Of a stretch of DNA of 64,000 nt, positions 1-64,000 are shown in pieces. The notes under the pieces were generated by a model, which saw nothing but the letters and a program-made list of their open reading frames with translations, was not told where the DNA came from and searched no databases. How positions within the stretch are numbered: the first letter of the stretch is position 1; every line of letters begins with the position of its first letter. This stretch comes from Haliotis rufescens. Its lineage: Eukaryota. The position numbers were made by a program, and so were the translations under genes. The stretch covers positions 48,794,001 to 48,858,000 of the forward strand of contig NW_025963779.1 in assembly GCF_023055435.1 (NCBI RefSeq). Direction: 5' to 3'.

Positions 1-460
1 CTGTATTCCCTTCACAGAGTGGAATACCGACACAGGCCTATCTACCTATACGGTCGTTAAGGTCTAGCATCGCGGTAAGTAAGATGGCGACAAGGACGTT
101 CCTTCTTGGATGGCGAAATTTAAATCGCTTTAACGAAATTCGAATTAAATTACAGAAACAATCTTCCGACTTCAAAATGAACAACCAGAAGACTGGTTGA
201 TGCTGGGTGTCTTTCAAGGACAAAGCTTTACATATGTTCTTCGTGGGGTGAAACTCAGACCCTAGTGACAGCCTTGTGACCAGTAGCCGTAAACATTTTG
301 TTATGTTCTTATTTCCAGTGAAAACTTGAAACGGACGAAAGGCGATACACTTATTCACTCCACTAAAGCTCTTTAAGAAAACAACCATACACGTGTTCTG
401 GGGATTGAAGAATTATGCTTTGGTTATAGAAAATAAATATATAGTATCACATAACCAGGT

Positions 461-628
461 GGGGCGGTCGGGTAGCCTAGTGGTTAAAGCGTTCGCTCGT
501 CACGCCGAAGACCCGGGTTCGATTCCCGACATGGGTACAATGTGCGAAGCCCGTTTCCAGTGTCCCCCGCCGCCGGTGCCCCCCCCCCCCCCCTGCTGGA
601 ATATTGCTAAAACCATACTCACTCACTC
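461..628 (+). mobile_element. tRNA-derived SINE, family A
   Basis: A box TAGCCTAGTGG, B box GGTTCGATTCC, body atgggtacaatgtg..., (ACTC)n tail; multiple copies in the window. Confidence 0.85.
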
Positions 629-899
629 TCTAATTTACATTTATATGAGAGGTACAAACTATATTTTAGATTCTACAATTAGTTAATTAAATTAAGTAAC
701 GTTTAGTTTCTGGATATGGTAGCTTAACTGTTTAAATCGCTTCTGATCTGCCGATCACAGAACGTCCTTGTTTGAATGATCAGATATTTTCATAATAACA
801 TACCAGGTGTCAACATAGGTCGGCCGTATGTATAACGATCATATGTAGCGGACCTGTCGTCATTTACAAACGGTCATATAGTTAAACTAGTCTTTTTCA

Positions 900-1690
900 T
901 GCGTTAGTTCCGGATTATTGCTGGTTCCACAATTGTCCAAACAAGAACAAGTTAATTGAGAAAAGTTGTTTGTACAGAAACTGCAACTCAACTGTGTAAT
1001 GTAGCATGAGGTACCTTTTGTAATTGTCACCTCTTGACTACCTAGTACATAACGACATGACCCAACGTGCAGACTGTAAGTTAATGACGCACACATCGGG
1101 AGATATGATATTGAGAAGTATGTCAGTGCTTCACTTGATAGACATGAAAGAGGTATTCTGAGTAAATTCCGGTGTGGAACCCTGCCTTTAGAGATTGAAT
1201 CAGGGAGAAACACACAACCTGTAACACCTTCAATAAATAGACTCTGCAAGTTTTGTACCAACTGTGTTGAAGATGAAATACACTTTCTTGTAACTTGTGA
1301 TCTTTACTCAGACCTACGTTACAAATTGTTTAATTCTATTCCTAGTTTAGATCCCTCCTTCCTACAACTTAATCCAGCAGACCAGTTTAATGATATAATG
1401 AATAATGATTCACTATGTAATACGTTTTACTAACAAAAATGTATTACTAACAAAAATGCATAAGCGTCTTTGTCACATACTCTCTTGACATCACGTCACT
1501 ACTCAATTAATCCCGTTTTAATACATTGATGTATATTTTATATGTTAACTATTGATGTAACACGTATATTCGTGTCAATACATTGGCCAATGCTGGTCGG
1601 TGGATGTATTTTTAATTTATGCCATATTTGCTATGTTACTGTTTTTATGCCTCCAGTGACACGTTAATAAAACATTTTTCTTCTTCTTTC
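900..1690 (+). mobile_element. LINE 3' fragment (ORF2 C-terminus with CCHC-like motif)
   Basis: Manual translation EKYVSASLDRHERGILSKFRCGTLPLEIESGR...RLCKFCTNCVEDEIHFLVTCDLYSDLR. Confidence 0.75.
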
Positions 1691-1749
1691 TTCTATCAAC
1701 TTGTTGCTTCACACCACAACCAACCCCATTCCAGCTATGTCGCTCTCAC

Positions 1750-2620
1750 TGTCATTACGGCGAATGCTAGACTGTTTGTGAAAAAGAAAACGTACAACTT
1801 TATGGATAACATCTTCTGGTTTACTGCTTTTAGCAACGTTTTTGATATTGATTCTTACGCTGTTATCAAGCAGGCGTCGCTATATGCAGTAAACCAGACG
1901 TTGTTATACAAAAAAATCGAACGTTTTCTTTTAGACTGAGTTGCATTTGTTGCAAACAGTTAGAAGATCCAAATGTTTCATTACCGCCCAAAATCTGTTA
2001 AAACGTCTGAAATTAACTTAGCCATTGGTTGCTGTGAAGTTGAAAGTACCAATGCATACAGTATTTGGGAGTCTGATTAGATGGAAATCTGCAAAAAGGG
2101 CATCAATCTTGTAATACTTGAATGACAATTTAGTCCAGCTTGTTTTGTTTTGTCCTATGGTTATCAAGCTTGGAGTAGTGGGGATATTAGCTGTATTGAT
2201 GCTGTGCAGAACCCATCTCAGTAGTCTACATAGTAGTAGGCACTAACAACCCCAACTTTAGCTGTCCATGGTGAAATGGGCACTAACATAATATTAACCA
2301 AACATATATCATGATTAAATTGCCTTGGGATACTCTGCCACTAGAATTTAAACTTCGTAGATGTATTTGCCCCAAATTTACATTCCCAGATAAAATCTGT
2401 AAGCTTTGTAATAATAGAACAATTGACGATGAAGTACATAGTCAATCTGGCTGTAGTGTTTACTCCAATTCGAGGAGTGACTTGGTATCTCATGAATGTC
2501 GACCAAACTGTATCCTTACAGCTGAACGATAGGCTTGTAAAACCACTAGCCCCATTGTCATCCCAAATGTTTAAACGAAGAAAAGTAAATAATGCGCTAC
2601 CTAGACTGTGAAAACTCTTT
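1750..2620 (+). mobile_element. Degraded LINE ORF2 fragment
   Basis: YLGV, TPTLAVHGEMG, TLPLE...KICKLCNNRTIDDEVH...CSVY motifs in broken frames. Confidence 0.65.
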
Positions 2621-3190
2621 TAACCACTATATGCATCTTGTATTATCATGTTTTAAGTACCAGCAGATCAATATCAATGTGTAGATTACGTATATGCGTT
2701 GCTGGTTTGCCCATTGCCGTATTTGTATGAATTATTTTAATGTCATACTTGCATTATATATAGTATGAGAGACACACTCATAAAATAATTTTCATCTTCT
2801 TCCGTATCACTGAGGCTAAAGGCACCGAAGAGAATATTGAACAAAGGGATACAATGTCTTGAAAATGCTGCAGTGCTCGATTCCGATGAAATTTCATTTG
2901 ATTTGAAACCAATCTGCCGAACAGTGGTGATATTAAGAGACAAAAATGTAATCTATTCACTGAATATTTATTCATTTTATAATAAATATGCAAGAAAACA
3001 TATACAGTGTACAATACAAAACATGGTTACAAGTGTACACCCACCTGTAAGTCATGATATATGTCCGTATTGTGCAATGAAACTAAGAATAGTTTGCATG
3101 GTAATAAACGGAGCTTCCTTTCACAGTTGGACCACACTCAACAGCACTTTGGTTTTGTAGTGATGATACATCAGTACCACACCAGAATGA

Positions 3191-4282
3191 TTACATAATG
3201 TTAGTGTACTGGTTTCCCGAGGGTTGCATGGACTTAGTAGCACTGGGGAGTGACTGATGTACACTAGGGTACAAATAGTCATAGGGATTTCTAGACCTGT
3301 CAAAGCTGGAAGATGAACATTGAGGCATGTAGGTTCCAGCCAGGGACGAGCTTCCCGGGGGAGAGCTGGAGAGAGGGGAGCCGGTCAGGGAGCTGTTCAT
3401 GCTGCTGGCGTTGTAGTAGCCAGTTGTAGGAGAGTAGCCTGTAGGAGATCCCATGGTCCAGATACAGGGGTCAGGCTTGCCTGTTGTGCTGTATGGGTGT
3501 GTCTGGGTTAGTCCCGGGGGTAAGGAGCCGAGACTCAGGGGGTTGAAGCTTGTGTAAGGAGATGGACCTCCATACAACCCCAATAACTGTCCGTAGGGAC
3601 TGGCAGGATGGAATGAAGGATCTTCTCGACGTTGCTTTTGTGCCGACTTGAAACGTTTAGAACGACGGAGGAAACTGCCGTTGCCGAACATGTCCCCACA
3701 AGATGGATGCAGAGCCCACAGGTTACCCTTGCCTGGTTTCCCTGGGGGTCGGGGCACCTTGACGAAACAGTCATTGAGGGAGAGGTTGTGTCTGATGGAG
3801 TTTTGCCATCTCCGTTGGTTGTCTTCGTAGTATGGGAATCTCTTGACGATGTAGTTGTAGATGTCGTTGAGAGTCATCATGCCTGTTGTGGAACTCTCGA
3901 CGGCCATGGTGATGAGAGCCACATAGGAATAGGGAGGCTTCTTGTTGGAAAACTGCCTGCTTTGTTGGGAGAGAGTTGACGTTCCTGGGACAGTGTCTAG
4001 ACTTGGGTCCTCTTCCTCATCGTTTTCGGAGCTCAGTGAGGAAGATGGTGAAGGCAAGGTGTTGTGATCGCCGCCTGGAACTCGATGCTGTTGAAGAGAC
4101 TCCCTCATGTCTCTAGGAGAGAGTTCAGGCCTGACGTCAGCTTCACGTAAAGGTACATATGACTCGACCTGGAACTTGGACGAAGGAGGAAGCTGTGTTG
4201 CATATGGAGGTGTCATCGTCATTGCCATAGCTGGGTCGGCAACGGCATTTCCATACTGAAACGTTGCTGGATTGAACAACAT
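3191..4282 (-). CDS. foxAB: Forkhead-box transcription factor, FoxAB-like, copy 1 (363 aa, intronless)
   Basis: Complete forkhead domain [14 protein letters not shown]...[20 protein letters not shown]...[29 protein letters not shown]. It mixes FoxA-like ([18 protein letters not shown]) and FoxB-like ([11 protein letters not shown]) features; [10 protein letters not shown] fits my recollection of FoxAB. ATG at 4282, TATA-like at 4359-4365, AATAAA at 2967-2972 (minus). The Fox call is certain; the subclass is inferred. Confidence 0.9.
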
Positions 4283-4358
4283 TTTGTTATCTCAGAAAAC
4301 CCAGTGTGTTATAACTGAGTAACAGTGAGACTGTATGCCTTCACATTTGTCGGCGGAG

Positions 4359-4557
4359 TATATATCCCTGTACTAATCCCCCAAGAAAACATCTTACAAT
4401 TCCAATTTGCTCCCCGAGAGAGAATCTATTGTTATATTGTAAATTGGACTGTACTACTCTCGGTGAATTACAGGAGGTGTGGCCAGTGTATAATGCGCCC
4501 GGATGCTATTGGCTACTGGTAAACATAAGTCCCGCCTACCTACTTACAGACCAATCA
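4359..4557 (-). promoter_or_regulatory. Putative promoter of Fox copy 1
   Basis: TATATA about 77 bp upstream of the ATG, TAATCC at 4374-4379, ctattggct CCAAT box about 4506, GC box cccgcc about 4530. The CCAAT and GC-box block is shared with copy 2. Confidence 0.55.
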
Positions 4558-7500
4558 TTTGTTCCACATTGATAGGAACCTCTAGCCTGCATAATGAACA
4601 TGTATGATACTGTGAAAAATGTCTACCTACTTCTCTTCACCATAGTTAAATTAATGTTCCACAAAAAACCATAAGCCGAATAAAATATATATGGCGATGA
4701 ATGTGTTTCTACATTAGATGAATAACACAAAGGAATTTTGGCCACAAGGCAACACTTGTAATTACATAAGTACACATTTTGATAAAGGCTTTCCTACCCC
4801 TCTTTTCACTGAGGCAGCTCAACCTATATCCATAGGGTTCCAGTAGCCCTCGGGGGATCAAGTACATGTCAAGTTCTAAAGCTTAAATCAACACTGATGT
4901 CATAACCCTGTAGAACAAATTACATTTTACCAAATATATGTCTAGATGATAAAAGTAAAGGTAAAGGCCAAATGAACAAGACGTATTCTACGTATCAAAA
5001 TACGTTAAATTGTTTGTCTTGATTCACGGCAAGTATCTCGAGCTGGGTATCATAATTCCAATGTTCTTGTAAATTAGATGCTGTAAATGGATACACTACA
5101 GCCCGCTATGAGAGGAGGGATACATGCACTACATTTATGATCAAAGGATCGGCATATCTTTGTGTCGAACTATAATGAGTGATGGTGACCTGTATGTACA
5201 TTTTGAAACCAGCGACACCTGGTGACATATTTAGTGGGATAGGCTGGGCATATGTATGTGTTGTAAGTGAATGGTCCCAAGTGACATAACCACCACATGT
5301 CGGATACGTCACGGGCCATGGAGGCGGTAATCGAATCGGGGAGACGTAGGGATTCGTTAAAAGGTTGTTTCTACACTTATTGACATCACAACAATTCAGT
5401 ATCGATCATCACTGAAATAACACCCAATCTGTGTCAGCAGCTGAGTGGTATCAAGATCTTGTACAAGTACACCTCCTACATACATACCCCTTTGTCTGAA
5501 CAATGTACGAGAATGAATGATTAAAAACAAATTAACAGGCCAATATATTGATATAGTTGTTGCTCAAGTTTTCATTTGTTACAAGGTATTTTCCATTTGT
5601 TGTTGTCAGTGGAATGATGATAATAATTTAAATTATCGCAATAGAATCTATTCGTCTTCTAATATTCAAGCTATGACTTTGTATGCACGAAGGGGATATT
5701 TTAGGCTAAACATGGACATTGCAAAAATACTCAAATGCTCAGAGAATAGTGATGTGGCATGTTGGTGAAGGATGACGCAAGTAATCGTATCGGGGAGCCT
5801 TAATGACTCAGTTAATGTGTTGTCTCTACACTTACTGACGTCACAATAAACACGCAGCATCACACTTCTCGGGTTGTCAGCATCGATCATTACAGAAACA
5901 ACGCATAATCTGTGTCAGCAGTTCTCTTAATTAAATTTAGATCCCTTCATTGGACAAATGATGTTGTACAAACTGTGAAATTGTCCCTACGTTATAGTGT
6001 ATACTGTTTGTCGGAATATTTCAACTCTGTAAATAGTGAGCTAGATTAACACTTCTTTATTTAGAGGTCTATATTATTCAAAACATTTGTATGGTCATAT
6101 TAATGTTGTACACCCAGGAGGAAGGGATAGCATTACAGGTAGTAATGCAACATCATTGCAGTTTTAGTTGAACAACAGATATTTCCTCCTTATATCGATT
6201 GCTTCTATTACAGCACATGTGTGTATTATTGCACACCTGAAAGTGTTACAGAGATTGGCTTCTCGGAAAGTGGAATACCAGTTGATGAAATCATCTGGTA
6301 AAGGTGACAAACTCCATGTGATTGTCACCCAATGCTGTTCATTACATGGGGTTTAGCAATTATGTTAGAGGTGTTCGTGAACATGTTAGAAAAACACCAC
6401 ATGCTTTGATGAAGCCGCCCAGGTAACAAGATTTAAAGGAAACTGGATTAAGATTCGAAGGCCCAGCCACATGTAGAAAATCTATTGTTTTATCAAATAC
6501 CGATTATGACTGTTGTTCATAGCAAGTACAATATTGATGCAGTTATTGTTTTCTTACGCTTCCTAATTCACCGTCAGTAGCACGGCCGCCCTTTATCAAC
6601 TGGCTATTGACTACCGTATTTCCAAAATGGATTACTGTAAAACTGCATTTCTCCCTTTCTATCGCCCCGATACTGAAATCAGAGTAAGTACGGTGGCGAC
6701 AGCGGCAGGGGACAATGCAGACGCCAGACGCCAGAATCCAATATCACAGAAGACCGAAATATAAATCTTGTTTTTTTTCTTATGTGTGACATCAACATTA
6801 TTTACGGCCTCTTTAAGGATGTTGAAAAAAGTGTACAAGCTTTAACAATATTAAACCACATTTTAATAATGATCACTCCCAGAATAGAATCCGACAACGG
6901 AAAAGTCCATTTTACGAACAGGTGGATTAAGTTTGTTTTTTCCCGAATATTCTCACAATCCTCACGTCGATTGTCTACACCTTTTCTCCTCATACCAATT
7001 GTCATATCTCTCCCGCTTTAGTATGCGATCGTCCGGCCACTGCGTTTGTCTCGCAGCCCAGCTACATCTATGGGGAACAACTTACTAGACATTTCCCTCT
7101 AAAAAATAACGTCGTCCAATATATGACGTCATCAAATTGCGAGCACATATTCAAATCTCCAGAAATGGAATAATGATCGAACAATGTTTTATCGTGAAAA
7201 ATACCACTCTTCGTTCTTCATTGCCCTTTGCAATTAATCGCGTAGCTATCACATTTATCCAAGGAAAATGTTTCTTGAAGTTAAATATACCATGATTGGA
7301 AATGTTTGATTTATGTTACACTAATCACTGCAGAACAGTGTACGTCGTTTGTTGGTGAGGGGGAAGGATCTGGTATATTTCGTGAAGCAGAAACAAACCA
7401 GAAGTACCCTTTAGTACAGCAGGATTAATGATAAAGCAGGCGTCACCCCAACACAGCATTGAGCGTTATCATATTCCATACACTGAACAACACACTCACA

Positions 7501-8605
7501 CTGAAGTATCATAGTGTTGCATGGTCAAAGAACACTACAATGACATCTACTCAACACAAGCCGGGCAAACAAACTACATCACAGAGTGTTTGTAAGACAC
7601 TGAAGAAACTTCATTTAGGTAGATACACATCTCACCTTCCATGATTTCACAGACGCTACACTATTGCTGGGAAATCCCAGATAGTAATGCCTTACAGACG
7701 GCAGTTTCCAGATTGTGAATCTCATTGTGCTTGACGTGCTGTCAAGCTGTAAATATCCATGTCATGTTCTTGAAATTGGTAGAATTAAGACAATATGCCG
7801 CTACAGCCATTTTCCAATTTGAAATCTATCAAAATTGACTGAAGTCCTTTTCCTGTTAGAATTTCTTTTTTTAAATATTGAAAATTCTATTTTAAATGTC
7901 TGTATATATCTGTAGACAACTTACATGTGATTTTATGTGAATGCATTATGTAATTGTTACTGTTATTGAATTTGCACTTGATAACATTGAACACAAAGTA
8001 CTGACACAAGCAGATGAATGGCCGGTCACATTTTTTGGACGAAACATTTGAAGAATTGCAAGACGAATGTTACACAGTTTCGCCGGAGCTAGAATCATGT
8101 AAGCCGGTCAAGCACAAGTAATAGTCTGTGACCAGTCACTGTAAGCCCATTGTCGTGGGCTAAAGTCTAGTATAAATATTGAATCAGCGAGCGGTATTCA
8201 CGTAACAATCGCCAGGTGTCGCTTCTGCAGATTGTTTCCTTGATGCCAGATCATGATGTAGGTTCGTCGAGTTACTACACAGCTGTAGGAATCTGTGTAT
8301 CTCGTAGATGTAGCTACTACCAATACCAATAATGACGAATACGTTTCATTGACAGACGGGCATGTCTAACCAACCTACCCGACAAGACCTTACTTAACAG
8401 GGATTAAAAACGATTGAGTGATCGCACAGTAAAACGAACACTGGAATTCACATATGAAAAAAAAGAGAAATGTTAAAAAGATTTTTATTAATACATATAT
8501 ATATATATATTCATATGTAAATAGAAAAAAGTACATTTTATTTAACAGTGGAATTTCTGTTCATAAACGGGATAAACATTCAATGACACTAGGTGTGTAT
8601 ATGTG

Positions 8606-8776
8606 AGTGAGTGAGTGAGTGAGTTTGATTTTACGCCGCTTTTAGCAATATTCCAGCAATATCACGGCGGGGGACACCAGAAATGGGCTTCACACATTGT
8701 ACCCATGTCGGGAATCGAACCCGGGTCTTCGGCGTGACGAGCGAACGCTTTAACCACTAGGCTACCCGACCGCCCC
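8606..8776 (-). mobile_element. SINE family A, full length with TSD
   Basis: Near-identical to 461-628; 13-bp TSD gtgtgtatatgtg at 8593-8605 and 8777-8789. Confidence 0.9.
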
Positions 8777-8994
8777 GTGTGTATATGTGGTTGTATACAG
8801 TGTCTCAATTCACTTGTCACAATAGTCAATACGCGTAGGTTCAATATCAACTGATAGTTAACTCTAAAAATAAAAACAATATTTCCCTATGCTGTGGAAT
8901 AGAGCTAGCTAGAGCTGCCTAGACTTGCTTTTGTATGCGTTTCTAGATTTATTTATTTTTCATAGAATAAATATATTCCACGGTCATGGTGCAG

Positions 8995-9712
8995 GACTAG
9001 AGGAGATTGGACTGTAGGAGATCCCAAAGTCCAGATACTGGGCTCAGGTTTACATGTTGTACTTTAGGGGTGTGTCTGGGTCAGTCCCTGGGGTAGGGAG
9101 CTGTGCTGTAGGGGTGTGTCTGGGTCAGTCCCTGGGGTAAGGAGCTGTGCTGTAGGGGTGTGTCTGGGTCAGTCCCTGGGGTAAGGAGCTGTGTTGTAGG
9201 GGTGCGTCTGGGTCAGTCCCTGGGGTAAGGAGCTGTGCTGTAGGGGTGTGTCTGGGTCAGTCCCTGGGGTGAGGAGCTGTGCTGTAGGGGTGTGATTGGG
9301 TCAGTCCCTGGGGTAAGGAGTTGTGCTGTAGGGATGTGTCTGGGTCAGTCCCTGGGGTAAGGAGCTGTTCTGTAGGGGGGGGGGGGGGGGGGGTCTGGGT
9401 CAGTCCCTGGGGTGAGGAGCTGTGCTGTAGGGGTGTGTCTTGGTCAGTCCTTGGGGTAAGGAGCTGTGCAGTAGGGGTGTGTCTGGGTCAGTCCCTGGGG
9501 TAAGGAGCTGTGCTGTAGGGGTGTGTCTGGGTCAGTCCCTGGGGTAAGGAGCTGAGACTCAGGGGGTTGAAACTTGTGTAAGGAGATGGACCACTATACA
9601 ACCCGCATAACTGTCCGTAGGGACTGGCAGGATGGAATGAAGGATCTTCTCGACGTTGTTTTTGTGCCGACGGAGGAAACTGCCGTTACCGAACAATTCC
9701 CCGCAAGATGGA
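8995..9712 (-). pseudogene. Truncated FoxAB-like pseudogene (end of forkhead domain plus C-terminal region), closest to copy 1
   Basis: 9553-9712 aligns to copy 1 about 3530-3710 and shares the copy-1-specific ggactggcaggatggaatgaaggatcttctcgacg. It has a 19-bp deletion between cgac microhomologies, lacks most of the forkhead domain, and is interrupted by a 44-bp tandem array. Confidence 0.9.
9065..9552. repeat. 44-bp minisatellite, about 11 copies, derived from Fox coding sequence
   Basis: Unit gctgtgctgtaggggtgtgtctgggtcagtccctggggtaagga is the reverse complement of the [13 protein letters not shown]-coding segment. One unit carries a poly-G run. Confidence 0.95.
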
Positions 9713-10770
9713 CTTGTTCAATTACTAACACTCTAGTAATACAGTGTGCGATTTATTTATGACATTAATAAATAAAGAATTTAATTCTGAATAAATTGTG
9801 CTGTAAACATACATTCCTGATTTGTGAAAAAAACATATAAATATAAATCGGTTGCGTATAAAAATTCTCAATTCCGAAAACACTATAAAATCGTTTGATA
9901 TTTTCTGGAGCAATGTATTTTCTGTAAGGTGAAAATGTTCTACAAATTCACGTGACTAAGTCATATATGTAAGACAAACTGTACTTATGACCATACGGCC
10001 TGAAATACTGAATATCATAATTGTGTCTAATACATATTTATACCCACATGAAGTTTACTATCGTATGTCATCTAATTAAACATGATCGGCGATCGAATGG
10101 TTAATGTCACTGGCCACCGTCTTCATACGCATTTGTACATACAGGACACCATCTTGCTGTATCAAAGAGTTGAAATCTTAACGTCAGTTTGTTTCGTTTA
10201 ATATTTACACATCAAATTGAGAAGACTTGTTTCCACTTGATTACCTTCCCGAAATGAACAAAGTCACCACGTGATGATCCATATCAGACACAGCACGTTA
10301 GAGTCTATTATTTATCTATTGCCAAGTCCTTGTTTCTTGTCGGCTCAAGCATCAAAGTGAAGGTGTCTTGTTCCTCAGCATATACAGACACCCTCCCGTG
10401 ATACTCCGGTAAAGCAACAAGCAGCTTAGTGTAATCCGACCACACTACATGAAAACCAAAACCAAAATAGTGATAATCTGTTGTTTACTTTAAGTGACGA
10501 GGATCTTAAGTCACCTTTGGTGTAGGACCAACTCAATAGTTTATATGTCTTTAAATAATATACATTTTCGAAATAGTTTAAGTTCAATACTTTTTAAGAT
10601 GTTTAAAAGACGGCAAACAATGTCACAACATATTTGTTGTTATAAGTTACTACATGTGTGTTAATGCGTTCTATATGACTTGTGTATATACGTCAATTAT
10701 TGACTGGATTCACTGTGCGTCATATGTATAATCTACGTATAATGTACATGTAATGTACAAGTGCATGTGA

Positions 10771-10772
<2 letters not shown>

Positions 10773-10821
<49 letters not shown>

Positions 10822-10938
10822 ATAGGATCTGTGCACACAGGAGCGTATACCTGATCTTTGTAAAATGACAACATTGAGGGATCTGTGCACACAGGAGCGT
10901 ATACCTGATCTTTGTAAAATGACAACATTGAGGGATCT
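10773..10938. repeat. (TAC)n microsatellite followed by a 54-bp perfect tandem duplication
   Basis: (act/tac)n at 10773-10821; ggatctgtgcacacaggagcgtatacctgatctttgtaaaatgacaacattgag occurs twice. Confidence 0.9.
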
Positions 10939-11471
10939 TTGCACGCGACCAAGTATTCTAATACTATTTCAAAGTAAATCTAGATTAAAATTACACCTTA
11001 ACTGGAAAATAGCAACTTTGTTGAAATTTCTTCCATGACTAAATCAACTAAGTGTGAAGTATATCAGTTTCTGTGGCTGTGTTCTGATCGTTTGGTTCTG
11101 GCTTGATGCAGCGTCTAATGTCAATGTGCATGGTACATGGCCTGTGTGTGAAACGGACATAGCCATAAAACAGACATGGTTTCAGTGAAGGTGTCAGGAG
11201 GTAGCCACGAGAATGTAGTGTTGAGAGCTTGGGTTTACATGCGTTTACATACACGCTGGATGTTTATAGCCAAACACCATCGCTGATTCCATACCCTCGC
11301 AATTACATTCAACGCGTGAAAAGAAACTTCATTTGCTGCAATCTAGGTTATGACGTCGCTCGATGGAGATCAACTTATTATTGGGTACACTGACCAGCAC
11401 GTCAGAGAAAAAAGACATCTTCCATGACATGTTAAAGATATGGCAAAATAAACTCCAATGCCTTGTGGATA

Positions 11472-12920
11472 TATACTGAACCAAATTAAACACTTCACAA
11501 TCCTAAAATTTTAACAATTTGACCAGTCATGGCCACGTATTGTCTTCAGATAACACCCGTTTTTGTGCAGGTGAATCGATCAAAATCATGTGCACAGCAC
11601 TATAGTGGCAAAAGTGTTTTTTCACGTGCAACTGGTCACGTGGCCATAATACCGCACGTGTTTTCAGCCATACTTGTTAGCAGTCATTAACAAGAAAAGA
11701 AAAACACAAGAAAACAAAAGTCTTTACGGCCATTTGTCATGCCACGCCTTTCAAATGTGCAACGTGAACGTGCCATCGGCATGTTGCAGACGGGAACGTC
11801 CGTAGCTGAAGTCGCAAGGACGATGGGTTGTAGTCGACGGACTGTTTATGATTTACAGACGCCTCTACAGCAAACGGGTACCACCGCTGATCGCCCTCAG
11901 CCAGGTCGACCACGTGTGACATCACATGCAGAGGATCGTCAGATTGTCTTACGTCACCTCCGTAACCGATTCTTGACGGCTACATCAACCAGAAATGAAC
12001 TGTTTAGGGGTAGACTTTGTGCGCAAACTGTTCGAAACCGTCTGAGAACGGCTCACCTTCAAGCACGATGGCCATACTGCGGGCCGATTCTGACTCAATT
12101 ACACAGACGTCAACGTCAATTGTGGGCACAGCGACACTTACGATGAACTCAGAGGAATTGGAATCAAGTCGTCTTCAGTGATGAATCCCGATTTAATCTT
12201 CGATTTGCGGATGGTAGGGCGAGGGTGTGGAGGCGCCGTCATGAACGTTACGCCCAGTGTTGTGTACAGGAAGTTGACAGATTTCGAGGCGGAAGTGTCA
12301 TGGTGTGGGGTGCTTTCTGTGGCAATGCACGTTCCAGGCTTCTTGTCATCCGTGGCAACCTCAACGCTGCTGCTTACCGCGACCAGTTACTGGCACCAAA
12401 ACTTCTGCCTTTTATGGCAGCACATGGACCCGGTTTGATCTTCCAACACGACAATGCCAGACCCCACACAGCAATTTTGACAAGGAATTTCCTTCAGAAT
12501 GAGTCAACGTCATGGACTGGCCGTCAAGGTCTCCCGACCTCAATCCCATCGAACACGTCTGGGATGCCCTTGGCAGAAGTCTGCGCACTCTCCAGAACCA
12601 ACCATTTTGCAGCAACAATGGCGTCGTCTTCCCAATCATGTGTTCACAAGCATCACAAGGTCCATGCGGAGGCGTTGTGTGGCAGTTGTCAACGCACATG
12701 GTGGCCATACATGCTACTGAACTTGTGTGCCATCAGATTCTCGTGTTTGGGACTTATGGTTTAAACTGTTGATGTTATTACCGAATACCGTAGGTGCTTG
12801 GAACAAATTATGGTTACCACCGTTAATTAAAATCCTTCTTTGGACATTAATGATTAAAAATTACCTTCTCTGATACATGTGTCCGTTGTATATAATATAT
12901 GGGATTACTTTTAAAAATGT
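11472..12920 (+). mobile_element. Tc1/mariner DNA transposon with disrupted DDE transposase (11739 to about 12720)
   Basis: MPRLS..RERAIGML, DRPQPGRPRVT, VVFSDESRF, FQHDNARPH, WPSRSPDLNPIEH. Premature TGA at 12144-12146 and a frameshift near 12500. The left end tatactgaac is shared with the 40096 element; no right TIR was found. Confidence 0.9.
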
Positions 12921-12923
12921 AAT

Positions 12924-13875
12924 GAGGAGGGAATATTGAAGCTATTATAACATGATGTTTCAGCACTACCGAGGAGGGAATATTGAAGATATCATAACAT
13001 GATGTTTGAGCCATACCGAGGAGGGAATATTGACGCTATTATAACATGATGTTTGAGCCATATCGAGGAGGGAATATTGCAGGTATGATAACATGATGTT
13101 TGAGCCATACCGAGGAGGGAATATTGACGCTATTACAACATGATGTTTGAGCCATACCGAGGAGGGAATATTGCAGGTATGATAACATGATGTTTGAGCA
13201 CTACTGAGGAGGGAATATTGAAGGTATGATAACATGATGTTTGAGCCATACCGAGGAGGGAATATTGAAGCTTGATAACATGATGTTTGAGCCATACCGA
13301 GGAGGCAATATTGAAGATATGATAACATGATGTTTCAGCACTACCGAGGAGGGAATATTAAAGCTATGATAACATGATGTTTCAGCCATACCCAGTGGGG
13401 AATATTGAAGCAATTATATCATGAATTGTTAGCCATACCGAGGAGGGAATATTGAAGCTATTTTAACATGATGTTGAGCCATACCGAGGAGGCAATATTG
13501 AAGCTATCATCACATGATGTTGAGCCATACCGAGGAGGGAATATTGAAGCTATCATCACATGATGTTGAGCCATACCGAGGAGGGAATATTGAAGCTATC
13601 ATCACATGATGTTGAGCCATACCGAGGAGGGAATATTGAAGCTATCATCACATGATGTTGAGCCATACCGAGGAGAGAATATTGAAGCTATCATCACATG
13701 ATGTTGAGCCATACCGAGGAGGGAATATTGAAGCTATCATCACATGATGTTGAGCCATACCGAGGAGGGAATATTGAAGCTATCATAACTTGATGTTTGA
13801 GCCATACCGAGGAGGCAATTTTGAAGCTATCATAACTTGATGTTTGAGCCATATCGAGGAGGCAATATTGAAGCT
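12924..13875. repeat. 46-47-bp minisatellite, about 20 copies
   Basis: Unit ccataccgaggagggaatattgaagctatcatcacatgatgttgag with variants. Confidence 0.95.
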
Positions 13876-14279
13876 TCAGCGCATGGAGAACACACACACG
13901 TACAACATCCAGCAGTGGGAGATAACACGCTGAACAAATTGAGATGCCATGATGATGTACAAAAAAGACATCGAGATAAAGAACACCACTACACAAGAAT
14001 AGACAATTTTGTGATAAAGCATATTTATTTTTGAATGTATATTATACATATATATCAATAATTATATAACTTATATCAAAGCATGAAAGAGTACATTTAC
14101 AATTCAAGTCACTTGTGATATATGCATAGACATCAGTCGTTGCTGTGTCAACCAAGTTTATGTATAATATAATTATATAGTGGCGTACCTGTACGCCTTT
14201 TACATCAATGACAAGCAATTTGATAGCACTATTATCGATGCTTTTGATCCTGAGATGATATGATTGTCAGCCAAGGCCT

Positions 14280-15386
14280 TCATTTGGACATACCATATGA
14301 ATACATAGGCTGTGAAGCTCCTGTGAATGACTGACACAACTGAGGATAGGAATAATTATATAAATTTTGGATAGCACTCGAGCTCGGTGATGACACTTGT
14401 GGCATATATGTCCCAGCTAGAGGCGAGCTTCCCGACTGGGCAGACAGCATATGTGGCATGTAAGGTCCTGGTGGAGAGCTGGAGAGAGGGGAGCCGGTCA
14501 GAGAGCTGTTGATGCTACTGGCGTTGTAGTAGCCGGCTGTAGGAGAGTAGACGCTAGGAGATCCCAAAGTCCAGGTACTGGGGTCAGACGTGCCTGCTGT
14601 GTTGGGTGTGTGTGTCTGGGTCAGTCTCTGGGGTAAGGGGGTAAGATTCAGGTTGAAACCTTGGTAGGGGGATGGGCCCCCGTAAAGACCAAACTGTCCG
14701 TATGATGTGAACCGTTGAATCAGTGCGTCGTCTTGTCGCTGTTTGTGTCCTGACTTGAAACGTTTAGAACGACGGAGGAAACTGCCGTTACCGAACATGT
14801 CCCCACAAGAAGGATGCAGAGCCCACAGGTTACCCTTGCCTGGTTTCCCCGGGGGTCGGGGCACCTTGACGAAACAGTCATTGAGGGAGAGGTTGTGTCT
14901 GATGGAGTTTTGCCATCTTCGTTGGTTGTCTTGGTAGTAAGGGAATCTCTTGACGATGTAGTTGTAGATGTCGTTGAGAGTCATCATGCCTGTTGTGGAA
15001 CTCTCGACGGCCATGGTGATGAGAGCCACATAGGAATAGGGAGGCTTCTTGTTGGAAAACTGCCTGCTTTGTTTTGAGAGAGTTGATCTTCCTGAGACAG
15101 TGTCAATGAGTAGTTCGTTATTGCTGTCCTTATCTGTACACGGTGACGATGATGGTGAAGGCAGAGGGTCGTTATCGAGCAATTCTGCCTGTTGTCGCTC
15201 TGTTTCTCCGAGGAACATGTCATCTATTCTGTTCGGCGTTCCTGGGGGCGCAGTTGTCTCCCTTGTGAGTGCCACTCTTGTAAATGTTTGAGGCAACATG
15301 TACGACGGCAACACTGGTGTCTCACCCTGCATCACAGCATCCCCAGCCACGTTGCCATACGGAGATACACTAGTATGATTCAACAT
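14280..15386 (-). CDS. foxAB: FoxAB-like copy 2 (368 aa from first ATG)
   Basis: Same forkhead domain. The ORF-track start at 15476 is a TTG upstream of the TATA box. ATG 15386 gives [19 protein letters not shown], homologous to copy 1 [25 protein letters not shown] at 14024-14029 (minus). Confidence 0.9.
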
Positions 15387-15461
15387 TGCGTAAGTGACGG
15401 TTCTGCAGCGGTTTAACTGAGAAGGTACAGGAATGTATACCGTCGTTACTCCATCCCTAGG

Positions 15462-15624
15462 TTTATATCGCCGCAAAGATTATCCCCTCAATACAGATAG
15501 CTTTGTCTTTTGATTAGTCAGCCATTGTTGGGTAATTTGGAATGGGTAACGTTCACAAGAAGGCGTGATATCTTTAATTGGCCGTTCATTCCTATTGGCT
15601 ACCAGATCTGAAGCTCCGCCCACC
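15462..15624 (-). promoter_or_regulatory. Putative promoter of Fox copy 2
   Basis: ATATAAA (minus) about 77 bp upstream of ATG 15386. CCAAT boxes at about 15577 and 15594 (ctattggctac) are followed by GC box ccgccc, the same arrangement as copy 1. Confidence 0.55.
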
Positions 15625-16898
15625 ATTGTTCATACCATTAAACCACTCCTGCTTGGGAAGCGCTTTTAAATAGATCGTTTAATCCAATTTGATTTCCAAA
15701 TTTTTTTATGCATATCAAAGTCGATTTTTGTCTGTAAAATTATTGTAAAATAAAAAAAATACGATCAGGAACGCGGGTAATTACATGCACACTTAAAGAC
15801 ATAGTATATTTAAATCGTGGAACAAGAGCAGTTCTACTGATGTTAGTGATGTAATAAGTTACTACATGTATGGTCAGTGTAATGTACATATGAAGCATGT
15901 GCTATATAAAGACAGCGTACTCCCAGGCTATCACATCAGGGTATCAAATCAAGTCGTACATAAAAACGACAAAACCCTTTTCATTTTCGCAATATATCTC
16001 TGGTAAAAACAGAGAAGCTTGTACGGTTCCGACTATATCATGAGCATATGTTTGGGAAACTCCATCACCATAAAACGTTTTGAAAGCTTTACTGATACCT
16101 TAAACGTTGTAACTTTGATCAAACAACTTTTGAGTCGTAAGACGCTCTTTGAAATCTTCATACAAAGATCATGTTCGATTGTACCTAAGTGTTGTGTATT
16201 GTAGAGACCAAAGGCTGGAGCTGCCGGAATATTACTCGAACAGAAAGGAAAGGTTGACTTTTGGAACGTTGAAGTCATTCATCTTGTCACTCTGACACAT
16301 ACAAAAACATACTTTTGTCAGTAGGAATTGTACACGATTCTTCTTGTGAAAACTATGAAAAACGTGTAGAAAATACCAACGGTTACATATGTTAGTAGGG
16401 GTATGTGTGGACTTTACGAGCAAAATAGAACAAAGAATTTACAAAGCATATTTGACTGGAAATAACATATTACAAAAGAATGGATCAAACGGGGACATTT
16501 AGTGAATTTAGTGCCAACTGACTGCTGGTAAATTCCCCTCCACAAACAAGTAGCTGCTGATAACTGTGGTTCACTGACAACGAATTGCCATTATTATGCA
16601 AAAATAAAATGCTTCGGTAAATATTCCAAGCACGTTAAAGCCATTTCCACCACATTTCAATCCAAGTTCTACCCTACGTGTATAAGCATAAGAATCGTCC
16701 AAAGATAAGATTTTAATTTCAAGATATTGTTGAACCTATTGTTCATTTCAGTGTACATTACATACGTTAAATTCGGAAATTGTTTATAATATTAGATCTT
16801 TCATAGATGCATGCAATTCTACAAAATACAGTTACTGATTAGCTGAAGGTGTATCTATCAGTTCCAGTTAAATTGTTCTGACTATCATGCACAAATAG

Positions 16899-17284
16899 GT
16901 GAGGTGCGATGAAATTGNNNNNNNNNNNNNNNNNNNNNNNNNNNNNNNNNNNNNNNNNNNNNNNNNNNNNNNNNNNNNNNNNNNNNNNNNNNNNNNNNNN
17001 NNNNNNNNNNNNNNNNNNNNNNNNNNNNNNNNNNNNNNNNNNNNNNNNNNNNNNNNNNNNNNNNNNNNNNNNNNATGCCGATTTATAGTGCTAGCTCACT
17101 GAGATACCATGCCGCAGTTTAACATGAAAACACCACTCTGACAGTATACTGACTCTGAGCCGACCAGTCCTTGTTTTAGCCCCTTAATGCCGAGCCTCTG
17201 GCAGGGTAACAACGAGTACCATCTTTTAACGTCTTTCCGTATGACGCGGCCGAACGCTCTACCACAAGACCACGGAGGCGGTCC
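16899..17284 (-). mobile_element. SINE family B spanning an assembly gap
   Basis: Tail start (gtgaggtg) lies before the gap and body/head after it; TSD tgcacaaatag at 16888-16898 and 17285-17295. Confidence 0.85.
16918..17074. other. Assembly gap (N)
   Basis: Run of N. Confidence 1.
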
Positions 17285-18471
17285 TGCACAAATAGAGACG
17301 AGTCACTCTTAAAAGGCGTACTTGATATTAAGATCACAATAACACATGAATGACATCAGGTTTGGTGTACAGCAGATATGACGTGCGGCCAGAACTGTGA
17401 TATACCATGTGCTATATGTTATTACCCGTTCATGACACAGCGTACATCCGGGTAACTACATGGCCATGACTGTGGGTGTCATTGAAGGAACCATTGGAAC
17501 AATGCATGTAACACTTTCGTAATGAGATCCCTGCTCCTCCACTGATTGTGATCTGACTGGAAGATGTACATCACACCCTAATCAAAACCCTTACCCACTG
17601 GCTACGGCGTACCCCCAGGACCCTCAACCCCCTGGGGATGATTGACCAATATGTCACTCACGGATCAGCTTTGTTAAACATGTCAGTTTTAACTACTAGA
17701 ATCAATATTAACTATCCCACACTGACTACTGAAAGGTGCACAATAAAGTCGAAAATTGGTGTTCGATATTTGCTAGCAATTCAAAAGGATGGCAATACTA
17801 ACAGGAACTATACCTAAAAAAACACAGACTGGAGTATACCACCATTCACGGTAAGACAAGAGCAATCAATTAAGTCATTATCCTTATATATTTGCATGGA
17901 AAGTATATGCACGTGACCGACTATGAAATTGAAATTGGATGTACTCTTAACACGTATACTTTTATTTCACTTCAAAAATGTGCGAATGTGGGTATATATG
18001 ACACGAGCAATTGTTACTGGTTTACCTTTTTGGCTTGATAAACGAGCTATTGGTATCACAACAAATCAGCACCCAACTGTTGTTGGTATCGATGATCATA
18101 GAAGCAACATTCAATCTGTGTCAGTTAAGCTGAAGATTGTTCCTGTTGTGATCTTTAGAGATGGCGTGTTCTACACTAACAAATCAAAATAGATAGTATG
18201 CAAGCGAATTTCAGTCCGATTCCAAACAGCGAAATACAATTTAACAAGACCGGAATGATTGTTGCTCAGGCTGTTACCAAAGTTTACCGGTGGTATTTGA
18301 CAACATGGCAAACACGCGTGATCCAGCATGCCGTGCCACCACCTTGTGAATGTGGTTCTCCGTAACCATTGGGCTTTTCTCAATACATACTATTTCTCAG
18401 AGCATCATGGAGTTATAAACTTAAACGACTTTAAAATGGGTACATTATTGTGTAGTATCATTGTGAATAAA

Positions 18472-18630
18472 TGAGTGGGTGAGTAAGCATGCGTTTACGC
18501 CGCTTTTGAGCAATTCTCCTGCAATATGACAGCGGTGGACACCCGAAATGGGATTTCACATTGTACCCATGTCGGGAATCGAACCTGGGCCTTTGGGGTG
18601 ACGAGCGAACTCTTTAACCACTAGGCTACA
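18472..18630 (-). mobile_element. SINE family A, diverged
   Basis: Aligns to 8606-8776 with multiple substitutions. Confidence 0.85.
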
Positions 18631-19940
18631 TGTGCATATGTGCTTCCGTTAACTAGTTTCTAGACTGCATCATCGTTGTGGATGTCTCCCCCTACTCTTC
18701 ATCTTCCACAATACCAGGCAGTCTTTCAGACTATTTGACAATACCAATACCGTTTCCAAAGTTTTACACAGGTAACGAGATTCGATCACCTAAACTAGAT
18801 CTATCCGGACCACAATGCAAGTGTAGCTGTCTTCAGACAGCGATTAGTAGTTGGATTTGTGGATAAAGATAATGTTCGTAAGTCTCTCCTCATTTAATTC
18901 ACCATTTGTTCCTGGCCCGCGCTTCGTTGTGGCCCTTTGATGTCTGCCGACACGGGCCGGCGACTTACCAGTTACAACCCGCTCACGTCTTAGGTTACTG
19001 GGTTACGGTTATTATGGTGACAGTGGTCCACTCGCCTTCAAACATAGTATATTATATCCAATTTGCAAATAAATAGAATTAAATTTCGCAAAGCATTGTC
19101 CTAATGCCATCCTATTCTGTAACCCATGGGCCAGAAACAACAGATCAACTTGAAGGATATTTCCCAGTATATTCTGCCTAAAGAGAGTTGTAAAGAAGGA
19201 ATGATAATAGTAGTCCTTATTCAAATTAATTCTTTTATCACGTTAATCGTGTTTTCTTCTTCTGGCGAGTGTTGAGCAGCGTTGTAGTGCGTTATTGGTG
19301 TTTGAAAGTTCTTTCCGTGCGCATGGACCTGCCAAGTCATGAAATTGACATTTTCATGATGACTATTTAATCCTTTCATGATACCTCTAAATATGAAAAA
19401 TATAGTTGAAATTAGTGAAAAGTTCACAAGGTTTTAATGATGATGCGTTGGCGCTTTATATTTACCAGAAACGTTCACACCTGACTTTGATGTCAGTGGA
19501 CGGAGAACAAACATGAAGCCGTCTCCCGAGGACTGCACCTGTGATATGTCGCTGATTTAAAGTGCGTCGTTAACTGTCTTAGTGGATACTTGATTCTGTA
19601 CCAACTAGCTATCCGATAACAGCATTAATTTCTTTTTTTAGGTAACCCCCTCAACATTCATGTTATACAATACAGTGTCATCAAACATATATAATATAAA
19701 AACACCCTCATGACTTCTGAGAGACCTTTGTCCTCTCCGACAGGCATAATTGAATAGCATCCTTTATTTGAAAAATACTGTTTCTCGTGTTTCCTTTGGC
19801 ACAGTTTACTGCGACTGCGTATCTTACAGAAACACAAACGCAGCATGGACTCGTTATGTCAGTTGTTGGAACACAGCATACCTTTTCGAGAGTATCCACC
19901 ACCACAGAATCATTTTTCACTCTCAGTTGTACTTCAGTTA

Positions 19941-20036
19941 CTGTTTGTTTGTTTGTCGCCTTTTACGACAAGCATAGTGGCCTTTTACGGCAAGGGTGGG
20001 TTGCTGAAGACCTATTCTAAAACGGACCTTCACGGG
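19941..20036 (-). mobile_element. Family C, internally deleted copy
   Basis: gtcgccttttacgacaagcatag...gggttgctgaagacctattcta...cttcacggg joined directly to (gttt)n. Confidence 0.7.
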
Positions 20037-21026
20037 ATAGTTACTTTATAATCTAATAGTGTTTGCCAAAATATGTAGACCGTTTAAGGTTAATAAAGTT
20101 GTCAGTAGTGAATATCATTTATGATCATTAAACTAAAGTATTTGTTCATGACATAAGCCTAGGACATAAAAACATGTATGTCATACCCCAGTGACGTAAG
20201 TATGCAAATTAGATAACGGGAAACAGCACTTTTTCACTGGTGTGCGTGATCTGGTTATTCAGGGAACAACACGGATTCCTTTGGTCACGTCGATGTTGGA
20301 AACAGCCTTTGATAGATGACAGGGGGTGACACTGTTGTCTGCTCTTGAAGGTTACCGGGTGGTTACAGACTGATGGTCACAGATACAGACTGTAAATAAC
20401 ATCCCCATGACCATTTTCTTGGCGAATGATGAAGAGCTGTTTATACCGTCACACACTCTACATACCAATGCTTTATCGGAAGTCGTACTGAGAAAGTCAA
20501 ACCATCCACCAAAATGTGTAAAAATGTGTAAAGCAGGCAGGGTCCAGACGTCAGATGGACTGACAAATCACTTTGCCGCGTACACACCTTGTCCAAAGGT
20601 TGAATGACAAAAATGTTCCACCCAATCAAAACTCTCAGGTAACTGATTACAAGAACAACCATTCTGTGAATCATAACTCTCACATAAATCCTGATAACTA
20701 CCATCAATTTTCCAAAATAATTTCAGGAAGCATTCCATCAAACACACTGAGCACAGAAACATCCCAGCTTGATTTGTTCCTGGAACCCCCCTGTCGCATA
20801 ACAGCGTCCCGTGCATACGTCATGTTCAAATCGCCAGGAGACAACAATCAGCAATCTCAAATCATCTAGTTTTCTTTGTCTCGTCATGAGATGTTTGCTG
20901 GTTTTGTAACTTTCTGAAACTAAACCATTAATCATGTTATACCTCCAAGTCCAGTGCCAGTCAAACGGCGCCTACTTTTCGTTGAAAGCGACATGACATC
21001 GACTAAAATGTATTGTTGTCAGCTAT

Positions 21027-21058
<32 letters not shown>

Positions 21059-21740
21059 ACAAGTTAGAGCGTGGTTAGAATGACTAAAGTTGTGGAATTA
21101 CACCGCAGATATGATGAAATACAACAAAGTGCATCGTTATTGTTGTAATATATAAAGTTGCAAATATGCTGTAACATATCGTTCAATCAGGTTGGGGGTC
21201 CAGGAATACCAGAGAAGGTATATGGATATTAAGTTTGTTTCACGTTCCCAATAAATAAATATATCTGGATGCATAACATACCACAATTTCGAAATGAAAA
21301 TGATAAATAGAATTCACCATGAGTGGTTTTTAATATGGGAGAGGTACATGATGTCAATATAGGTTTCGCTCTTATGTCAAGCTGTGGTTTTCTGATCTCA
21401 CTGTAAGACTGTTCAAAACCCACTGACTCACTCACTGTGCAACTCTTTAAAATACATTATGTAAACGTAATGCAGCAATACATCAATATGCCATGATAAG
21501 AATGTGTCGTGTAGATTTGTTCCTGTCAAATGATTTTGCAATGCCAAATGCCCATGAACAAACCAGCAACTTTTAAAATTCTGGAAATAAATAGTTTATT
21601 CATAAATAAATGCTGTATGTGCCATTCAATATTACAAAGGCGTCATACGGAGAAGCATATAAATAGTCAATGTATAACAGTGAGATACATGTACAATGGT
21701 TATTGTTCAGAGCACTACTGAGCCCACTTCCAGTCTTTCG

Positions 21741-22868
21741 TCACTGATCATTTGCTAATGCTGTGCTGAGGCTTGGGTAAAGATGTCCTGTGTGCTGTCT
21801 GGGTGCGAAGTGCTGTTGTAGAGCCAGGTAAGTTGTGTGGGTGTGGTCCGACTGGGCACATGGCATCTGTGGTATGTAGACCACTTGGGGTCCTGATGGA
21901 GAGCTGGAGAGAGGGGAGCCGGTCAGAGAGCTGTTGACGCTGCTGGCGTTGTAGTAGCCAGCTGTTGGAGAGTAGACTGTTGGAGATCCCATTGTCCAGA
22001 TACTGGGGTCAGGCCTGTTTGCTGTGCTGTAGGGAAGTGTCTGGGTCAGTCCCTGGGGTAAGGGGCCAAGGTTTAGGGGGTTGAAACCTGGGTAGGGGGG
22101 CGGAACCCCGTAAAGACCAAACTGTCCGTTCGGACTGACCTGATAGAGAGTGGTGTCATCCTGGCGTTGTTTTTTAGCAGACTTGAAACGGTTAGAACGA
22201 CGGAGGAAACTGCCGTTACCGAACATGTCCCCACAAGATGGATGCAGAGCCCACAGGTTACCCTTGCCTGGTGTCCCCGGGGGTCGGGGCACCTTGACGA
22301 AACAGTCATTGAGGGAGAGGTTGTGTCTGATGGAGTTTTGCCATCTCCGTTGGTTGTCTTGGTAGTAAGGAAATCTCTTGACGATGTAGTTGTAGATGTC
22401 GTTGAGAGTCATCATGCCTGTTGTGGAACTCTCGACGGCCATGGTGATGAGGGCCACATAGGAATAGGGAGGCTTCTTGTTGGAAAACTGCCTGTTTTGT
22501 TGTGAGAGGGTCGACGTTCCTGACACACTGTCAAAGCTGAGATTGATATCATCGTCGTTGTCGGAGGATACTGAAGATGATGGTGATGGCAGGATGCTGT
22601 TGTCCTCGTGTACTGACAGGTTATATTGGTCACTGGGCAAAGTCTCCGTGTGTGTAGTATTCCATCCACTTTCTGTCACAGACGTATGCTGAGGCCTGTG
22701 TTTAACGTCCACGTCCCTTTGTACAGGTAGAGAATGTAAGGACGGGTGAGATACCGGCGTGAAGAGGGATGTCGAAGACGGCCACTGCTGCGTCAGACAG
22801 CGGGTGCTCTCGTCTCCATCACGGCACACCTGGAAGGGGTTTACACAAGGCATAACTGAACTCGTCAT
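21741..22868 (-). CDS. foxAB: FoxAB-like copy 3 (375 aa)
   Basis: Same forkhead domain with two private substitutions ([15 protein letters not shown]). ATG 22868, TATAAA at 22933-22938, AATAAA at 21595-21600 (minus). Confidence 0.9.
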
Positions 22869-24235
22869 ATTTACCCAAGGGAAGAACAGGATGCTTTAGT
22901 GTTATATGTCGATACTTTCCACATCCTGGGCATTTATACCAGAACAGATTCAGGTGTCTTTGGCGAACAAACTGGATAACAATACAAGTTACACATAGAA
23001 GAAGAAAAAGAGATTTGCGTTAATTAAATGTGTGCTGTCATTGGCCGATCATGCTATGCTGATCTGTCTGGTGTTGTTGTAGGTGTGGGGGCTGTTCAGC
23101 TGCACAGATCACCCGAGGACGTGCAATTGTACAATGTAAACACAGATTATCTGTGTTGACTTAAACATCTCATGCTCGTTAACATCTACTTATGTATGTA
23201 GGTTTAAACGATTGGCACAAAGAAAGCTAGAACCTCAGAAGTACTTTGCATGTCTTTACTACCTGATACTCAACATTCATATTACTAAACAGCAAAGAGT
23301 TTTAATATCAAAGTTATATTTCATTTTTAAAAATTCGACCCCACTGAGATTCACGACTAATAAGTTTTTTTTAACCAAGGCAGTTACTATACGGCGACAT
23401 AACAACAGTGTGTCTAAACAACATGGTGACTTAACAACGAGGTGAGAGGACATGAATGAAGCTTGCTGTCTCCCACTTGTAGGCATTAACATGGGCTTGG
23501 CGGCTTCTTTGATGTCGTCAAACGACTAACGAGATCAAATCAGCGCTGGATTAGGATTAACGGAATCCGTGACTTGATAGCCTAATTGTAATTTAATTAG
23601 AACGAGATTATCACTTTAATTCATGAAAGAGAAAATATTGATCCATATTCTGTTTGCTTACGCGTTCTAATGCACCATTGTCGGAACGTTTGTACCAGTG
23701 ACCTCGTCCCAGAAAACCTCCACAAGCCTCCAACCCCGGTCCCCGCCGGATCAACGTAGGCGGGGTAGCAACTGTCTTACTGCACGAGGTGGCGACAGTA
23801 GCGGACTGACTGCACGCGTCAAGCGTTATAATCCTATTTTGCAGGGAGCCAAAAGTATTTTATTTACCGATTAAACATTTTGAATATTGACAGGAAGCTA
23901 AATTCATTTTAATGGAAATTTCACAAAGCAGATCGTTATGGAAAGTGAATGCAGGTGTCTGTCACATTAGACAAAGACAAATATAAAGAACTGACTTTTA
24001 AACTTGTCATAATGTCTAAACCAACAAAAACCAACGATTTCGTCATGTACCGGTACTAAAGGCTTATTCTAAAACGTTTGTTAATATCAAACAACGTTCA
24101 TGGTCAATATTAACCTGATATATTGCCCTGCATTAACGTTGGGGTTTTAGTTGAATATATTGGAATATTAAGGCTTTTAACCACCTTAAAAAAATATTTA
24201 ATTGTTGGTATGCGGCAGTGGTGATATTCCTTGTA

Positions 24236-24730
24236 GGTGTTGACTTGGCATATACTAAGTTGAAACTGTCACGTACACACACCGTTACTTCCCTAGATTT
24301 GTTGGCCTGGTATATACCAAGTTGAAACTGTCACGTACACACACCGCTACATCCCTGGATATGTTGACCTGGCACATACTAAGTTGAAACTGTCACATAC
24401 ACACACCGCTACTTCCCTGGATATGTTGACCTGGCACATACTAAGTTGAAACTGTCACATACACACACCGCTACTTCCCTGGATATGTTGACCTGGCATA
24501 TACTAAGTTGAAACTGTCACGTACACACACCGCTACATCCCTGGATATGTTGACCTGGCACATACTAAGTTGAAACTGTCACATACACACACCGCTACTT
24601 CCCTGGATATGTTGACCTGGCACATACTAAGTTGAAACTGTCACATACACACACCGCTACTTCCCTGGATATGTTGACCTGGCATATACTAAGTTGAAAC
24701 TGTCCAGATTTTAAGTTGAAGCTGTCACAT
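24236..24730. repeat. 62-bp minisatellite, about 7.5 copies
   Basis: Unit atgttgacctggcacatactaagttgaaactgtcacatacacacaccgctacttccctggat. Confidence 0.95.
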
Positions 24731-25877
24731 ATCTTGAACATTTCAAAACCGTTATCATGGGCCAACAGCGGTCAAGACAATTATGATGATGAGTTAAATT
24801 TATCATAATATATGTCATATTTCATAATATATTTAGAAATTATATACGACCCAGGTTTTCAAGTAAAGTTGCTGTAATGTATACCGTTATATATTGTGTT
24901 TGTTCGTGTACCGGTACTATAGTTGATACATGCGATGTTGGTTTGGCACTGGTCACATTACCGATCTGATGGACATGTGGTGTTTCACATGGGAGTCGAG
25001 TGTGGAGTGTTTCCCTTTCATTTGATGTCACGGAGGAAAAATACATTATACGAATATAAACGAAATATAAACAGTTTAGCTAGACTTAACAGACACGTAA
25101 AGATTAACCTGAATTGGAGCTTTGTCGAGGACCCTGGAAAACGAAAATGGGATAAGAAATATATAATTTTGTTCCCACGAATCATTAGCTCGTTCCATCA
25201 AATATCACGTTATAATATCATACATGTAAGTTAGTGAACCGGTTTCCAATATTTGCTATTCATTGGTCACGGATGTATTTTGAACTAAATAGTGTTAACG
25301 ACAGGGGGTAAAGATGTATTTGAAATACAGACTGTTCCACAAATAAATCACCTTGGTAAAAGATTGATGGCGATTGTCAGTTTCAAAATATGCCAGGGAA
25401 AGCGACAATGCATCTGCACAGAGGCCTGAACATATATAGCAGATTAACGCCATCACTGTACACGTGTTTACTCCATTATCAAGTGTTATAACAAAATTCT
25501 ATTATCTAAAAATATAGGCAAATCATAGACCATTAAGTTAAGTTGTCAGAAGTGATGTAGAGTTACAGGTGGCGTTCCCAATATTGAAATCATTTGGTGG
25601 GGGATTGTCATAGCACAGATGAGGCTTTACGACTTACGAAATACTGCTGTTGAAAATTGTATACAAGAAACACATACAAATCACTATAATAATTGTATTT
25701 TATTATATTAGCCATTTATAACATATGTACAGGATCACATATATTCGTTTGTGATGAAGTTGCTGAATGCCACACGGCAATTGGATCAGCGATGTTAATG
25801 GTTAATATTATAGCACTTTTTTATGCAAGTGGGGTACAAAAACGTATTCAATGTCGATGATCAAAAAGTACAGATTG

Positions 25878-26993
25878 TCAGCCACTTTCCGCTTTGGTTA
25901 CTGAATCGCTGATAACATCTGAACTGCTCTTCGAAAATGTCAAGGCTTGGTAAAGAGCTGGGTAACATGAATGTGAGAAGTCTGTGAGAGAACTAGGATA
26001 TGGCATCTGTGGCATGTAGGTCCCACCCAGGGACGAGCATCCCGGAGGAGAGCTGGAGAGAGGGGAGCCGGTCAGAGAGTTGTTGATGCTGCTGGCGTTG
26101 TAGTAGCCAGCTGTAGGAGGAGAGTAGCCTGTAGGAGATGTCATAGTCCAGGGACTGGGGTCAGGCCTATTTGCTGTGGTGTAAGGATAAGTCTGGGTCA
26201 GTCCTTGGGGTAAGGGACCGAGACTTAGGGGGTTGAAACCTGGGTAGGGGGGCGGAACCCCGTAAAGACCAAACTGTCCGTTCGGACTGACCTGATGAAG
26301 AGTGGTGTCATCCTGGCGTTGTTTTTGAGCAGACTTGAAACGTTTGGAACGACGAAGGAAACTGCCGTTACCGAACATGTCCCCACAAGAAGGATGCAGA
26401 GCCCACAGGTTACCCTTGCCTGGTTTCCCTGGGGGTCGGGGCACCTTGACGAAACAGTCATTGAGGGAGAGGTTGTGTCTGATGGAGTTTTGCCATCTCC
26501 GTTGGTTGTCTTGGTAGTAGGGAAATCTCTTGACGATGTAGTTGTAGATGTCGTTGAGAGTCATCATGCCTGTTGTGGAACTCTCGACGGCCATGGTGAT
26601 GAGAGCAACGTAGGAATAGGGAGGCTTCTTGTTGGAAAACTGCCTGCTTTGTTGTGAGAGGGTCGACGGTATGGAAACGTCAATGCCGACGCCGTCATTA
26701 TCTGAACATGACGATGGCGATGATATGTTGCTGATGTCGTTTTCTGATGGGATAGCCAGGGGCTCTACTCCCGGGGAGACCTCCAGGGCGTTTTGTACCA
26801 TATCAAGAGGTACAGTTGTTTCCCCGGGATTTGTAAACACTATGTGCGACTCGGGACTTGAGTTTGGAGACACCAATGACAACATCTGCTGCATCGAAGA
26901 AAACGACGACATCATGTTGGATAATTTGTCAGTTTCTTCCGTGCTATAGTTAAACATATCTATACCAGGAACACTCGTGTTGGTGGCCGACAT
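25878..26993 (-). CDS. foxAB: FoxAB-like copy 4 (371 aa from first ATG)
   Basis: Same forkhead domain. The ORF-track start at 27023 is GTG; the first in-frame ATG is 26993. TATATAA at 27071-27077, AATAAA at 25699-25704 (minus). Confidence 0.9.
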
Positions 26994-28335
26994 AGTGAAG
27001 TCTGTTGGTTGATGCTTCGACACTGAGAGATATCGAATAGTTAATGTGTCTATTGGTCATTCCACCATTATTATATACACTACACATAATCCACTAAAAC
27101 TACAACTCTCAGCCCAATAAAGGCAATTAAAACCAGCTATTGTCTACTTAATTAAGCCTAATTGGCACATCAATCCCAGAGAAGAGACTGATCAGAATCC
27201 TGCCATCTGATTGGTTGCCGGTGACGAGTCCTACCTTGTAATCCCACGAGCACGACTGAACCGAAGTGTTCAGTGAAAACAAGCATTGTGTTTATACCTG
27301 ACCAGTTAACAAACACCAAGGGAACATTTTCATGTTTTCATTTCCAATATTGCGAATCTAGAAGAATTCACTTCAATTCAGAAGTCAAATAATACTAATT
27401 TCTGGCAGATACACATCTGTTTCGTAAATACATGTCACACTAATTGCACAGTAAATACAATTTAAATTTGTGAATTAAGAAAAGGCACTTTGTATGTTTC
27501 ATGTTTAATTATTTTGCATTGCACTAGAACAAACTGGACATGATCTGTCTGTGACAACTTCAACTCTCTCAATACAAGAACATTTTTGTTCAGTATAGAA
27601 TATATATATTCTATACTGAACAAAAAATGTTCATATATATATATTCATGAGACAGCGAAAGTACTATGTCTGAAACTGATGATGGACTAACGTGGACTTT
27701 ATTATTTTATTATATATTACATGTATACCGAGTGAACATTTACTCATATATATATATATAAATTCAATATCAATTTTCACAAATCTAAAATATCAACAAA
27801 GTACACTCTTCAACCAAGTGGGGTGTGCTATGTTCATGTATCATATTGACTAGTATAGGTGATCATTCGGTAAAAAATAAAGACATCAATTGAAACATAG
27901 GTCTCCAGTACGCAATGAAAGTTGAATGTGACGAATTACGTTTTAAATGTCTTCCAAAACGGTCATTGATTGCAGACGAATAAAGACGTAATAAATGAAT
28001 GCCTTGTGCACCTCGGTGTCGTGTAGCGCATTGCATGCATATATCATATACATGGACACAGCGGAATAAGCCACTTAACTCGGAACCACTAATGTTCCTT
28101 TAATTTGCGTAAATTCCAGTGTCCCATTCTTGTAGACAATAACGACTAAACTGAAGATTGAGAGGGGCACTATGTGTGACCTGGCTGACAGTTTGTCATG
28201 TCAAAGAGTAGATGCGGTCATAGTTTGTGTTCAGACTGGCTTACATGGAGCCTTCGTGATGCTGGTGTGTGGAGTAAACGCTACAAACCATTCAACTACT
28301 GCTTAACACAACCCTAATCTCACCATCTCACCCAG

Positions 28336-30210
28336 AACGAACGAACGAACGAACCAACGAACCAACGAACCAACCAACCAACAAACAAACAAACGAACCA
28401 ACCAACGAACGTCTTTATTTCCTCCAGATAAATAAATCCGAAGATTCTCAAAACATCAAGATTATGTAATTAAATAACAAAATAATCAAACAAATATATG
28501 TATATATTTCATCAATGACATTGTTATCTGCACCAAGAAAAATGCTAACATATCATGGTCTTCCATCATCTCTATTTTAACATACGTTTCAACATCAAGA
28601 TTATCAATTAGAGTGGAAAAGAATACATCTCTCTCTGAAAGTAGACATTCACAGTTTAAGATGACATGATGATAATAATCATTTGCAAAAGTATTACATT
28701 TTTTGTACATTCTTTTGATATTTTGCTTCTGGATCCAATCCTTATTACATACTGTATTTCTTCTCTCAATTCTGGACATAGCATTACAATACACATGAGG
28801 AGTAAGTGTTGTGTGAATTTTAGAATATCAAAACAGGTCAGCTCTACATGATAATTTATATTTCCATACTTCTTCATCGTGGGTAGTTATTTCATTTAAC
28901 ACAATCTGTCTCAACTTAATCTTCGCGGGGAGTTCCCCCTTGCAAACGGAATGAAATACATGATGAAATAGGTTATTTTTCTCAGCTGTTGAAAGCAATA
29001 CCCCACATAAAATGTGTAAATTATTATGAAAATGATAGAGTGACGTAGATGCGCAGAAAACAGTTTTACAAGTTGAGACACATGAGTTGTTGCATTACCG
29101 CCCCAGCAGCTGTAGTCTACATTTATCTATATAGCCAACCATGCTCAAAAGTCCCAGATAAGCAATAGTGGCATCAGTGGGGGAACGTTTGTCAAACCCT
29201 TGTACAATCCTTGCAAAGTAACGCTGGGTGCTTTCAGCTCACTCAAGATCTTTACCATGCAGAGGAGGTAATAATTCACATCCATAAAAACTTGTTACGA
29301 TCATTCTTTTCCATATCTTAATACTTGCATACTGATGTAAGTCACTACTATTTAGACCAACAGAGAGGAGAGAATTAATAGTAAGCCTTGCTTTTGTCTA
29401 GTTCTCTTCAATATATAATTTGAAAGAAAAAATACTTTGTAGAACAACACCCGCATATTTTACATTATGAAACAAAGGTATGTCATGAACTCCAAAATGA
29501 TAAGCATGCCTACACAATAATTGTTTCTTTTTATGAAACACAACAATTTCACTTTTCTATGCGTTGTAAGCTAATCGCCATTTGGATGCGTAATCAACAA
29601 CTGTATCTAAGGCTGTCTGTAGACCTTTAGGGCTGTAAACTGATAGGAGTAGTATCATCAGCAACTAACACGCATGGTAAACTAACATTACATCTACATA
29701 TTCCTGTATGTAACTCCCGAAGCTCAGTCATGAGGTCATTTATGTACACAAGAAAAAGCCAAGCTAAGATAACTCTACCCTGACCTATACCTTGTCTAAC
29801 AGCAAATGCATCAGATTGTTCGCCCTTATACTGAACACACGCATACATGGAAGTATAACAGTGATGTAACAGAGACCACATTTTACCTCCAATACCAAGA
29901 TGATAGAGTTTTATGAAGAGACCCGAGTGCCATATTCGATCAAAGGATTTCTCGTTATCTAGAAATGCTGTGTAGATACATGATCCCCTGTTAACATAAC
30001 TTTGAACATATTCGATGAGGGTAAACAGCCACATGACAACACCGTGCTCCTTCCTAAAGCCAAGCTGCAACATATCGGGGAAATTACAGGCATTTCGGGA
30101 TGTCCACGTTTCTAATCTTTCTAGGAGAATTTTCTCAAAAAGCTTACTAAGGCAAGATGTTAGAGTAATACCTCTATAATTGACAGGGTTTTATTGATCT
30201 TTTTTACCCT
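28336..30210 (-). mobile_element. 5'-truncated LINE (RT domain to 3' end) with tetranucleotide tail
   Basis: NPVNYRGITLTSCLSKLFEK, QLGFRK, AFLDNEKSFDRIWHSGL, GQGRVILAWLFLVYINDL, VADD, and C-terminal CKKC...HVILNC. AATAAA is followed by a (GTTC/GTTG/GTTT)n tail at 28336-28410. Confidence 0.85.
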
Positions 30211-33200
30211 TATAATTACACAGTTGGCGAGGTATGTGGACTGCACCCCTAATTGTGTATTCCTTCTGCAGTGTTTTATGTGTGCGAAAAACAACTCTCA
30301 CTCGTCCTTTATTTCTTAAGTAGCCATGCAGATATTTTATTTTATAGAAGCACAGATAAAATCAGCGTCCATGCTCTGACAAGAAAACATACACAACGGT
30401 TAACAGCACAATAGTGCTACAGTAGATGAATACATATGTAAAATAAATTTTGGAAAAGTTTGGAAATAATAGGAAGTTTTGTAAGTGAAATGTTGACTGG
30501 AAAGTATATTTAGTATTAGATTTGATTAATTACCAAACATATTCTAAAGTTAAACATTGAAGTGACAGAGGCGCCCGGAGAGAAACCGACACTCCTGTTT
30601 TGTACACCCAGTACAATGTAAATGCCCGCAGGATGCAGACACTACAGTAATAAATCTCAACCCAGCTGTCAGTAATAAATATGTTTGTTACGTCGTAATC
30701 TGTTAATCATTCATTTATAACATGTAGAATAGTGCGTCTATTTATATCTAGTAAATTTATCTTAATCCAGTTTGTCATTCTAATCTAACTGTATGTTCAT
30801 AAACCACTCAATCATGGCTGTGCAATGCTAATTTCCCACACTGAATATTTTATTAAACATGTCACATTAATTGAAAGAAAAACAGTTCCAGCAACACATA
30901 ATACAGTGCCACTGAGTTGTTTGCCACACCTTGGTTAGAGTAACTTACGTCACTTGCATATTTATCCTAATATTTCATGAATACAAATATGGGATTTGAT
31001 TTTATCCTTTGTTGCTGTAAGTCGAGTCATCAGTTTTAAACACCTCAGGTATTACGTGAACTTTGTGCATTATTCTAAAACCAAGTGTATTTTGATAAAC
31101 AAACATTCATGTGATATTTCGATCCACACATGAATGAAGGGTCCGACTCGTCACAAGCGTCCTTAAAATGTCTGCTAATACACATTCATGTAAACCGGTA
31201 CTAGGATTTTCAGATTAAATTAACATTATTTTATACAGAATGTAGGCCTCTCGGCCCATAATTCTCAGTACTAGCCGTTTATGTGATAAGTAATAATACA
31301 TTATCGTAATTATCATTACAGATGCGTATAAACAAAATCCAACATACTGCTGACCTCTCGGCAGTAACCTGTCCCCAGTGCTTACATTGCATTATGTTTA
31401 CATTTATAGATACCTTAACAGATTCAAGTGGCTTACAGTGATATGCTATGTTTGAAACAGCATTCACAAACATGAAACGAATTCACCCTCAGTAAATACA
31501 TTCAAAAACGTTTATCTCTCCAATTCTTCCTTTGGATAAAACTGAAATATAAAAAAGCTCCTACTTTCCAGGCTTCCGTTTCTCTGTTGCACATGTTTAT
31601 CCTCCAAAACTGGCTCCAACAGGAGATATCACTTGGGTGAGATCAAGCGATATCTATATTGTACATATTGCTGCAATGAAATTGCATCACAACGCTTTGG
31701 TTAATTACCATGACGTCACAATCAAATGACATCACTAATGGTTCTGCTACTGAATCTGTTTGCAGTACTTTTGACTCTTAAGACACTGCTTATTACTGTC
31801 CACAAACAGTTAGAAGAATGATGTTGGATGATAAATAAAATCTCACCCTCGTGTCTTTTGATATCAAATATATCAACACTCGTTGATATATTTGATATAA
31901 AAAGACACTCGGGTGTGATTCTCTATTTAATACAGTATTGATACATCAGTAAATGTTAGGTGTCTGTAGTTATTTTCCCCTGAAACTGTTATACACTGGA
32001 CAAACAAACAGAAAATGTTTTTAATCTTCCACAACGGAGATATCTGCTGTTGAATGACAATAACGACAAAGTCGCTCTTCCCTTGGAATATTTCCCCACC
32101 TCTCCGTCTCTGTGTGTACTCGCCGCGAATAGCTGGAAAATTGCTGATGCGGTGTAAAAACAATACTCACTCACTCTCTCTCTCTCTCTATGTGTTTCCC
32201 CTCTAAATCTACAAAATACCTTTTTGAATTTGAAGCATTTTTAATATGTTGGAGAGATAAAATGCTATATGTAGAGATGTTTTAAGTTGACTGTTTACTT
32301 CTAGTTTATGATAACGAATATTAGATTTCCATTTCTGAAGGCGCACATCTCTGAGTCGTTGATGAGAAGCAGAGCTAAACGTATTGACACGGACAACATC
32401 TGGAGCAAGCACACGGTAACTGAGTGGGTTAGATCGCAGATTTTGTGTGCTGGCGATTAGGTGCCTCACTCTGGCGGTGTTGGTTCGAATCCCGGACGGG
32501 ACTCAACCCCCAACCCCTCACCCCCAAAAATACGAGAATCTGTACTTTTCCAAGAAAGTGTTATCCCAAATATATCACTTGTTAATTATGTCATCTTTCT
32601 CCAATTCCTGTCTAACAAATTGTTGAAAATCATCATCAATAGTTTGCTGATTGTTCTCAAATATTTCCTGGATCTTCAGATAATGCTGCATTCCGAAAAA
32701 AATAATACCTCTTTGTTGAGGGCCTGATCCTATTTGATGTAGTTTACGTCAACTTTCAATCTGGATAACGGCGCATGCAGCCTGTCTCGGGTTGTCTGAT
32801 GACCCACTCACACACTTCACTCGCCTGTGGCGGGTTGTTTGAAGTATCGCCATAGTTAATAAGATTAATCGCCGCTGGATTAGGAGGCGCACAGGTTGAT
32901 AATCTCTTTGTGGTTTTATCAACTACAGATTATCGCCGGTATTTGTCCGAGTGAAAATGTTAGTTCTTTGCTCCGACCCTTGGACTTAATACACTAAAGG
33001 CGCGATGGACATTGTTAATCAACGCCGTTAGAAGGTTCTTGATGAAACTGATTACTTGATCTTACGTTAATCAGGATAGAGACAAATGCGATATTCAACA
33101 GCACGACTGGCGCCAACCTAAGCAGACACTACGTCCACCGGCCGCGACTTTGAGACATTAAGAACACAAAATTAACTTTTTTCAGTTTAACTTAAGCGTT

Positions 33201-34892
33201 TGAACTAACCGACGTTTTTAATGTGCATGTATACTGATCGGGCTCTCTTCAGGGCGTGTTTGTAGAGATATGTTTCCTGAACATGTCCGTCTTTATTGTT
33301 AAAGAAGTGGGTACTGTATCTTGTCATTAGTTTCACAACCATCTTCGCAATGTCACCGAGAGATCACGTTCGTATCGGTCAAATAAAACAAAGCGGTTAA
33401 TGTAATATTGTTACATTGAATAACTTTATGACAAACACACTCAGTGTATTATGATTTTGAGAAACAAAGATACATATATAAAGACAATAAAACGACAAAA
33501 CACTTTTCCATAAAATTATTCACGAGAAATCTCTTCCAAAAGCAGAGTCGATTGTACGATTCCGACTATGTTTTGAGGATGTGTTTATGAATCACGACCA
33601 AATAGTGATGATTCCAGGTGTTCGCAAAAAGGTGAACTTATCCTGCCCCACCCGTGACACCCGTCACAAACACATGCAAAGGCCAAGCAGTTGTTCACCT
33701 GTAAAAATAACGGGAACATATGTTAAAATAAGGAATTGCATCGGACATCATTCAGGTCACTGATTGGTCAAATTTTGAAATGTCTTCCACATATGTATCA
33801 TACAACTTTTGAACACATACTAACGTTTAAACTTTCAATACACCAAGCAGGTAATGTGCACTTGTCATTTAGTTAACAGCATTTGGAAATAGCAGGGGTC
33901 ACATGATATCCTATCCGTGAGGCGACTCACATGTTGACCGTGTGGTCATCTACACCCGCGTTGACATCAGGCCAAGGCAACAGTTACCACAGGTCGTGTG
34001 CATGGAGGACACCTGTACGATTATATTTTACTTGTCCAGAGTCATAGTCTGTATAACGAGGCTATACGTGCCTTCCTTTTGCCCTTTCAGTCGGGTGTTG
34101 TTACTCTGCCTGCATTTCCATTTCTTGGAACAATACTTTGACTACCTACATGGAATGTAGAACGTAGATGACTGGTTTCTACGTGATCTACGATGTGGGA
34201 CATGGCGTGTATTTATAATTACACTGACAGCCACAGCAAAGGTATGTTATTCAGGTATGCAAACCCTCTACCATGTGTAACATATATCATCCTTTAGTGT
34301 CAAGACATGTCATTGAAATAATCAAAGAATGCGCCCTCATACATCAACACTAACGCATTGTGCTATGTGTCTTGCAACATATTTCTTCACCAATTTCTAC
34401 GTGTTCCTACACGCGTCTTAAAGAGACTTCTCAACACTGAGATTTAATGTCCAAAACATTGATTCGCATTTACCATTTAACAGATGAAATCCACCCGTGG
34501 CATAAAACGAAATCGCTTGCGCTTGTGTACCTTTCATGCCATTATTTTAGCAGTTTTGACCTGATTTTATTTTGATGACATTGTGTATTCCGGCCACCCA
34601 TAGGCACACCTGCCTCAGTATGTCACACACAGTTGGCGAAGTACAAGTAGGGAAAACTTCGTCATCGTATTGCACTCAACCCCTAACTTCAAAGGGGGAT
34701 ATGATAAAACACTTCAGTTGTTCGGCGGCTTAAAAGTGGCCTCATTCCGAACTTACAGGCCTCTTAATATGTAGTTGTTCCATTAAAGTGTATGGCTTGG
34801 CAGTCATAACAGGCGACATCAGTGTAGATACATGACCTCTGGATTCACCGGGACCAAATGTATCCCTGCATGAGCTGAGGTTAAACGGAATT

Positions 34893-34993
34893 TGAGCGGG
34901 GTGTGTGTGGCTGCTTGTACTAGTCCGGACTGATGTCGAGTTCATAGTCCTAGCCCACTGAGATACCATGCCGCAGTTTAACATGAATACCAC
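34893..34993 (-). mobile_element. SINE family B internal fragment
   Basis: ggctgcttgtactagtccggactgatg...gagataccatgccgcagtttaacatgaatacc matches about 56583-56665. Confidence 0.8.
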
Positions 34994-36044
34994 ACGTTAT
35001 CAATCACGTTAATATGATTTGCATTGTCTAATTCAGAATGTTGTCTAAAGGCTCCGGGTGTATATGCGGGATGAGATGGATCCATCTGTATAAGACCATA
35101 AAGTTAACCTAAAACACAGGAAACAGGCCAAGGTATGTCCTCAGACCCCCATTATTAAGGATGTCTGCTGTTTGTGTGATCGCTGCGCAACTCTTACTGT
35201 CCTTATCGGGAGCCCTTTAACGGCAAATACACATCTATCGCCAATAGGAAGCAGTGCAGCTGAGGATCGTAGACAAACTGATGCCAGTATTGCTGCAGGT
35301 AGCACGGTGAACTTCTTCAATCTAAGATTCAGTCCTTTGTAACCTCGTTTCGTGACGCCATAGCAGCATGTGACGACCTCAGTGGAATATCGGATACTAG
35401 TTTGCATACAAACATATAAACTTATTATGTTTTCTTCTCGATCTACCATTTATCGACAGGTTGTTAAATATTTTAAAAGCTTATATACTATTGATTAGTT
35501 TTGCATACAAAACTGCTGCCACGGTGTGTGATTGACATCTGACAGATTGTGTGTCATTGTACCTCCAATAAGTAACAGGCTGCTATGAATTCAATGTTAA
35601 TACTGCTGGATGTGACGTAAAGTGATATTCACTGGCCCATTACTAACAGTCAGGTATTATTAGAGTATCACCCCTAAACATTGCTACGAGTAACACAAAC
35701 AGTTGCCTTCATTCGCATTAATCACAATCGGTGAAACCTTTACACCTATACAAAGTAATGTTATATGACATTGACAGAAATGATCAAACACAAGTAAAGG
35801 TGACATTTCATCTGATGAATATGCTTTCAACTGGGATTTATGTCCCCGGCTTCTAAACACCCAAGCATGTAAGAAACTGTCCCTCAGTGGAGCTGGCATG
35901 TATAACAACTAACAAATGCCAGAAACGTACGAGTATAACAAACGTCAGCCATCAATAATTCATGCCGACTTCATGAGCACGTTGCTACTTCAGAATACAA
36001 ACACTTGGAGCAAAAATTGAAAACATTGTCAGTAATTATGCGAC

Positions 36045-37080
36045 AAGCACGGCATCCATAGGTTGTTGCACACGTTGCTTCATACATTATAAAGCATGAC
36101 GTCCACAGGTTGTTGCACACGTTGCTACATACGTGACTAAGAATGACGTCCACAGGTTGTTGCACACGTTGCTACATACGTGACTAAGCACGACGTCCAC
36201 AGGCTGCTGCACCCGTTGCTACATACGTGACTAAGCATGACGTCCACAGGCTGCTGCACCCGTTGCTACATACGTGACTAAGCATGACGTCCACAGGCTG
36301 CTGCACACGTTGCTACATACGTGACCACGCATGGCGTCCATAGGTTGTTGCACACGTTGCTACATACGTGACTAAGCATGGCGTCCACAGGTTGCTGCAC
36401 ACGTTGCTACATACGTGACTAAGAACGACGTCCGAAGGTTTTTGTGCACGTTGCTACATACGTGACTAAGCATGACGTCCACAGGTTGCTGCACACGTTG
36501 CTACATACGTGAATCAGAACGACGTCCACAGGTTGTTGCAAACGTTGCTACATACGTGACTAAGAATGACGTCCACAGTTTGCTGACACGTTGCTACATA
36601 CGTGACTAAGAACGACGTCCACAGGTTGTTGCACACGTTGCTACATACGTAACTAAGCATGGCGTCCACAGGTTGTTGCACACGTTGCTACATACGTGAC
36701 TAAGCACGACGTCCACAGGTTGTTGCACACGTTGCTACATACGTGACTAAGCACGACGTCCACAGGTTGTTGCACACGTTGCTACATACGTGACTAAGAA
36801 TGACGTCCAAAGTTTGCTGCACACGTTGCTACATACGTGACTAAGCACGACGTCCACAGGTTGTTGCACACGTTGCTACATACGTGACTAAGCACGACGT
36901 CCACAGGTTGTTGCACACGTTGCTACATACGTGACTAAGAATGACGTCCAAAGTTTGCTGCACACGTTGCTACATACGTGACTAAGCACGACGTCCACAG
37001 GTTGTTGCACATGTTGCTACATACGTGACTAAGCATGACGTCCACAGGTTGTTGCACACGTTGCTACACACATGACTAAA
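36045..37080. repeat. 47-bp minisatellite, about 22 copies
   Basis: Unit gacgtccacaggttgttgcacacgttgctacatacgtgactaagcat. Confidence 0.95.
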
Positions 37081-39252
37081 CACCGTTGCGTATTAGATGA
37101 TGGCTATGATCTGAAATGTTATAACGCTAGATTAGGAAGGAGAAACATTAACGTTTTATGATACACGAGATTTGGGGACACTGACATGAGCAAAAAGATT
37201 TTAAAATAAACATGCATAAAAGGGGATAGAGAAAACGGTGAAAACAAATTGAAATAGATTTTGATAAAAACAACATTGTACGAAGCAACTTGCCTGTGCA
37301 CAAGCGGTTCCCCAGGATAGGATATTGCATAAACAACACAAACTTGTTTGACTGTTTTGAGTTGTTGTACACTGAAGAATAGCAAGTGTTTTTTCATGTT
37401 ATACGTATGCTTCCATATACACATTGCAATGTAAGTTGTTGCATTTTCAATGGGGGGATAAAATACCTCCATATACCCCGAGTGACGGAGGCTAGTGGTA
37501 TAAAACCAAATGAGGGACGCATAAAACCCCACGTACACCGAGTGATACTGCTACAACGAATTTATCTTACCGACATGTTTTAATATGACATTGTAAAAGA
37601 ATTAACAAATCAAAATTGATAGAAAACAGCTGTTCGATTGAGCAGAGGTTAACTTGTGCTATGCCACGTGACTTCCATTGACTCGGAAAAAGCGTGTGGC
37701 TTTTTGGTTTGAAGCGGGGTATAAGTGATTTATTCTGCCTCTCAGAAATCCACGTGAAGCATGTATTACTCGTGGCGGGGTATACGAGATTTATTCCCCA
37801 CTGAGAAATGTATTACCCTCCAAGGCGGGTTACACAGTATTGTATCAGGATCACATGGACCAATCAGATCTCATCATTCTGACATGGGGTATGCTAAATT
37901 CAGGTTATGAAGCCGAGAAAGAAGGTGCCAAGTATTAAGTGCATTCACACACGAAAGCAAAACAATTCTTGTGTGTATACCCTTTCCTCTGAAATATGTA
38001 ACAGGTATTTTGAATTGTAATACTCGTAGCAATGAGTAAATCTTGGTAACTCAACGTTACTTGGGGTGTCTCCGATACATCTGCTTTTCAGTTTATTGAC
38101 AGTTTTGATTAATTTGTTATCTGCTCATTCAATTTTCACTTTTCATGTAATAGACACTGTCAATCAAATTTGGCTATTTTTTCTTTGCATCGGGAATGAA
38201 TAGTTGATTCGTCTAGTCATACATTTTACGGTTCTTACACGATCGAATGATTGACACCACACATTCCATCAGAGAGTTAATTATATATTATTTTTTAATT
38301 ATATGCATGTATTATAACTAATTGTAGTAGATACTTACATCACTGTATCTCAGAACGCAGAACTGATAACACCCAAACATGTAATGAGTACACAGAGAAT
38401 TGTTACATATCATTTCCTGTACATTCCTGCTTGAACAAAGAGCCTAGATGTATGCTGTAGTTGGTGCAACTGTGTGTCCACATGTACAGTCTCAGCTGGC
38501 TGACGTCACATCTCCAATCAAGTCAGGTACGATGACACGCAATCAGCACGACAGAGCTCACCGGCCGATCCCGATGTCAGTCGCCTCTTGCGACATGTCC
38601 TGGGCTCTTGTCCTGATCTGGAACCCCTCAGGTGTTGTCATTGTGACGGAATACACTTACACGTATAGCTAATGGTGAAGCGACATCACTAACCACCGTG
38701 AAATGACACCATTGTGAATGTAAGTTTATGTATTAAGCTGATGGATTGGAATAGGTAGGCAGGTGTTTTTTGCACTGACGTGTAGCCGAGGGCAAAGACA
38801 TGGAGATGACGAGACAGTCGTGCCAGGTTATAAATGGATATAGTCTCTAACTTGTTGCCAAGAGTCGAATAATCACTCAAGCCTGCTAGTGATATCTGGT
38901 CAAGACTGACCCAGTTTGTACTTGCGTATTTAGTCCAAATTGCTGTTATTTACGTATAACAGGCGCGCATAATTCGTAACAAGTTACTCCCAATCCCCGG
39001 GTGATGTGGAGATCGCATCTGACTTGTGGCTTATAGCTGTTTCTAGGGGAGCGGACGAGATTGACTCATGCTTCGTGCTACATCTGCAGGTCCACAGTGC
39101 GGACGAATTATCGTTGACAAAGGTGAACCTACAATTATGTACAGCTGTGGATGAGAACACGATACGGTTTACAGCACTATTTTGTGTGAAAGAATGGTTG
39201 CTCCTCTCTTTAACACACCAGTTTAGTTATTTGAACAGAGAATTACCATATA

Positions 39253-39432
39253 CAGTAAACTACATTAACAACGAACACGCTTATAACGAACTGACTGATA
39301 TAACGAATTTATGCTTTAGTCCCGGGCATTTGTTGAAAAATGCTGTATACATGCTTATAACGAACTACGGCTATTACGAGCTAACATTATTGACCCCCCC
39401 TCCCTTGAATTCGTTATGACCGTAGTTTACTG
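39253..39432. mobile_element. MITE (Tc1/mariner-pogo type) with TA TSD
   Basis: TIR cagtaaactac...gtagtttactg flanked by TA; internal ataacgaa repeats; second copy at 58392. Confidence 0.85.
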
Positions 39433-39700
39433 TATAGACATCCAAGTGAGAAGTACTGGTCAGTAGCATTGTAGATGTGCTTCTGTAGTTCGTAATCTAT
39501 ACGATTCAGAGTCGTGACTACCTCAGGGTTATAGAAAAATACATATACTTCGGCTAAAGGTATCTCCATGGAGTTGACGAAACAAAACTGCTATTGTTTG
39601 GTCCCTGGGACACAAACAGCGGACTCCTCCTACCCCTCGTTTCCCCCTCTTCTTCAGACGTGACATTTAGTTTAAAGTGCACATACAGCCACATATAGTT

Positions 39701-39860
39701 GGGGGCGGTCGGGTAGTCTAGTGGTTAAAGCGTTCGCTTGTCACGCCGAAGACCCGGGTTCGATCCGAATTCGATTCCCGACATGGGTACAATGTGTGGA
39801 GCCCATTTTTGGTGTCCCCCGCCGTGATATTGCTGGAATATTGCTCAAACTCACTCACTC
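39701..39860 (+). mobile_element. SINE family A with TSD
   Basis: Same head, body and tail; duplicated B-box segment; TSD cacat(a/c)tagttgg. Confidence 0.88.
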
Positions 39861-40095
39861 ACATCTAGTTGGATGTTGTTCATCTTTCTTGTCAAGTAAC
39901 ATGATAGATCTTGTAAGGCGTGAAACGCCCATTTTAAACATTTTAGGTTCACATAGACAATACATACCTTTGAGATTAAATGCACTGCACACATGAAGTT
40001 ATAAAAGTCAATGGCGTGACGCTCATGCCATAGATTGTTGTAACCTGTCACGTGAGATTGGCGGCTGTCAGCATAAAGATAGACTTCAGTCAACT

Positions 40096-40780
40096 ATACT
40101 GAACCGCATAAGAAACGTCGTTTTGTCAGATGTTGATGACACTTCGACAAAAAGATGCAATATGTAGCTTCTATCGGGAATATGTCATGTGACATCATAT
40201 TGTACCTCTGATATGGCAATTCGTCTAAATGCCCGGATGATTACGTCATGACAAGTGTTCAATTGCCCTGTCATGAGGGTCGTGTGAGGTGTTTGCAAAC
40301 AAACTGAAAAAGCACGCTCATGGTCGCGCTGGGTATTAAAGACACCGAAAAGACACAGACTGCCAGTTGTTTTTTATGACACAGCAGCCTTTCCGCGACT
40401 CAACGTGATAAACCATTGAACGTCTGAACGCCGGTCATCGACCTCGGGTCATTGCAAATGTCTCCAATTGCACTGTTCGCACTATACAACGTCTGAGGCA
40501 GCAATACAACACCACCAACAGCATCAACGACAGACCACGCAGTGGTCGCCCCAGGGTCACAACGCCACGACAGGATTGCCACATAGAGTGCCAACACTTC
40601 TACGACCGAATTGCTAGAATAACGGAAACAGCTCTTCATTCCATTGGCACGAATCATCGCCATTGGCCATCGCCTTCTCAGATGAATGCAGGTACTGCAT
40701 TTTCCACTGCAGAGCCAGAGTGTTGGAAGGCAGGGGGAGCGGTTTGCACGTGCATGTACCATGGGAAGGGACCCGTACGT
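40096..40780 (+). mobile_element. Second, degraded Tc1-like transposon
   Basis: Starts tatactgaac. Manual translation of about 40412-40630 gives IERLNAGHRPRVIANVSNCTVRTIQRLRQQYNTTNSINDRPRSGRPRVTTPRQD, a Tc1 paired-like DNA-binding region. Confidence 0.8.
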
Positions 40781-41832
40781 AAGGAGAACTCGGCGTGTTT
40801 AATTGGATTCACGTACGTATATTTCTAGAAGGTGTGAACATGTTCAAATGAATACGTATAATTAGGTAATTTGCCATTGTCAGCTTATACCTTTTTTGTC
40901 TGAACATTTTTAGGACGTGTACCAGTATATATGTGTCAGTCCGTCATATCCAGACACCGGATTCAGAATATCAGTCATGAGTGATTGAAACATTCTTGAA
41001 ATTATGGCATATTTCCAAGAATTATTACCCGAATTTTAATCTTAACTGTAACCTATACACGTAACTGTACCGACCCCGTGGTCCACATGACGTGGGCAGG
41101 ATGTCATCCTTATTACTCTATCCGATATCGACATACTCTCGCAGTCTTCGGTTTACTTGGTAGAGTCCACATACATACACTTCCGCAGTCCAGATACATA
41201 CACCCCGGCAGTATTCTCAGTCGTGTTTATACGCTGTCATCAAGCGTCAATACTACAGTATAGGACAGCGATAGTAACACACCGGTCATTTACTACTTTA
41301 CATGAGACATCTATTATCTCACAGGAGGGTGTAATCCGCTTTACGTCACAATGAGCTGTCCAGCTCACTAAGTAGTGTTTGTGGCGGATGACGCTGATGA
41401 AGGCCACCCAGCGATGTGGTGTTTGCAGAAGCCATGGTTGCCACACGGCCAAGTGGGGTGGATAGTGTGTGTACACTTAGGGTGAAGCAACCCAACCACC
41501 AACCAGCACTGTGCAAGGAACATATATAACAGATAATCCTGTAGACGGAAGTGGGATTTGAGGAGCTAGAAAACGTTAACGATAATGGTTGACGACCGTA
41601 GGTTTCTTTAGGAAAAAGATATGCGTTTGATCAGTAATTCCCGCATAAGATGGTTTACTTCATTGTTAACATTCCAACAGTATTTAAAATTAAGTATGAT
41701 AGGTCAGAAAAACTCTCATTACGAGTAATTTAGATAGTGGCTATGGGAAATACTGCTTCAGAGATTATTCTAAGCATTTATAACTGTACAAATGGTGCTG
41801 AAAATGTATTTCAGTAAATGATCTGGACATTG

Positions 41833-41927
41833 TTCCACAAAGCGATTTTAGCGCTATGACTATCGTAAGCCAGTGTTAAAGTATGGGAGTTACGATCACC
41901 TTAGCGCTAAGATGGCTTTGTGGAACG
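41833..41927. mobile_element. Small MITE-like inverted-repeat element
   Basis: gttccacaaagcgattttagcgcta ... tagcgctaagatggctttgtggaac imperfect terminal inverted repeats. Confidence 0.6.
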
Positions 41928-42152
41928 GGGCCCTGATTATATGTATAACGAATCGAATCAATGCGTTTTGAAATTTCATTTTACTTTTCAACAGATAACA
42001 CAATACTAACTGAGCAGTCTTACTCTAGTGGTTCTACATTTACACAAAGTTACCAATCCATTTAATATCAAATGAGATTGTTTTTATATAACGAATAAGA
42101 ATGCTCCTTCATAACTACAATTTAAAGAACTATCCCATTTATATATAAAACA

Positions 42153-42213
42153 CCCGCCGTGATATTGCTGGAATATTGCTAAAAGCGGCGTAAAACCATA
42201 CTCACTCACTCAC
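42153..42213 (+). mobile_element. 5'-truncated SINE family A tail with TSD
   Basis: cccgccgtgatattgctggaatattgctaaaagcggcgtaaaaccatactcactcactcac flanked by the TSD tatatataaaaca. Confidence 0.85.
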
Positions 42214-44149
42214 TATATATAAAACATCCGAAATCACGGAACATTTCCTAAACATGTTTATAGTACCTACACGGTTCTCTCAAGTTACTTCGAATTACAT
42301 ATCTGAACAAAGACAGCTGTATATTGTGTTGTGAAATACTTACAACAAAACATAACGTTCAGTCACCGGAAAACACAGTTGGTTCACGAATGAGAAGTTC
42401 CACCTTTTTAATACAACTAAGCCCAGTGATTGATAAAGTGCAAACTTACCGACTTACAGACAATATGAACTGCCGTCTCTAACTTCATGTGAATACGTAC
42501 GTTTATTCTTACACTGCACATGATCAGATGTGGAGAGCCACCATCGCACTTATAATTCATATGCGAGATACGTATTTAACATTAGAGATACAACAGTTTA
42601 CATTAAAATATAATAGATGATAGAGGAACAAGAAGCATTTATATGTCAGGCCACACAGCGTCATTTTGTTTATGCGTTCTGAATGTCTTTGACCTTCGTA
42701 TAACATATATGTCATACTTATTTCCTGGTATATTATCATAATTAATGTTTGTGCGCGGGTTATGTTCATGTAAATAACGGAATATTTACACATAGATAGC
42801 CTCTGTCAGCTTCCTTACTTGTAGATAATGTGATTAATATCATCATCTGTAGCCTCCCGTCAAGGGTTCCTCAGTGTGTCTACAGTTTGTGTGATCGAAT
42901 CTTCAACAAATAAGCTACACATACTAGTACTTGGGTAAAGGTATAAGGCTTATGGTGTGGTTACTCTATGATCGGCCGGTATATTGGAACTTGACCTGAA
43001 AGATATACCTGTAGCTATCTATTGATCCTTTTATGTTTATGTCCATATATGTCCCCCAGCAACTATACACCATGGCATTATTTAAGGATTCAAGAGAGTT
43101 GTTTTAGGGCTCTCAGTATAATGAAAGCCTCTTGATGTTTAATCTGTTAAACGTGTATATGATGGCATTATGTGTGATAAACATACGTTAGCCGATAGTA
43201 TACATAATTATGTATTTGTGTCTGAAGCATAATGTGTGATATGCATACGTAAGATCAACAGCATACATGATTATCTATAATAGAAATTTAGACACATATA
43301 ATTGGAATGTATACATACCCAAATGAAAGTTTAAATCATCACATTTACCTGCAGTTTCCGAGGTCTGCGATTAACTTCCCGACAAAGGAGGGCAGTTGAA
43401 AAGACCGAGGGCTTCTGCAAATGATAATGCCCTGAAAAATAGCGTTACCGTTATTAATGGATGGAATTTGCTATCAAATATCAAGAAACAACAATATCGG
43501 TTTTGAAACAATTACTGCAATTAACACGAATGTCACTGACCCACTTTTACAAATATGGAAACGTCATAGAACAAACCAGATGACGTCAATATTGAACGTG
43601 ACGTCACCTATCTCTATCCTATGACGTCACCCAACAACGGGCGTGATAATGGCCCGTCGTCAAGCACTATGAGGGCATTATCAAGTTACAGTGGCCCGCT
43701 CATTTTTGATAACATGCGGACGGTTTAATGATAATTGTATCCATTTTAGCTATAATCTACAATAACTGACTATGTGATACACGTGACACTCGTGAGAAGA
43801 TATCGTTTATGATTTGGAGATGTTTTATTTGACATTCGAGAAGTAGCTCGACATGCAGTTCTCTCGTACTCTGGTGGATTTTAATCAAGACTGATGTTTC
43901 TAGGCGAATCAGACATGTGGGATGGTGCCCCCGTCTCTTCCTGGTGTGTCACAGTTCACCTGGTACATCCTTATCTTTTTCAATTCACCCACCGTGTGCT
44001 TGGCATCTTTAACACTTACTTTCGATTTCGCCGTGGCTATCCGTATTCTGTATCCATTGTGCGAGTGTATGTATACACACAGGGATGTGTACGAGCGGTG
44101 GGGTACATTGGTGTACAGTTGGGTACAATTGTGTCACCACCTCAAAATA

Positions 44150-44400
44150 CTCCACCACCCTGTCTGACAACCCATTCACACTGTCCGACTACCCAACCAC
44201 CATGTCTGACTACCATACCACCCTATCTGACTTCCCCACCACCCTGTCTGACTACCCAACCACCCCGTCTGACTACCCCACCACCCTGTCTGACAACCAT
44301 ACCACCCTTTCCGACTACCCCACCACACTCTCCGACTACCCCACAACCCTGTCCGACTACCCCACCACCCTGTCTGACTACCCCACCTCCCTGTCTGACA
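44150..44400. repeat. 21-bp minisatellite, about 12 copies
   Basis: Unit ccccaccaccctgtctgacta; it abuts the 5' truncation point of a LINE. Confidence 0.92.
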
Positions 44401-46140
44401 TTTTAGGAAAAGTATTTACTACAATATTAAACAAAAGAATTTCTAAATGGGTGAACATGCGTGATAAGATTCAAGCTGGCTTCAGGAAAATATATTCTTC
44501 CTCAGATCATATATTTACACTTTATGCACTTATTCAAAAAAAACTTGTCACGGCGTAAGCATAATTTGTATGTATCATTTGTAGATTTCAAAAACTCTTT
44601 TGGTTCGGTTAATCGCTTTAAATTATGGACGTTTACGAAAAGCTTGTTTACGTTGGAAAATGTTTACTATTCTAAAATCAATGTATTCTAATGTGAGATC
44701 ATGTGTTCGTTGTGGGGATGGTGTAACAGATATTTTTGATTGTCCTTTGGGCCTAAGCCAAGGCTGTATTTTGAGTCTGATCTTATTTTCATATTCCATT
44801 TATGAATTATATGACGAAATAGCTGTCAATGGTAAACATGGTATCCAAATGTTTCCAGGTTTGATAGAAATATTAATGCTACGATGTCAATTAGTGTCAG
44901 ATACTGTTGTTGGTTCACAAAGGCAATATTTTAAGTACACACATGAAAGAATGGAAATTATCAGTGAATAAGGGAAAAAACTAAACTTGTGATCTTTAGA
45001 AAAGGTGGTCCAATAGCGTCGAAAGAAAGATGATAAATCGATGGTCAGTCAGTCAATATAGTAGCTCACTATTCATATTTATGAATCTGGTTCTCACACA
45101 CAATGAACTGAAAAAAAATATGCCCTTGTCTTGTCCTTGCGTGCAAAGAAAGCTTTAATAAGTGTAATGTCTATTGCTCATAAAGTTGGAATGATCTCAC
45201 CTAATATCTTCTAATATAGCTTTTTGATACCCAAATACAACCAATTTTATCGTATGGTTTTGAAGTATGGGGATTTCAACGTTATGACTGTTTAGAGAAG
45301 GTTCACTTGTTAGCATGTAAAAGGTTTCTTTGTGTCGGGTCTTCTACACAACATTGTATGGTTTACGGTGAATGTGGTAGATACCCATTATATATTAACT
45401 CTCAGATGAGATGTTTAAAATGCTGGTTTAAAATCTTTCATATGCATGAACAACGTCTCACTAAATTAGCTTATAGCATGCTTCCACATTTAGATAACAT
45501 GGGAAAGAATACTTGGACATCGCATATAAGGAATCTTTTATTTTCGCATGGTTTTGGTTTTATATGGCTATGTCAGTCAGTTGGAAATGTAAATATGTTT
45601 CTTAATGAATTGCGAAATCGGTCTATAAATATGTTCTACCAAGAATGACCTTCCACTTTAGAGGATAGTTCACGTTATGAAAACTTTCAAGACATTACTT
45701 CAACTAGAAATATATTTATCAGTACTCACTACAGAAAAACTTAAGAAAACATTTCATTAAATATCGACTTGGTTTACTAGACCTATTTGTCAATGAAGGA
45801 AGAAAACTGCCCATTGAAAAACTGAAGAGAATTTGTCCATTATGTAATCTAGAGTTAGAAAATGAAATTCATTTTGTGTTTGTCTGTCCATTTTACAATG
45901 ATCTTCGAAAGAAATATATAAGAAAATATTTATTGTCATCGATAAACGCCTTTGTAGTTATTCTGACGACAAAGAACGTATCTATATTAAATCTTTCTCT
46001 ATATATTAAGCATGCATTAGCCAAAAGAAATGAATTCATCAAACAACGTGTATATCCCAATGTGTAACATGTATGATTGTATCTACATGCGTTACTCTCT
46101 CTTGTGTATGGGCCGGAGGGCTTTATGTACAATAAACTTC
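44400..46140 (+). mobile_element. 5'-truncated LINE (RT to 3' end; RTE-X-like, clade uncertain)
   Basis: LGKVFTTILNKR..QAGFRK..DHIFTL, YVSFVDFKNSF, GLSQGCILS, MVYGECGRYPL, ICPLC..ENEIHFVFVCPFYNDLR; many stops and frameshifts. Confidence 0.85.
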
Positions 46141-46454
46141 TTTGTTATACCCTCCGGGCCATCATTTGCCCGGTCTGACCACAAACCATCAGAAAATTAT
46201 TATGTCTCTGACCTGACCTGATGAGCAAGCATGTGTATCGCTCGTCACATACCCACACCAAACGTTGAAGATCATCTCTAATCTTAGGGGTTTGAAATGC
46301 GTCTTTTAATTAAATGTTCACTAATAAATTAAGTGTATCTGCTGTAGAGATAGTAGTCTTAAGAGAGCAAACAAACCCCTTGAATAAGACTCACGTTGTT
46401 AACATTAATTGTGGCGATCCCCGATACACGCTTGCTTCATAATACAGGTGTCAG

Positions 46455-46880
46455 TGTCACACCAACAGATACAGTGTTTGTTCCCCATATAGACTCATAC
46501 TTTGACACACAAACAGATACAGTGTTTGTTCGCCATACATACTGACACTTTGACACACCAACAGATACAGTGTTTGTCCCTCACACAAACTGACACTATG
46601 ACACACCAACAGATACAGTGTTTGTCCCCCACACAGACTGACACTATGACACACCAACAGATACAGTGTTTGTCCCCCACACAGACTGACACCATGACAC
46701 ACCAACAGATACAGTGTTTGTCCCCCACACAGACTGACACTATGACACACCAACAGATACAGTATTTGTCCCCCACACAGACTGACACTATGACACACCA
46801 ACAGATACAGTGTTTGTCCCCCACACAGACTGACACTATGACACACCAACAGATACAGTATTTGTCCCCCACACAGACTG
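46455..46880. repeat. 48-bp minisatellite, about 9 copies
   Basis: Unit gacacaccaacagatacagtgtttgtcccccacacagactgacactat. Confidence 0.95.
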
Positions 46881-47297
46881 ATAGTTAGACATCCCCACAC
46901 GGACAGTACTTGTCTGATATTCCAGTATTCACTCTGTAAGGTTTAGTCTGAATTATTCTGTAATATGAACTTATTATATTGTTAGGGGACGACTCGGCGG
47001 GTTGCCTGACGCTATTGTTGTAGCATTGTACCCACAGGCGCGTAATAAGCCCCACAGCAATAGAGTTATCCTCCTCATTAGCAGATGTGGCTCTCCCGGG
47101 ACGTACAGCATACAGAAACAACCTTGGTAAACTCTATCAGGACATTTTATGGCATTGCCTTTTTAGGCACTTATATTAATCCCTTATTATACATAAATTG
47201 TAGCGCTATTCGTGCAAGTAAATTTTGGCTACACACATATAAATTATAGCACTATAAGTAATGCACATGATACATGATATATTCGTATATGAATTTA

Positions 47298-47452
47298 GTG
47301 AGTTGAGTTGAAATAGGGTTCAACGCCGCGTCCACGATTACTTCACTCTTTAGCGACGTGCATGAGTGTGTGCCTGCTTGTACTAGGCCGGACTCATGCC
47401 GATTTTATAGTACTAGCCCATTGAGATACCATGCGTCAGTTTAAACATGAAT
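47298..47452 (-). mobile_element. SINE family B 3' fragment
   Basis: Matches the 3' half of the 56501 copy. Confidence 0.75.
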
Positions 47453-47559
47453 ACAAACAATGCTCGGTTTCAGGCCTAAAACTGAGGCAATCTAGACTTG
47501 CCAAATCATTCTAGATTTGAGTTGGGTTTATTTCTTAATATGTTCTCTAGGGTCTGGGG

Positions 47560-47850
47560 CACAGACTAGGCTCACCAGCACAAGGGCATACAACCGGATT
47601 CCTCAACGTTGCACAGTCTCGCCAATGACAAAAGGGACATCTGATAAAAAGTCGCTGTCGCTGTTCGTGTAGGCCCCACGTAGTCCATCACACATTTACA
47701 GATGGCTTGTCGTTGATGGAACATGCAGACCATTCATTTGGCACTGGAACACTGCATGGGCTTGCGTTCTTGGCTTCTGTCTCGACATCTGTGAAGATGG
47801 TGGTTGGCTGTAGGTTGACGTCATGGGCAGTGGCATTCTGCTTCAGGGAG
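47560..47850 (-). mobile_element. MULE/Mutator transposase relic
   Basis: Frameshifted manual translation LQPTTIFTDVETEAKNA..AVF..CMFHQRQAICK matches the MULE D-x-E...FP...CxFH..QA signature. Confidence 0.65.
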
Positions 47851-47854
47851 GTGA

Positions 47855-48032
47855 TGTTTGTTTGTTGTTGTTTAACGCCGCACTCAGCAATATTCCAGCT
47901 ATATGAAGGCGGTCTGTAAATATATTCGAATTGGACCAGACAATCCAGTGATAGACATCACGAGCATCAATCCACGCAATTGGAATCGATGACATGCATC
48001 AACCAAGTCAGCAAGCCTGACCACCCGATCCA
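47855..48032 (-). mobile_element. Family C, 5'-truncated copy
   Basis: Aligns to the 3' portion of the 63162 copy. Confidence 0.8.
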
Positions 48033-49569
48033 AGAATTCTACATAGGTACATTGTCGTCAAACTGACAATAGGGCATACACAAGTGTGTACAAAAGCGTG
48101 GACGGTGTATATTTGTTAGAAGGGTGTAATCGATGTACCGTGTCTATCAACCCCTTAAACACATCCGGCAAAGTGGGTATACGTATTACGTATGCTTGAT
48201 TGCACATTAGCATTATACAAATATTATACTCTGAATGACAAGAATGATGGATAGCAAACCCTAATCGGCGAGATGAATAAGATTCTCTCAACGCCATAGA
48301 AAGCTAAATTAGCTTTAGTAGCAAGAAAGAAAAACGCTCTCATTTATCAATCCTTTTTTAACGTTGTGATTAGTTAAACACAATATTGTAAATCAAACAA
48401 AGAAAGAATACACATTCTGGTTGATTCTTTGGTTGAAATGAGTGCACTCTTCGCAGTGCTTTAGAGAAGAAATAGCATAGTTACCTCCCTGTCCATGTCA
48501 TGCAACTGTCTACATGAAATAAACCATTGCACAAAGCATCGATCATCATCTATGACAGCTTGTCAAGGAAGTGAAAACAGGGAACGTTCTTTGTGTCGGG
48601 CTCGTGATGATGTCTCAGGTATGGATAATTATTCATGGACATGCAAGTTTGTCTTAATTGGGAACAAGAGGAACACTGTCCTTTCTGTAGTGTCCGTTCA
48701 TAACTTAACGGGCTGTTCTGTTTCGTTAACACTCGGTTCGTAAATGTACCGTCACAATGATCACAAGACAAACATAACACGTTCGGTTATTGCTTTGTGA
48801 TAATTATGGTAAGTGTAATCTCATTACGATATAGCTAAAACTAAACAGTTGTACATGTTAAAAAATACCAAACCGTGACATAAAAACACAAATGTAGGAT
48901 GTTATATTTTATTTCAGCGACTATATAATTAAAGCAACATAAATATAATCATGGATGTATTAGTGCACAAAAATAGTTTATATCAAACCGGCAAGTCAAT
49001 TTACTGTACATAAATAATGATAGACAAGACATATTAGATTTAAATAATATAGCTATAAATACTTATTCAACAATTACAATGTGTCAAGTCTTTATCGCTT
49101 TAGCATTCGTACAACAAATTCGGTATACAATCACAGATTCACACGGGACCTTTCCAATTACGAGCTCACAAAAACATTGATAATCGAATATGAATAAAGA
49201 CATATGATAAAAATACGCCGTTAGGGGAAACCATGACAAATGCATGGTGTTTCAAACATAAATGATAAATATCAAAAGTAATTCATTTTGTAATGGAATG
49301 CTTGGTTACTCTTTAGTGTATCAATGACAGTTAAAATATCATAGAAATAACATGTGACTCCCGTGACTTAATTCAAATGAAAACAATAGGTTTTCAAATA
49401 AGTTCCCTGCGATGGATGCGTCTGTTTGTTTTTAATTACAACAACACTTTCAAATGACACAGTGCACATTTCTATCACAATATGCTTGTCAGTTATCTGG
49501 AACCCTCCAAAAAACTATATACATGATGTTTTTACCACAGGGATGTACATAGATTTGAAGTCCAATGTA

Positions 49570-50833
49570 CTAGCACTGCCATGGTAGGAAGGTGCCAAGT
49601 TCCCCCAGCGGAGTTGGGTTCTTCATCCAGTCCAGAACCTGTTCAATGGATACAACATAGACATCTTGCATGGACACTAAAGTCATTATGAATCTGTCGA
49701 GTCCTGCCAAGTTGGGTTTATAGATGAAGTGGGAGAACCACTGTTGTCTCAGTGTTACACCGAAAGGGGCTCGGTTGCCATCGTAATGCTCCTTGAAGTT
49801 CCGCCACAAGAAGTTGAAGGTATCGTCTGCTGTTGGTGGGTTGAACATGCAGCCGTCAGCGTACGTGCAGGGATAGCGTTGTGTGTAGTCCAGAAGAGGT
49901 ACAATGGGGACCTCCCATAATCCAGGATACGCCTCAGTGGGACAGCCACTAATATCACATGTATCCCTCCAGCGAAAGTCGAGCGTGTAAGGCCAAGCGA
50001 AGTCCCCTTTGGTCTGAGGGTTTGGTAGAGACAGAGTGCTATCATACAGGAGGTTTTGAGACTTGAGGATCTTGAACTGGGCGTCTCCAAGAGGTTTCAA
50101 AGCGGGGCTTCTCCACCCTTTGAGGTTTCTGACGGGAAGCTTGGCTTGGAGATAGTTGATCTCGTTGTTCAGGTCTGTCTCTAACGAGTTGGATCGTCGA
50201 TATGCGTCCATGTCGTCCCCTCTTAGCCCAACTTCCATTCCCATGCCTGCCAGACGTTTGAGGTAAGTCATGTAGTTACCACTCTTAGACACGAACATTG
50301 TCGCTGAGATGGAACAGTTATTGGGATTCGTTCTGTCAGAATCAAAGAGATGCACGAGGTTCATGTACGAGTTCACGTTGACTGGGCCATCGAAAGTGAA
50401 ATACACCATCTGAGGGGTTTCTGTCTCCGCTAAACCCCCTGGCGGGTGGGTTGTTCTGCACATACAGCCAGGTAGCCTACAGTTCCAGCCTTGAATACAC
50501 GGCAATGATGACGAAGAGCGCGAGTGAGATGGGAGTCCAGATGATGCAGTTGACTGCAGGAACTGCATTTGTGCTGAGCTCAGTACTCGTGTCGCTCCCC
50601 CGTTTTTTGCTGCTGTTGTCAATAGTTTGCTGACAGCTGTCGGGAAGGAAAGCTTGGGCGTTGATGACTTATGTTTGTGAGACACTTGAGGAGACGATTG
50701 TGCAAGTTCTGTCGGACGAGTGCCTGACACAAATGTCTGCGACGGATGCACCTTTGTAATAAACTTAGTGCTTTTGGTGTCTTTAGGAGTTGTCGTCGAA
50801 GGAAATCGAATATTTGTAGTGGGCTTCATCGTA

Positions 50834-50870
<37 letters not shown>

Positions 50871-51990
50871 GTGTTGTGGTTGTAGTTGTCGTCGTAGTGG
50901 ATGTTGTTGGCGGTGTAGTCGTGGTTGTTGAAGGCGTAGTTGGTGTTGAAACTGACGTAGTTGGTACTGTGGCATTGCTTGACACATGCACTGCGGCACA
51001 TCTCCATGAAGGTAAAGTCTGTAGTTGAGAAATGGGAGTAGGTTCCTTCATCCAGTCCAGCATCTGCTTCACACTAACAATATAAACATTTTTCAGCTCT
51101 CGCACCTGCTCAATAAACCTGTTCATAGCATTTAGATTATGCTCGGACCAGAACCAAGCGGCATGCATATTAAAACCGAACGGTGTCCGTGAACTATTAT
51201 AATAATCTAAAAAGTTTTGCCATAAATATTTAAAAGCATCTTCCTCTGTATCTGGCCGGTTGAAGCAGCCATCAACATACGCGCAAGCGTAGGCGTTCTT
51301 GTAGTCCACTAAAGAATTGACGGGTACTTCCCAGAATCCAGGGTGGCGAGATTCAGGTTTGGGACACGGGCGTACCATGCAGCTAAACGGATACCCATAG
51401 TCCAGGGTGTAGGGCCATGGGCGTGCCATCCCTAACTTGCTTCGAGTGTAAGTCAAAGATATGTCATAAGTGTAGCCCAAAGACTTAAGAATATCTGGTT
51501 GTACATCCCCAGCTGTCTTCAGATTGGGGCTACGCCATCCGACGATGTCTTCAATTGGAATTCGTCCTAGGGTGGCCAGGTTCTTTCTCTGCTGACCCGC
51601 CTCGTACCTGAGTTTGTCCCCAGTGCTGATTGAGGTGTGTGTGACACTGTGGACTCCGATCTCCATCCCCTTGTTGTAAAACTCATGCACCAATCGGTAG
51701 TCCGTGTATTGATCTTGGACGTACAGACTCATAGTTATTGGACATCCGTTGGGGTTCTTTCTGTCGGGTGAAAACAGGCGTCGGTAGTGACTGGCCATTT
51801 CCACATTCAAAGCGTCATCAAACCCAAAGTACACAATTTGAGGAATCTCCTCCAAGTCCATATTTAGTCGCGACGTACTGCAGAAGCAGTTTGGTAGTTG
51901 ACAGTTTATACCCTGAATACACTGGGACTGAAGACTCCCCCTGACAATAGTCAGCACACTCAACACGACTAACAGCATCGACTGCCTCAT
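49570..51990 (-). CDS. Secreted tandem double-domain chitin/polysaccharide deacetylase-like protein (CE4), 806 aa, intronless
   Basis: Signal peptide MRQSMLLVVLSVLTIVRG from ATG 51990 (ORF-track start 52005 is TTG). Two homologous animal-CDA domains (CxLPxCxC, PQxVYFxFD, NPNxC, GWRSP, WPYTLD, WEVP, CxYxDGC, PFG) are separated by a Thr/Ser/Pro-rich linker. TATAAAA at 52154-52160, AATAAA at 48908-48913. Confidence 0.92.
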
Positions 51991-52153
51991 GTTCGCTCGC
52001 GACAAGTGAACGTGAAATGTCGGTACTGTCTTGATAAAGCTGTAAATTCAGATAAATCAGAAATATGTCGTCTGCTTGGCTTATTTCTGGTCGTCTGCTT
52101 CAAAGGTGCGCGCTGTGTTTGCCCATACACTGTCACCCAGTGATTACCGTTCC

Positions 52154-52275
52154 TTTTATAGCCGAGGGGCGTTTGTAGTCTCTTGGTGACGTCACGGCGG
52201 TGTATGAGTGACAAGGGTGCACGCGCCAATAGATGTAGATAAATATATTACTATATCGTAGGTGGGTGGGATTGG
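52154..52275 (-). promoter_or_regulatory. Probable core promoter of the deacetylase gene (TATA, CRE, CCAAT)
   Basis: TATAAAA (minus) 52154-52160, perfect TGACGTCA 52187-52194, and CCAAT motifs at about 52226 and 52271, in typical order upstream of the ATG. Confidence 0.6.
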
Positions 52276-52822
52276 TAGGATTGTAACCAGGATTTCAACT
52301 CGTACAACATATAAATACACACGATTCTGAAAATGCAAACACTATTGGTTAAGGAACTTCCTTGATGCGTATGTGAAAAATAATTTCGTATTTGTGTATC
52401 TTGTGTAATACAATTAATTGGCTTCTGTTTGGACGGACGTTGCCACCTGTTGTAATTAATGCATGTATTCTTTACGTTGAATTGTAATATCCTCATATTT
52501 AATTCATTTACAAAAGTGAAATCGTTCAAATGCTAAAGAACTGAAATAATGCTGATGCATTTCAACTCACTAACTCACTCGAATGCAACCAAGACACAAC
52601 AATAAATGTATACAAGCTAAGAGACAGTTATGGTATCTGATCAAAATAATTTTAATATAAATATGTAATTTACATGCGTTTATAAAACGGGGTGGGAATT
52701 GGAACTGTATGGATACAACACGGTGCTGCATGTGGCCCTGTGTATGCCGATTATCAGCTCACTGCTCATATTGGAATATATGTACACCCAACACACCAAA
52801 AAAACATAAATGAATCATTCTG

Positions 52823-53110
52823 TGACCGTCTTTGTGATCCAGTGAATAGGGCGTTTGGCGGAGAGCGGAAGGTCTGTGGTTCGATTCCTGGGCGCGTCAA
52901 ACCAAAATATATTAAACGAGGGTTCTTGTTACCCTGCCTGGTGCTCGGCATTAAGGGGGTTAGGACTGGTCGGCTGGGCGTTGGTGTGCTCGCAGTGGGC
53001 TGGGACTATATTTCCGGCTTTAGTACGGACAAAACACACACAGACACACACGCACATACACACACACACTCACCGCCTGACAATACGTGGTGTAACAGTC
53101 ATCACAAGAC
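52823..53110 (+). mobile_element. Diverged SINE family B (or sister family) copy
   Basis: ggagagcggaaggtctgtggttcgattcc...ttgttaccctgcctggtgctcggcattaagggg...ggactggtcggct, followed by a (CA)n-like tract. Confidence 0.75.
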
Positions 53111-54972
53111 AGACGTACGGAACGTGTTTTACACTTCTTGTTTGGCTGAGTAGTTAAATTGAATATAGACACACGATTATGAAATTCGTATCGGACTCTT
53201 AATTACCATATGATGCTATCTCACTGCGCTAATATGGAGGGACCCGATACTTAAGACTGTTGTGTACTACAGAAGAGTAGGTAAATAGAGAATTTATTCA
53301 TAGAAACTCTGAGTGCACAGGTCCATAATATAAAGCATTTAGTAAAAAGCCTTTATGTCAAAATGATTTAATTTCTATATAACGGTTATGAACATATGTT
53401 CAAAGATTATACTTTACATCGTTAACCTGTCAAATCAATATACCACAGCCATACCATAATCTATCCCCGCTGACATGACGTATCTTTTGGAGATACCATC
53501 ATCCATAAAACACATGTAGTTACACAGGTGTAAACATATTGAACATCTCCCCTATTGATATTGATGATAGTTCGCCGCTGTGAATGCTTCAAATACATTC
53601 TTCTTTGCAAACATGCAAAAGAAAGTAATTACATTCCTGGAAACAATCTTACATATCGCACTTTACTCCGAAGAAGAATTTTGTGTTTTATCAACTAACT
53701 CCAGGATATGGTAGTGTTTGCCATCACTTTCCGAGGGCGGTACTTGGAACATACCAAACATTATAGGAGAAAACCTAGCAACGGCACAGCAGATAAAGGT
53801 AGGATATACAGTGAGAGAAAAATACAATCTTATTGCTTTGTGCTAACAGTAAACATTGGGTAGTGTGAAAAGGGGGAATTTACAGCTACAGGAGAACGTC
53901 CTCAACTCACTGTGTCGTTTTGAAAGTGATTAAAGAGGATGGGGATATGTAACGATAAAACATATAATTCGAGTTAAACACTTTATAAGTGTTAGTTTCC
54001 TAAAAGCGTTATTTCATTTCGTGTGTAGTGTTGGCCAAACTGCATTAACATATGCCCACAAGCCTATACAGTGCCATTACACAGCCGTGTTACGAAGTTC
54101 AGCTACTGACAACGGCAGAGAGCCCAAACTTCAGAGTCCTTTCAGCTGAATATACTTGCGTGTTGACATTCGTCTTCCAGATGAAAAGATCGAAGCAACA
54201 GTATGTTCTCAAAGAAGGGCGACTTAACATATATATATAAATTAACGTCTTCACATCAACTCTTGTGAAGCTGCAGATAGAGAACCTGTACAGTCCAAAC
54301 AGTATTTATCAATCCTGTTATAGTCTCTTCCGTTCAAAATACGCTTTGGTAATTTGTCTATAGGCAGGTGCGCGAGCACTGGTCTATGAACCTATGAAAT
54401 ATACACTAAGTATATCAAATACGTCTACACCATGAAATATGACATATATTGGAGTAAAATTACATACACCAGTTGCTTCTGCAGCCTGCAGTCATGGTGC
54501 ACATGTTTTATGAACTATCGGTGTCTTCAACAGGTTTGGGCACCTATCTCTGTCGATGTAACTAACTGCAGCGTCAAGAAGGTCACGGGGAGATTGAGCA
54601 CCTACTTGAGATTGTACTATTCGTCTTTCTTCACTGCCATCGGTTATATGTCGTACAACGCTAAAGGTAATTATAGCAATTATGGTTGCATCATACAATT
54701 TATTACTTTAACCGAGCTCACTCTATTTCACGATGCACCGGTTTTCGTATGTTCATTATTATACTATGTCGCAGATGGATTATAAGCCCGGAGACTTATT
54801 TATTTAATAGTGTTTGAATAGGAAGAGCTAATGTCTGTCGTTGACAGGAGATTTCTCAGCAATTGACATCAGTGTTGTACCGTACATCATGGTCGCTAAG
54901 ACACCGCGGGCTGTGTGACAACTGCAAGGCGGGGATTGATGTCCCTCACATGTAAAATCAAATGCAGACATT

Positions 54973-55001
54973 AGGTGAGGTGAAATGGGGCTTAACGTCG
55001 C

Positions 55002-55050
<49 letters not shown>

Positions 55051-55314
55051 TGCTTGTACGAGTCCGGACTAATGTGGATGTTATAGTACTAGCTCACTGA
55101 GGTATCATGCCGCAGTTTAACATAAATACCCCACTCAGGTACAGTTTACTGACTCTGAGCCGACCAGTCCTTGTTGTAGCCCCTTAATACCAAGCGCCAG
55201 TCAGGGTAACAACAAATACCATCTTTTATGTTTATGTATGACATGGCCGGGGATCGAACCCCCGATCTTTCGCTCTCCGGGCAGACACTCTCCCACTAGA
55301 CTATGGAGGCGGTC
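54973..55314 (-). mobile_element. SINE family B with expanded (GT)n
   Basis: Aligns to 56501-56844; TSD-like cag(a/g)cattagg. Confidence 0.85.
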
Positions 55315-56500
55315 TTACAGGCATTAGGAATTCTTGCATGGATACCTGGTATAATGATCATGCTGTTCATATCTCTTGGTTCGATGTAACAATAAAACCC
55401 CAAATGTTTTAGAAAGCTGCAAAAGATTACAATAACACCAGAGCTTTATGAAGAGGAAGCTTGAGTCTGGTTAAACAAATGATCAGATGCAACCAATGAC
55501 AATACGAATAATCGTCACAAAATGATGACGATATCATTTTTGAAATACTGAAACAAAATCCTAATCAGAGCACAATCACATCGTACTAGCCTTATGCCCT
55601 TTGTGTCTAAGAGACAACCCCACCCATACCCAGTACTCATAGACGAGTGCCACACATCTCAATACCCTAAATGTGTTTAAGCCAAGAACGGATGTTTCTG
55701 TAGGCCTTTGTTGATCTTGTGTTACTTTGACAATTTTCCCACTGTGCCATCTTATCAGGTGCATGTACCTAGGACGTGATGTCATGTTACCGTATCACAA
55801 AATATGCGAGCTGGATGTTGAAAGTTCACCCAATGTACAATGTCATTGTAAAACATTTCGCTTATACGTCAATTTGGTCACATTTATTTCATGACTTGTC
55901 TCTAAACTTCGTTATCAACGTGCTCATTAACAGCTATGACGCACATATGTTGTTTTGGGAGTTTCAAATATTTACAAAACTGAAATACGGTTTAATTGTG
56001 TGCTTTCCAGAGTGTTTTACCACCATGAACTGGATTCCATTGATTGTTCGTGTAGACTAAAGCGTGAAACTCCTAAATAACACGTTAAAGCACACAGCAG
56101 TAGATGTAGTTTACATGTACATATATTAGCAAAACTAAACTTGTTTTCAAAATCAGAGTGGATTGTCTGGTTGTGCGGGTGTGAGTAGAGAGGGGACGCA
56201 AGACAATATTAAGTATCTATAAGTGAAAACCAAATACCAACTGTACAAATTCCATGTACTTGACAGATGATAGTATCTCCGATTAGAATAACACAGCTCT
56301 AAGGATGGTCGTTGGTTCGGGTCCTGATAATGATCTTCGGTTTGACATCAAAACTTTACCGATGTGATACCCGTCAACGACCATCGTGTACTATTGATTT
56401 TTCCCTTCGTAAAAAATGTTCAATGGGGTCTTAGTTTTCCTTAACGTCTATAGAGGTATCCAGATTCTGAACACACCCCAAAACCCATCCTGTAACTTAA

Positions 56501-56844
56501 GGTGAGGTGAAATTGGGTTTAACGTCGCGTCCAAGATTATTGCACTTATATAGCGACGTGCATGCACGTGTATGTGTGTGTGTGGCTGCTTGTACTAGTC
56601 CGGACTGATGCCGATTTATAGTGCTAGCTCACTGAGATACCATGCCGCAGTTTAACATGAATACCCCACTCAGACACAGTATACTGACTCCGAGCCGACC
56701 AGTCCTTGTTTTAGCCCCTTAATGCCGAGCGCCAGACAGGGTAACAACAAGTACAATCTTTTAACGTCTTTTTGTATGACGCGGCCCGGGATCGAACCCT
56801 GGACCTTCCGCTCTCCGGGCGGACGCTCTACCACAAGACCACGG
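56501..56844 (-). mobile_element. tRNA-derived SINE, family B (Meta/MESC-like central domain)
   Basis: tRNA-like head with B box GGTTCGATCCC, central ggactggtcggctcggagtcagtatactgtgtctgagtgggg, internal (CA)n, (TCACC)n tail, 14-bp TSD atcctgtaacttaa. The superfamily assignment is from memory. Confidence 0.85.
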
Positions 56845-57253
56845 ATCCTGTAACTTAAACGTGTTTGGATAAAAAAAACAAAAAAAACAACATTTAAAAC
56901 ATTAACATATAATATTCCATTAGTTATGTATGTGTTAAGGGTAATATCCGCTACTTCGTGTTTTCGGGGAGTGGGGTCGGCATGTATCCGTGAGAGGTTG
57001 GCCGTACGCTGTACGGGGGCGGTGTCATCGTTGACGAAATGTGTGGTCATGACTGCAGACTTGCTCGAGGATAGGCGGTGGGACCGGAGGAGAAGTGGCA
57101 AGCTCATCCTGCAATATTTATAACCAATCATTGTCTGTTAATAAGACATATTTCATCAAAGGAGAATAACTTTCATATAAATAGTTTTTGACGCTGAAGG
57201 CAAAATGCACCCAAAAGACCCAAATAGAGGCAGATGTTAATGATAAATATTTA

Positions 57254-57382
57254 NNNNNNNNNNNNNNNNNNNNNNNNNNNNNNNNNNNNNNNNNNNNNNN
57301 NNNNNNNNNNNNNNNNNNNNNNNNNNNNNNNNNNNNNNNNNNNNNNNNNNNNNNNNNNNNNNNNNNNNNNNNNNNNNNNNNN
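57254..57382. other. Assembly gap (N)
   Basis: Run of N. Confidence 1.
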
Positions 57383-57434
57383 CACCATATAGTAATAATT
57401 ACATAAATGGAGTAAGATTGAACACAGTTTTAAT

Positions 57435-57477
57435 TGGCTAGCGCTTTCAACTCGTACACACGAGTCTCATCAGGCCA
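57435..57477 (-). ncRNA. Minimal type I hammerhead ribozyme motif
   Basis: Minus strand UGGC-CUGAUGA-GACUCGU(GUGU)ACGAGUU-GAAA-GCGC-UA-GCCA: intact core, 7-bp stem II, palindromic minimal stem III, 4-bp stem I. Confidence 0.75.
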
Positions 57478-57749
57478 TAACTGAATAACGGACATGAAGT
57501 AGAAACATATAGTTACAGTCACGTACTCCACTTATATTATTACTACTATATATATATTATATATTATTACTATATATTACTTTGGCATTTGGCATTTCAT
57601 TGGCAATTAAAAGATTGAATGGATAAGGCGAAAGTTGTCCGACTCCGCAGAAAACGGAAATAGTGTAAATAATAAACATAGGAATAAATAACGTGCATAC
57701 AAAGTGCAATATTTCCATGGAAATAGTAACATTTGTAATCAATAAACTT

Positions 57750-59700
57750 ATGCAACCTTTTCTTCGATAATCATGTATACAAATCTTCTGGTGAGAGGAT
57801 GTAAATGGTAGAACCACAATTGTAAAAATACGAGATGTATATGGGAATACATTGTAATATGTAAATATGTTAATCAAATCTCTCGTTGACATAACATTTT
57901 TGCACACTTTTAAATAAACAAGAAATATCACCATCGACAATTGTCTGGATCGTGAAATTATCTCCAACTGATACAATATTGTTATATAATGAAGTTCTAA
58001 TGGAATTACATTCAAGAAAAAAGTGAGAGACGTTTTACTGGCATAAGATTTTTTGTAAATAAATCTGCATTGAGGGAACTACAGGACTCTCTTAAATGAG
58101 TATGAAGTATATTTGCTCTTCAGTCCCTAGAAAAGGAGTATCAAGGGGGTAAATGTATGTCTGATTTAACACTACATATTAAGTGTAGAAGAAAGTCTAA
58201 ATTCCCGAGAAAGGTTCATCCATAATTTGAGTGGGTCTGGTGTTAAGGAATGCTGGCAAGTAACAATTCGAGCATGTGGAATACTAATATTCTTTCTATT
58301 TTTTTAGATTTGACTAATGCTGGCCACTCTTGGTGGTGAAGGTCATTCAAGCATGCTGGACATAAGTTGTTAATTTTATATAAAGTACATACAGTAGACT
58401 ACGGTTAAAACGAACACGCTTATAACGAACTGACGGATATAACGAACTTACTTTTTGGTCCCGACTATTTGCTGTAGTTATGTTGTATATATGCTTATAA
58501 CGAACTACGGTTATAACAAACTAAAATTAGTAGTCCCTTTGAGTTCGTTATAACCGTAGTTTACTGTAGTTGTTGAGTTTCACGTCTGCTTGATAGTGTC
58601 TCCCATCCTGTTTCATGATATAACCTAATTCAAGATACTTATTTTGGAAGACTAGTAGCTAATCTAGCTACTTCCAGTTGAATCTTTTCGGGTTGAGATA
58701 GGTACAGTTATCCCAGATTTCAGGTGCGTGTTCGAGAACAGGGTATAGATAATGTTGGTCTAGTGAGTACACATTTTCAGTTTTCGTAAAGAACATATCT
58801 TGTTAAACGCAGAGTTGCTTATATCGTCAATATGGGCAGACCATTTTCTATCTTCCGTGGTGTTTATGAGTACCTGAGTGATGAAGTGACTAATACGTGT
58901 GTTGTTTTGTTGGGATTAAATTATACAAGCCAATTATACACCCAGTTGTAGAGGTACGATAGATCAATGTTTCTTCCAAGTGATTAATTCTAACATACGA
59001 TGCACCGATAGACGTGTTATCAGCAAAGAAACGAGTTGAAATATTGAAATTATCAGCCAAATCATGTATGTATACAAAGAATAAATAGGGACCCAGTACA
59101 CACCCTAGGGGTACCCCACATGAAGATTATTTTAGTCCGGATAGGCATTTACAAATACGTTTTGTTTCCGACTAGAAATGTAATCTGTTTACCTTGATGA
59201 GAGTTTACCATCAATACCATATTTTTCAAGTTATTTATAGTAAGCCTCTATGCCAAATTCGATCACACGCTCACAGAATATCATACAAAAACAATCGTGC
59301 TTGTCAACAGATATAACAAAGTTATTAAATATTTGAAGTAATTGTCAGACAGTGGAGTGGCTTGAAACAAATGCCAATTGGAACTTTTGTAAAAGCTGAT
59401 TGTGTAAATGTTTCAAAACAAGTCTCTTCCATAACGTCTCAAGTATAGATATTATATTGGTCTCTAATTCGACAGAAGAGATTTCCTTCCTTTCTTATAC
59501 AACGGCATGAGATGAGCTTATTTTATGTCAAATGGAAATGTAGATGACTGTAGAGATTTACTGATTTATTGGAATTGTATCAACTAGTGACTTTAATAAT
59601 CTTTGATTAATGTTCTCAGGACCACTGGAATTATTACATGGTAAAGATTGATAAGATCACCCACCAAACAAGAGCAAGAAATTTATGACAACAGTATTAG
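57750..59700 (-). mobile_element. Degraded CR1-like LINE
   Basis: SSGPENINQRLLK, GVPxGCVLGPYLFFVYIHDL, FFADNT, and C-terminal HTHLRESCSSLNADLF; interrupted by the 58392 MITE. Confidence 0.75.
58392..58566. mobile_element. MITE, same family, inserted in a LINE
   Basis: TIR cagtagactacggtta...taaccgtagtttactg with TA TSD. Confidence 0.85.
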
Positions 59701-60330
59701 CTTCCACATGAATTATAGAAACAACATAATCATTTAGAACTTCAGTTTTATCAGTGTCAGTAAACGCTGGGGGTATATTTGAGGTAGCATGTAAAGCGGG
59801 GGACTACATGTCGATCCTCCATCTTTTATACTATGTGAAACTACAGGAAAATACAAATGGGAGACTACAACCAAGAAATGAGAGGTTATATACATGATAT
59901 GTTGTGATATACAGCAGACTAACATTTTGTTATCCATTACCTGTTGTTGTGAATCTGCTGCTTATTACAACATGTCACGTGTGTGACCTCGCATTGCTTG
60001 GTTGTAGTCACTCTAGCTTGATGGTTGTATTTTTTCTTAATTACTCATCAACTTCTGGAATGCCAATCCAACAGTCAGATAAATCATTATGAATTTGTGT
60101 GAGTTTGTAGCGAATACTTCTGACATTCAGGCGGAAAGCATTTGGGCAACACCATTTACAGTTTCAGTGCGAGCCATGTCGCCACTCTGCTAGACCGTTG
60201 CAAATACCCGTCCACCCCGAGTCCAGGCCGACGGATTGCCTTTCGAATTTCGAAGATTGATGAACGTGTCAGGTCTTCAGTTATGAATGTCTTGGTTGTA
60301 TTGCCATTCAGCGTACCCTTTGATGCATAG

Positions 60331-60478
60331 TGAGTGAGTACGGGTTTACGCCGCTTTTAGCAATATTCCGGCGGGGGACACCAGAAATGGGCCTCACACA
60401 TTGTACCCATGTGGAGAATCGAACCCGGGTCAACGGCGTGACGAGGGACGCTTTCACCACTAGGCTACCCCACCGCCT
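60331..60478 (-). mobile_element. SINE family A with TSD
   Basis: Same family; 13-bp TSD ctttgatgcatag. Confidence 0.88.
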
Positions 60479-63161
60479 CTCTTTGATGCATAGATTTGGG
60501 CTCTGACATTGTACGAGATGAACTTGATGGTATGAGCCATGCCCCACAGCTGTTTGCTTACAAAGTGGGGACGATAAAATCTCTATTTTGTATCTTTATC
60601 CCTGACAGGAATATTCAATGACTCGAAGCGCGTGACGCCTACTTTACTGTTCTAAGTCGTCGACATCGAGGTTGGCTTTGGCTGTCCTAGCTTCAATCGT
60701 GGCCATGTTGTTTGGAGGATCCGAATCTTTAACCAATTTAGTAAGAAACAAAGGGGGGACTAGAGCGGGAACCAAAGTGTTGAACGACTCACTTTTGACA
60801 ACAGATAATAATTCCTCCGATACAGACATCGTTGTTTCTGGTAATGGTGAGTGAGCTTGTGAAACTCTGTTACTCAGGCTGATCAAGTGGTGGACGTCCC
60901 AACTGTTTCTTCACTCCACTTTACTTCGTGGTAGGGGGTCATCCATCTTGGTCGACGTGTCACCGTCAGCTCGTTTTGTCGTTCGTACAATAAAAAACAC
61001 AGAATCAGTGCAGATGACAACATATGCATTTAACAAGATACAAGATTTGATGTTACAGGTTTTTTAAAGCATATTTGTAACAAATCCATAAGTTTTGGAT
61101 TACAGACGGAGAATTTGGGGAAACATGACAGCGCTCAACCCAGCTAAATCCTATCTTGTCCGCCATCTTGTATCAGGTCTTTTCAGGAACAAGGCATTCC
61201 AAATATATGACCATGATGACGCCTATCCCCAAAAAGTCACCCTTTTTAGCTTCATGATCACAAAATATCACCCAAACAAATGAAGCTCTTAAAGACAAGA
61301 AAATTATCAAGATGTAATAGTTGATGCGTTTACTCTCATTTGTTCCATGCTACGTCGATACCTTACGAAGATTGCCTCCCTGACGCCATCACAGTCGACT
61401 TGGTAACACAGTGGATGACACCAGTAACAGTGATACAAGTGATACATCTGAGATGTCCCTTCTCTTTGTTTACTCTTTAACACAAACATGCATCCTTAAA
61501 CCTACGAATGAGTTGATAGACAACTCTGTTACGTAATCTATTCTTCCACACCAGGTGTGGGGCACCTTGTCGTATTTTAACCACATGACAAAGTTTTATG
61601 AATTTTGTTCTTATTTTAATCATCAAGTTTCTGTGACATAACGTGTCTATTTAATATGACTCTTCACACAAGCGTGTGTCTTTCTTGCATAACCTACTAA
61701 GATATTAAGAAGCATATTTTATCTTATAATAATTGAGCGTGATAATAATTTAAGCTTAATTTTTTTCACGAAACAATCGCTGGGTACTGGTTCATCTGGG
61801 TGACCCATCACATTGTTACGATTCAAAACAATAACGTAACTTTCATACACATTCACAGAATAGTTCCTTTTAAATTATAACGTTTATAGTAACCCAAAGT
61901 AGACATGGTCAAGGGACGTTTCTATCCAACGGAAGCATACCAACTTCATAACAGTATTCGCGTCTGAAACACCTGACGAAGTAGACTTGTGACAACATAT
62001 ACAGTCTAATTAGGAGTGACTCCACAGCCCCAACATTGGCATTAGACAGAAGCTACATCGGCAGATCATACCCATGTATTGCCGTGTTTTTACAAACACT
62101 GATCAACGGCTCTCAGGTTGAATCACGTTACCAGGCTGTTATTTTTTCTTGAAGGTGACCACAATGTCTCATCTTAGTATACTACTGAAAAGAAGTTAAG
62201 GACCACCAGACTCTTTCATACATCTACAGTTCATCTGTCATGGCAGGGAGATTAACTATCGTAATGTGAAAGAATCGGACGGTTGTTGACTGCTTTTTAG
62301 TGGAATATTAAAACTCCAAATACATACTTTGTGTACTTTGTGTACTTTGTGTCGCCTTCATCTGTTTGTCGACGTGTTTAATGAATTCAGTCGAGGTACA
62401 AAACGCGTATACATTGACAGAGGCTATTCGCCAGGGCCTCCTTCATGAAAGGCTATGAAAGTGACTGACGCCGTTCTTAATAGTGGAGTTAATTTCGTCC
62501 GGTTGAGGTTACCCGCAGAAAGGGTCAACCGTTTAAATGTTTCTTGCATCTTACTACGATGTTTCTCGAATGCTTAGGTAGTGATTAGATGTTGTAAATA
62601 GTACACAGGATATTTCATGTGTCGAGTGAAGGTTTCTCTCATCGAGTGACGGGGGAAAATAGATATTTCCACGAGTGGCGTAAGAAGTCTTAGTTCACTG
62701 CTGTGAAATATCAAGTGTTATGCTCACTGCAATGAAGGATTATCACCTTTCTCAACTTCAGAAAACTCAGTTTTTCACACTAAAGCATTTCATAAAATTC
62801 ATTTTTTTGTATTGTGATCTGAGACTGACCTCATAAATTGCATGTGGCCTATATGTGTACCTCAAAAACCAAAAGAATGCTCTCAAGATTCACTTGATGA
62901 CCACAATACACGTCAAATGTCAGCTCTATTTTGTTCTGTTATGTCATTTCTTCACTCAACAAGCGAGTGAAGGGTTTGACTCATGACGCAACCAAATGCC
63001 ACTCAAACAACGCAAAACACAAAAGGTCAATGTCCGGTTACAGTGTATATCTGGAAAATTACAAGTATCAACATATGTTGTTAGGGATTACACTTTCTCA
63101 GTGAAGTACAAATTCGTACAATCCAATTCGGGATTGGAACCCACACTATTAGATACATGTT

Positions 63162-63423
63162 GGTTTGTTTGTTTTTTAACGCCACACTCAGCAATATTCC
63201 AGTATATAAAAGCGGTCTGTAAATAATCGAGTCTGGGCCAGACAACCCAGTGATTAACATCATAAACATCGATCCATGCAATTGGGATCGATGGCATGCA
63301 TCAACCAAGTCAGCGAGTCTGACCAACCGATCCCGTTAGTCGCCTCTTACGACAAGCATAGTCGCCTTTCACGGTAAGCATGGGTTGCTGAAGACCTATG
63401 CTACCTCGGATCTTCACGGGTCT
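63162..63423 (-). mobile_element. SINE-like retroposon, family C
   Basis: Minus strand reads gacccgtgaagatcc...gcttgtcgtaagaggcgactaacgggatc...ctggaatattgctgagtgtggcgttaaa with an (AAAC)n tail; TSD-like catgttggtt. Other copies occur in the window. Confidence 0.8.
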
Positions 63424-63522
63424 CATGTTGGTTGAGTGGTTGAGACACATCTGAAGGCGAAAACATAGAGACATCCTGGGACATTCAACGTAAAAGTCAC
63501 TGTAAATATACGAATGAAGTAG

Positions 63523-63771
63523 TGTTTGTTTGTTTGTTTGTTTGTTGTTTAACGCCGCACTCAGTAATATTCCAGTCATGACGGCGGCCTGTAAATGATA
63601 GAGTCTGTACCAGACAATACTGTGATTGATGTCATGACCATCGACCCACACAAATGGGATACGATGATATGCATAAAACAAATCAGCGAGCTTGACAACC
63701 TGATCCCATTTGTCGCCCCTCACGAAAAACATGACTTGCTGAAGACCTATTCAAACCCGGATGTTCACGGG
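63523..63771 (-). mobile_element. Family C, diverged copy
   Basis: Aligns to 63162-63423. Confidence 0.8.
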
Positions 63772-64000
63772 GCGAAGGAATTAGATGCGTGCGTAGACCA
63801 ATAAAGTTTCATTTGAGCCGAACACGTAGCCAACAGTGTCTCGACTTCCCCTCAGTTAAGTTGAAGGAAATATATTACTGCTACATAATACTTAAATGGA
63901 TAAACCTGATTAATTTAGTTCAACATCAGTTACAGATTTCAATGTTCTGGAACAGGGTAGAAATGATGCTATTGTCGTTATCATCACTTTCGACTGATGA

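Follow-up and report, generated by a model that had tools for sequence, protein, structure and literature searches.

A tandem array of FoxAB genes in abalones, with forkhead domains probably homogenised between paralogues

The window analysed here, a stretch of 64,000 nucleotides of Haliotis rufescens contig NW_025963779.1 (positions 48,794,001 to 48,858,000 of the forward strand), contains in all probability part of an abalone tandem array of FoxAB genes that comprises ten ORFs and two relics, with one pro-orthologue, nine derived copies and forkhead domains that have been homogenised among them. A genome-wide Pfam scan together with tblastn over 244 kb located ten forkhead ORFs and two relics within ca. 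155 kb of one chromosome (C1, 48.668-48.821 Mb), all on one strand, and the genome-wide scan rendered no FoxAB-like copy elsewhere in the genome. Nine of the ORFs are intact; copy F is 5'-truncated, its RefSeq model beginning within the forkhead domain, and copies D and E are 98-99% identical across their units. Copy A, which lies outside the window, is the conservative pro-orthologue, while the other nine, including the four genes of the window, are derived. The five units of the window constitute the right-hand half of the array. The lineage-specific FoxAB array proposed in the first-pass annotation is thus supported, although its extent, ten genes plus two relics with orthologues in four Haliotis species, had been understated. 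The features of the window are as follows.

F1, 3191-4282, minus strand: intact derived FoxAB gene in a single ORF of 363 aa, with its forkhead domain at 3686-3943 (Pfam Forkhead, 1.1e-36)
F2, 8983-9718, minus strand: dead paralogue relic in two frames, without a forkhead domain, identified by tblastn and blastn matches
Minisatellite within the F2 relic, 9058-9554, no strand: a 44-bp unit that was once coding sequence, repeated 11 times
F3, 14280-15386, minus strand: intact derived FoxAB gene in a single ORF of 368 aa, counted from the ATG at 15386, with its forkhead domain at 14793-15050
Assembly gap (run of N), 16918-17074, no strand: intergenic, upstream of F3 and downstream of F4
F4, 21741-22868, minus strand: intact derived FoxAB gene in a single ORF of 375 aa, with its forkhead domain at 22221-22478
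F5, 25878-26993, minus strand: intact derived FoxAB gene in a single ORF of 371 aa, counted from the ATG at 26993, with its forkhead domain at 26373-26630

One Pfam Forkhead domain (E ca. 1e-36) was found in each of F1, F3, F4 and F5, every one of these ORFs is bounded by an in-frame stop located 12-96 nt 5' of the ATG, and all four correspond with 100% identity to H. rufescens RefSeq proteins present in NCBI/UniRef. The four complete, co-oriented forkhead ORFs described earlier are therefore uninterrupted genes of the minus strand with exact RefSeq matches, and their reported spacing of ca. 4-7.5 kb agrees with start-to-start distances of 4.1-7.5 kb. Since the uninterrupted ORFs equal the RefSeq proteins, the coding sequence, as distinct from the untranslated regions, lies in a single exon, as is characteristic of the intronless clade-I Fox genes; contigs from run X1 (see below) are collinear with the ORF ends of F4 and F5, their sole joint being a non-canonical chimera between paralogues. 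The fifth, decayed unit is real, but F2 is a fragment rather than a whole decayed gene: it matches only paralogue residues ca. 192-290, that is, the last ca. 7 forkhead codons and the region after the domain, and it is frameshifted and swollen by the minisatellite (period 44, 11.0 copies, 88% matches according to Tandem Repeats Finder), every 44-bp unit of which matches F1 3485-3528 by blastn. A TATA-like box and a poly(A) signal had also been ascribed to each gene. AATAAA was indeed found 141-251 nt past the stop of all four, whereas a TATA-like box was found only for F4 (at -70) and F5 (at -84), the strict pattern TATA(A/T)A(A/T) being absent within 400 nt of the ATG in F1 and F3; both kinds of call are weak consensus matches. 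No promoter similarity between units was detected by blastn.

The assembly gap is separated from the F3 ATG by 1.5 kb on one side and from the F4 stop by 4.7 kb on the other. Nothing homologous to the family was found near it, so that no reading frame depends on it; the number of units given refers to the assembly as it stands, and an extra unit could be hidden in this gap between F3 and F4. Its right edge adjoins a dispersed repeat (17075-17251 matches 56608-56786 at 92%, as well as three other places).

The assignment to FoxAB, for which a forkhead phylogeny had been suggested as a check, was upheld by a careful maximum-likelihood tree of 91 forkhead domains. The domains of the array fall in a clade with the published Owenia FoxAB-1/2, ambulacrarian and mollusc sequences (support 99/93), apart from FoxA and from a FoxB clade that joins vertebrate FoxB1, Saccoglossus FoxB and Owenia FoxB (99/95); within the FoxAB clade, the Haliotis cluster is supported at 99/94 and its 23 derived copies at 100/98. 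The label FoxAB rests on the two Owenia proteins, which were matched to the supplement of the published paper, and the name was carried by no match in three protein searches. In an AU test, a tree joining the Haliotis cluster to FoxB was 25.6 lnL units worse but was not rejected at 0.05 (p 0.098), and therefore the 113-column domain alone is not decisive for the class. Homology outside the domain bears on the same question: F5 and Owenia FoxAB-2 share 57% identity over 235 residues on both sides of the domain, including an STLSQQ motif before it and ca. 115 residues after it, whereas the match of F5 with the genome's own FoxB (L018, equal to P0139, at C1:9.73 Mb) is limited to the forkhead domain. 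An expansion of FoxB, or of FoxD/FoxE, which is what the names given automatically in RefSeq ('forkhead box protein B1-like', 'B2-like', 'D2-like', 'E3-like' and 'lin-31-like') would make of these genes, is then very improbable. The survival of the cluster-plus-FoxB clade in the AU test and a FoxB-like wing-2 region (HPSCGDMF...GSFLRR), similar to that of L018 and vertebrate FOXB1, speak for such an expansion; however, L018 falls with vertebrate FoxB1 (99/95) and the cluster with published FoxAB (99/93), homology outside the domain is found with FoxAB only, and inconsistent automatic names are what would be expected of a class without a vertebrate member. FoxB proteins moreover start with MPRPGR directly before the domain, which is not located at the extreme N-terminus in the array genes, and have nothing in common with them outside it. 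A FoxA identity was ruled out, the four ORFs containing only PF00250, without Forkhead_N and HNF_C; all three domains are present in the genome's FoxA (L008).

The FoxAB class, which includes Owenia fusiformis foxAB-1/foxAB-2, Capitella teleta foxAB, Crassostrea gigas FoxAB and Bugula FoxAB, thus shares with the array genes a well-supported domain clade, an STLSQQ-type motif before the domain and ca. 115 collinear residues after it, and Owenia foxAB-1 has an uninterrupted coding sequence like theirs. FoxAB proteins of several phyla carry an SSCMM motif, which copy A keeps at its N-terminus and the nine derived copies have lost; this motif and the GKGNYW-type wing strand are our own observation from the matches rather than an established criterion. 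The derived copies present replacements, both within the domain and close to it, that occur in at most 1 of 31 other FoxAB proteins compared; in the first wing strand, for example, Tyr has become Leu. In the four genes of the window the motif is missing and the derived residues are present, and these genes are therefore derived FoxAB paralogues and not the pro-orthologue.

Orthologues were found in four abalones, H. rufescens, H. cracherodii, H. rubra and H. asinina. A tree constructed without the forkhead domain grouped the proteins into cross-species orthogroups at 99-100 support, including one of F3 with H. cracherodii, H. rubra and H. asinina proteins (99/98), and at least four of the paralogue lineages had already formed when H. 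rufescens/cracherodii and H. rubra/asinina split. Tandem duplication produced the copies before the living Haliotis lineages compared here diverged. Could the copies nevertheless be haplotypes or collapsed repeats laid in tandem by the assembler? The gap inside the array and the near identity of copies D and E are of the kind that such an artefact would leave, yet we give it hardly any probability: the four genes of the window are wholly different in their flanks and at their two ends, the genome of H. cracherodii, assembled separately, contains for each of them an orthologue of its own with 90% identity or more (that of F1, also of 363 aa, falls in the same 90% cluster), and H. rubra and H. 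asinina have multi-copy sets as well. The other molluscs named among the matches listed have at least one or two FoxAB proteins each, and species described so far have one or two copies versus the ten ORFs of H. rufescens. So far the array has been found only in abalones, as far as the sequences compared reach, and a search of the literature on abalone Fox genes and FoxAB expansions rendered no published description of it.

The forkhead domains of the copies are identical or differ in 1-2 of 98 residues. The first 60-85 and last 45-60 residues of the proteins, in contrast, hardly align between paralogues, yet they are kept between species, while ca. 45 residues before the domain and ca. 110 after it are common to the paralogues. 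One DNA-binding specificity combined with different effector regions, as had been proposed for the window, fits these sequences in that the domains are nearly identical and the ends have diverged, but the differing parts are smaller than was implied, because of the shared residues at either side of the domain. Among the derived copies, dN in the domain is 0-0.01 and dS 0.06-0.23 (dN/dS <0.1), and the domain is under strong purifying selection. The dS reaches 0.2-0.75 in the 110 codons after the domain and is saturated at the protein ends, so that the domain value is 3-10 times below that of the flanks. In addition, F1 is a mosaic, its 5' part resembling copy F and its 3' part copies C/D/E, with a breakpoint detected by maximum chi-square (permutation p <= 0.0005); copies that lie 90 kb from each other have entire identical segments past the domain; and, in the cross-species comparison, which is of proteins only, residues 14 and 32 of the domain track the species and not the orthogroup in all 23 derived copies.

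Low domain dS, mosaic breakpoints and species-specific states common to paralogues older than the species, the features by which concerted evolution is recognised, are thus all present, and they point to domain-centred gene conversion or unequal exchange as the process that repeatedly homogenised the forkhead domains between paralogues. It can also be argued that the duplicates are very old and that their low dS reflects a local mutational cold spot, or selection acting at synonymous positions, given that the value is low but not zero and that the constraint on the protein is very strong. We consider this improbable, since it accounts neither for the clear mosaic breakpoints nor for the identical segments in distant copies, and since at least six parallel changes would be needed without conversion, as paralogue lineages that predate the species share species-specific residues at two positions in every paralogue. 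Under conversion, an array formed by tandem duplication would have had its domain held constant by purifying selection and exchange together; the breakpoints lie in the domain or adjoin it.

With regard to transcription, reads were examined against a 6-kb stretch that holds F4 and F5. Run X1, which we guess to be RNA and which comes from a close relative of H. rufescens and not from the same species, gave contigs over F4 (21621-22874), including its unique N-terminal part and start codon, and over F5 (25862-27024), including its unique N-terminal part, and none in the 3 kb between them. Depths reached 317, the run having 123 million letters in all, and were far higher over the shared core than over the unique parts. 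Runs X9, X14 and X15, labelled H. rufescens, gave no contigs on the 6-kb stretch, which is not evidence of silence. Taken with the two relics, the truncation of copy F and the short models (233-246 aa) of several orthologues in other species, the absence of contigs in these runs could suggest that most copies are redundant and decaying, that copy A alone is functional and that the array has no joint role. This too seems improbable to us, because nine ORFs are intact, dN/dS in the domain is that of constrained genes, the orthogroups have been kept between deeply split Haliotis species, and the probable RNA of X1 covers the unique parts of F4 and F5 as well as the core.

The proteins of the array would share their forkhead binding sites, and what sets them apart would be their partners or the timing of their expression. 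Single-copy FoxAB has been assigned a larval role (PMC9539403; bioRxiv 10.1101/2020.03.25.004614), and the array proteins may likewise act in embryos or larvae, a possibility already raised in the first-pass annotation, as does the single-copy FoxAB of annelids, oysters and bryozoans. A more specific version, which we regard as rather unlikely, is that the derived copies are abalone-specific zygotic regulators acting from cleavage to gastrula, with nearly identical domains deployed in different blastomeres or at different times through divergent promoters and protein ends; the single D-quadrant/organiser-stage function of annelid FoxAB would then have been multiplied, and the array would be comparable to the SPILE or mammalian Obox/Dux arrays. 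The spiralian TALE homeobox (SPILE) genes, cited in PMC12550047, are likewise a tandem family limited to one lineage, and the DNA-binding proteins they encode combine conserved binding domains with divergent sequence elsewhere. Cleavage-stage expression is documented for them, whereas the FoxAB array is compared here from its sequence, and the likeness is to be taken as a lead.

Lineage-specific multiplication has also affected the foxQ2 genes, a mostly intronless class of clade-I Fox genes that expanded in the annelids and molluscs among Spiralia, many of the copies being expressed early in the embryo (Seudre et al. 2022, PMC9539403). They belong, however, to a different class, and the FoxAB array is, within the reach of the data, restricted to a single genus. 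We know of no report of domain-centred concerted evolution in foxQ2. FoxAB is a little-studied class, lost by vertebrates and panarthropods and reported in one or two copies, and a ten-gene array maintained across abalones would, to our knowledge, be the largest FoxAB family. It provides a clean natural case in which selection and conversion keep a binding domain constant, leaving the remaining protein and the regulatory DNA free to diverge, and, since abalones are farmed and spawn in the laboratory, the purpose of the extra copies can be tested in a spiralian embryo. The assignment also corrects the misleading automatic names (FoxB/D/E-like and lin-31-like) in four abalone annotations.

Among the ORFs listed for the window, four long ones on the minus strand are nearly identical in the middle, and each carries one Pfam Forkhead domain (E ~1e-36) and no other Pfam domain, as proposed in the first-pass annotation (four complete, co-oriented forkhead ORFs). 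An in-frame stop is located 12-96 nt 5' of each ATG, and the four proteins match NCBI/UniRef entries exactly, indicating that gene models with identical start codons already exist. The features of this region are the following:

3191-4282, minus strand: intact forkhead gene F1, ORF of 363 aa
8983-9718, minus strand: relic unit F2, matching only residues ~192-290 of its paralogues, in two frames
9058-9554: minisatellite in F2, 11 copies of a 44-bp unit, from former coding sequence
14280-15386 (from the ATG), minus strand: intact forkhead gene F3, ORF of 368 aa
16918-17074: assembly gap, a run of N between F3 and F4
21741-22868, minus strand: intact forkhead gene F4, ORF of 375 aa
25878-26993 (from the ATG), minus strand: intact forkhead gene F5, ORF of 371 aa

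DNA likeness among these units is confined to a core of ~660-745 bp within the ORFs (85-92% identity), and the unit flanks rendered no alignment between units in the comparison within the window. A TATA-like box and a poly(A) signal had been ascribed to every gene: AATAAA is found 141-251 nt 3' of all four stop codons, but TATA-like boxes were detected only for F4 (at -70) and F5 (at -84), not for F1 or F3, and as consensus matches these signals carry little weight. A fifth, decayed unit is indeed present, but the forkhead domain is absent from F2, which by its sequence is a relic rather than a full-length pseudogene.

A PF00250 scan of the whole 1.33-Gb genome, together with tblastn across 244 kb around the window, showed that the five units previously recognized belong to a larger array that comprises ten forkhead ORFs and two relics (at 48.682 Mb and F2), every one of the ORFs lying on the minus strand. 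The count of ten is that of the sequence as assembled, with the gap between F3 and F4. The copies to the left of the window on the same contig (C1) are:

48.668 Mb, minus strand: copy A, forkhead ORF
48.674 Mb, minus strand: copy B, forkhead ORF
48.686 Mb, minus strand: copy C, forkhead ORF
48.694 Mb, minus strand: copy D, forkhead ORF
48.700 Mb, minus strand: copy E, forkhead ORF
48.790 Mb (C1:48790433-48791347), minus strand: copy F (locus L017), open frame 3 kb left of the window

Copies A-E are followed by an ORF-poor spacer of ~90 kb and then by F, F1, F3, F4 and F5, and no further copies of this type were found elsewhere in the genome by the PF00250 scan. The C, D and E units, 97-99% identical, are recent tandem copies. 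Copy F lacks homology to the first ~63 codons of F1, and a good splice-acceptor-like CAG directly precedes its open frame; the 233-aa RefSeq model of this copy places the start methionine inside helix 1 of the forkhead domain, and models of 233-246 aa resembling it are present in three other Haliotis species. Copy F could be a truncated gene or a gene with an unannotated upstream exon. The same 406-aa forkhead ORF is found at loci L002 (C223:30.416 Mb) and L003 (C413:2414-2671), of which one is on a chromosome and the other on a short contig; this is probably a duplicate haplotig that the assembly left unplaced.

The Haliotis rufescens genome separately encodes a FoxA (L008, containing Forkhead_N and HNF_C) and a FoxB (L018, protein P0139), the latter with an MPRPGR start directly before the domain. 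As references we used Owenia fusiformis proteins that agree in length and opening residues with entries in the supplement of Seudre et al. 2022 (PMC9539403), namely P0087 (450 aa) as FoxAB-1, P0055 (377 aa) as FoxAB-2 and P0184 (295 aa) as FoxB. In a careful ML analysis, 91 forkhead domains (113 columns, copy F being represented by its open frame) were resolved into these clades, in agreement with a quick tree:

FoxB (vertebrate FoxB1, Saccoglossus, Owenia and Haliotis FoxB): support 99/95
FoxAB, 54 rows (Owenia FoxAB-1/2, five ambulacrarians, molluscs and all Haliotis array genes): support 99/93
Haliotis array: support 99/94
23 derived copies, with copy A as sister: support 100/98

Joining the array to FoxB worsened lnL by 25.6, which the AU test did not formally reject (p 0.098), and similarity outside the domain was therefore examined. 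F5 aligns with Owenia FoxAB-2 over 235 residues at 57% identity, a span that takes in an STLSQQ-type motif on the N-terminal side of the domain and ~115 residues on its C-terminal side, whereas its alignment with H. rufescens FoxB is limited to the forkhead domain. The nearest solved structures are FOXA2, FOXA3 and FOXA1. From the domain phylogeny and these flanking similarities we conclude that the array genes belong to the FoxAB class, as had been suggested. The RefSeq names of the array proteins (B1-like, B2-like, D2-like, E3-like and lin-31-like) were rejected as identities on the same two grounds; they are naming artefacts, since the proteins were named against vertebrates, which to our knowledge lack FoxAB.

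Copy A retains mostly canonical domain residues and an N-terminal SSCMM motif that, among the proteins inspected, is also found in FoxAB of gastropods, bivalves, a nemertean and a brachiopod. The nine other copies have common replacements that no more than one of the 31 other FoxAB proteins in the comparison shows: Val for Ile in helix 1, Arg for Gln ahead of helix 3, Leu for Tyr in the first wing strand and Ser for Ala in wing 2. These derived copies have an unaltered recognition helix, so that their core DNA-binding specificity would, as a reasonable inference, be unchanged.

Among the matches listed, at least four paralogues were found in H. cracherodii, at least four in H. rubra and at least six in H. 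asinina, and at least one or two FoxAB proteins in each of the other named molluscs, consistent with the lineage-specific array that had been claimed. In a tree of the non-domain parts of the proteins only, cross-species orthogroups were recovered at 99-100 support:

F1, H. cracherodii and two H. asinina proteins
F3, H. cracherodii, H. rubra and H. asinina
C/D/E, H. rubra and H. asinina
B and H. rubra

F4 and F5 were each paired with one H. cracherodii protein. These orthogroups indicate that most of the array is older than the split of these abalone lineages.

On the other hand, Nei-Gojobori estimates among derived copies differed widely by segment:

N- and C-terminal ends: dS saturated
45 codons before the domain: dS 0.07 to above 2, dN 0.02-0.49
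Forkhead domain: dS 0.06-0.23, dN 0-0.01
Next 110 codons after the domain: dS 0.2-0.75, dN up to 0.23

Runs of informative sites showed that F1 is a mosaic, copy F-like through the domain end and then C/D/E-like (maximum chi-square 72, permutation p <= 0.0005), C/D/E being located 100 kb away; copy F alternates among F1-like, B-like and C-like segments. In the protein alignment, domain residues 14 and 32 track species and not orthogroup, being Val/Val in all 13 derived copies of H. rufescens and H. cracherodii, Val/Ile in all H. rubra copies and Ile/Ile in all H. asinina copies, despite the orthogroups being older than the species. Without conversion, this pattern would require six or more parallel changes. 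The segmental dS, the mosaics and the species-wise residues (the cross-species part being protein sequence) agree in pointing to concerted evolution centred on the forkhead domain. Concerted evolution in tandem arrays of transcription-factor genes is a known phenomenon.

Transcription was investigated by comparing a 6-kb stretch (21400-27399) with four sequencing runs. The contigs of run X1, RNA by guess, differ by 1-3% from the window, so that its source is a close relative. These contigs span 21621-22874 and 25862-27024, which correspond to the F4 and F5 ORFs plus short untranslated ends and include both unique N-terminal parts; none falls in the 3 kb between the two genes. Depth was 3-6 on the unique parts of F4 and F5 versus 170-317 on the shared core (21900-22500 and 26000-26400), implying that some other paralogue or paralogues are far more abundant in the sample. 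For a run of 123 million letters, these depths and the lack of intergenic cover are consistent with RNA but not with genomic DNA. The sole joint in the contigs, a non-canonical F4-F5 link, is most likely an assembly chimera. Three runs labelled H. rufescens, of unstated sample type, had no contigs on this stretch. At least the F4 and F5 orthologues are transcribed, according to X1 taken as RNA.

The array genes are intact and constrained, with nearly identical binding domains and divergent protein ends, in line with the earlier suggestion of one DNA-binding specificity deployed with different effector regions. In Owenia, foxAB-1 is expressed at embryonic organiser specification and foxAB-2 most highly at gastrula, and Capitella foxAB is found in a single D-quadrant cell and later in oral ectoderm and foregut (PMC9539403). 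In the oyster, FoxAB expression is larval and ceases at metamorphosis, and Bugula FoxAB is limited to larval tissue (bioRxiv 10.1101/2020.03.25.004614). By analogy, the abalone copies may share target sites and have an embryonic or larval role, differing in timing, place or partners. The gene models of the array are already public; no description of a FoxAB expansion or of the abalone Fox repertoire was found in the literature covered, mostly outside subscription journals.

From the F3 ATG the gap at 16918-17074 is 1.5 kb upstream, and from the F4 stop 4.7 kb downstream; nothing homologous to the array family was found near it, and no reading frame crosses it. One dispersed repeat (17075-17251, 56608-56786 and also 55081-55249; 84-92% identity) adjoins its right edge and sits close to a second gap at 57254-57382, and this family may have caused the assembly breaks. 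Two intergenic minisatellites are located inside the array, at 12924-13875 (47 bp x 20 copies) and 24238-24704 (62 bp x 7.5 copies), which, with the 44-bp array in F2, suggests that the spacers are prone to tandem expansion. A 179-aa ORF at 12225-12764 (plus strand), with a Tc1/mariner-like HDNARPH transposase motif and no Pfam match, is probably a transposon relic between F2 and F3, and a reverse-transcriptase fragment at 29627-30073 (minus strand; RVT_1, E 4e-10) is a retroelement remnant immediately right of the array. Finally, an uninterrupted 811-aa ORF at 49570-52005 (minus strand), where GC content is locally higher, weakly matches the Pfam family Polysacc_deac_1 (E 1.2e-5).

What the first reader, a model, noticed from the sequence alone, without database searches (positions are those of the whole stretch)
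3645..26660. Domain-restricted concerted evolution: forkhead DNA nearly identical while N-termini are barely alignable
Seen: over about 315 bp of the domain, copies 1 and 2 differ at about 6 positions by my manual count, mostly silent, and copies 3 and 4 are similarly close. Identity collapses a short distance 5' of STLS(Q/K)Q(S/N)RQFSNKKPP, and the first 100+ codons, UTRs and spacers share little. Purifying selection alone would not hold silent sites identical. Inference: these are old duplicates whose DNA-binding domain is homogenised by gene conversion, giving a constant reader with variable effectors.
Basis: partly seen in the sequence, partly recalled or inferred. Interest (0 to 1): 0.85.

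Follow-up and report, generated by a model that had tools for sequence, protein, structure and literature searches.

The report
Abalone FoxAB array with homogenised forkhead domains
Four of the ten tandem FoxAB transcription-factor genes of the red abalone lie here, and gene conversion keeps their DNA-binding domains almost identical while their tails diverge: a clear but not unprecedented case of concerted evolution limited to part of a gene.

Summary

**What is there.** The window (Haliotis rufescens, G000:C1) holds four intronless forkhead genes on the minus strand. They belong to a 10-gene FoxAB array spanning about 152 kb.

**Silent sites.**
- In the forkhead core, synonymous differences per synonymous site are 0.07-0.13.
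- In the codons just outside it they are 0.33-0.72 (Fisher p 7e-3 to 5e-11). The N-termini are saturated.
- At codons with the same amino acid, array copies share the codon in 86-95% of cases. Other Fox classes of the same genome share it in 29-48%.

**Across four Haliotis species.**
- Trees from the N- and C-terminal regions group genes by ortholog, so the duplications are old.
- Two domain residues are species-diagnostic across all derived paralogs. Each needs 6-7 independent changes on the flank trees.

**Other support.** Mosaic tracts, four-gamete failures and raised GC3 agree with conversion.

- A second homogenised island of about 120 bp in the C-terminal half.
- Six more copies outside the window.
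- The canonical FoxAB founder shares only the 3' half of the domain.

The assembly gap at 16918-17074 is intergenic.

This is a new member of a known kind; TLR1/TLR6 and TPRX1/TPRX2 are precedents.

The parts
3191..4282 (-). c1 (array member g07): intronless FoxAB-derived gene, 363 aa, stop codon included
   Evidence: ORF. Pfam Forkhead at E 1.1e-36. Translation identical to database protein P0122.
3644..3979 (-). c1 forkhead block (112 codons, STLS..RFKS); the homogenised core starts at about KKPPYSY
   Evidence: 9-13 nucleotide differences from the other three copies. dS 0.10-0.19. Identity plateau of 0.95-0.98.
3353..3472 (-). c1 second homogenised island (C-terminal motif DPxxW..YYNASS..SSSPPG)
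   Evidence: dS 0.06-0.48 among derived copies in this block, against 0.5-1.8 in the 50 codons before it. Coordinates.
8983..9718 (-). 5'-truncated remnant of a further copy. It keeps the last ~17 codons of the domain and the C-terminal part, and carries an internal 44-bp minisatellite at 9058-9554.
   Evidence: tblastn matches. 85% nucleotide identity to c1 nt 576-798, with repeated 44-nt matches. Tandem Repeats Finder.
14280..15386 (-). c2 (g08): intronless FoxAB-derived gene, 368 aa, stop codon included
   Evidence: identical to P0121. The ortholog in a related species appears transcribed over 14011-15424 (run X15).
14751..15086 (-). c2 forkhead block
   Evidence: In runs X12 and X15, contigs break at its edges and word depth is 8-20 times that of the flanks.
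14466..14585 (-). c2 second homogenised island
   Evidence: Word-depth peaks at 14485-14581 of 415 (flanks 44) in X12 and 922 (flanks 22) in X15.
16918..17074 (.). Assembly gap (N), intergenic between c2 and c3
   Evidence: The nearest coding bases are 15386 and 21741. Not filled and not looked up.
21741..22868 (-). c3 (g09): intronless FoxAB-derived gene, 375 aa, stop codon included
   Evidence: identical to P0123.
22179..22514 (-). c3 forkhead block
21891..22010 (-). c3 second homogenised island
25878..26993 (-). c4 (g10): intronless FoxAB-derived gene, 371 aa from the ATG at 26993, stop codon included
   Evidence: identical to P0142.
26331..26666 (-). c4 forkhead block
26040..26162 (-). c4 second homogenised island
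   Evidence: A shared g02-c4 tract over codons 166-180 has Bonferroni p 0.004.

Best explanation
The window holds four members of a 10-gene, same-strand tandem array of intronless FoxAB-class forkhead genes in Haliotis rufescens. The array has one canonical founder (g01) and nine abalone-specific derived copies.

The copies are old duplicates. Repeated non-allelic (interlocus) gene conversion keeps two short islands nearly identical at the DNA level, silent sites included:
- the forkhead core, about 290-310 bp;
- a C-terminal motif block of about 120 bp.

The N-termini, the linker after the domain, the far C-termini and all non-coding DNA have diverged independently.

Inferred mechanism: amino-acid constraint slowed divergence in these islands. 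That kept enough identity for heteroduplex formation, so conversion there sustains itself. The flanks passed the identity threshold and escaped.

Inferred outcome: a set of factors with one DNA-reading head and different tails.

Shown here: the pattern, the age of the duplicates, the species-wide sweeps and the mosaicism. Inferred: the identity-threshold mechanism and the functional consequence.
For: 1. **Silent sites.** Synonymous differences per site are 0.07-0.13 in the core and 0.33-0.72 in the adjoining codons, p 7e-3 to 5e-11. In the full 10-copy matrix, domain dS is 0.07-0.32 among derived copies while the flanks are saturated.
2. **Not codon bias.** At amino-acid-identical degenerate codons, derived copies share the codon with c2 in 86-95% of cases. 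Eight other Fox loci of the same genome with at least 44 comparable codons share it in 36-48%; two loci with fewer give 29% and 44%.
3. **Old duplicates.** N-terminal and C-terminal trees group genes by ortholog across four Haliotis species, with starred branches.
4. **Concerted evolution.** Domain residues MA[V/I] and YI[V/I] are fixed across all 8-11 derived paralogs within a species and differ between species. They need 6 and 7 changes on the flank tree. The YY[E/Q] variant is distributed differently among orthologs of H. rufescens and H. cracherodii.
5. **Mosaicism.** A Sawyer-type run test finds five pair-specific tracts at Bonferroni p 0.004. Copy g06 is c1-like 5' of the domain, g02-like just after it and g03-like further on. 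Within the 303-bp core, 29 of 45 informative site pairs fail the four-gamete test.
6. **Internal control.** The founder g01 against the derived copies has pS 0.58-0.70 in the 5' half of the domain and 0.12-0.21 in the 3' half, p 2e-5 to 2e-3. Codon identity is 22/39 against 46/50.
7. **GC3.** It is 0.63-0.68 in the domain and 0.60-0.70 in the second island, against 0.33-0.57 elsewhere in the derived copies. This fits GC-biased conversion.
8. **Independent data.** In runs from related species, contigs break at the domain edges and word depth rises 8-20 fold over both islands.
Against: - The test 'paralogs closer than orthologs' therefore rests on a few amino-acid sites, not on silent sites.
- Domain dS is 0.07-0.32, not zero. 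That is far above the roughly 1.5-2.8% divergence from the closest related species laid. Homogenisation is therefore patchy or slow, not continuous.
- The founder g01 also shows lowered dS in the second island (0.29-0.61). Some intrinsic synonymous constraint there is not excluded.
- The GC3 excess could partly reflect amino-acid composition.
- No conversion event was observed directly.
Confidence: 0.85

Rival explanations
1. There is no conversion. Silent sites of the domain are held by selection at the nucleotide level, for example codon usage, mRNA structure, or the antisense open frame that overlaps the domain in every copy.
For: An antisense frame stays open for 107-132 codons over the domain in all ten copies. 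The founder g01 also has reduced dS in the 3' half of the domain and in the C-terminal island.
Against: - Selection cannot make all paralogs of one species share a residue that all paralogs of another species lack.
- Other Fox genes with the same amino acids use the same codon in only 29-48% of cases.
- The 5' half of the domain is silent-saturated between g01 and the derived copies (pS 0.58-0.70).
- Copy differences fall on sense third positions, which are antisense first positions. The antisense peptides therefore differ between copies, and they have no Pfam match.
- That antisense frame is stopped only by sense codons TTA, CTA and TCA, so an open frame is unremarkable.
Confidence: 0.05
2. 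Homogeneity comes mainly from unequal crossing-over and birth-and-death turnover: chimeric genes form and copies are replaced. Non-crossover conversion tracts are not the main cause.
For: - Copy g06 is a three-donor mosaic with a truncated 5' end.
- g03, g04 and g05 form a near-identical triplet, and every species has its own g03-type multiplet.
- A truncated remnant lies at 8983-9718.
- Copy number differs between species.
Against: For most members both the N-terminal flank and the C-terminal flank stay orthologous by position across species, while only the segment between them is homogenised. That needs short internal tracts, not crossovers. Unequal crossing-over probably contributes to copy-number change, but it cannot alone explain the islands.
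Confidence: 0.07
3. The duplicates are young. Domain dS of about 0.1-0.2 is their true age, and unrelated N-terminal sequence was recruited at each new site.
For: The N-termini are almost unalignable and the non-coding flanks share nothing.
Against: Each N-terminus and C-terminus has a clear ortholog in H. cracherodii, H. rubra and/or H. asinina. The copies therefore predate the species, yet their domains carry species-specific states.
Confidence: 0.02
4. Assembly artefact: the shared domain is a consensus pasted into several loci.
For: The repeat is near-identical, and a scaffold gap lies in the region.
Against: - Every copy carries private silent variants: 37 variable sites over 339 aligned nt among the nine derived copies.
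- The repeat is only about 300 bp and sits within unique flanks.
- The same architecture is annotated in three other species' assemblies.
- Independent runs from related species show multi-copy word depth exactly over the two islands.
- The gap is intergenic.
Confidence: 0.01

Closest known systems
TLR1/TLR6 region-limited gene conversion in mammals (Kruithof et al. 2007, PMC2077338)
   Same: Tandem paralogs in which N-terminal parts group by ortholog, while a defined conserved region is more alike between paralogs than between orthologs. That region is kept so by independent conversions in each lineage. The authors interpret it as limiting divergence of one functional region while other parts diversify.
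   Different: That case involves two genes and a 300-aa region of a receptor. Here there are nine to ten transcription-factor genes, a tract of about 100 aa plus a second small island, and a mollusc host.
TPRX1/TPRX2 (ETCHbox) homeobox-biased gene conversion in eutherians (PMC8208926)
   Same: Lineage-specific, fast-evolving duplicates of a conserved developmental transcription factor. Repeated conversion homogenises mainly the region that encodes the DNA-binding domain. It was detected by trees for the homeobox alone versus the whole gene and by GENECONV.
   Different: That case concerns a homeobox rather than a forkhead domain, and a gene pair rather than a 10-gene array. Here the conserved founder gene is itself partly included (3' half of the domain).
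FoxAB class of forkhead genes (Saccoglossus, sea urchin, amphioxus, cnidarians, annelids; PMC4077281, PMC9539403)
   Same: The array genes form a starred clade with Saccoglossus FoxAB, apart from all other Fox genes of the abalone genome. The founder g01 keeps the flanking motifs of FoxAB orthologs. Owenia has two foxAB paralogs.
   Different: FoxAB genes are reported as single-copy or two-copy. A nine-fold derived expansion with altered flanking motifs (RRFAD to RQFSN, IALITMAI to VALITMAV) did not turn up in the papers I searched. RefSeq names these genes FoxB1-like, FoxD2-like, FoxE1-like and lin-31-like.

Membership tests
Forkhead/Fox transcription factors | A forkhead (winged-helix) domain matching PF00250 above the gathering score | tested here: met
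   All four window genes score 125-126 bits against a cut-off of 27, covering profile positions 1-87 of 88.
FoxAB class | The domain groups with named FoxAB orthologs, apart from other Fox classes | tested here: met
   A clade of 15 rows with support 97/94* holds the array copies, Saccoglossus FoxAB and other invertebrate sequences. It excludes the 18 other Fox loci of this genome that entered the tree and vertebrate FoxC2, FoxE3 and FoxD3.
FoxAB class | Conserved motifs flanking the domain in FoxAB orthologs: [15 protein letters not shown] upstream and IQHVSSYGHFSLYG downstream | tested here: met
   The founder g01 carries both motifs. The derived copies keep recognisable but altered versions. 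That these motifs define the class is my reading of the alignment, not a published criterion.
FoxAB class | No vertebrate ortholog (class lost in vertebrates; PMC9539403, PMC4077281) | tested here: inconclusive
   The best vertebrate hits belong to mixed classes (FoxC2, FoxE3, FoxD3), at 58-59% identity over 27-30% of the query. This is consistent with the feature but is not a dedicated test.
Concerted evolution by interlocus gene conversion | Within the tract, paralogs of one species are more alike than orthologs of different species | tested here: met
   Tested at the protein level only. Species-diagnostic residues are shared by all derived paralogs and need 6 and 7 changes on the flank trees.
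Concerted evolution by interlocus gene conversion | Outside the tract, genes group by ortholog, so the duplication predates speciation | tested here: met
   N-terminal and C-terminal trees have starred ortholog groups across up to four species.
Concerted evolution by interlocus gene conversion | Silent-site identity beyond what protein constraint and codon bias give | tested here: met
   86-95% identical codons against a 29-48% baseline. Core versus flank pS has p as low as 5e-11.
Concerted evolution by interlocus gene conversion | Mosaic tracts or phylogenetic incompatibility along the alignment (GENECONV-type signal) | tested here: met
   Five pair-specific tracts at Bonferroni p 0.004. 29 of 45 site pairs fail the four-gamete test. 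This was my own implementation of Sawyer's run test, not GENECONV itself.
Concerted evolution by interlocus gene conversion | GC-biased signature in converted tracts | tested here: inconclusive
   GC3 is 0.60-0.70 in the two islands and 0.33-0.57 elsewhere. Amino-acid composition was not controlled for.
Concerted evolution by interlocus gene conversion | Direct observation of conversion events (segregating tracts, pedigrees) | not testable with these tools
   Reads were laid on cross-species contigs.

The most novel reading that the evidence does not exclude
The conversion network reaches into the deeply conserved founder gene. The abalone-specific FoxAB copies and the canonical FoxAB (g01) exchange the 3' half of the forkhead domain (recognition helix and wings) but not the 5' half. 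In the north-east Pacific lineage the founder has taken on a derived-copy residue: PG[R to K]PGKGN in H. rufescens and H. cracherodii, while R is kept in H. rubra, H. asinina and Gigantopelta. If the flow runs from young copies into the founder, lineage-specific paralogs are rewriting the DNA-reading surface of an ancient developmental regulator. The whole co-expressed array would then act as one binding specificity with ten different tails.
Probability: 0.35. Interest if true: 0.65.

Novelty: new member of a known kind. Interest (0 to 1): 0.5.

Why it matters
- **A compact natural example.** It shows how conversion can split a gene into a part that evolves in concert and parts that diverge freely, across a nine- to ten-member transcription-factor array rather than a gene pair.
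- **An undescribed expansion.** It flags an abalone-specific expansion of FoxAB, a class with little functional data, that my paper searches did not find described and that RefSeq names inconsistently.
- **A practical warning.** Domain-only trees will misplace these genes and underestimate their age.
- **A testable system.** One can ask whether a shared DNA-binding head with varied tails gives competition, dosage or sub-functionalised regulation. One can also ask whether conversion can carry changes from young copies into a conserved founder, and whether a truncated copy (g06) that still takes part can spread damaging variants.

Tried and rejected
- **The look-up of encoding contigs** was closed.
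- **The look-up of sequencing runs and read laying**:
  - The runs I could lay came only from the same species or close relatives, about 1-3% diverged. They cannot separate conversion from constraint at silent sites.
  - The rows shown did not cover the domain variants (133 rows hidden).
  - Organism D gave one 150-nt domain piece with one difference, and its identity is coded, so I drew no conclusion from it.
  - Between species, the c2 ortholog in run X15 differs at 3 of about 290 domain positions and at 22 of 1119 flank positions. That is too few to test.
- **Sawyer-type run test with g01 included** was confounded. Many 'polymorphic' sites were only g01 against the rest, so I repeated the test without g01.
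- **Antisense open frame over the domain** was considered as a source of silent-site constraint and rejected.
- **Column offset error.** One of the three columns counted was the wrong one (offset 46 instead of 45). One search recounted it correctly.
- **Papers.** Searches for an abalone Fox or FoxAB array, or for conversion in it, found nothing. The library is incomplete, so this does not prove absence.
- **The search of earlier findings** by words found nothing.
Full report
**What is in the window**

Four open reading frames on the minus strand each encode a protein of 363-375 aa with one forkhead domain. With stop codons they are c1 3191-4282, c2 14280-15386, c3 21741-22868 and c4 25878-26993.

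Their translations are identical to four database proteins that carry no source name and sit on a 94.2-Mb contig. That is how the tool marks proteins encoded by the window itself. Other array members are identical to named Haliotis rufescens RefSeq proteins. The genome is therefore red abalone, and the genes are single-exon as annotated.

The window is G000:C1:48794001-48858000.

**The assembly gap**

The N run at 16918-17074 lies between c2 and c3. It is about 1.5 kb upstream of the c2 start codon and 4.7 kb downstream of the c3 stop. No gene or reading frame crosses it, so nothing below depends on continuity across it.

**Checking the observation**

I used the 336-nt block from STLS to RFKS: c1 3644-3979, c2 14751-15086, c3 22179-22514, c4 26331-26666.
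- The six pairs differ at 9-13 positions, mostly at third codon positions.
- c1/c2 differ at 9 positions (7 in the last 315 nt). c3/c4 differ at 11 (10 in the last 315 nt).

Nei-Gojobori estimates:

| Region | Result |
|---|---|
| Domain | dS 0.10-0.19, dN at most 0.015 |
| 25 codons upstream | dS 0.65 to saturated |
| N-terminus | 31-40% nucleotide identity |
| First 100 C-terminal codons | dS 0.21-0.59 |
| Far C-terminus | dS 0.98 to saturated |

A sliding window over seven distinct derived copies shows a plateau of 0.95-0.98 identity from about nt 30 to 315 of the block. The edges are sharp on both sides.

Synonymous differences per site are 0.07-0.13 in the core and 0.33-0.72 in the adjoining 80 codons. 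Fisher p runs from 7e-3 to 5e-11. Non-coding flanks share nothing detectable.

**Beyond the window**

A six-frame search of the whole assembly finds ten copies, all on the minus strand of the same contig, between 48,668,231 and 48,820,666. I call them g01 to g10; c1-c4 are g07-g10.
- g01 has the most divergent domain (86% amino-acid identity).
- g03, g04 and g05 are a near-identical triplet.
- g06 has no start codon before the domain and is annotated only from an internal methionine.
- A further 5'-truncated remnant lies in the window at 8983-9718.

**Which Fox class**

The array genes form a clade with support 97/94* together with Saccoglossus FoxAB and related invertebrate sequences. This clade excludes the abalone's other Fox loci that entered the tree and vertebrate FoxC2, FoxE3 and FoxD3.

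g01 keeps the motifs that flank the domain in those orthologs. The derived copies carry altered versions. FoxAB is an invertebrate class absent from vertebrates, single-copy in most species studied and two-copy in Owenia.

So g01 is the canonical FoxAB, and g02-g10 are an abalone expansion derived from it (clade support 98/89*).

**Are the duplicates old?**

Yes. Proteins from H. cracherodii, H. rubra and H. asinina were aligned with the ten copies.
- Trees from the N-terminal region alone and from the C-terminal region alone group genes by ortholog across species, with starred support. For example, c2 groups with its counterparts in all three other species.
- The paralogs therefore predate the split of these abalone lineages.

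**Is the domain evolving in concert?**

The domain alignment has few variable residues, but they are telling.

| Residue | H. asinina | H. rubra | H. cracherodii | H. rufescens | g01 orthologs |
|---|---|---|---|---|---|
| MA[V/I]ESS | I in all 11 derived copies | V in all 9 | V in all 8 | V in all 9 | I in all species |
| YI[V/I]KRF | I | I | V | V | M in all species |

- On the flank-based trees these two residues need 6 and 7 independent changes. One array-wide sweep per lineage explains them.
- A third variant, YY[E/Q]DN, is distributed differently among orthologs of H. rufescens and H. cracherodii. This suggests exchange since those two species split.

**Could selection alone hold the silent sites?**

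Three controls say no.
1. At codons where the amino acid is the same and the codon is degenerate, eight other Fox loci of the same genome with at least 44 comparable codons share c2's codon in 36-48% of cases. Two loci with fewer comparable codons give 29% and 44%. Derived array copies share it in 86-95%.
2. g01 against the derived copies is silent-saturated in the 5' half of the domain (pS 0.58-0.70; 22 of 39 codons identical). It is near-identical in the 3' half (pS 0.12-0.21; 46 of 50 codons identical), with p from 2e-5 to 2e-3. Silent sites of this domain are therefore free to change. The founder shares only part of the tract.
3. Selection cannot produce species-diagnostic states shared by all paralogs.

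The antisense open frame over the domain was also considered.
- It is open in all copies and has no Pfam match.
- Copy differences at sense third positions change its first codon positions, so its peptides differ between copies.
- That frame is closed only by the sense codons TTA, CTA and TCA, so its being open is unremarkable.

**Signs of recombination**

In the alignable 675 columns, the fraction of polymorphic sites is as follows:

| Region | Polymorphic sites |
|---|---|
| Upstream of the domain | 70% |
| Domain core | 7% |
| 50 codons after the domain | 55% |
| Next block (second island) | 29% |

- A Sawyer-type run test on polymorphic sites only, without g01, finds five pair-specific tracts at Bonferroni p 0.004:
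  - g06-c1, codons -28 to -1;
  - g02-g06, codons 104-125;
  - c3-c4, codons 124-148;
  - g03-g06, codons 155-173;
  - g02-c4, codons 166-180.
- g06 is thus a mosaic of three donors.
- Inside the 303-bp core, 29 of 45 informative site pairs fail the four-gamete test.
- GC3 is raised in the two islands (0.60-0.70 against 0.33-0.57). This is as expected for GC-biased conversion, though amino-acid composition was not controlled for.

**A second island**

Codons 50-100 after the domain (motif DPxxW..YYNASS..SSSPPG) form a second island. In the window it lies at c1 3353-3472, c2 14466-14585, c3 21891-22010 and c4 26040-26162.

Its dS is 0.06-0.48, while the 50 codons before it have dS 0.5-1.8.

**Reads**

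Twenty listed runs hold all or part of the c2 gene. I laid four on 14000-16900. All four were stored as contigs.
- **Run X12** (a related species, DNA-like, 0.8-2.8% diverged in the flanks): contigs stop at the domain edges. Word depth is 500-660 over the domain and 415 over the second island, against 32-44 in the flanks.
- **Run X15** (another related species): it covers only 14011-15424 and nothing upstream. That fits a transcript of the c2 ortholog. Depth is 171-317 over the domain against 22 in the gene-specific parts, which hints that several paralogs are expressed together.
- **Caveats:** the 'RNA' label of X15 is the tool's guess, and depth from contigs is a weak measure.
- **Conclusion:** these data argue against an assembly artefact. 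The species are too close to test silent-site concerted evolution.

**Mechanism**

The best reading is repeated interlocus gene conversion. It is confined to segments where protein constraint kept enough identity for heteroduplex formation, and there it sustains itself. The flanks diverged past the threshold.
- This threshold idea is established theory (Walsh 1987; Teshima and Innan, as cited in PMC8208926). For this locus it is inferred, not shown.
- Unequal crossing-over probably adds copy-number change: the g03-type multiplets, g06 and the remnant.
- That the array provides one DNA-reading head with different tails is also an inference.

**Comparison with known cases**

The pattern matches region-limited conversion in TLR1/TLR6 and homeobox-biased conversion in TPRX1/TPRX2. 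It is a new member of that kind.

It is distinguished by the size of the array, the two islands, the participation of a truncated copy, and the partial inclusion of the conserved founder. My paper searches found no description of an abalone FoxAB array.

**Limits**

The cross-species evidence is therefore at the protein level and rests on a few sites, though these are consistent across 37 derived genes. Domain dS is not zero, so homogenisation is patchy or slow.

Noticed in passing
G000:C1:48790871-48791203 (locus L004), about 3 kb before the window start: Array member g06 has no start codon upstream of the domain and is annotated only from an internal Met (233 aa). It carries KPPFSY instead of KPPYSY. 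Its domain is still among the most homogenised (dS 0.07-0.09 to c1 and c2), and it is a mosaic of three donors. A probably defective copy therefore still takes part in the exchange.
   Followed up: partly
G000:C1:48668231-48668566 (locus L010, g01): The canonical FoxAB founder shares near-identical codons with the derived copies only in the 3' half of the forkhead domain. In H. rufescens and H. cracherodii it has K where H. rubra, H. asinina and Gigantopelta have R (PG[R/K]PGKGN).
   Followed up: partly
window 8983-9718 (-): A truncated remnant of a further array copy. A 44-bp unit from the C-terminal coding region has expanded to about 11 tandem copies at 9058-9554. The scan noted it separately as s1-816562.
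   Followed up: partly
window 11739-12764 (+): A remnant of a Tc1/Tc3-type transposase between c1 and c2. The first ORF matches HTH_Tnp_Tc3_2 and winged-HTH models. The second ORF has no Pfam match, and the frame is broken between them.
   Followed up: partly
window 12924-13875: A 47-bp minisatellite of about 20 copies at 91% matches, just downstream of c2.
   Followed up: no
window 15940-16327: A high-copy interspersed repeat upstream of c2. Summed word depth reaches 10^4-10^5 in a DNA run of a related species, against about 32 in neighbouring unique sequence.
   Followed up: no
loci L005, L006, L007 (G000:C1:48686449-48701049): g03, g04 and g05 are a near-identical triplet spaced about 7 kb apart. 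Each of the four Haliotis species has its own multiplet of this type, clustering by species. The cause is either whole-gene concerted evolution or repeated recent duplication.
   Followed up: partly
window 3632-3979, 22167-22505, 26295-26657 (+): Antisense open frames of 112-120 codons overlap the forkhead domains. They are open in all ten copies, have no Pfam match, and differ between copies. I judge them a by-product of codon usage.
   Followed up: yes

What the first reader, a model, noticed from the sequence alone, without database searches (positions are those of the whole stretch)
49570..51990. Tandem chitin deacetylase with one active and one catalytically dead domain
Seen: domain 1 keeps the CE4 motifs GFDDA, HSVTH, RSP and NMH. 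Domain 2 has TFDGP (metal-binding Asp lost), GLRGDDM in place of HxxxH (both Zn-binding His lost) and TLR in place of the catalytic His, yet retains the cysteines, RSP, WPYTLD and WEVP. There is no CBM14 or LDLa domain of the kind seen in many insect CDAs. Inference: the dead domain serves as a chitin/chitosan-binding module tethered by a mucin-like linker, analogous to enzyme-linker-CBM designs and relevant to shell, radula or gut matrix. The gene is intronless.
Basis: partly seen in the sequence, partly recalled or inferred. Interest (0 to 1): 0.7.

Follow-up and report, generated by a model that had tools for sequence, protein, structure and literature searches.

The report
Shell chitin deacetylase with dead twin
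This abalone gene encodes a shell-matrix protein with one intact chitin-deacetylase domain and a second copy that has lost its catalytic residues in snails, clams and octopus alike, and the dead copy likely anchors the enzyme to chitin.

Summary
Confirmed. The 806-aa ORF (49570-51990, minus; Haliotis) has a signal peptide, an insect-type CE4 domain with every catalytic residue (D1), a disordered Thr/Ser linker and a second CE4 domain (D2). D2 lacks the metal Asp, both metal His and the catalytic His, yet is predicted to keep the whole fold (Z 39.7 to BmCDA8).

The pattern is ancient. In 37 selected tandems D1 keeps all seven catalytic residues (37 of 37) and D2 never keeps the metal triad (0 of 37). 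All sampled C-terminal D2 form one clade, sister to D1, covering gastropods, bivalves and Octopus. Peptides of both domains of the H. laevigata ortholog are in the acid-insoluble prismatic shell matrix. The published entry lists two NodB domains and does not note the dead one.

Chitin binding by D2 is inferred, not shown. D2's pocket positions vary widely, it evolves faster than D1 among close abalones (14N/7S against 5N/11S), and some bivalve paralogs lack it. Dead CE4 domains are known, so this is a new variant of a known kind. The Thr-rich linker composition is not conserved, and single-exon coding is shared with the other CDA domains of this genome.

The parts
49570..51990 (-). Single-exon ORF, 806 aa, tandem CE4 chitin deacetylase (P0001)
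   Evidence: 95% identical to H. cracherodii P0002 and 88% to H. rubra P0003; no joints in laid contigs
51931..51990 (-). Predicted signal peptide, about aa 1-20
   Evidence: hydrophobic N-terminus in the sequence; the H. laevigata ortholog is annotated SSP aa 1-21; no predictor was run here
50992..51924 (-). D1, insect-type CE4 domain with all catalytic residues (aa 23-333)
   Evidence: phmmer E 7.3e-51 to BmCDA8 5z34; seven catalytic positions invariant in 37 of 37 tandems
51814..51819 (-). D1 motif 1, D58 (base) and D59 (metal)
   Evidence: roles from PMC6463723
51637..51651 (-). D1 motif 2, HSVTH (H114, H118)
51163..51165 (-). D1 motif 5 catalytic His276
50503..50991 (-). Disordered Thr/Ser-rich basic linker (aa 334-496)
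   Evidence: pLDDT under 50 for aa 333-493; 49% S+T, no Cys, pI 11.6
49573..50502 (-). D2, CE4 fold without catalytic residues (aa 497-806)
   Evidence: AlphaFold2 pLDDT 93.9, pTM 0.93; Z 39.7, rmsd 1.9, 303 aligned to 5z34_A; 38% identical to D1
50386..50391 (-). D2 motif 1, D534-G535 (metal Asp replaced by Gly)
   Evidence: Gly in 32 of 37, Asp in 0 of 37
50209..50223 (-). D2 motif 2 remnant RGDDM (aa 590-594), both His lost, G591 invariant
   Evidence: His in 0 of 37 and 1 of 37; G591 in 37 of 37
49855..49857 (-). D2 motif 4 Asp712, invariant
   Evidence: 37 of 37
49747..49749 (-). D2 Arg748 in place of the catalytic His
   Evidence: R 20, S 6, H 4, K 3, Q 2, T 2 of 37
52155..52160 (-). TATA-like box; candidate start near 52122
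   Evidence: motif scan; contigs of X1 and X14 stop at 52122 while X17 runs on; a weak hint only
48908..48913 (-). AATAAA, candidate poly(A) signal
   Evidence: by arithmetic on record lengths, contigs of X6 and X8 would end near 48915 and 48907, outside the laid stretch

Best explanation
A secreted matrix protein in which an intact CE4 domain (D1) likely deacetylates chitin, while a catalytically stripped duplicate (D2), held on a disordered linker, likely serves as a non-catalytic chitin/chitosan anchor that keeps the enzyme on the insoluble scaffold. Shown: D1 has every catalytic residue; D2 lacks the metal triad and the catalytic His; the arrangement is conserved in gastropods, bivalves and Octopus; peptides of both domains occur in the acid-insoluble prismatic shell matrix of H. 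laevigata. Predicted: D2 keeps the full insect-type fold. Inferred from the tree: one internal duplication, one loss of catalysis before those three classes split, then duplication of the whole gene into two paralogs. Inferred by analogy only: D2 takes the place of the CBM14 domain or accessory chitin-binding protein that insect CDAs use.
For: Motif census in 37 tandems: D1 37 of 37 at all seven positions; D2 metal Asp 0 of 37, first His 0 of 37, second His 1 of 37, catalytic His 4 of 37. IQ-TREE on 51 domains: D2 clade 100, D1 clade 97, D1+D2 98; FastTree D2 clade 1.0 and 0.999. Octopus sinensis P0339 has the same layout. D2 fold. D2 is constrained: 26 of 310 residues differ from H. rubra, against 23 of 311 in D1 and 39 of 163 in the linker; 52 columns are at least 80% conserved in both domains. 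Some aromatics near the cleft persist: Y710 Y/F in 32 of 37, W751 in 37 of 37, Y706 (BmCDA8 F238 by the alignment) Y/F in 20 of 37, and H/W at 754 in 31 of 37 where D1 varies. H. laevigata Tri_107502: 22 and 23 peptides, 230 and 231 spectra in prism acid-insoluble samples, none in soluble; 3 peptides in two of three nacre insoluble samples. In sample prism A my tally is 9 D1, 1 linker and 12 D2 peptides. Precedents: BmCDA6 is inactive yet binds chitin like active BmCDA7 and 8 (PMC7953033); BmCDA1 needs the chitin-binding protein CPAP3-A1 (PMC6463723).
Against: No binding or activity data exist here for either domain; intact motifs do not ensure activity (BmCDA1 alone was inactive). D2's former pocket is highly variable (590, 592-596, 709, 715-717), unlike a tightly conserved ligand site. 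Among close abalones D2 shows 14 nonsynonymous and 7 synonymous differences (pN/pS 0.59, not distinguishable from 1, p 0.18) against 5 and 11 in D1 (0.13; Fisher p 0.049), although the D2 changes fall on variable columns (mean conservation 0.27 against 0.51). Bivalve paralogs such as P0050 and P0053 have D1 and a long tail but no D2. Both domains stop short of the insect C-terminal loops that give BmCDA8 two cleft aromatics (D2 aligns to chain residues 26-338 of 23-381). In the widest FastTree the sister relation of D1 and D2 was unresolved. Linkers of many orthologs hold basic pairs that could be cut, so the tether may not last.
Confidence: 0.55

Rival explanations
1. D2 is a built-in protein partner: it docks on D1 and activates or regulates it, or links the enzyme to other matrix proteins, and does not bind chitin itself.
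For: BmCDA1 needs an accessory protein. D2 has its own conserved positions away from the lost ligands (T564, F566, G591, G763 in 37 of 37). Intact-plus-degenerate tandems arose separately elsewhere (Gordionus P0230, unnamed P0220). This genome also has one intact and one degenerate single-domain CDA, each with a hydrophobic C-terminal tail (L011, L012).
Against: Linker length ranges from 48 to 1041 aa, and D1-only paralogs persist in bivalves.
Confidence: 0.22
2. D2 is a stable disulfide-rich structural filler of the organic matrix; the fold is selected but no specific ligand is.
For: Conserved columns include 9 Cys and many Pro, Gly and hydrophobic residues; pocket positions vary; pN/pS is high among close abalones; D2 peptides are plentiful in the insoluble matrix.
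Against: It does not explain why the domain stays fused to an intact enzyme in three classes, or why D712, R627 and W751 near the old active site are kept. The protein is minor (iBAQ under 0.1%).
Confidence: 0.13
3. D2 is a metal-independent enzyme with another substrate, as PuuE allantoinase is on the NodB fold.
For: D534 (30 of 37), R627 (34 of 37) and D712 (37 of 37) are kept; a non-metal NodB enzyme exists (PMC10967932; 3cl6 at Z 21.0, rmsd 3.3, 240 aligned).
Against: No replacement catalytic set is conserved: position 590 is R/K/N/Y/Q/M/A, 594 takes 13 residue types, and D534 is lost in 7 of 37.
Confidence: 0.05
4. D2 is a functionless remnant that is decaying.
For: pN/pS among close abalones is not distinguishable from 1; some paralogs lack it.
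Against: An open, complete domain with 39% mean pairwise identity across 37 tandems, far better kept than the linker against H. rubra, and translated.
Confidence: 0.03

Closest known systems
Insect CE4 chitin deacetylases BmCDA8 (5Z34) and BmCDA1 (5ZNS/5ZNT)
   Same: Same fold and insect-type motifs; D1 E 7.3e-51; D2 Z 39.7 and 38.7, rmsd 1.9 and 1.6
   Different: Single catalytic domain; BmCDA1 has CBM14 and LDLa. They carry C-terminal loops that D2 lacks (chain ranges 26-338 and 167-487). Neither carries a dead second copy.
Haliotis laevigata Tri_107502 and idb_6290; Lottia gigantea Lotgi1|181237 (shell proteomes PMC6003135, PMC3374290)
   Same: Tri_107502 is the ortholog and idb_6290 matches paralog L010 by peptide sequences. 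Both are listed with two NodB-type domains and found in shell. The Lottia protein is Tri_107502's best match and is listed as a minor secreted chitin deacetylase.
   Different: The passages and table rows read list the domains only; they do not note that the second lacks catalytic residues. The Lottia sequence was not examined here.
Inactive CE4 proteins: BmCDA6, EcCDA (2VYO), Ba0150 (4M1B), BA3943 (7BKF)
   Same: NodB-fold proteins reported as inactive; BmCDA6 binds chitin (BA3943 from entry titles)
   Different: Not reported, in what was read, as a dead copy fused to an active twin. The basis of BmCDA6's inactivity was not checked.
Enzyme-linker-CBM carbohydrate enzymes, and multi-domain insect GH18 chitinases with inactive catalytic copies (recalled, no call)
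   Same: Catalytic domain, low-complexity linker and non-catalytic module
   Different: Here the module is a whole 310-aa CE4 domain, and binding is untested.

Membership tests
CE4 chitin deacetylase, insect type (D1) | NodB barrel with insect-type loop insertion | tested here: met
   Pfam PF01522 above cut-off; phmmer and Foldseek best hits 5z34 and 5zns
CE4 chitin deacetylase, insect type (D1) | Asp-His-His metal triad, base Asp, motif 3 Arg, motif 4 Asp, motif 5 His | tested here: met
   D59, H114, H118, D58, R153, D240, H276; 37 of 37
CE4 chitin deacetylase, insect type (D1) | Deacetylates chitin | not testable with these tools
   needs an assay; BmCDA1 with intact motifs was inactive alone
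Active CE4 deacetylase (D2) | NodB fold | tested here: met
   predicted model, Z 39.7, rmsd 1.9, 303 aligned to 5z34_A
Active CE4 deacetylase (D2) | Asp-His-His metal triad | tested here: not met
   G535, R590, M594; triad in 0 of 37
Active CE4 deacetylase (D2) | Motif 5 catalytic His | tested here: not met
   R748; His in 4 of 37
Insect CDA groups I-IV | CBM14 (and LDLa in groups I-II) | tested here: not met
   no such Pfam match at E up to 0.1; group definitions from PMC7953033
Insect CDA group V | Single CDA domain without CBM | tested here: not met
   two domains
Carbohydrate-binding module (function of D2) | Binds chitin or chitosan without catalysis | not testable with these tools
   analogy to BmCDA6 only
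Carbohydrate-binding module (function of D2) | Conserved aromatic binding surface | tested here: inconclusive
   Y710, W751, H/W754 conserved; Y706 partly; 715-716 and 590-596 variable; surface exposure not computed, as model coordinates were not in the script box
Mollusc shell-matrix protein | Peptides in shell extract | tested here: met
   met for the H. laevigata ortholog in published tables; not tested for this species

The most novel reading that the evidence does not exclude
Since before gastropods, bivalves and cephalopods split, molluscs have used a writer-reader module on chitin. D1 deacetylates, and the dead twin D2 has a rebuilt cleft (Arg748, Asp712, Trp751, His/Trp754) that reads partly deacetylated chitin. 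D2 would thereby steer where chitosan patches form in shell prisms and in other chitinous parts.
Probability: 0.18. Interest if true: 0.75.

Novelty: new variant of a known kind. Interest (0 to 1): 0.5.

Why it matters
Chitin is the scaffold of mollusc shells, but how molluscs modify it is little tested. This shows that the shell-associated deacetylase of abalone belongs to an old, duplicated family of enzyme-plus-pseudoenzyme proteins present in three classes. Annotations that count two NodB domains overstate its catalytic content. The family gives a clean two-domain construct for testing whether a dead CE4 domain acts as a chitin anchor or activator, which also bears on why some insect CDAs are inactive alone.

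Tried and rejected
The full-length AlphaFold2 model has pTM 0.47 and no inter-domain error map was given; it is no evidence on binding either way.
2. Sequencing runs: no RNA holder is listed on record. The 14 holder runs marked 'RNA?' are guesses and carry no tissue labels, so radula and gut expression was not testable.
3. My first choice for motif 4 (YDISL/YDSTL) was replaced by AYVDG/TYADG after reading the structure paper.
4. The idea that D2 arose by fusion with the stand-alone degenerate CDA (L012) was rejected: L012 falls in another clade with Patella, Lymnaea and Gigantopelta singles.
5. A lineage-specific decay in abalone was rejected.
6. Rows left out of the 37-tandem count: 12 of the 48 multi-domain proteins P0001-P0048 (P0004 and P0005 four-domain; P0021, P0040, P0045 other arrangements; P0022, P0047, P0048 cut D1; P0030, P0043, P0044, P0046 partial D2); own paralog P0130 was added. 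The 37 include close relatives and are not independent. Exceptions to the pattern in the wider set: P0218, P0223, P0244 and P0209 have both domains degenerate; P0197 and P0215 have only intact copies.
7. Earlier scan notes: nothing by sequence or by words.
8. Literature: eight searches listed no paper on a dead second domain in mollusc CDAs. Only listings and the passages named were seen, subscription papers are mostly absent, 3 of 27 supplements of PMC6003135 were not searched, and bioRxiv supplements are closed.
9. A proper dN/dS on distant orthologs could not be run: no ortholog DNA beyond near-identical abalone contigs was available.

Full report
Observation. The ORF at 49570-51990 (minus) gives 806 aa and is 95% identical to a Haliotis cracherodii protein, so the window is from an abalone. 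Pfam finds only Polysacc_deac_1; the only PDB sequence hits are the silkworm deacetylases BmCDA8 and BmCDA1. With residue roles from the BmCDA1 paper (PMC6463723; abstract, introduction and results read), D1 has D58, D59, H114, H118, R153, D240 and H276. D2 has D534, G535, R590, M594, R627, D712 and R748 at the same places: the metal triad and the catalytic His are gone. AlphaFold2 gives two confident domains and a disordered linker, aa 333-493. D2 folded alone has pLDDT 93.9 and matches 5z34_A at Z 39.7, rmsd 1.9, 303 residues, far above the next family at Z 22.3. D2 ends where the insect chains go on into C-terminal loops (chain ranges 26-338 and 167-487).

Gene structure. Contigs of four runs guessed to be RNA cover the ORF without a joint, apart from a skipped 87-base repeat. 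Two stop at 52122, 33 bases from a TATA-like box, while a much larger run goes on; this is a weak hint of a one-exon transcript. The other full-length CDA domains of this genome also lie in single open frames.

Conservation. The first homolog search scored 7968 candidates and listed 120 of 164 hits. Of P0001-P0048, all with two or more domain hits, 36 have two complete domains in this arrangement; with the genome's second tandem (P0130, L010, 1683 aa) that makes 37. The 12 left out are named under Tried and rejected. D1 keeps all seven positions in 37 of 37. D2 has the metal Asp in 0, the first His in 0, the second His in 1 and the catalytic His in 4 of 37; it keeps D712 in 37, R627 in 34 and D534 in 30. 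Named carriers include Haliotis, Gigantopelta, Patella, Littorina, Babylonia, Nucella, Aplysia, Elysia, Plakobranchus, Mytilus, Mizuhopecten, Pecten, Saccostrea, Mercenaria, Potamilus and Sinanodonta, and Octopus sinensis. No chiton or non-mollusc was named in this clade, but many members are unnamed.

History. In IQ-TREE (51 domains chosen by me from 282, LG+G4) the C-terminal dead domains form one clade (100), the D1 domains another (97), and the two are sisters (98). FastTree agrees on the D2 clade but left the sister relation unresolved in the widest set, of which I saw a cut output. The simplest reading is an internal duplication, one loss of catalysis before the three classes split, and then a gene duplication that gave abalone two tandems. 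Degenerate CDA domains also arose elsewhere: the stand-alone L012 lineage, many singles in the representative search, a separate tandem in the horsehair worm Gordionus and four-domain Mytilus proteins. Some bivalve paralogs have no D2.

Selection. Mean pairwise identity is 53% in D1 and 39% in D2. Against H. rubra, 23 of 311 D1 residues, 26 of 310 D2 residues and 39 of 163 linker residues differ, so D2 is constrained. Against this, pooled differences in contigs of runs X1, X6, X8, X14 and X17 give D2 14 nonsynonymous and 7 synonymous changes (pN/pS 0.59; p 0.18 against neutrality) and D1 5 and 11 (0.13; p 9e-5), Fisher p 0.049. The counts are small, mix polymorphism with divergence and treat each position alone. 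The D2 changes fall on variable columns. The fold is kept and the surface is freer.

Where it acts. In the H. laevigata shell proteome (PMC6003135; passages and supplement rows read), Tri_107502 shares peptides with both domains. Its peptides and their flanking windows include the degenerate stretches. It has 22 and 23 peptides and iBAQ 0.057 and 0.082% in prism acid-insoluble samples, none in soluble ones, and 0.001% in two of three nacre insoluble samples. The entry lists two NodB domains as uncharacterized. The paralog idb_6290 is in both layers. Lottia 181237, its best match, is a minor secreted shell protein (PMC3374290, one passage). Polysaccharide-deacetylase proteins are also reported from snail and unionid shells (passages of PMC6368272, PMC6542584, PMC3544910 and bioRxiv 2022.09.07.507049); I did not check whether those are orthologs. 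Octopus lacks a mineral shell (recalled), so other chitinous parts are likely targets there.

Mechanism. I commit to enzyme plus anchor at 0.55. Insect CDA domains bind chitin whether or not they are active (review PMC7953033, passages), BmCDA1 needs a chitin-binding helper, this protein has no CBM14, and it partitions to the insoluble fraction. Some aromatics near the cleft persist (Y710, W751, H/W754; Y706 in part), but the old pocket is highly variable and exposure was not computed. Rivals are a protein partner or activator (0.22), a structural filler (0.13), a metal-free enzyme (0.05; PuuE precedent in passages of PMC10967932) and decay (0.03). The linker is disordered, but its Thr content and length are not conserved.

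Novelty. The protein is catalogued in shell proteomes and inactive CE4 proteins are known. Eight searches listed nothing on a conserved dead second domain in mollusc CDAs; the library lacks most subscription journals. Verdict: a real, ancient enzyme-plus-pseudoenzyme design, a new variant of a known kind, interest 0.5.

Noticed in passing
window 3191-4282, 14280-15386, 21741-22868, 25878-26993 (all -); L018 6433-7347 (-): A tandem array of at least five forkhead genes in single open frames, with near-identical forkhead domains and divergent N-termini. The class label FoxAB is recalled from motifs and was not tested. Passages of bioRxiv 2022.03.02.482670 report one or two foxAB genes in two annelids, so an array of five could be an unreported expansion.
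   Followed up: partly
L010 2970-8021 (G000:C1 about 80.32 Mb): Second intact-plus-dead tandem, 1683 aa, with a 1041-aa Pro-rich linker holding repeats; matches shell protein idb_6290 by peptides.
   Followed up: yes
L012 3827-4960 and L011 4143-5498: A stand-alone degenerate CDA (FDGS, NSLTG, NMK) and an intact one, each with a hydrophobic C-terminal tail; the Patella and Lottia relatives of L012 keep both metal His and motif 5 His but have Asn at the base Asp.
   Followed up: partly
P0004 cluster (Mytilus), P0021, P0040 (Pinctada), P0209: Bivalve proteins with two to four CDA domains in which D1-type copies have degenerated again independently.
   Followed up: partly
P0230 (Gordionus), P0220, P0197, P0215 (Strigamia): Independent CDA tandems outside this clade: intact-plus-degenerate in P0230 and P0220, all intact in P0197 and P0215.
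   Followed up: partly
window 11739-12764 (+): Tc1/mariner-like transposase remnant in two ORFs; the first matches HTH_Tnp_Tc3_2.
   Followed up: no
L018 831-1736 (-): A 301-aa open frame with several hydrophobic stretches, not identified.
   Followed up: no
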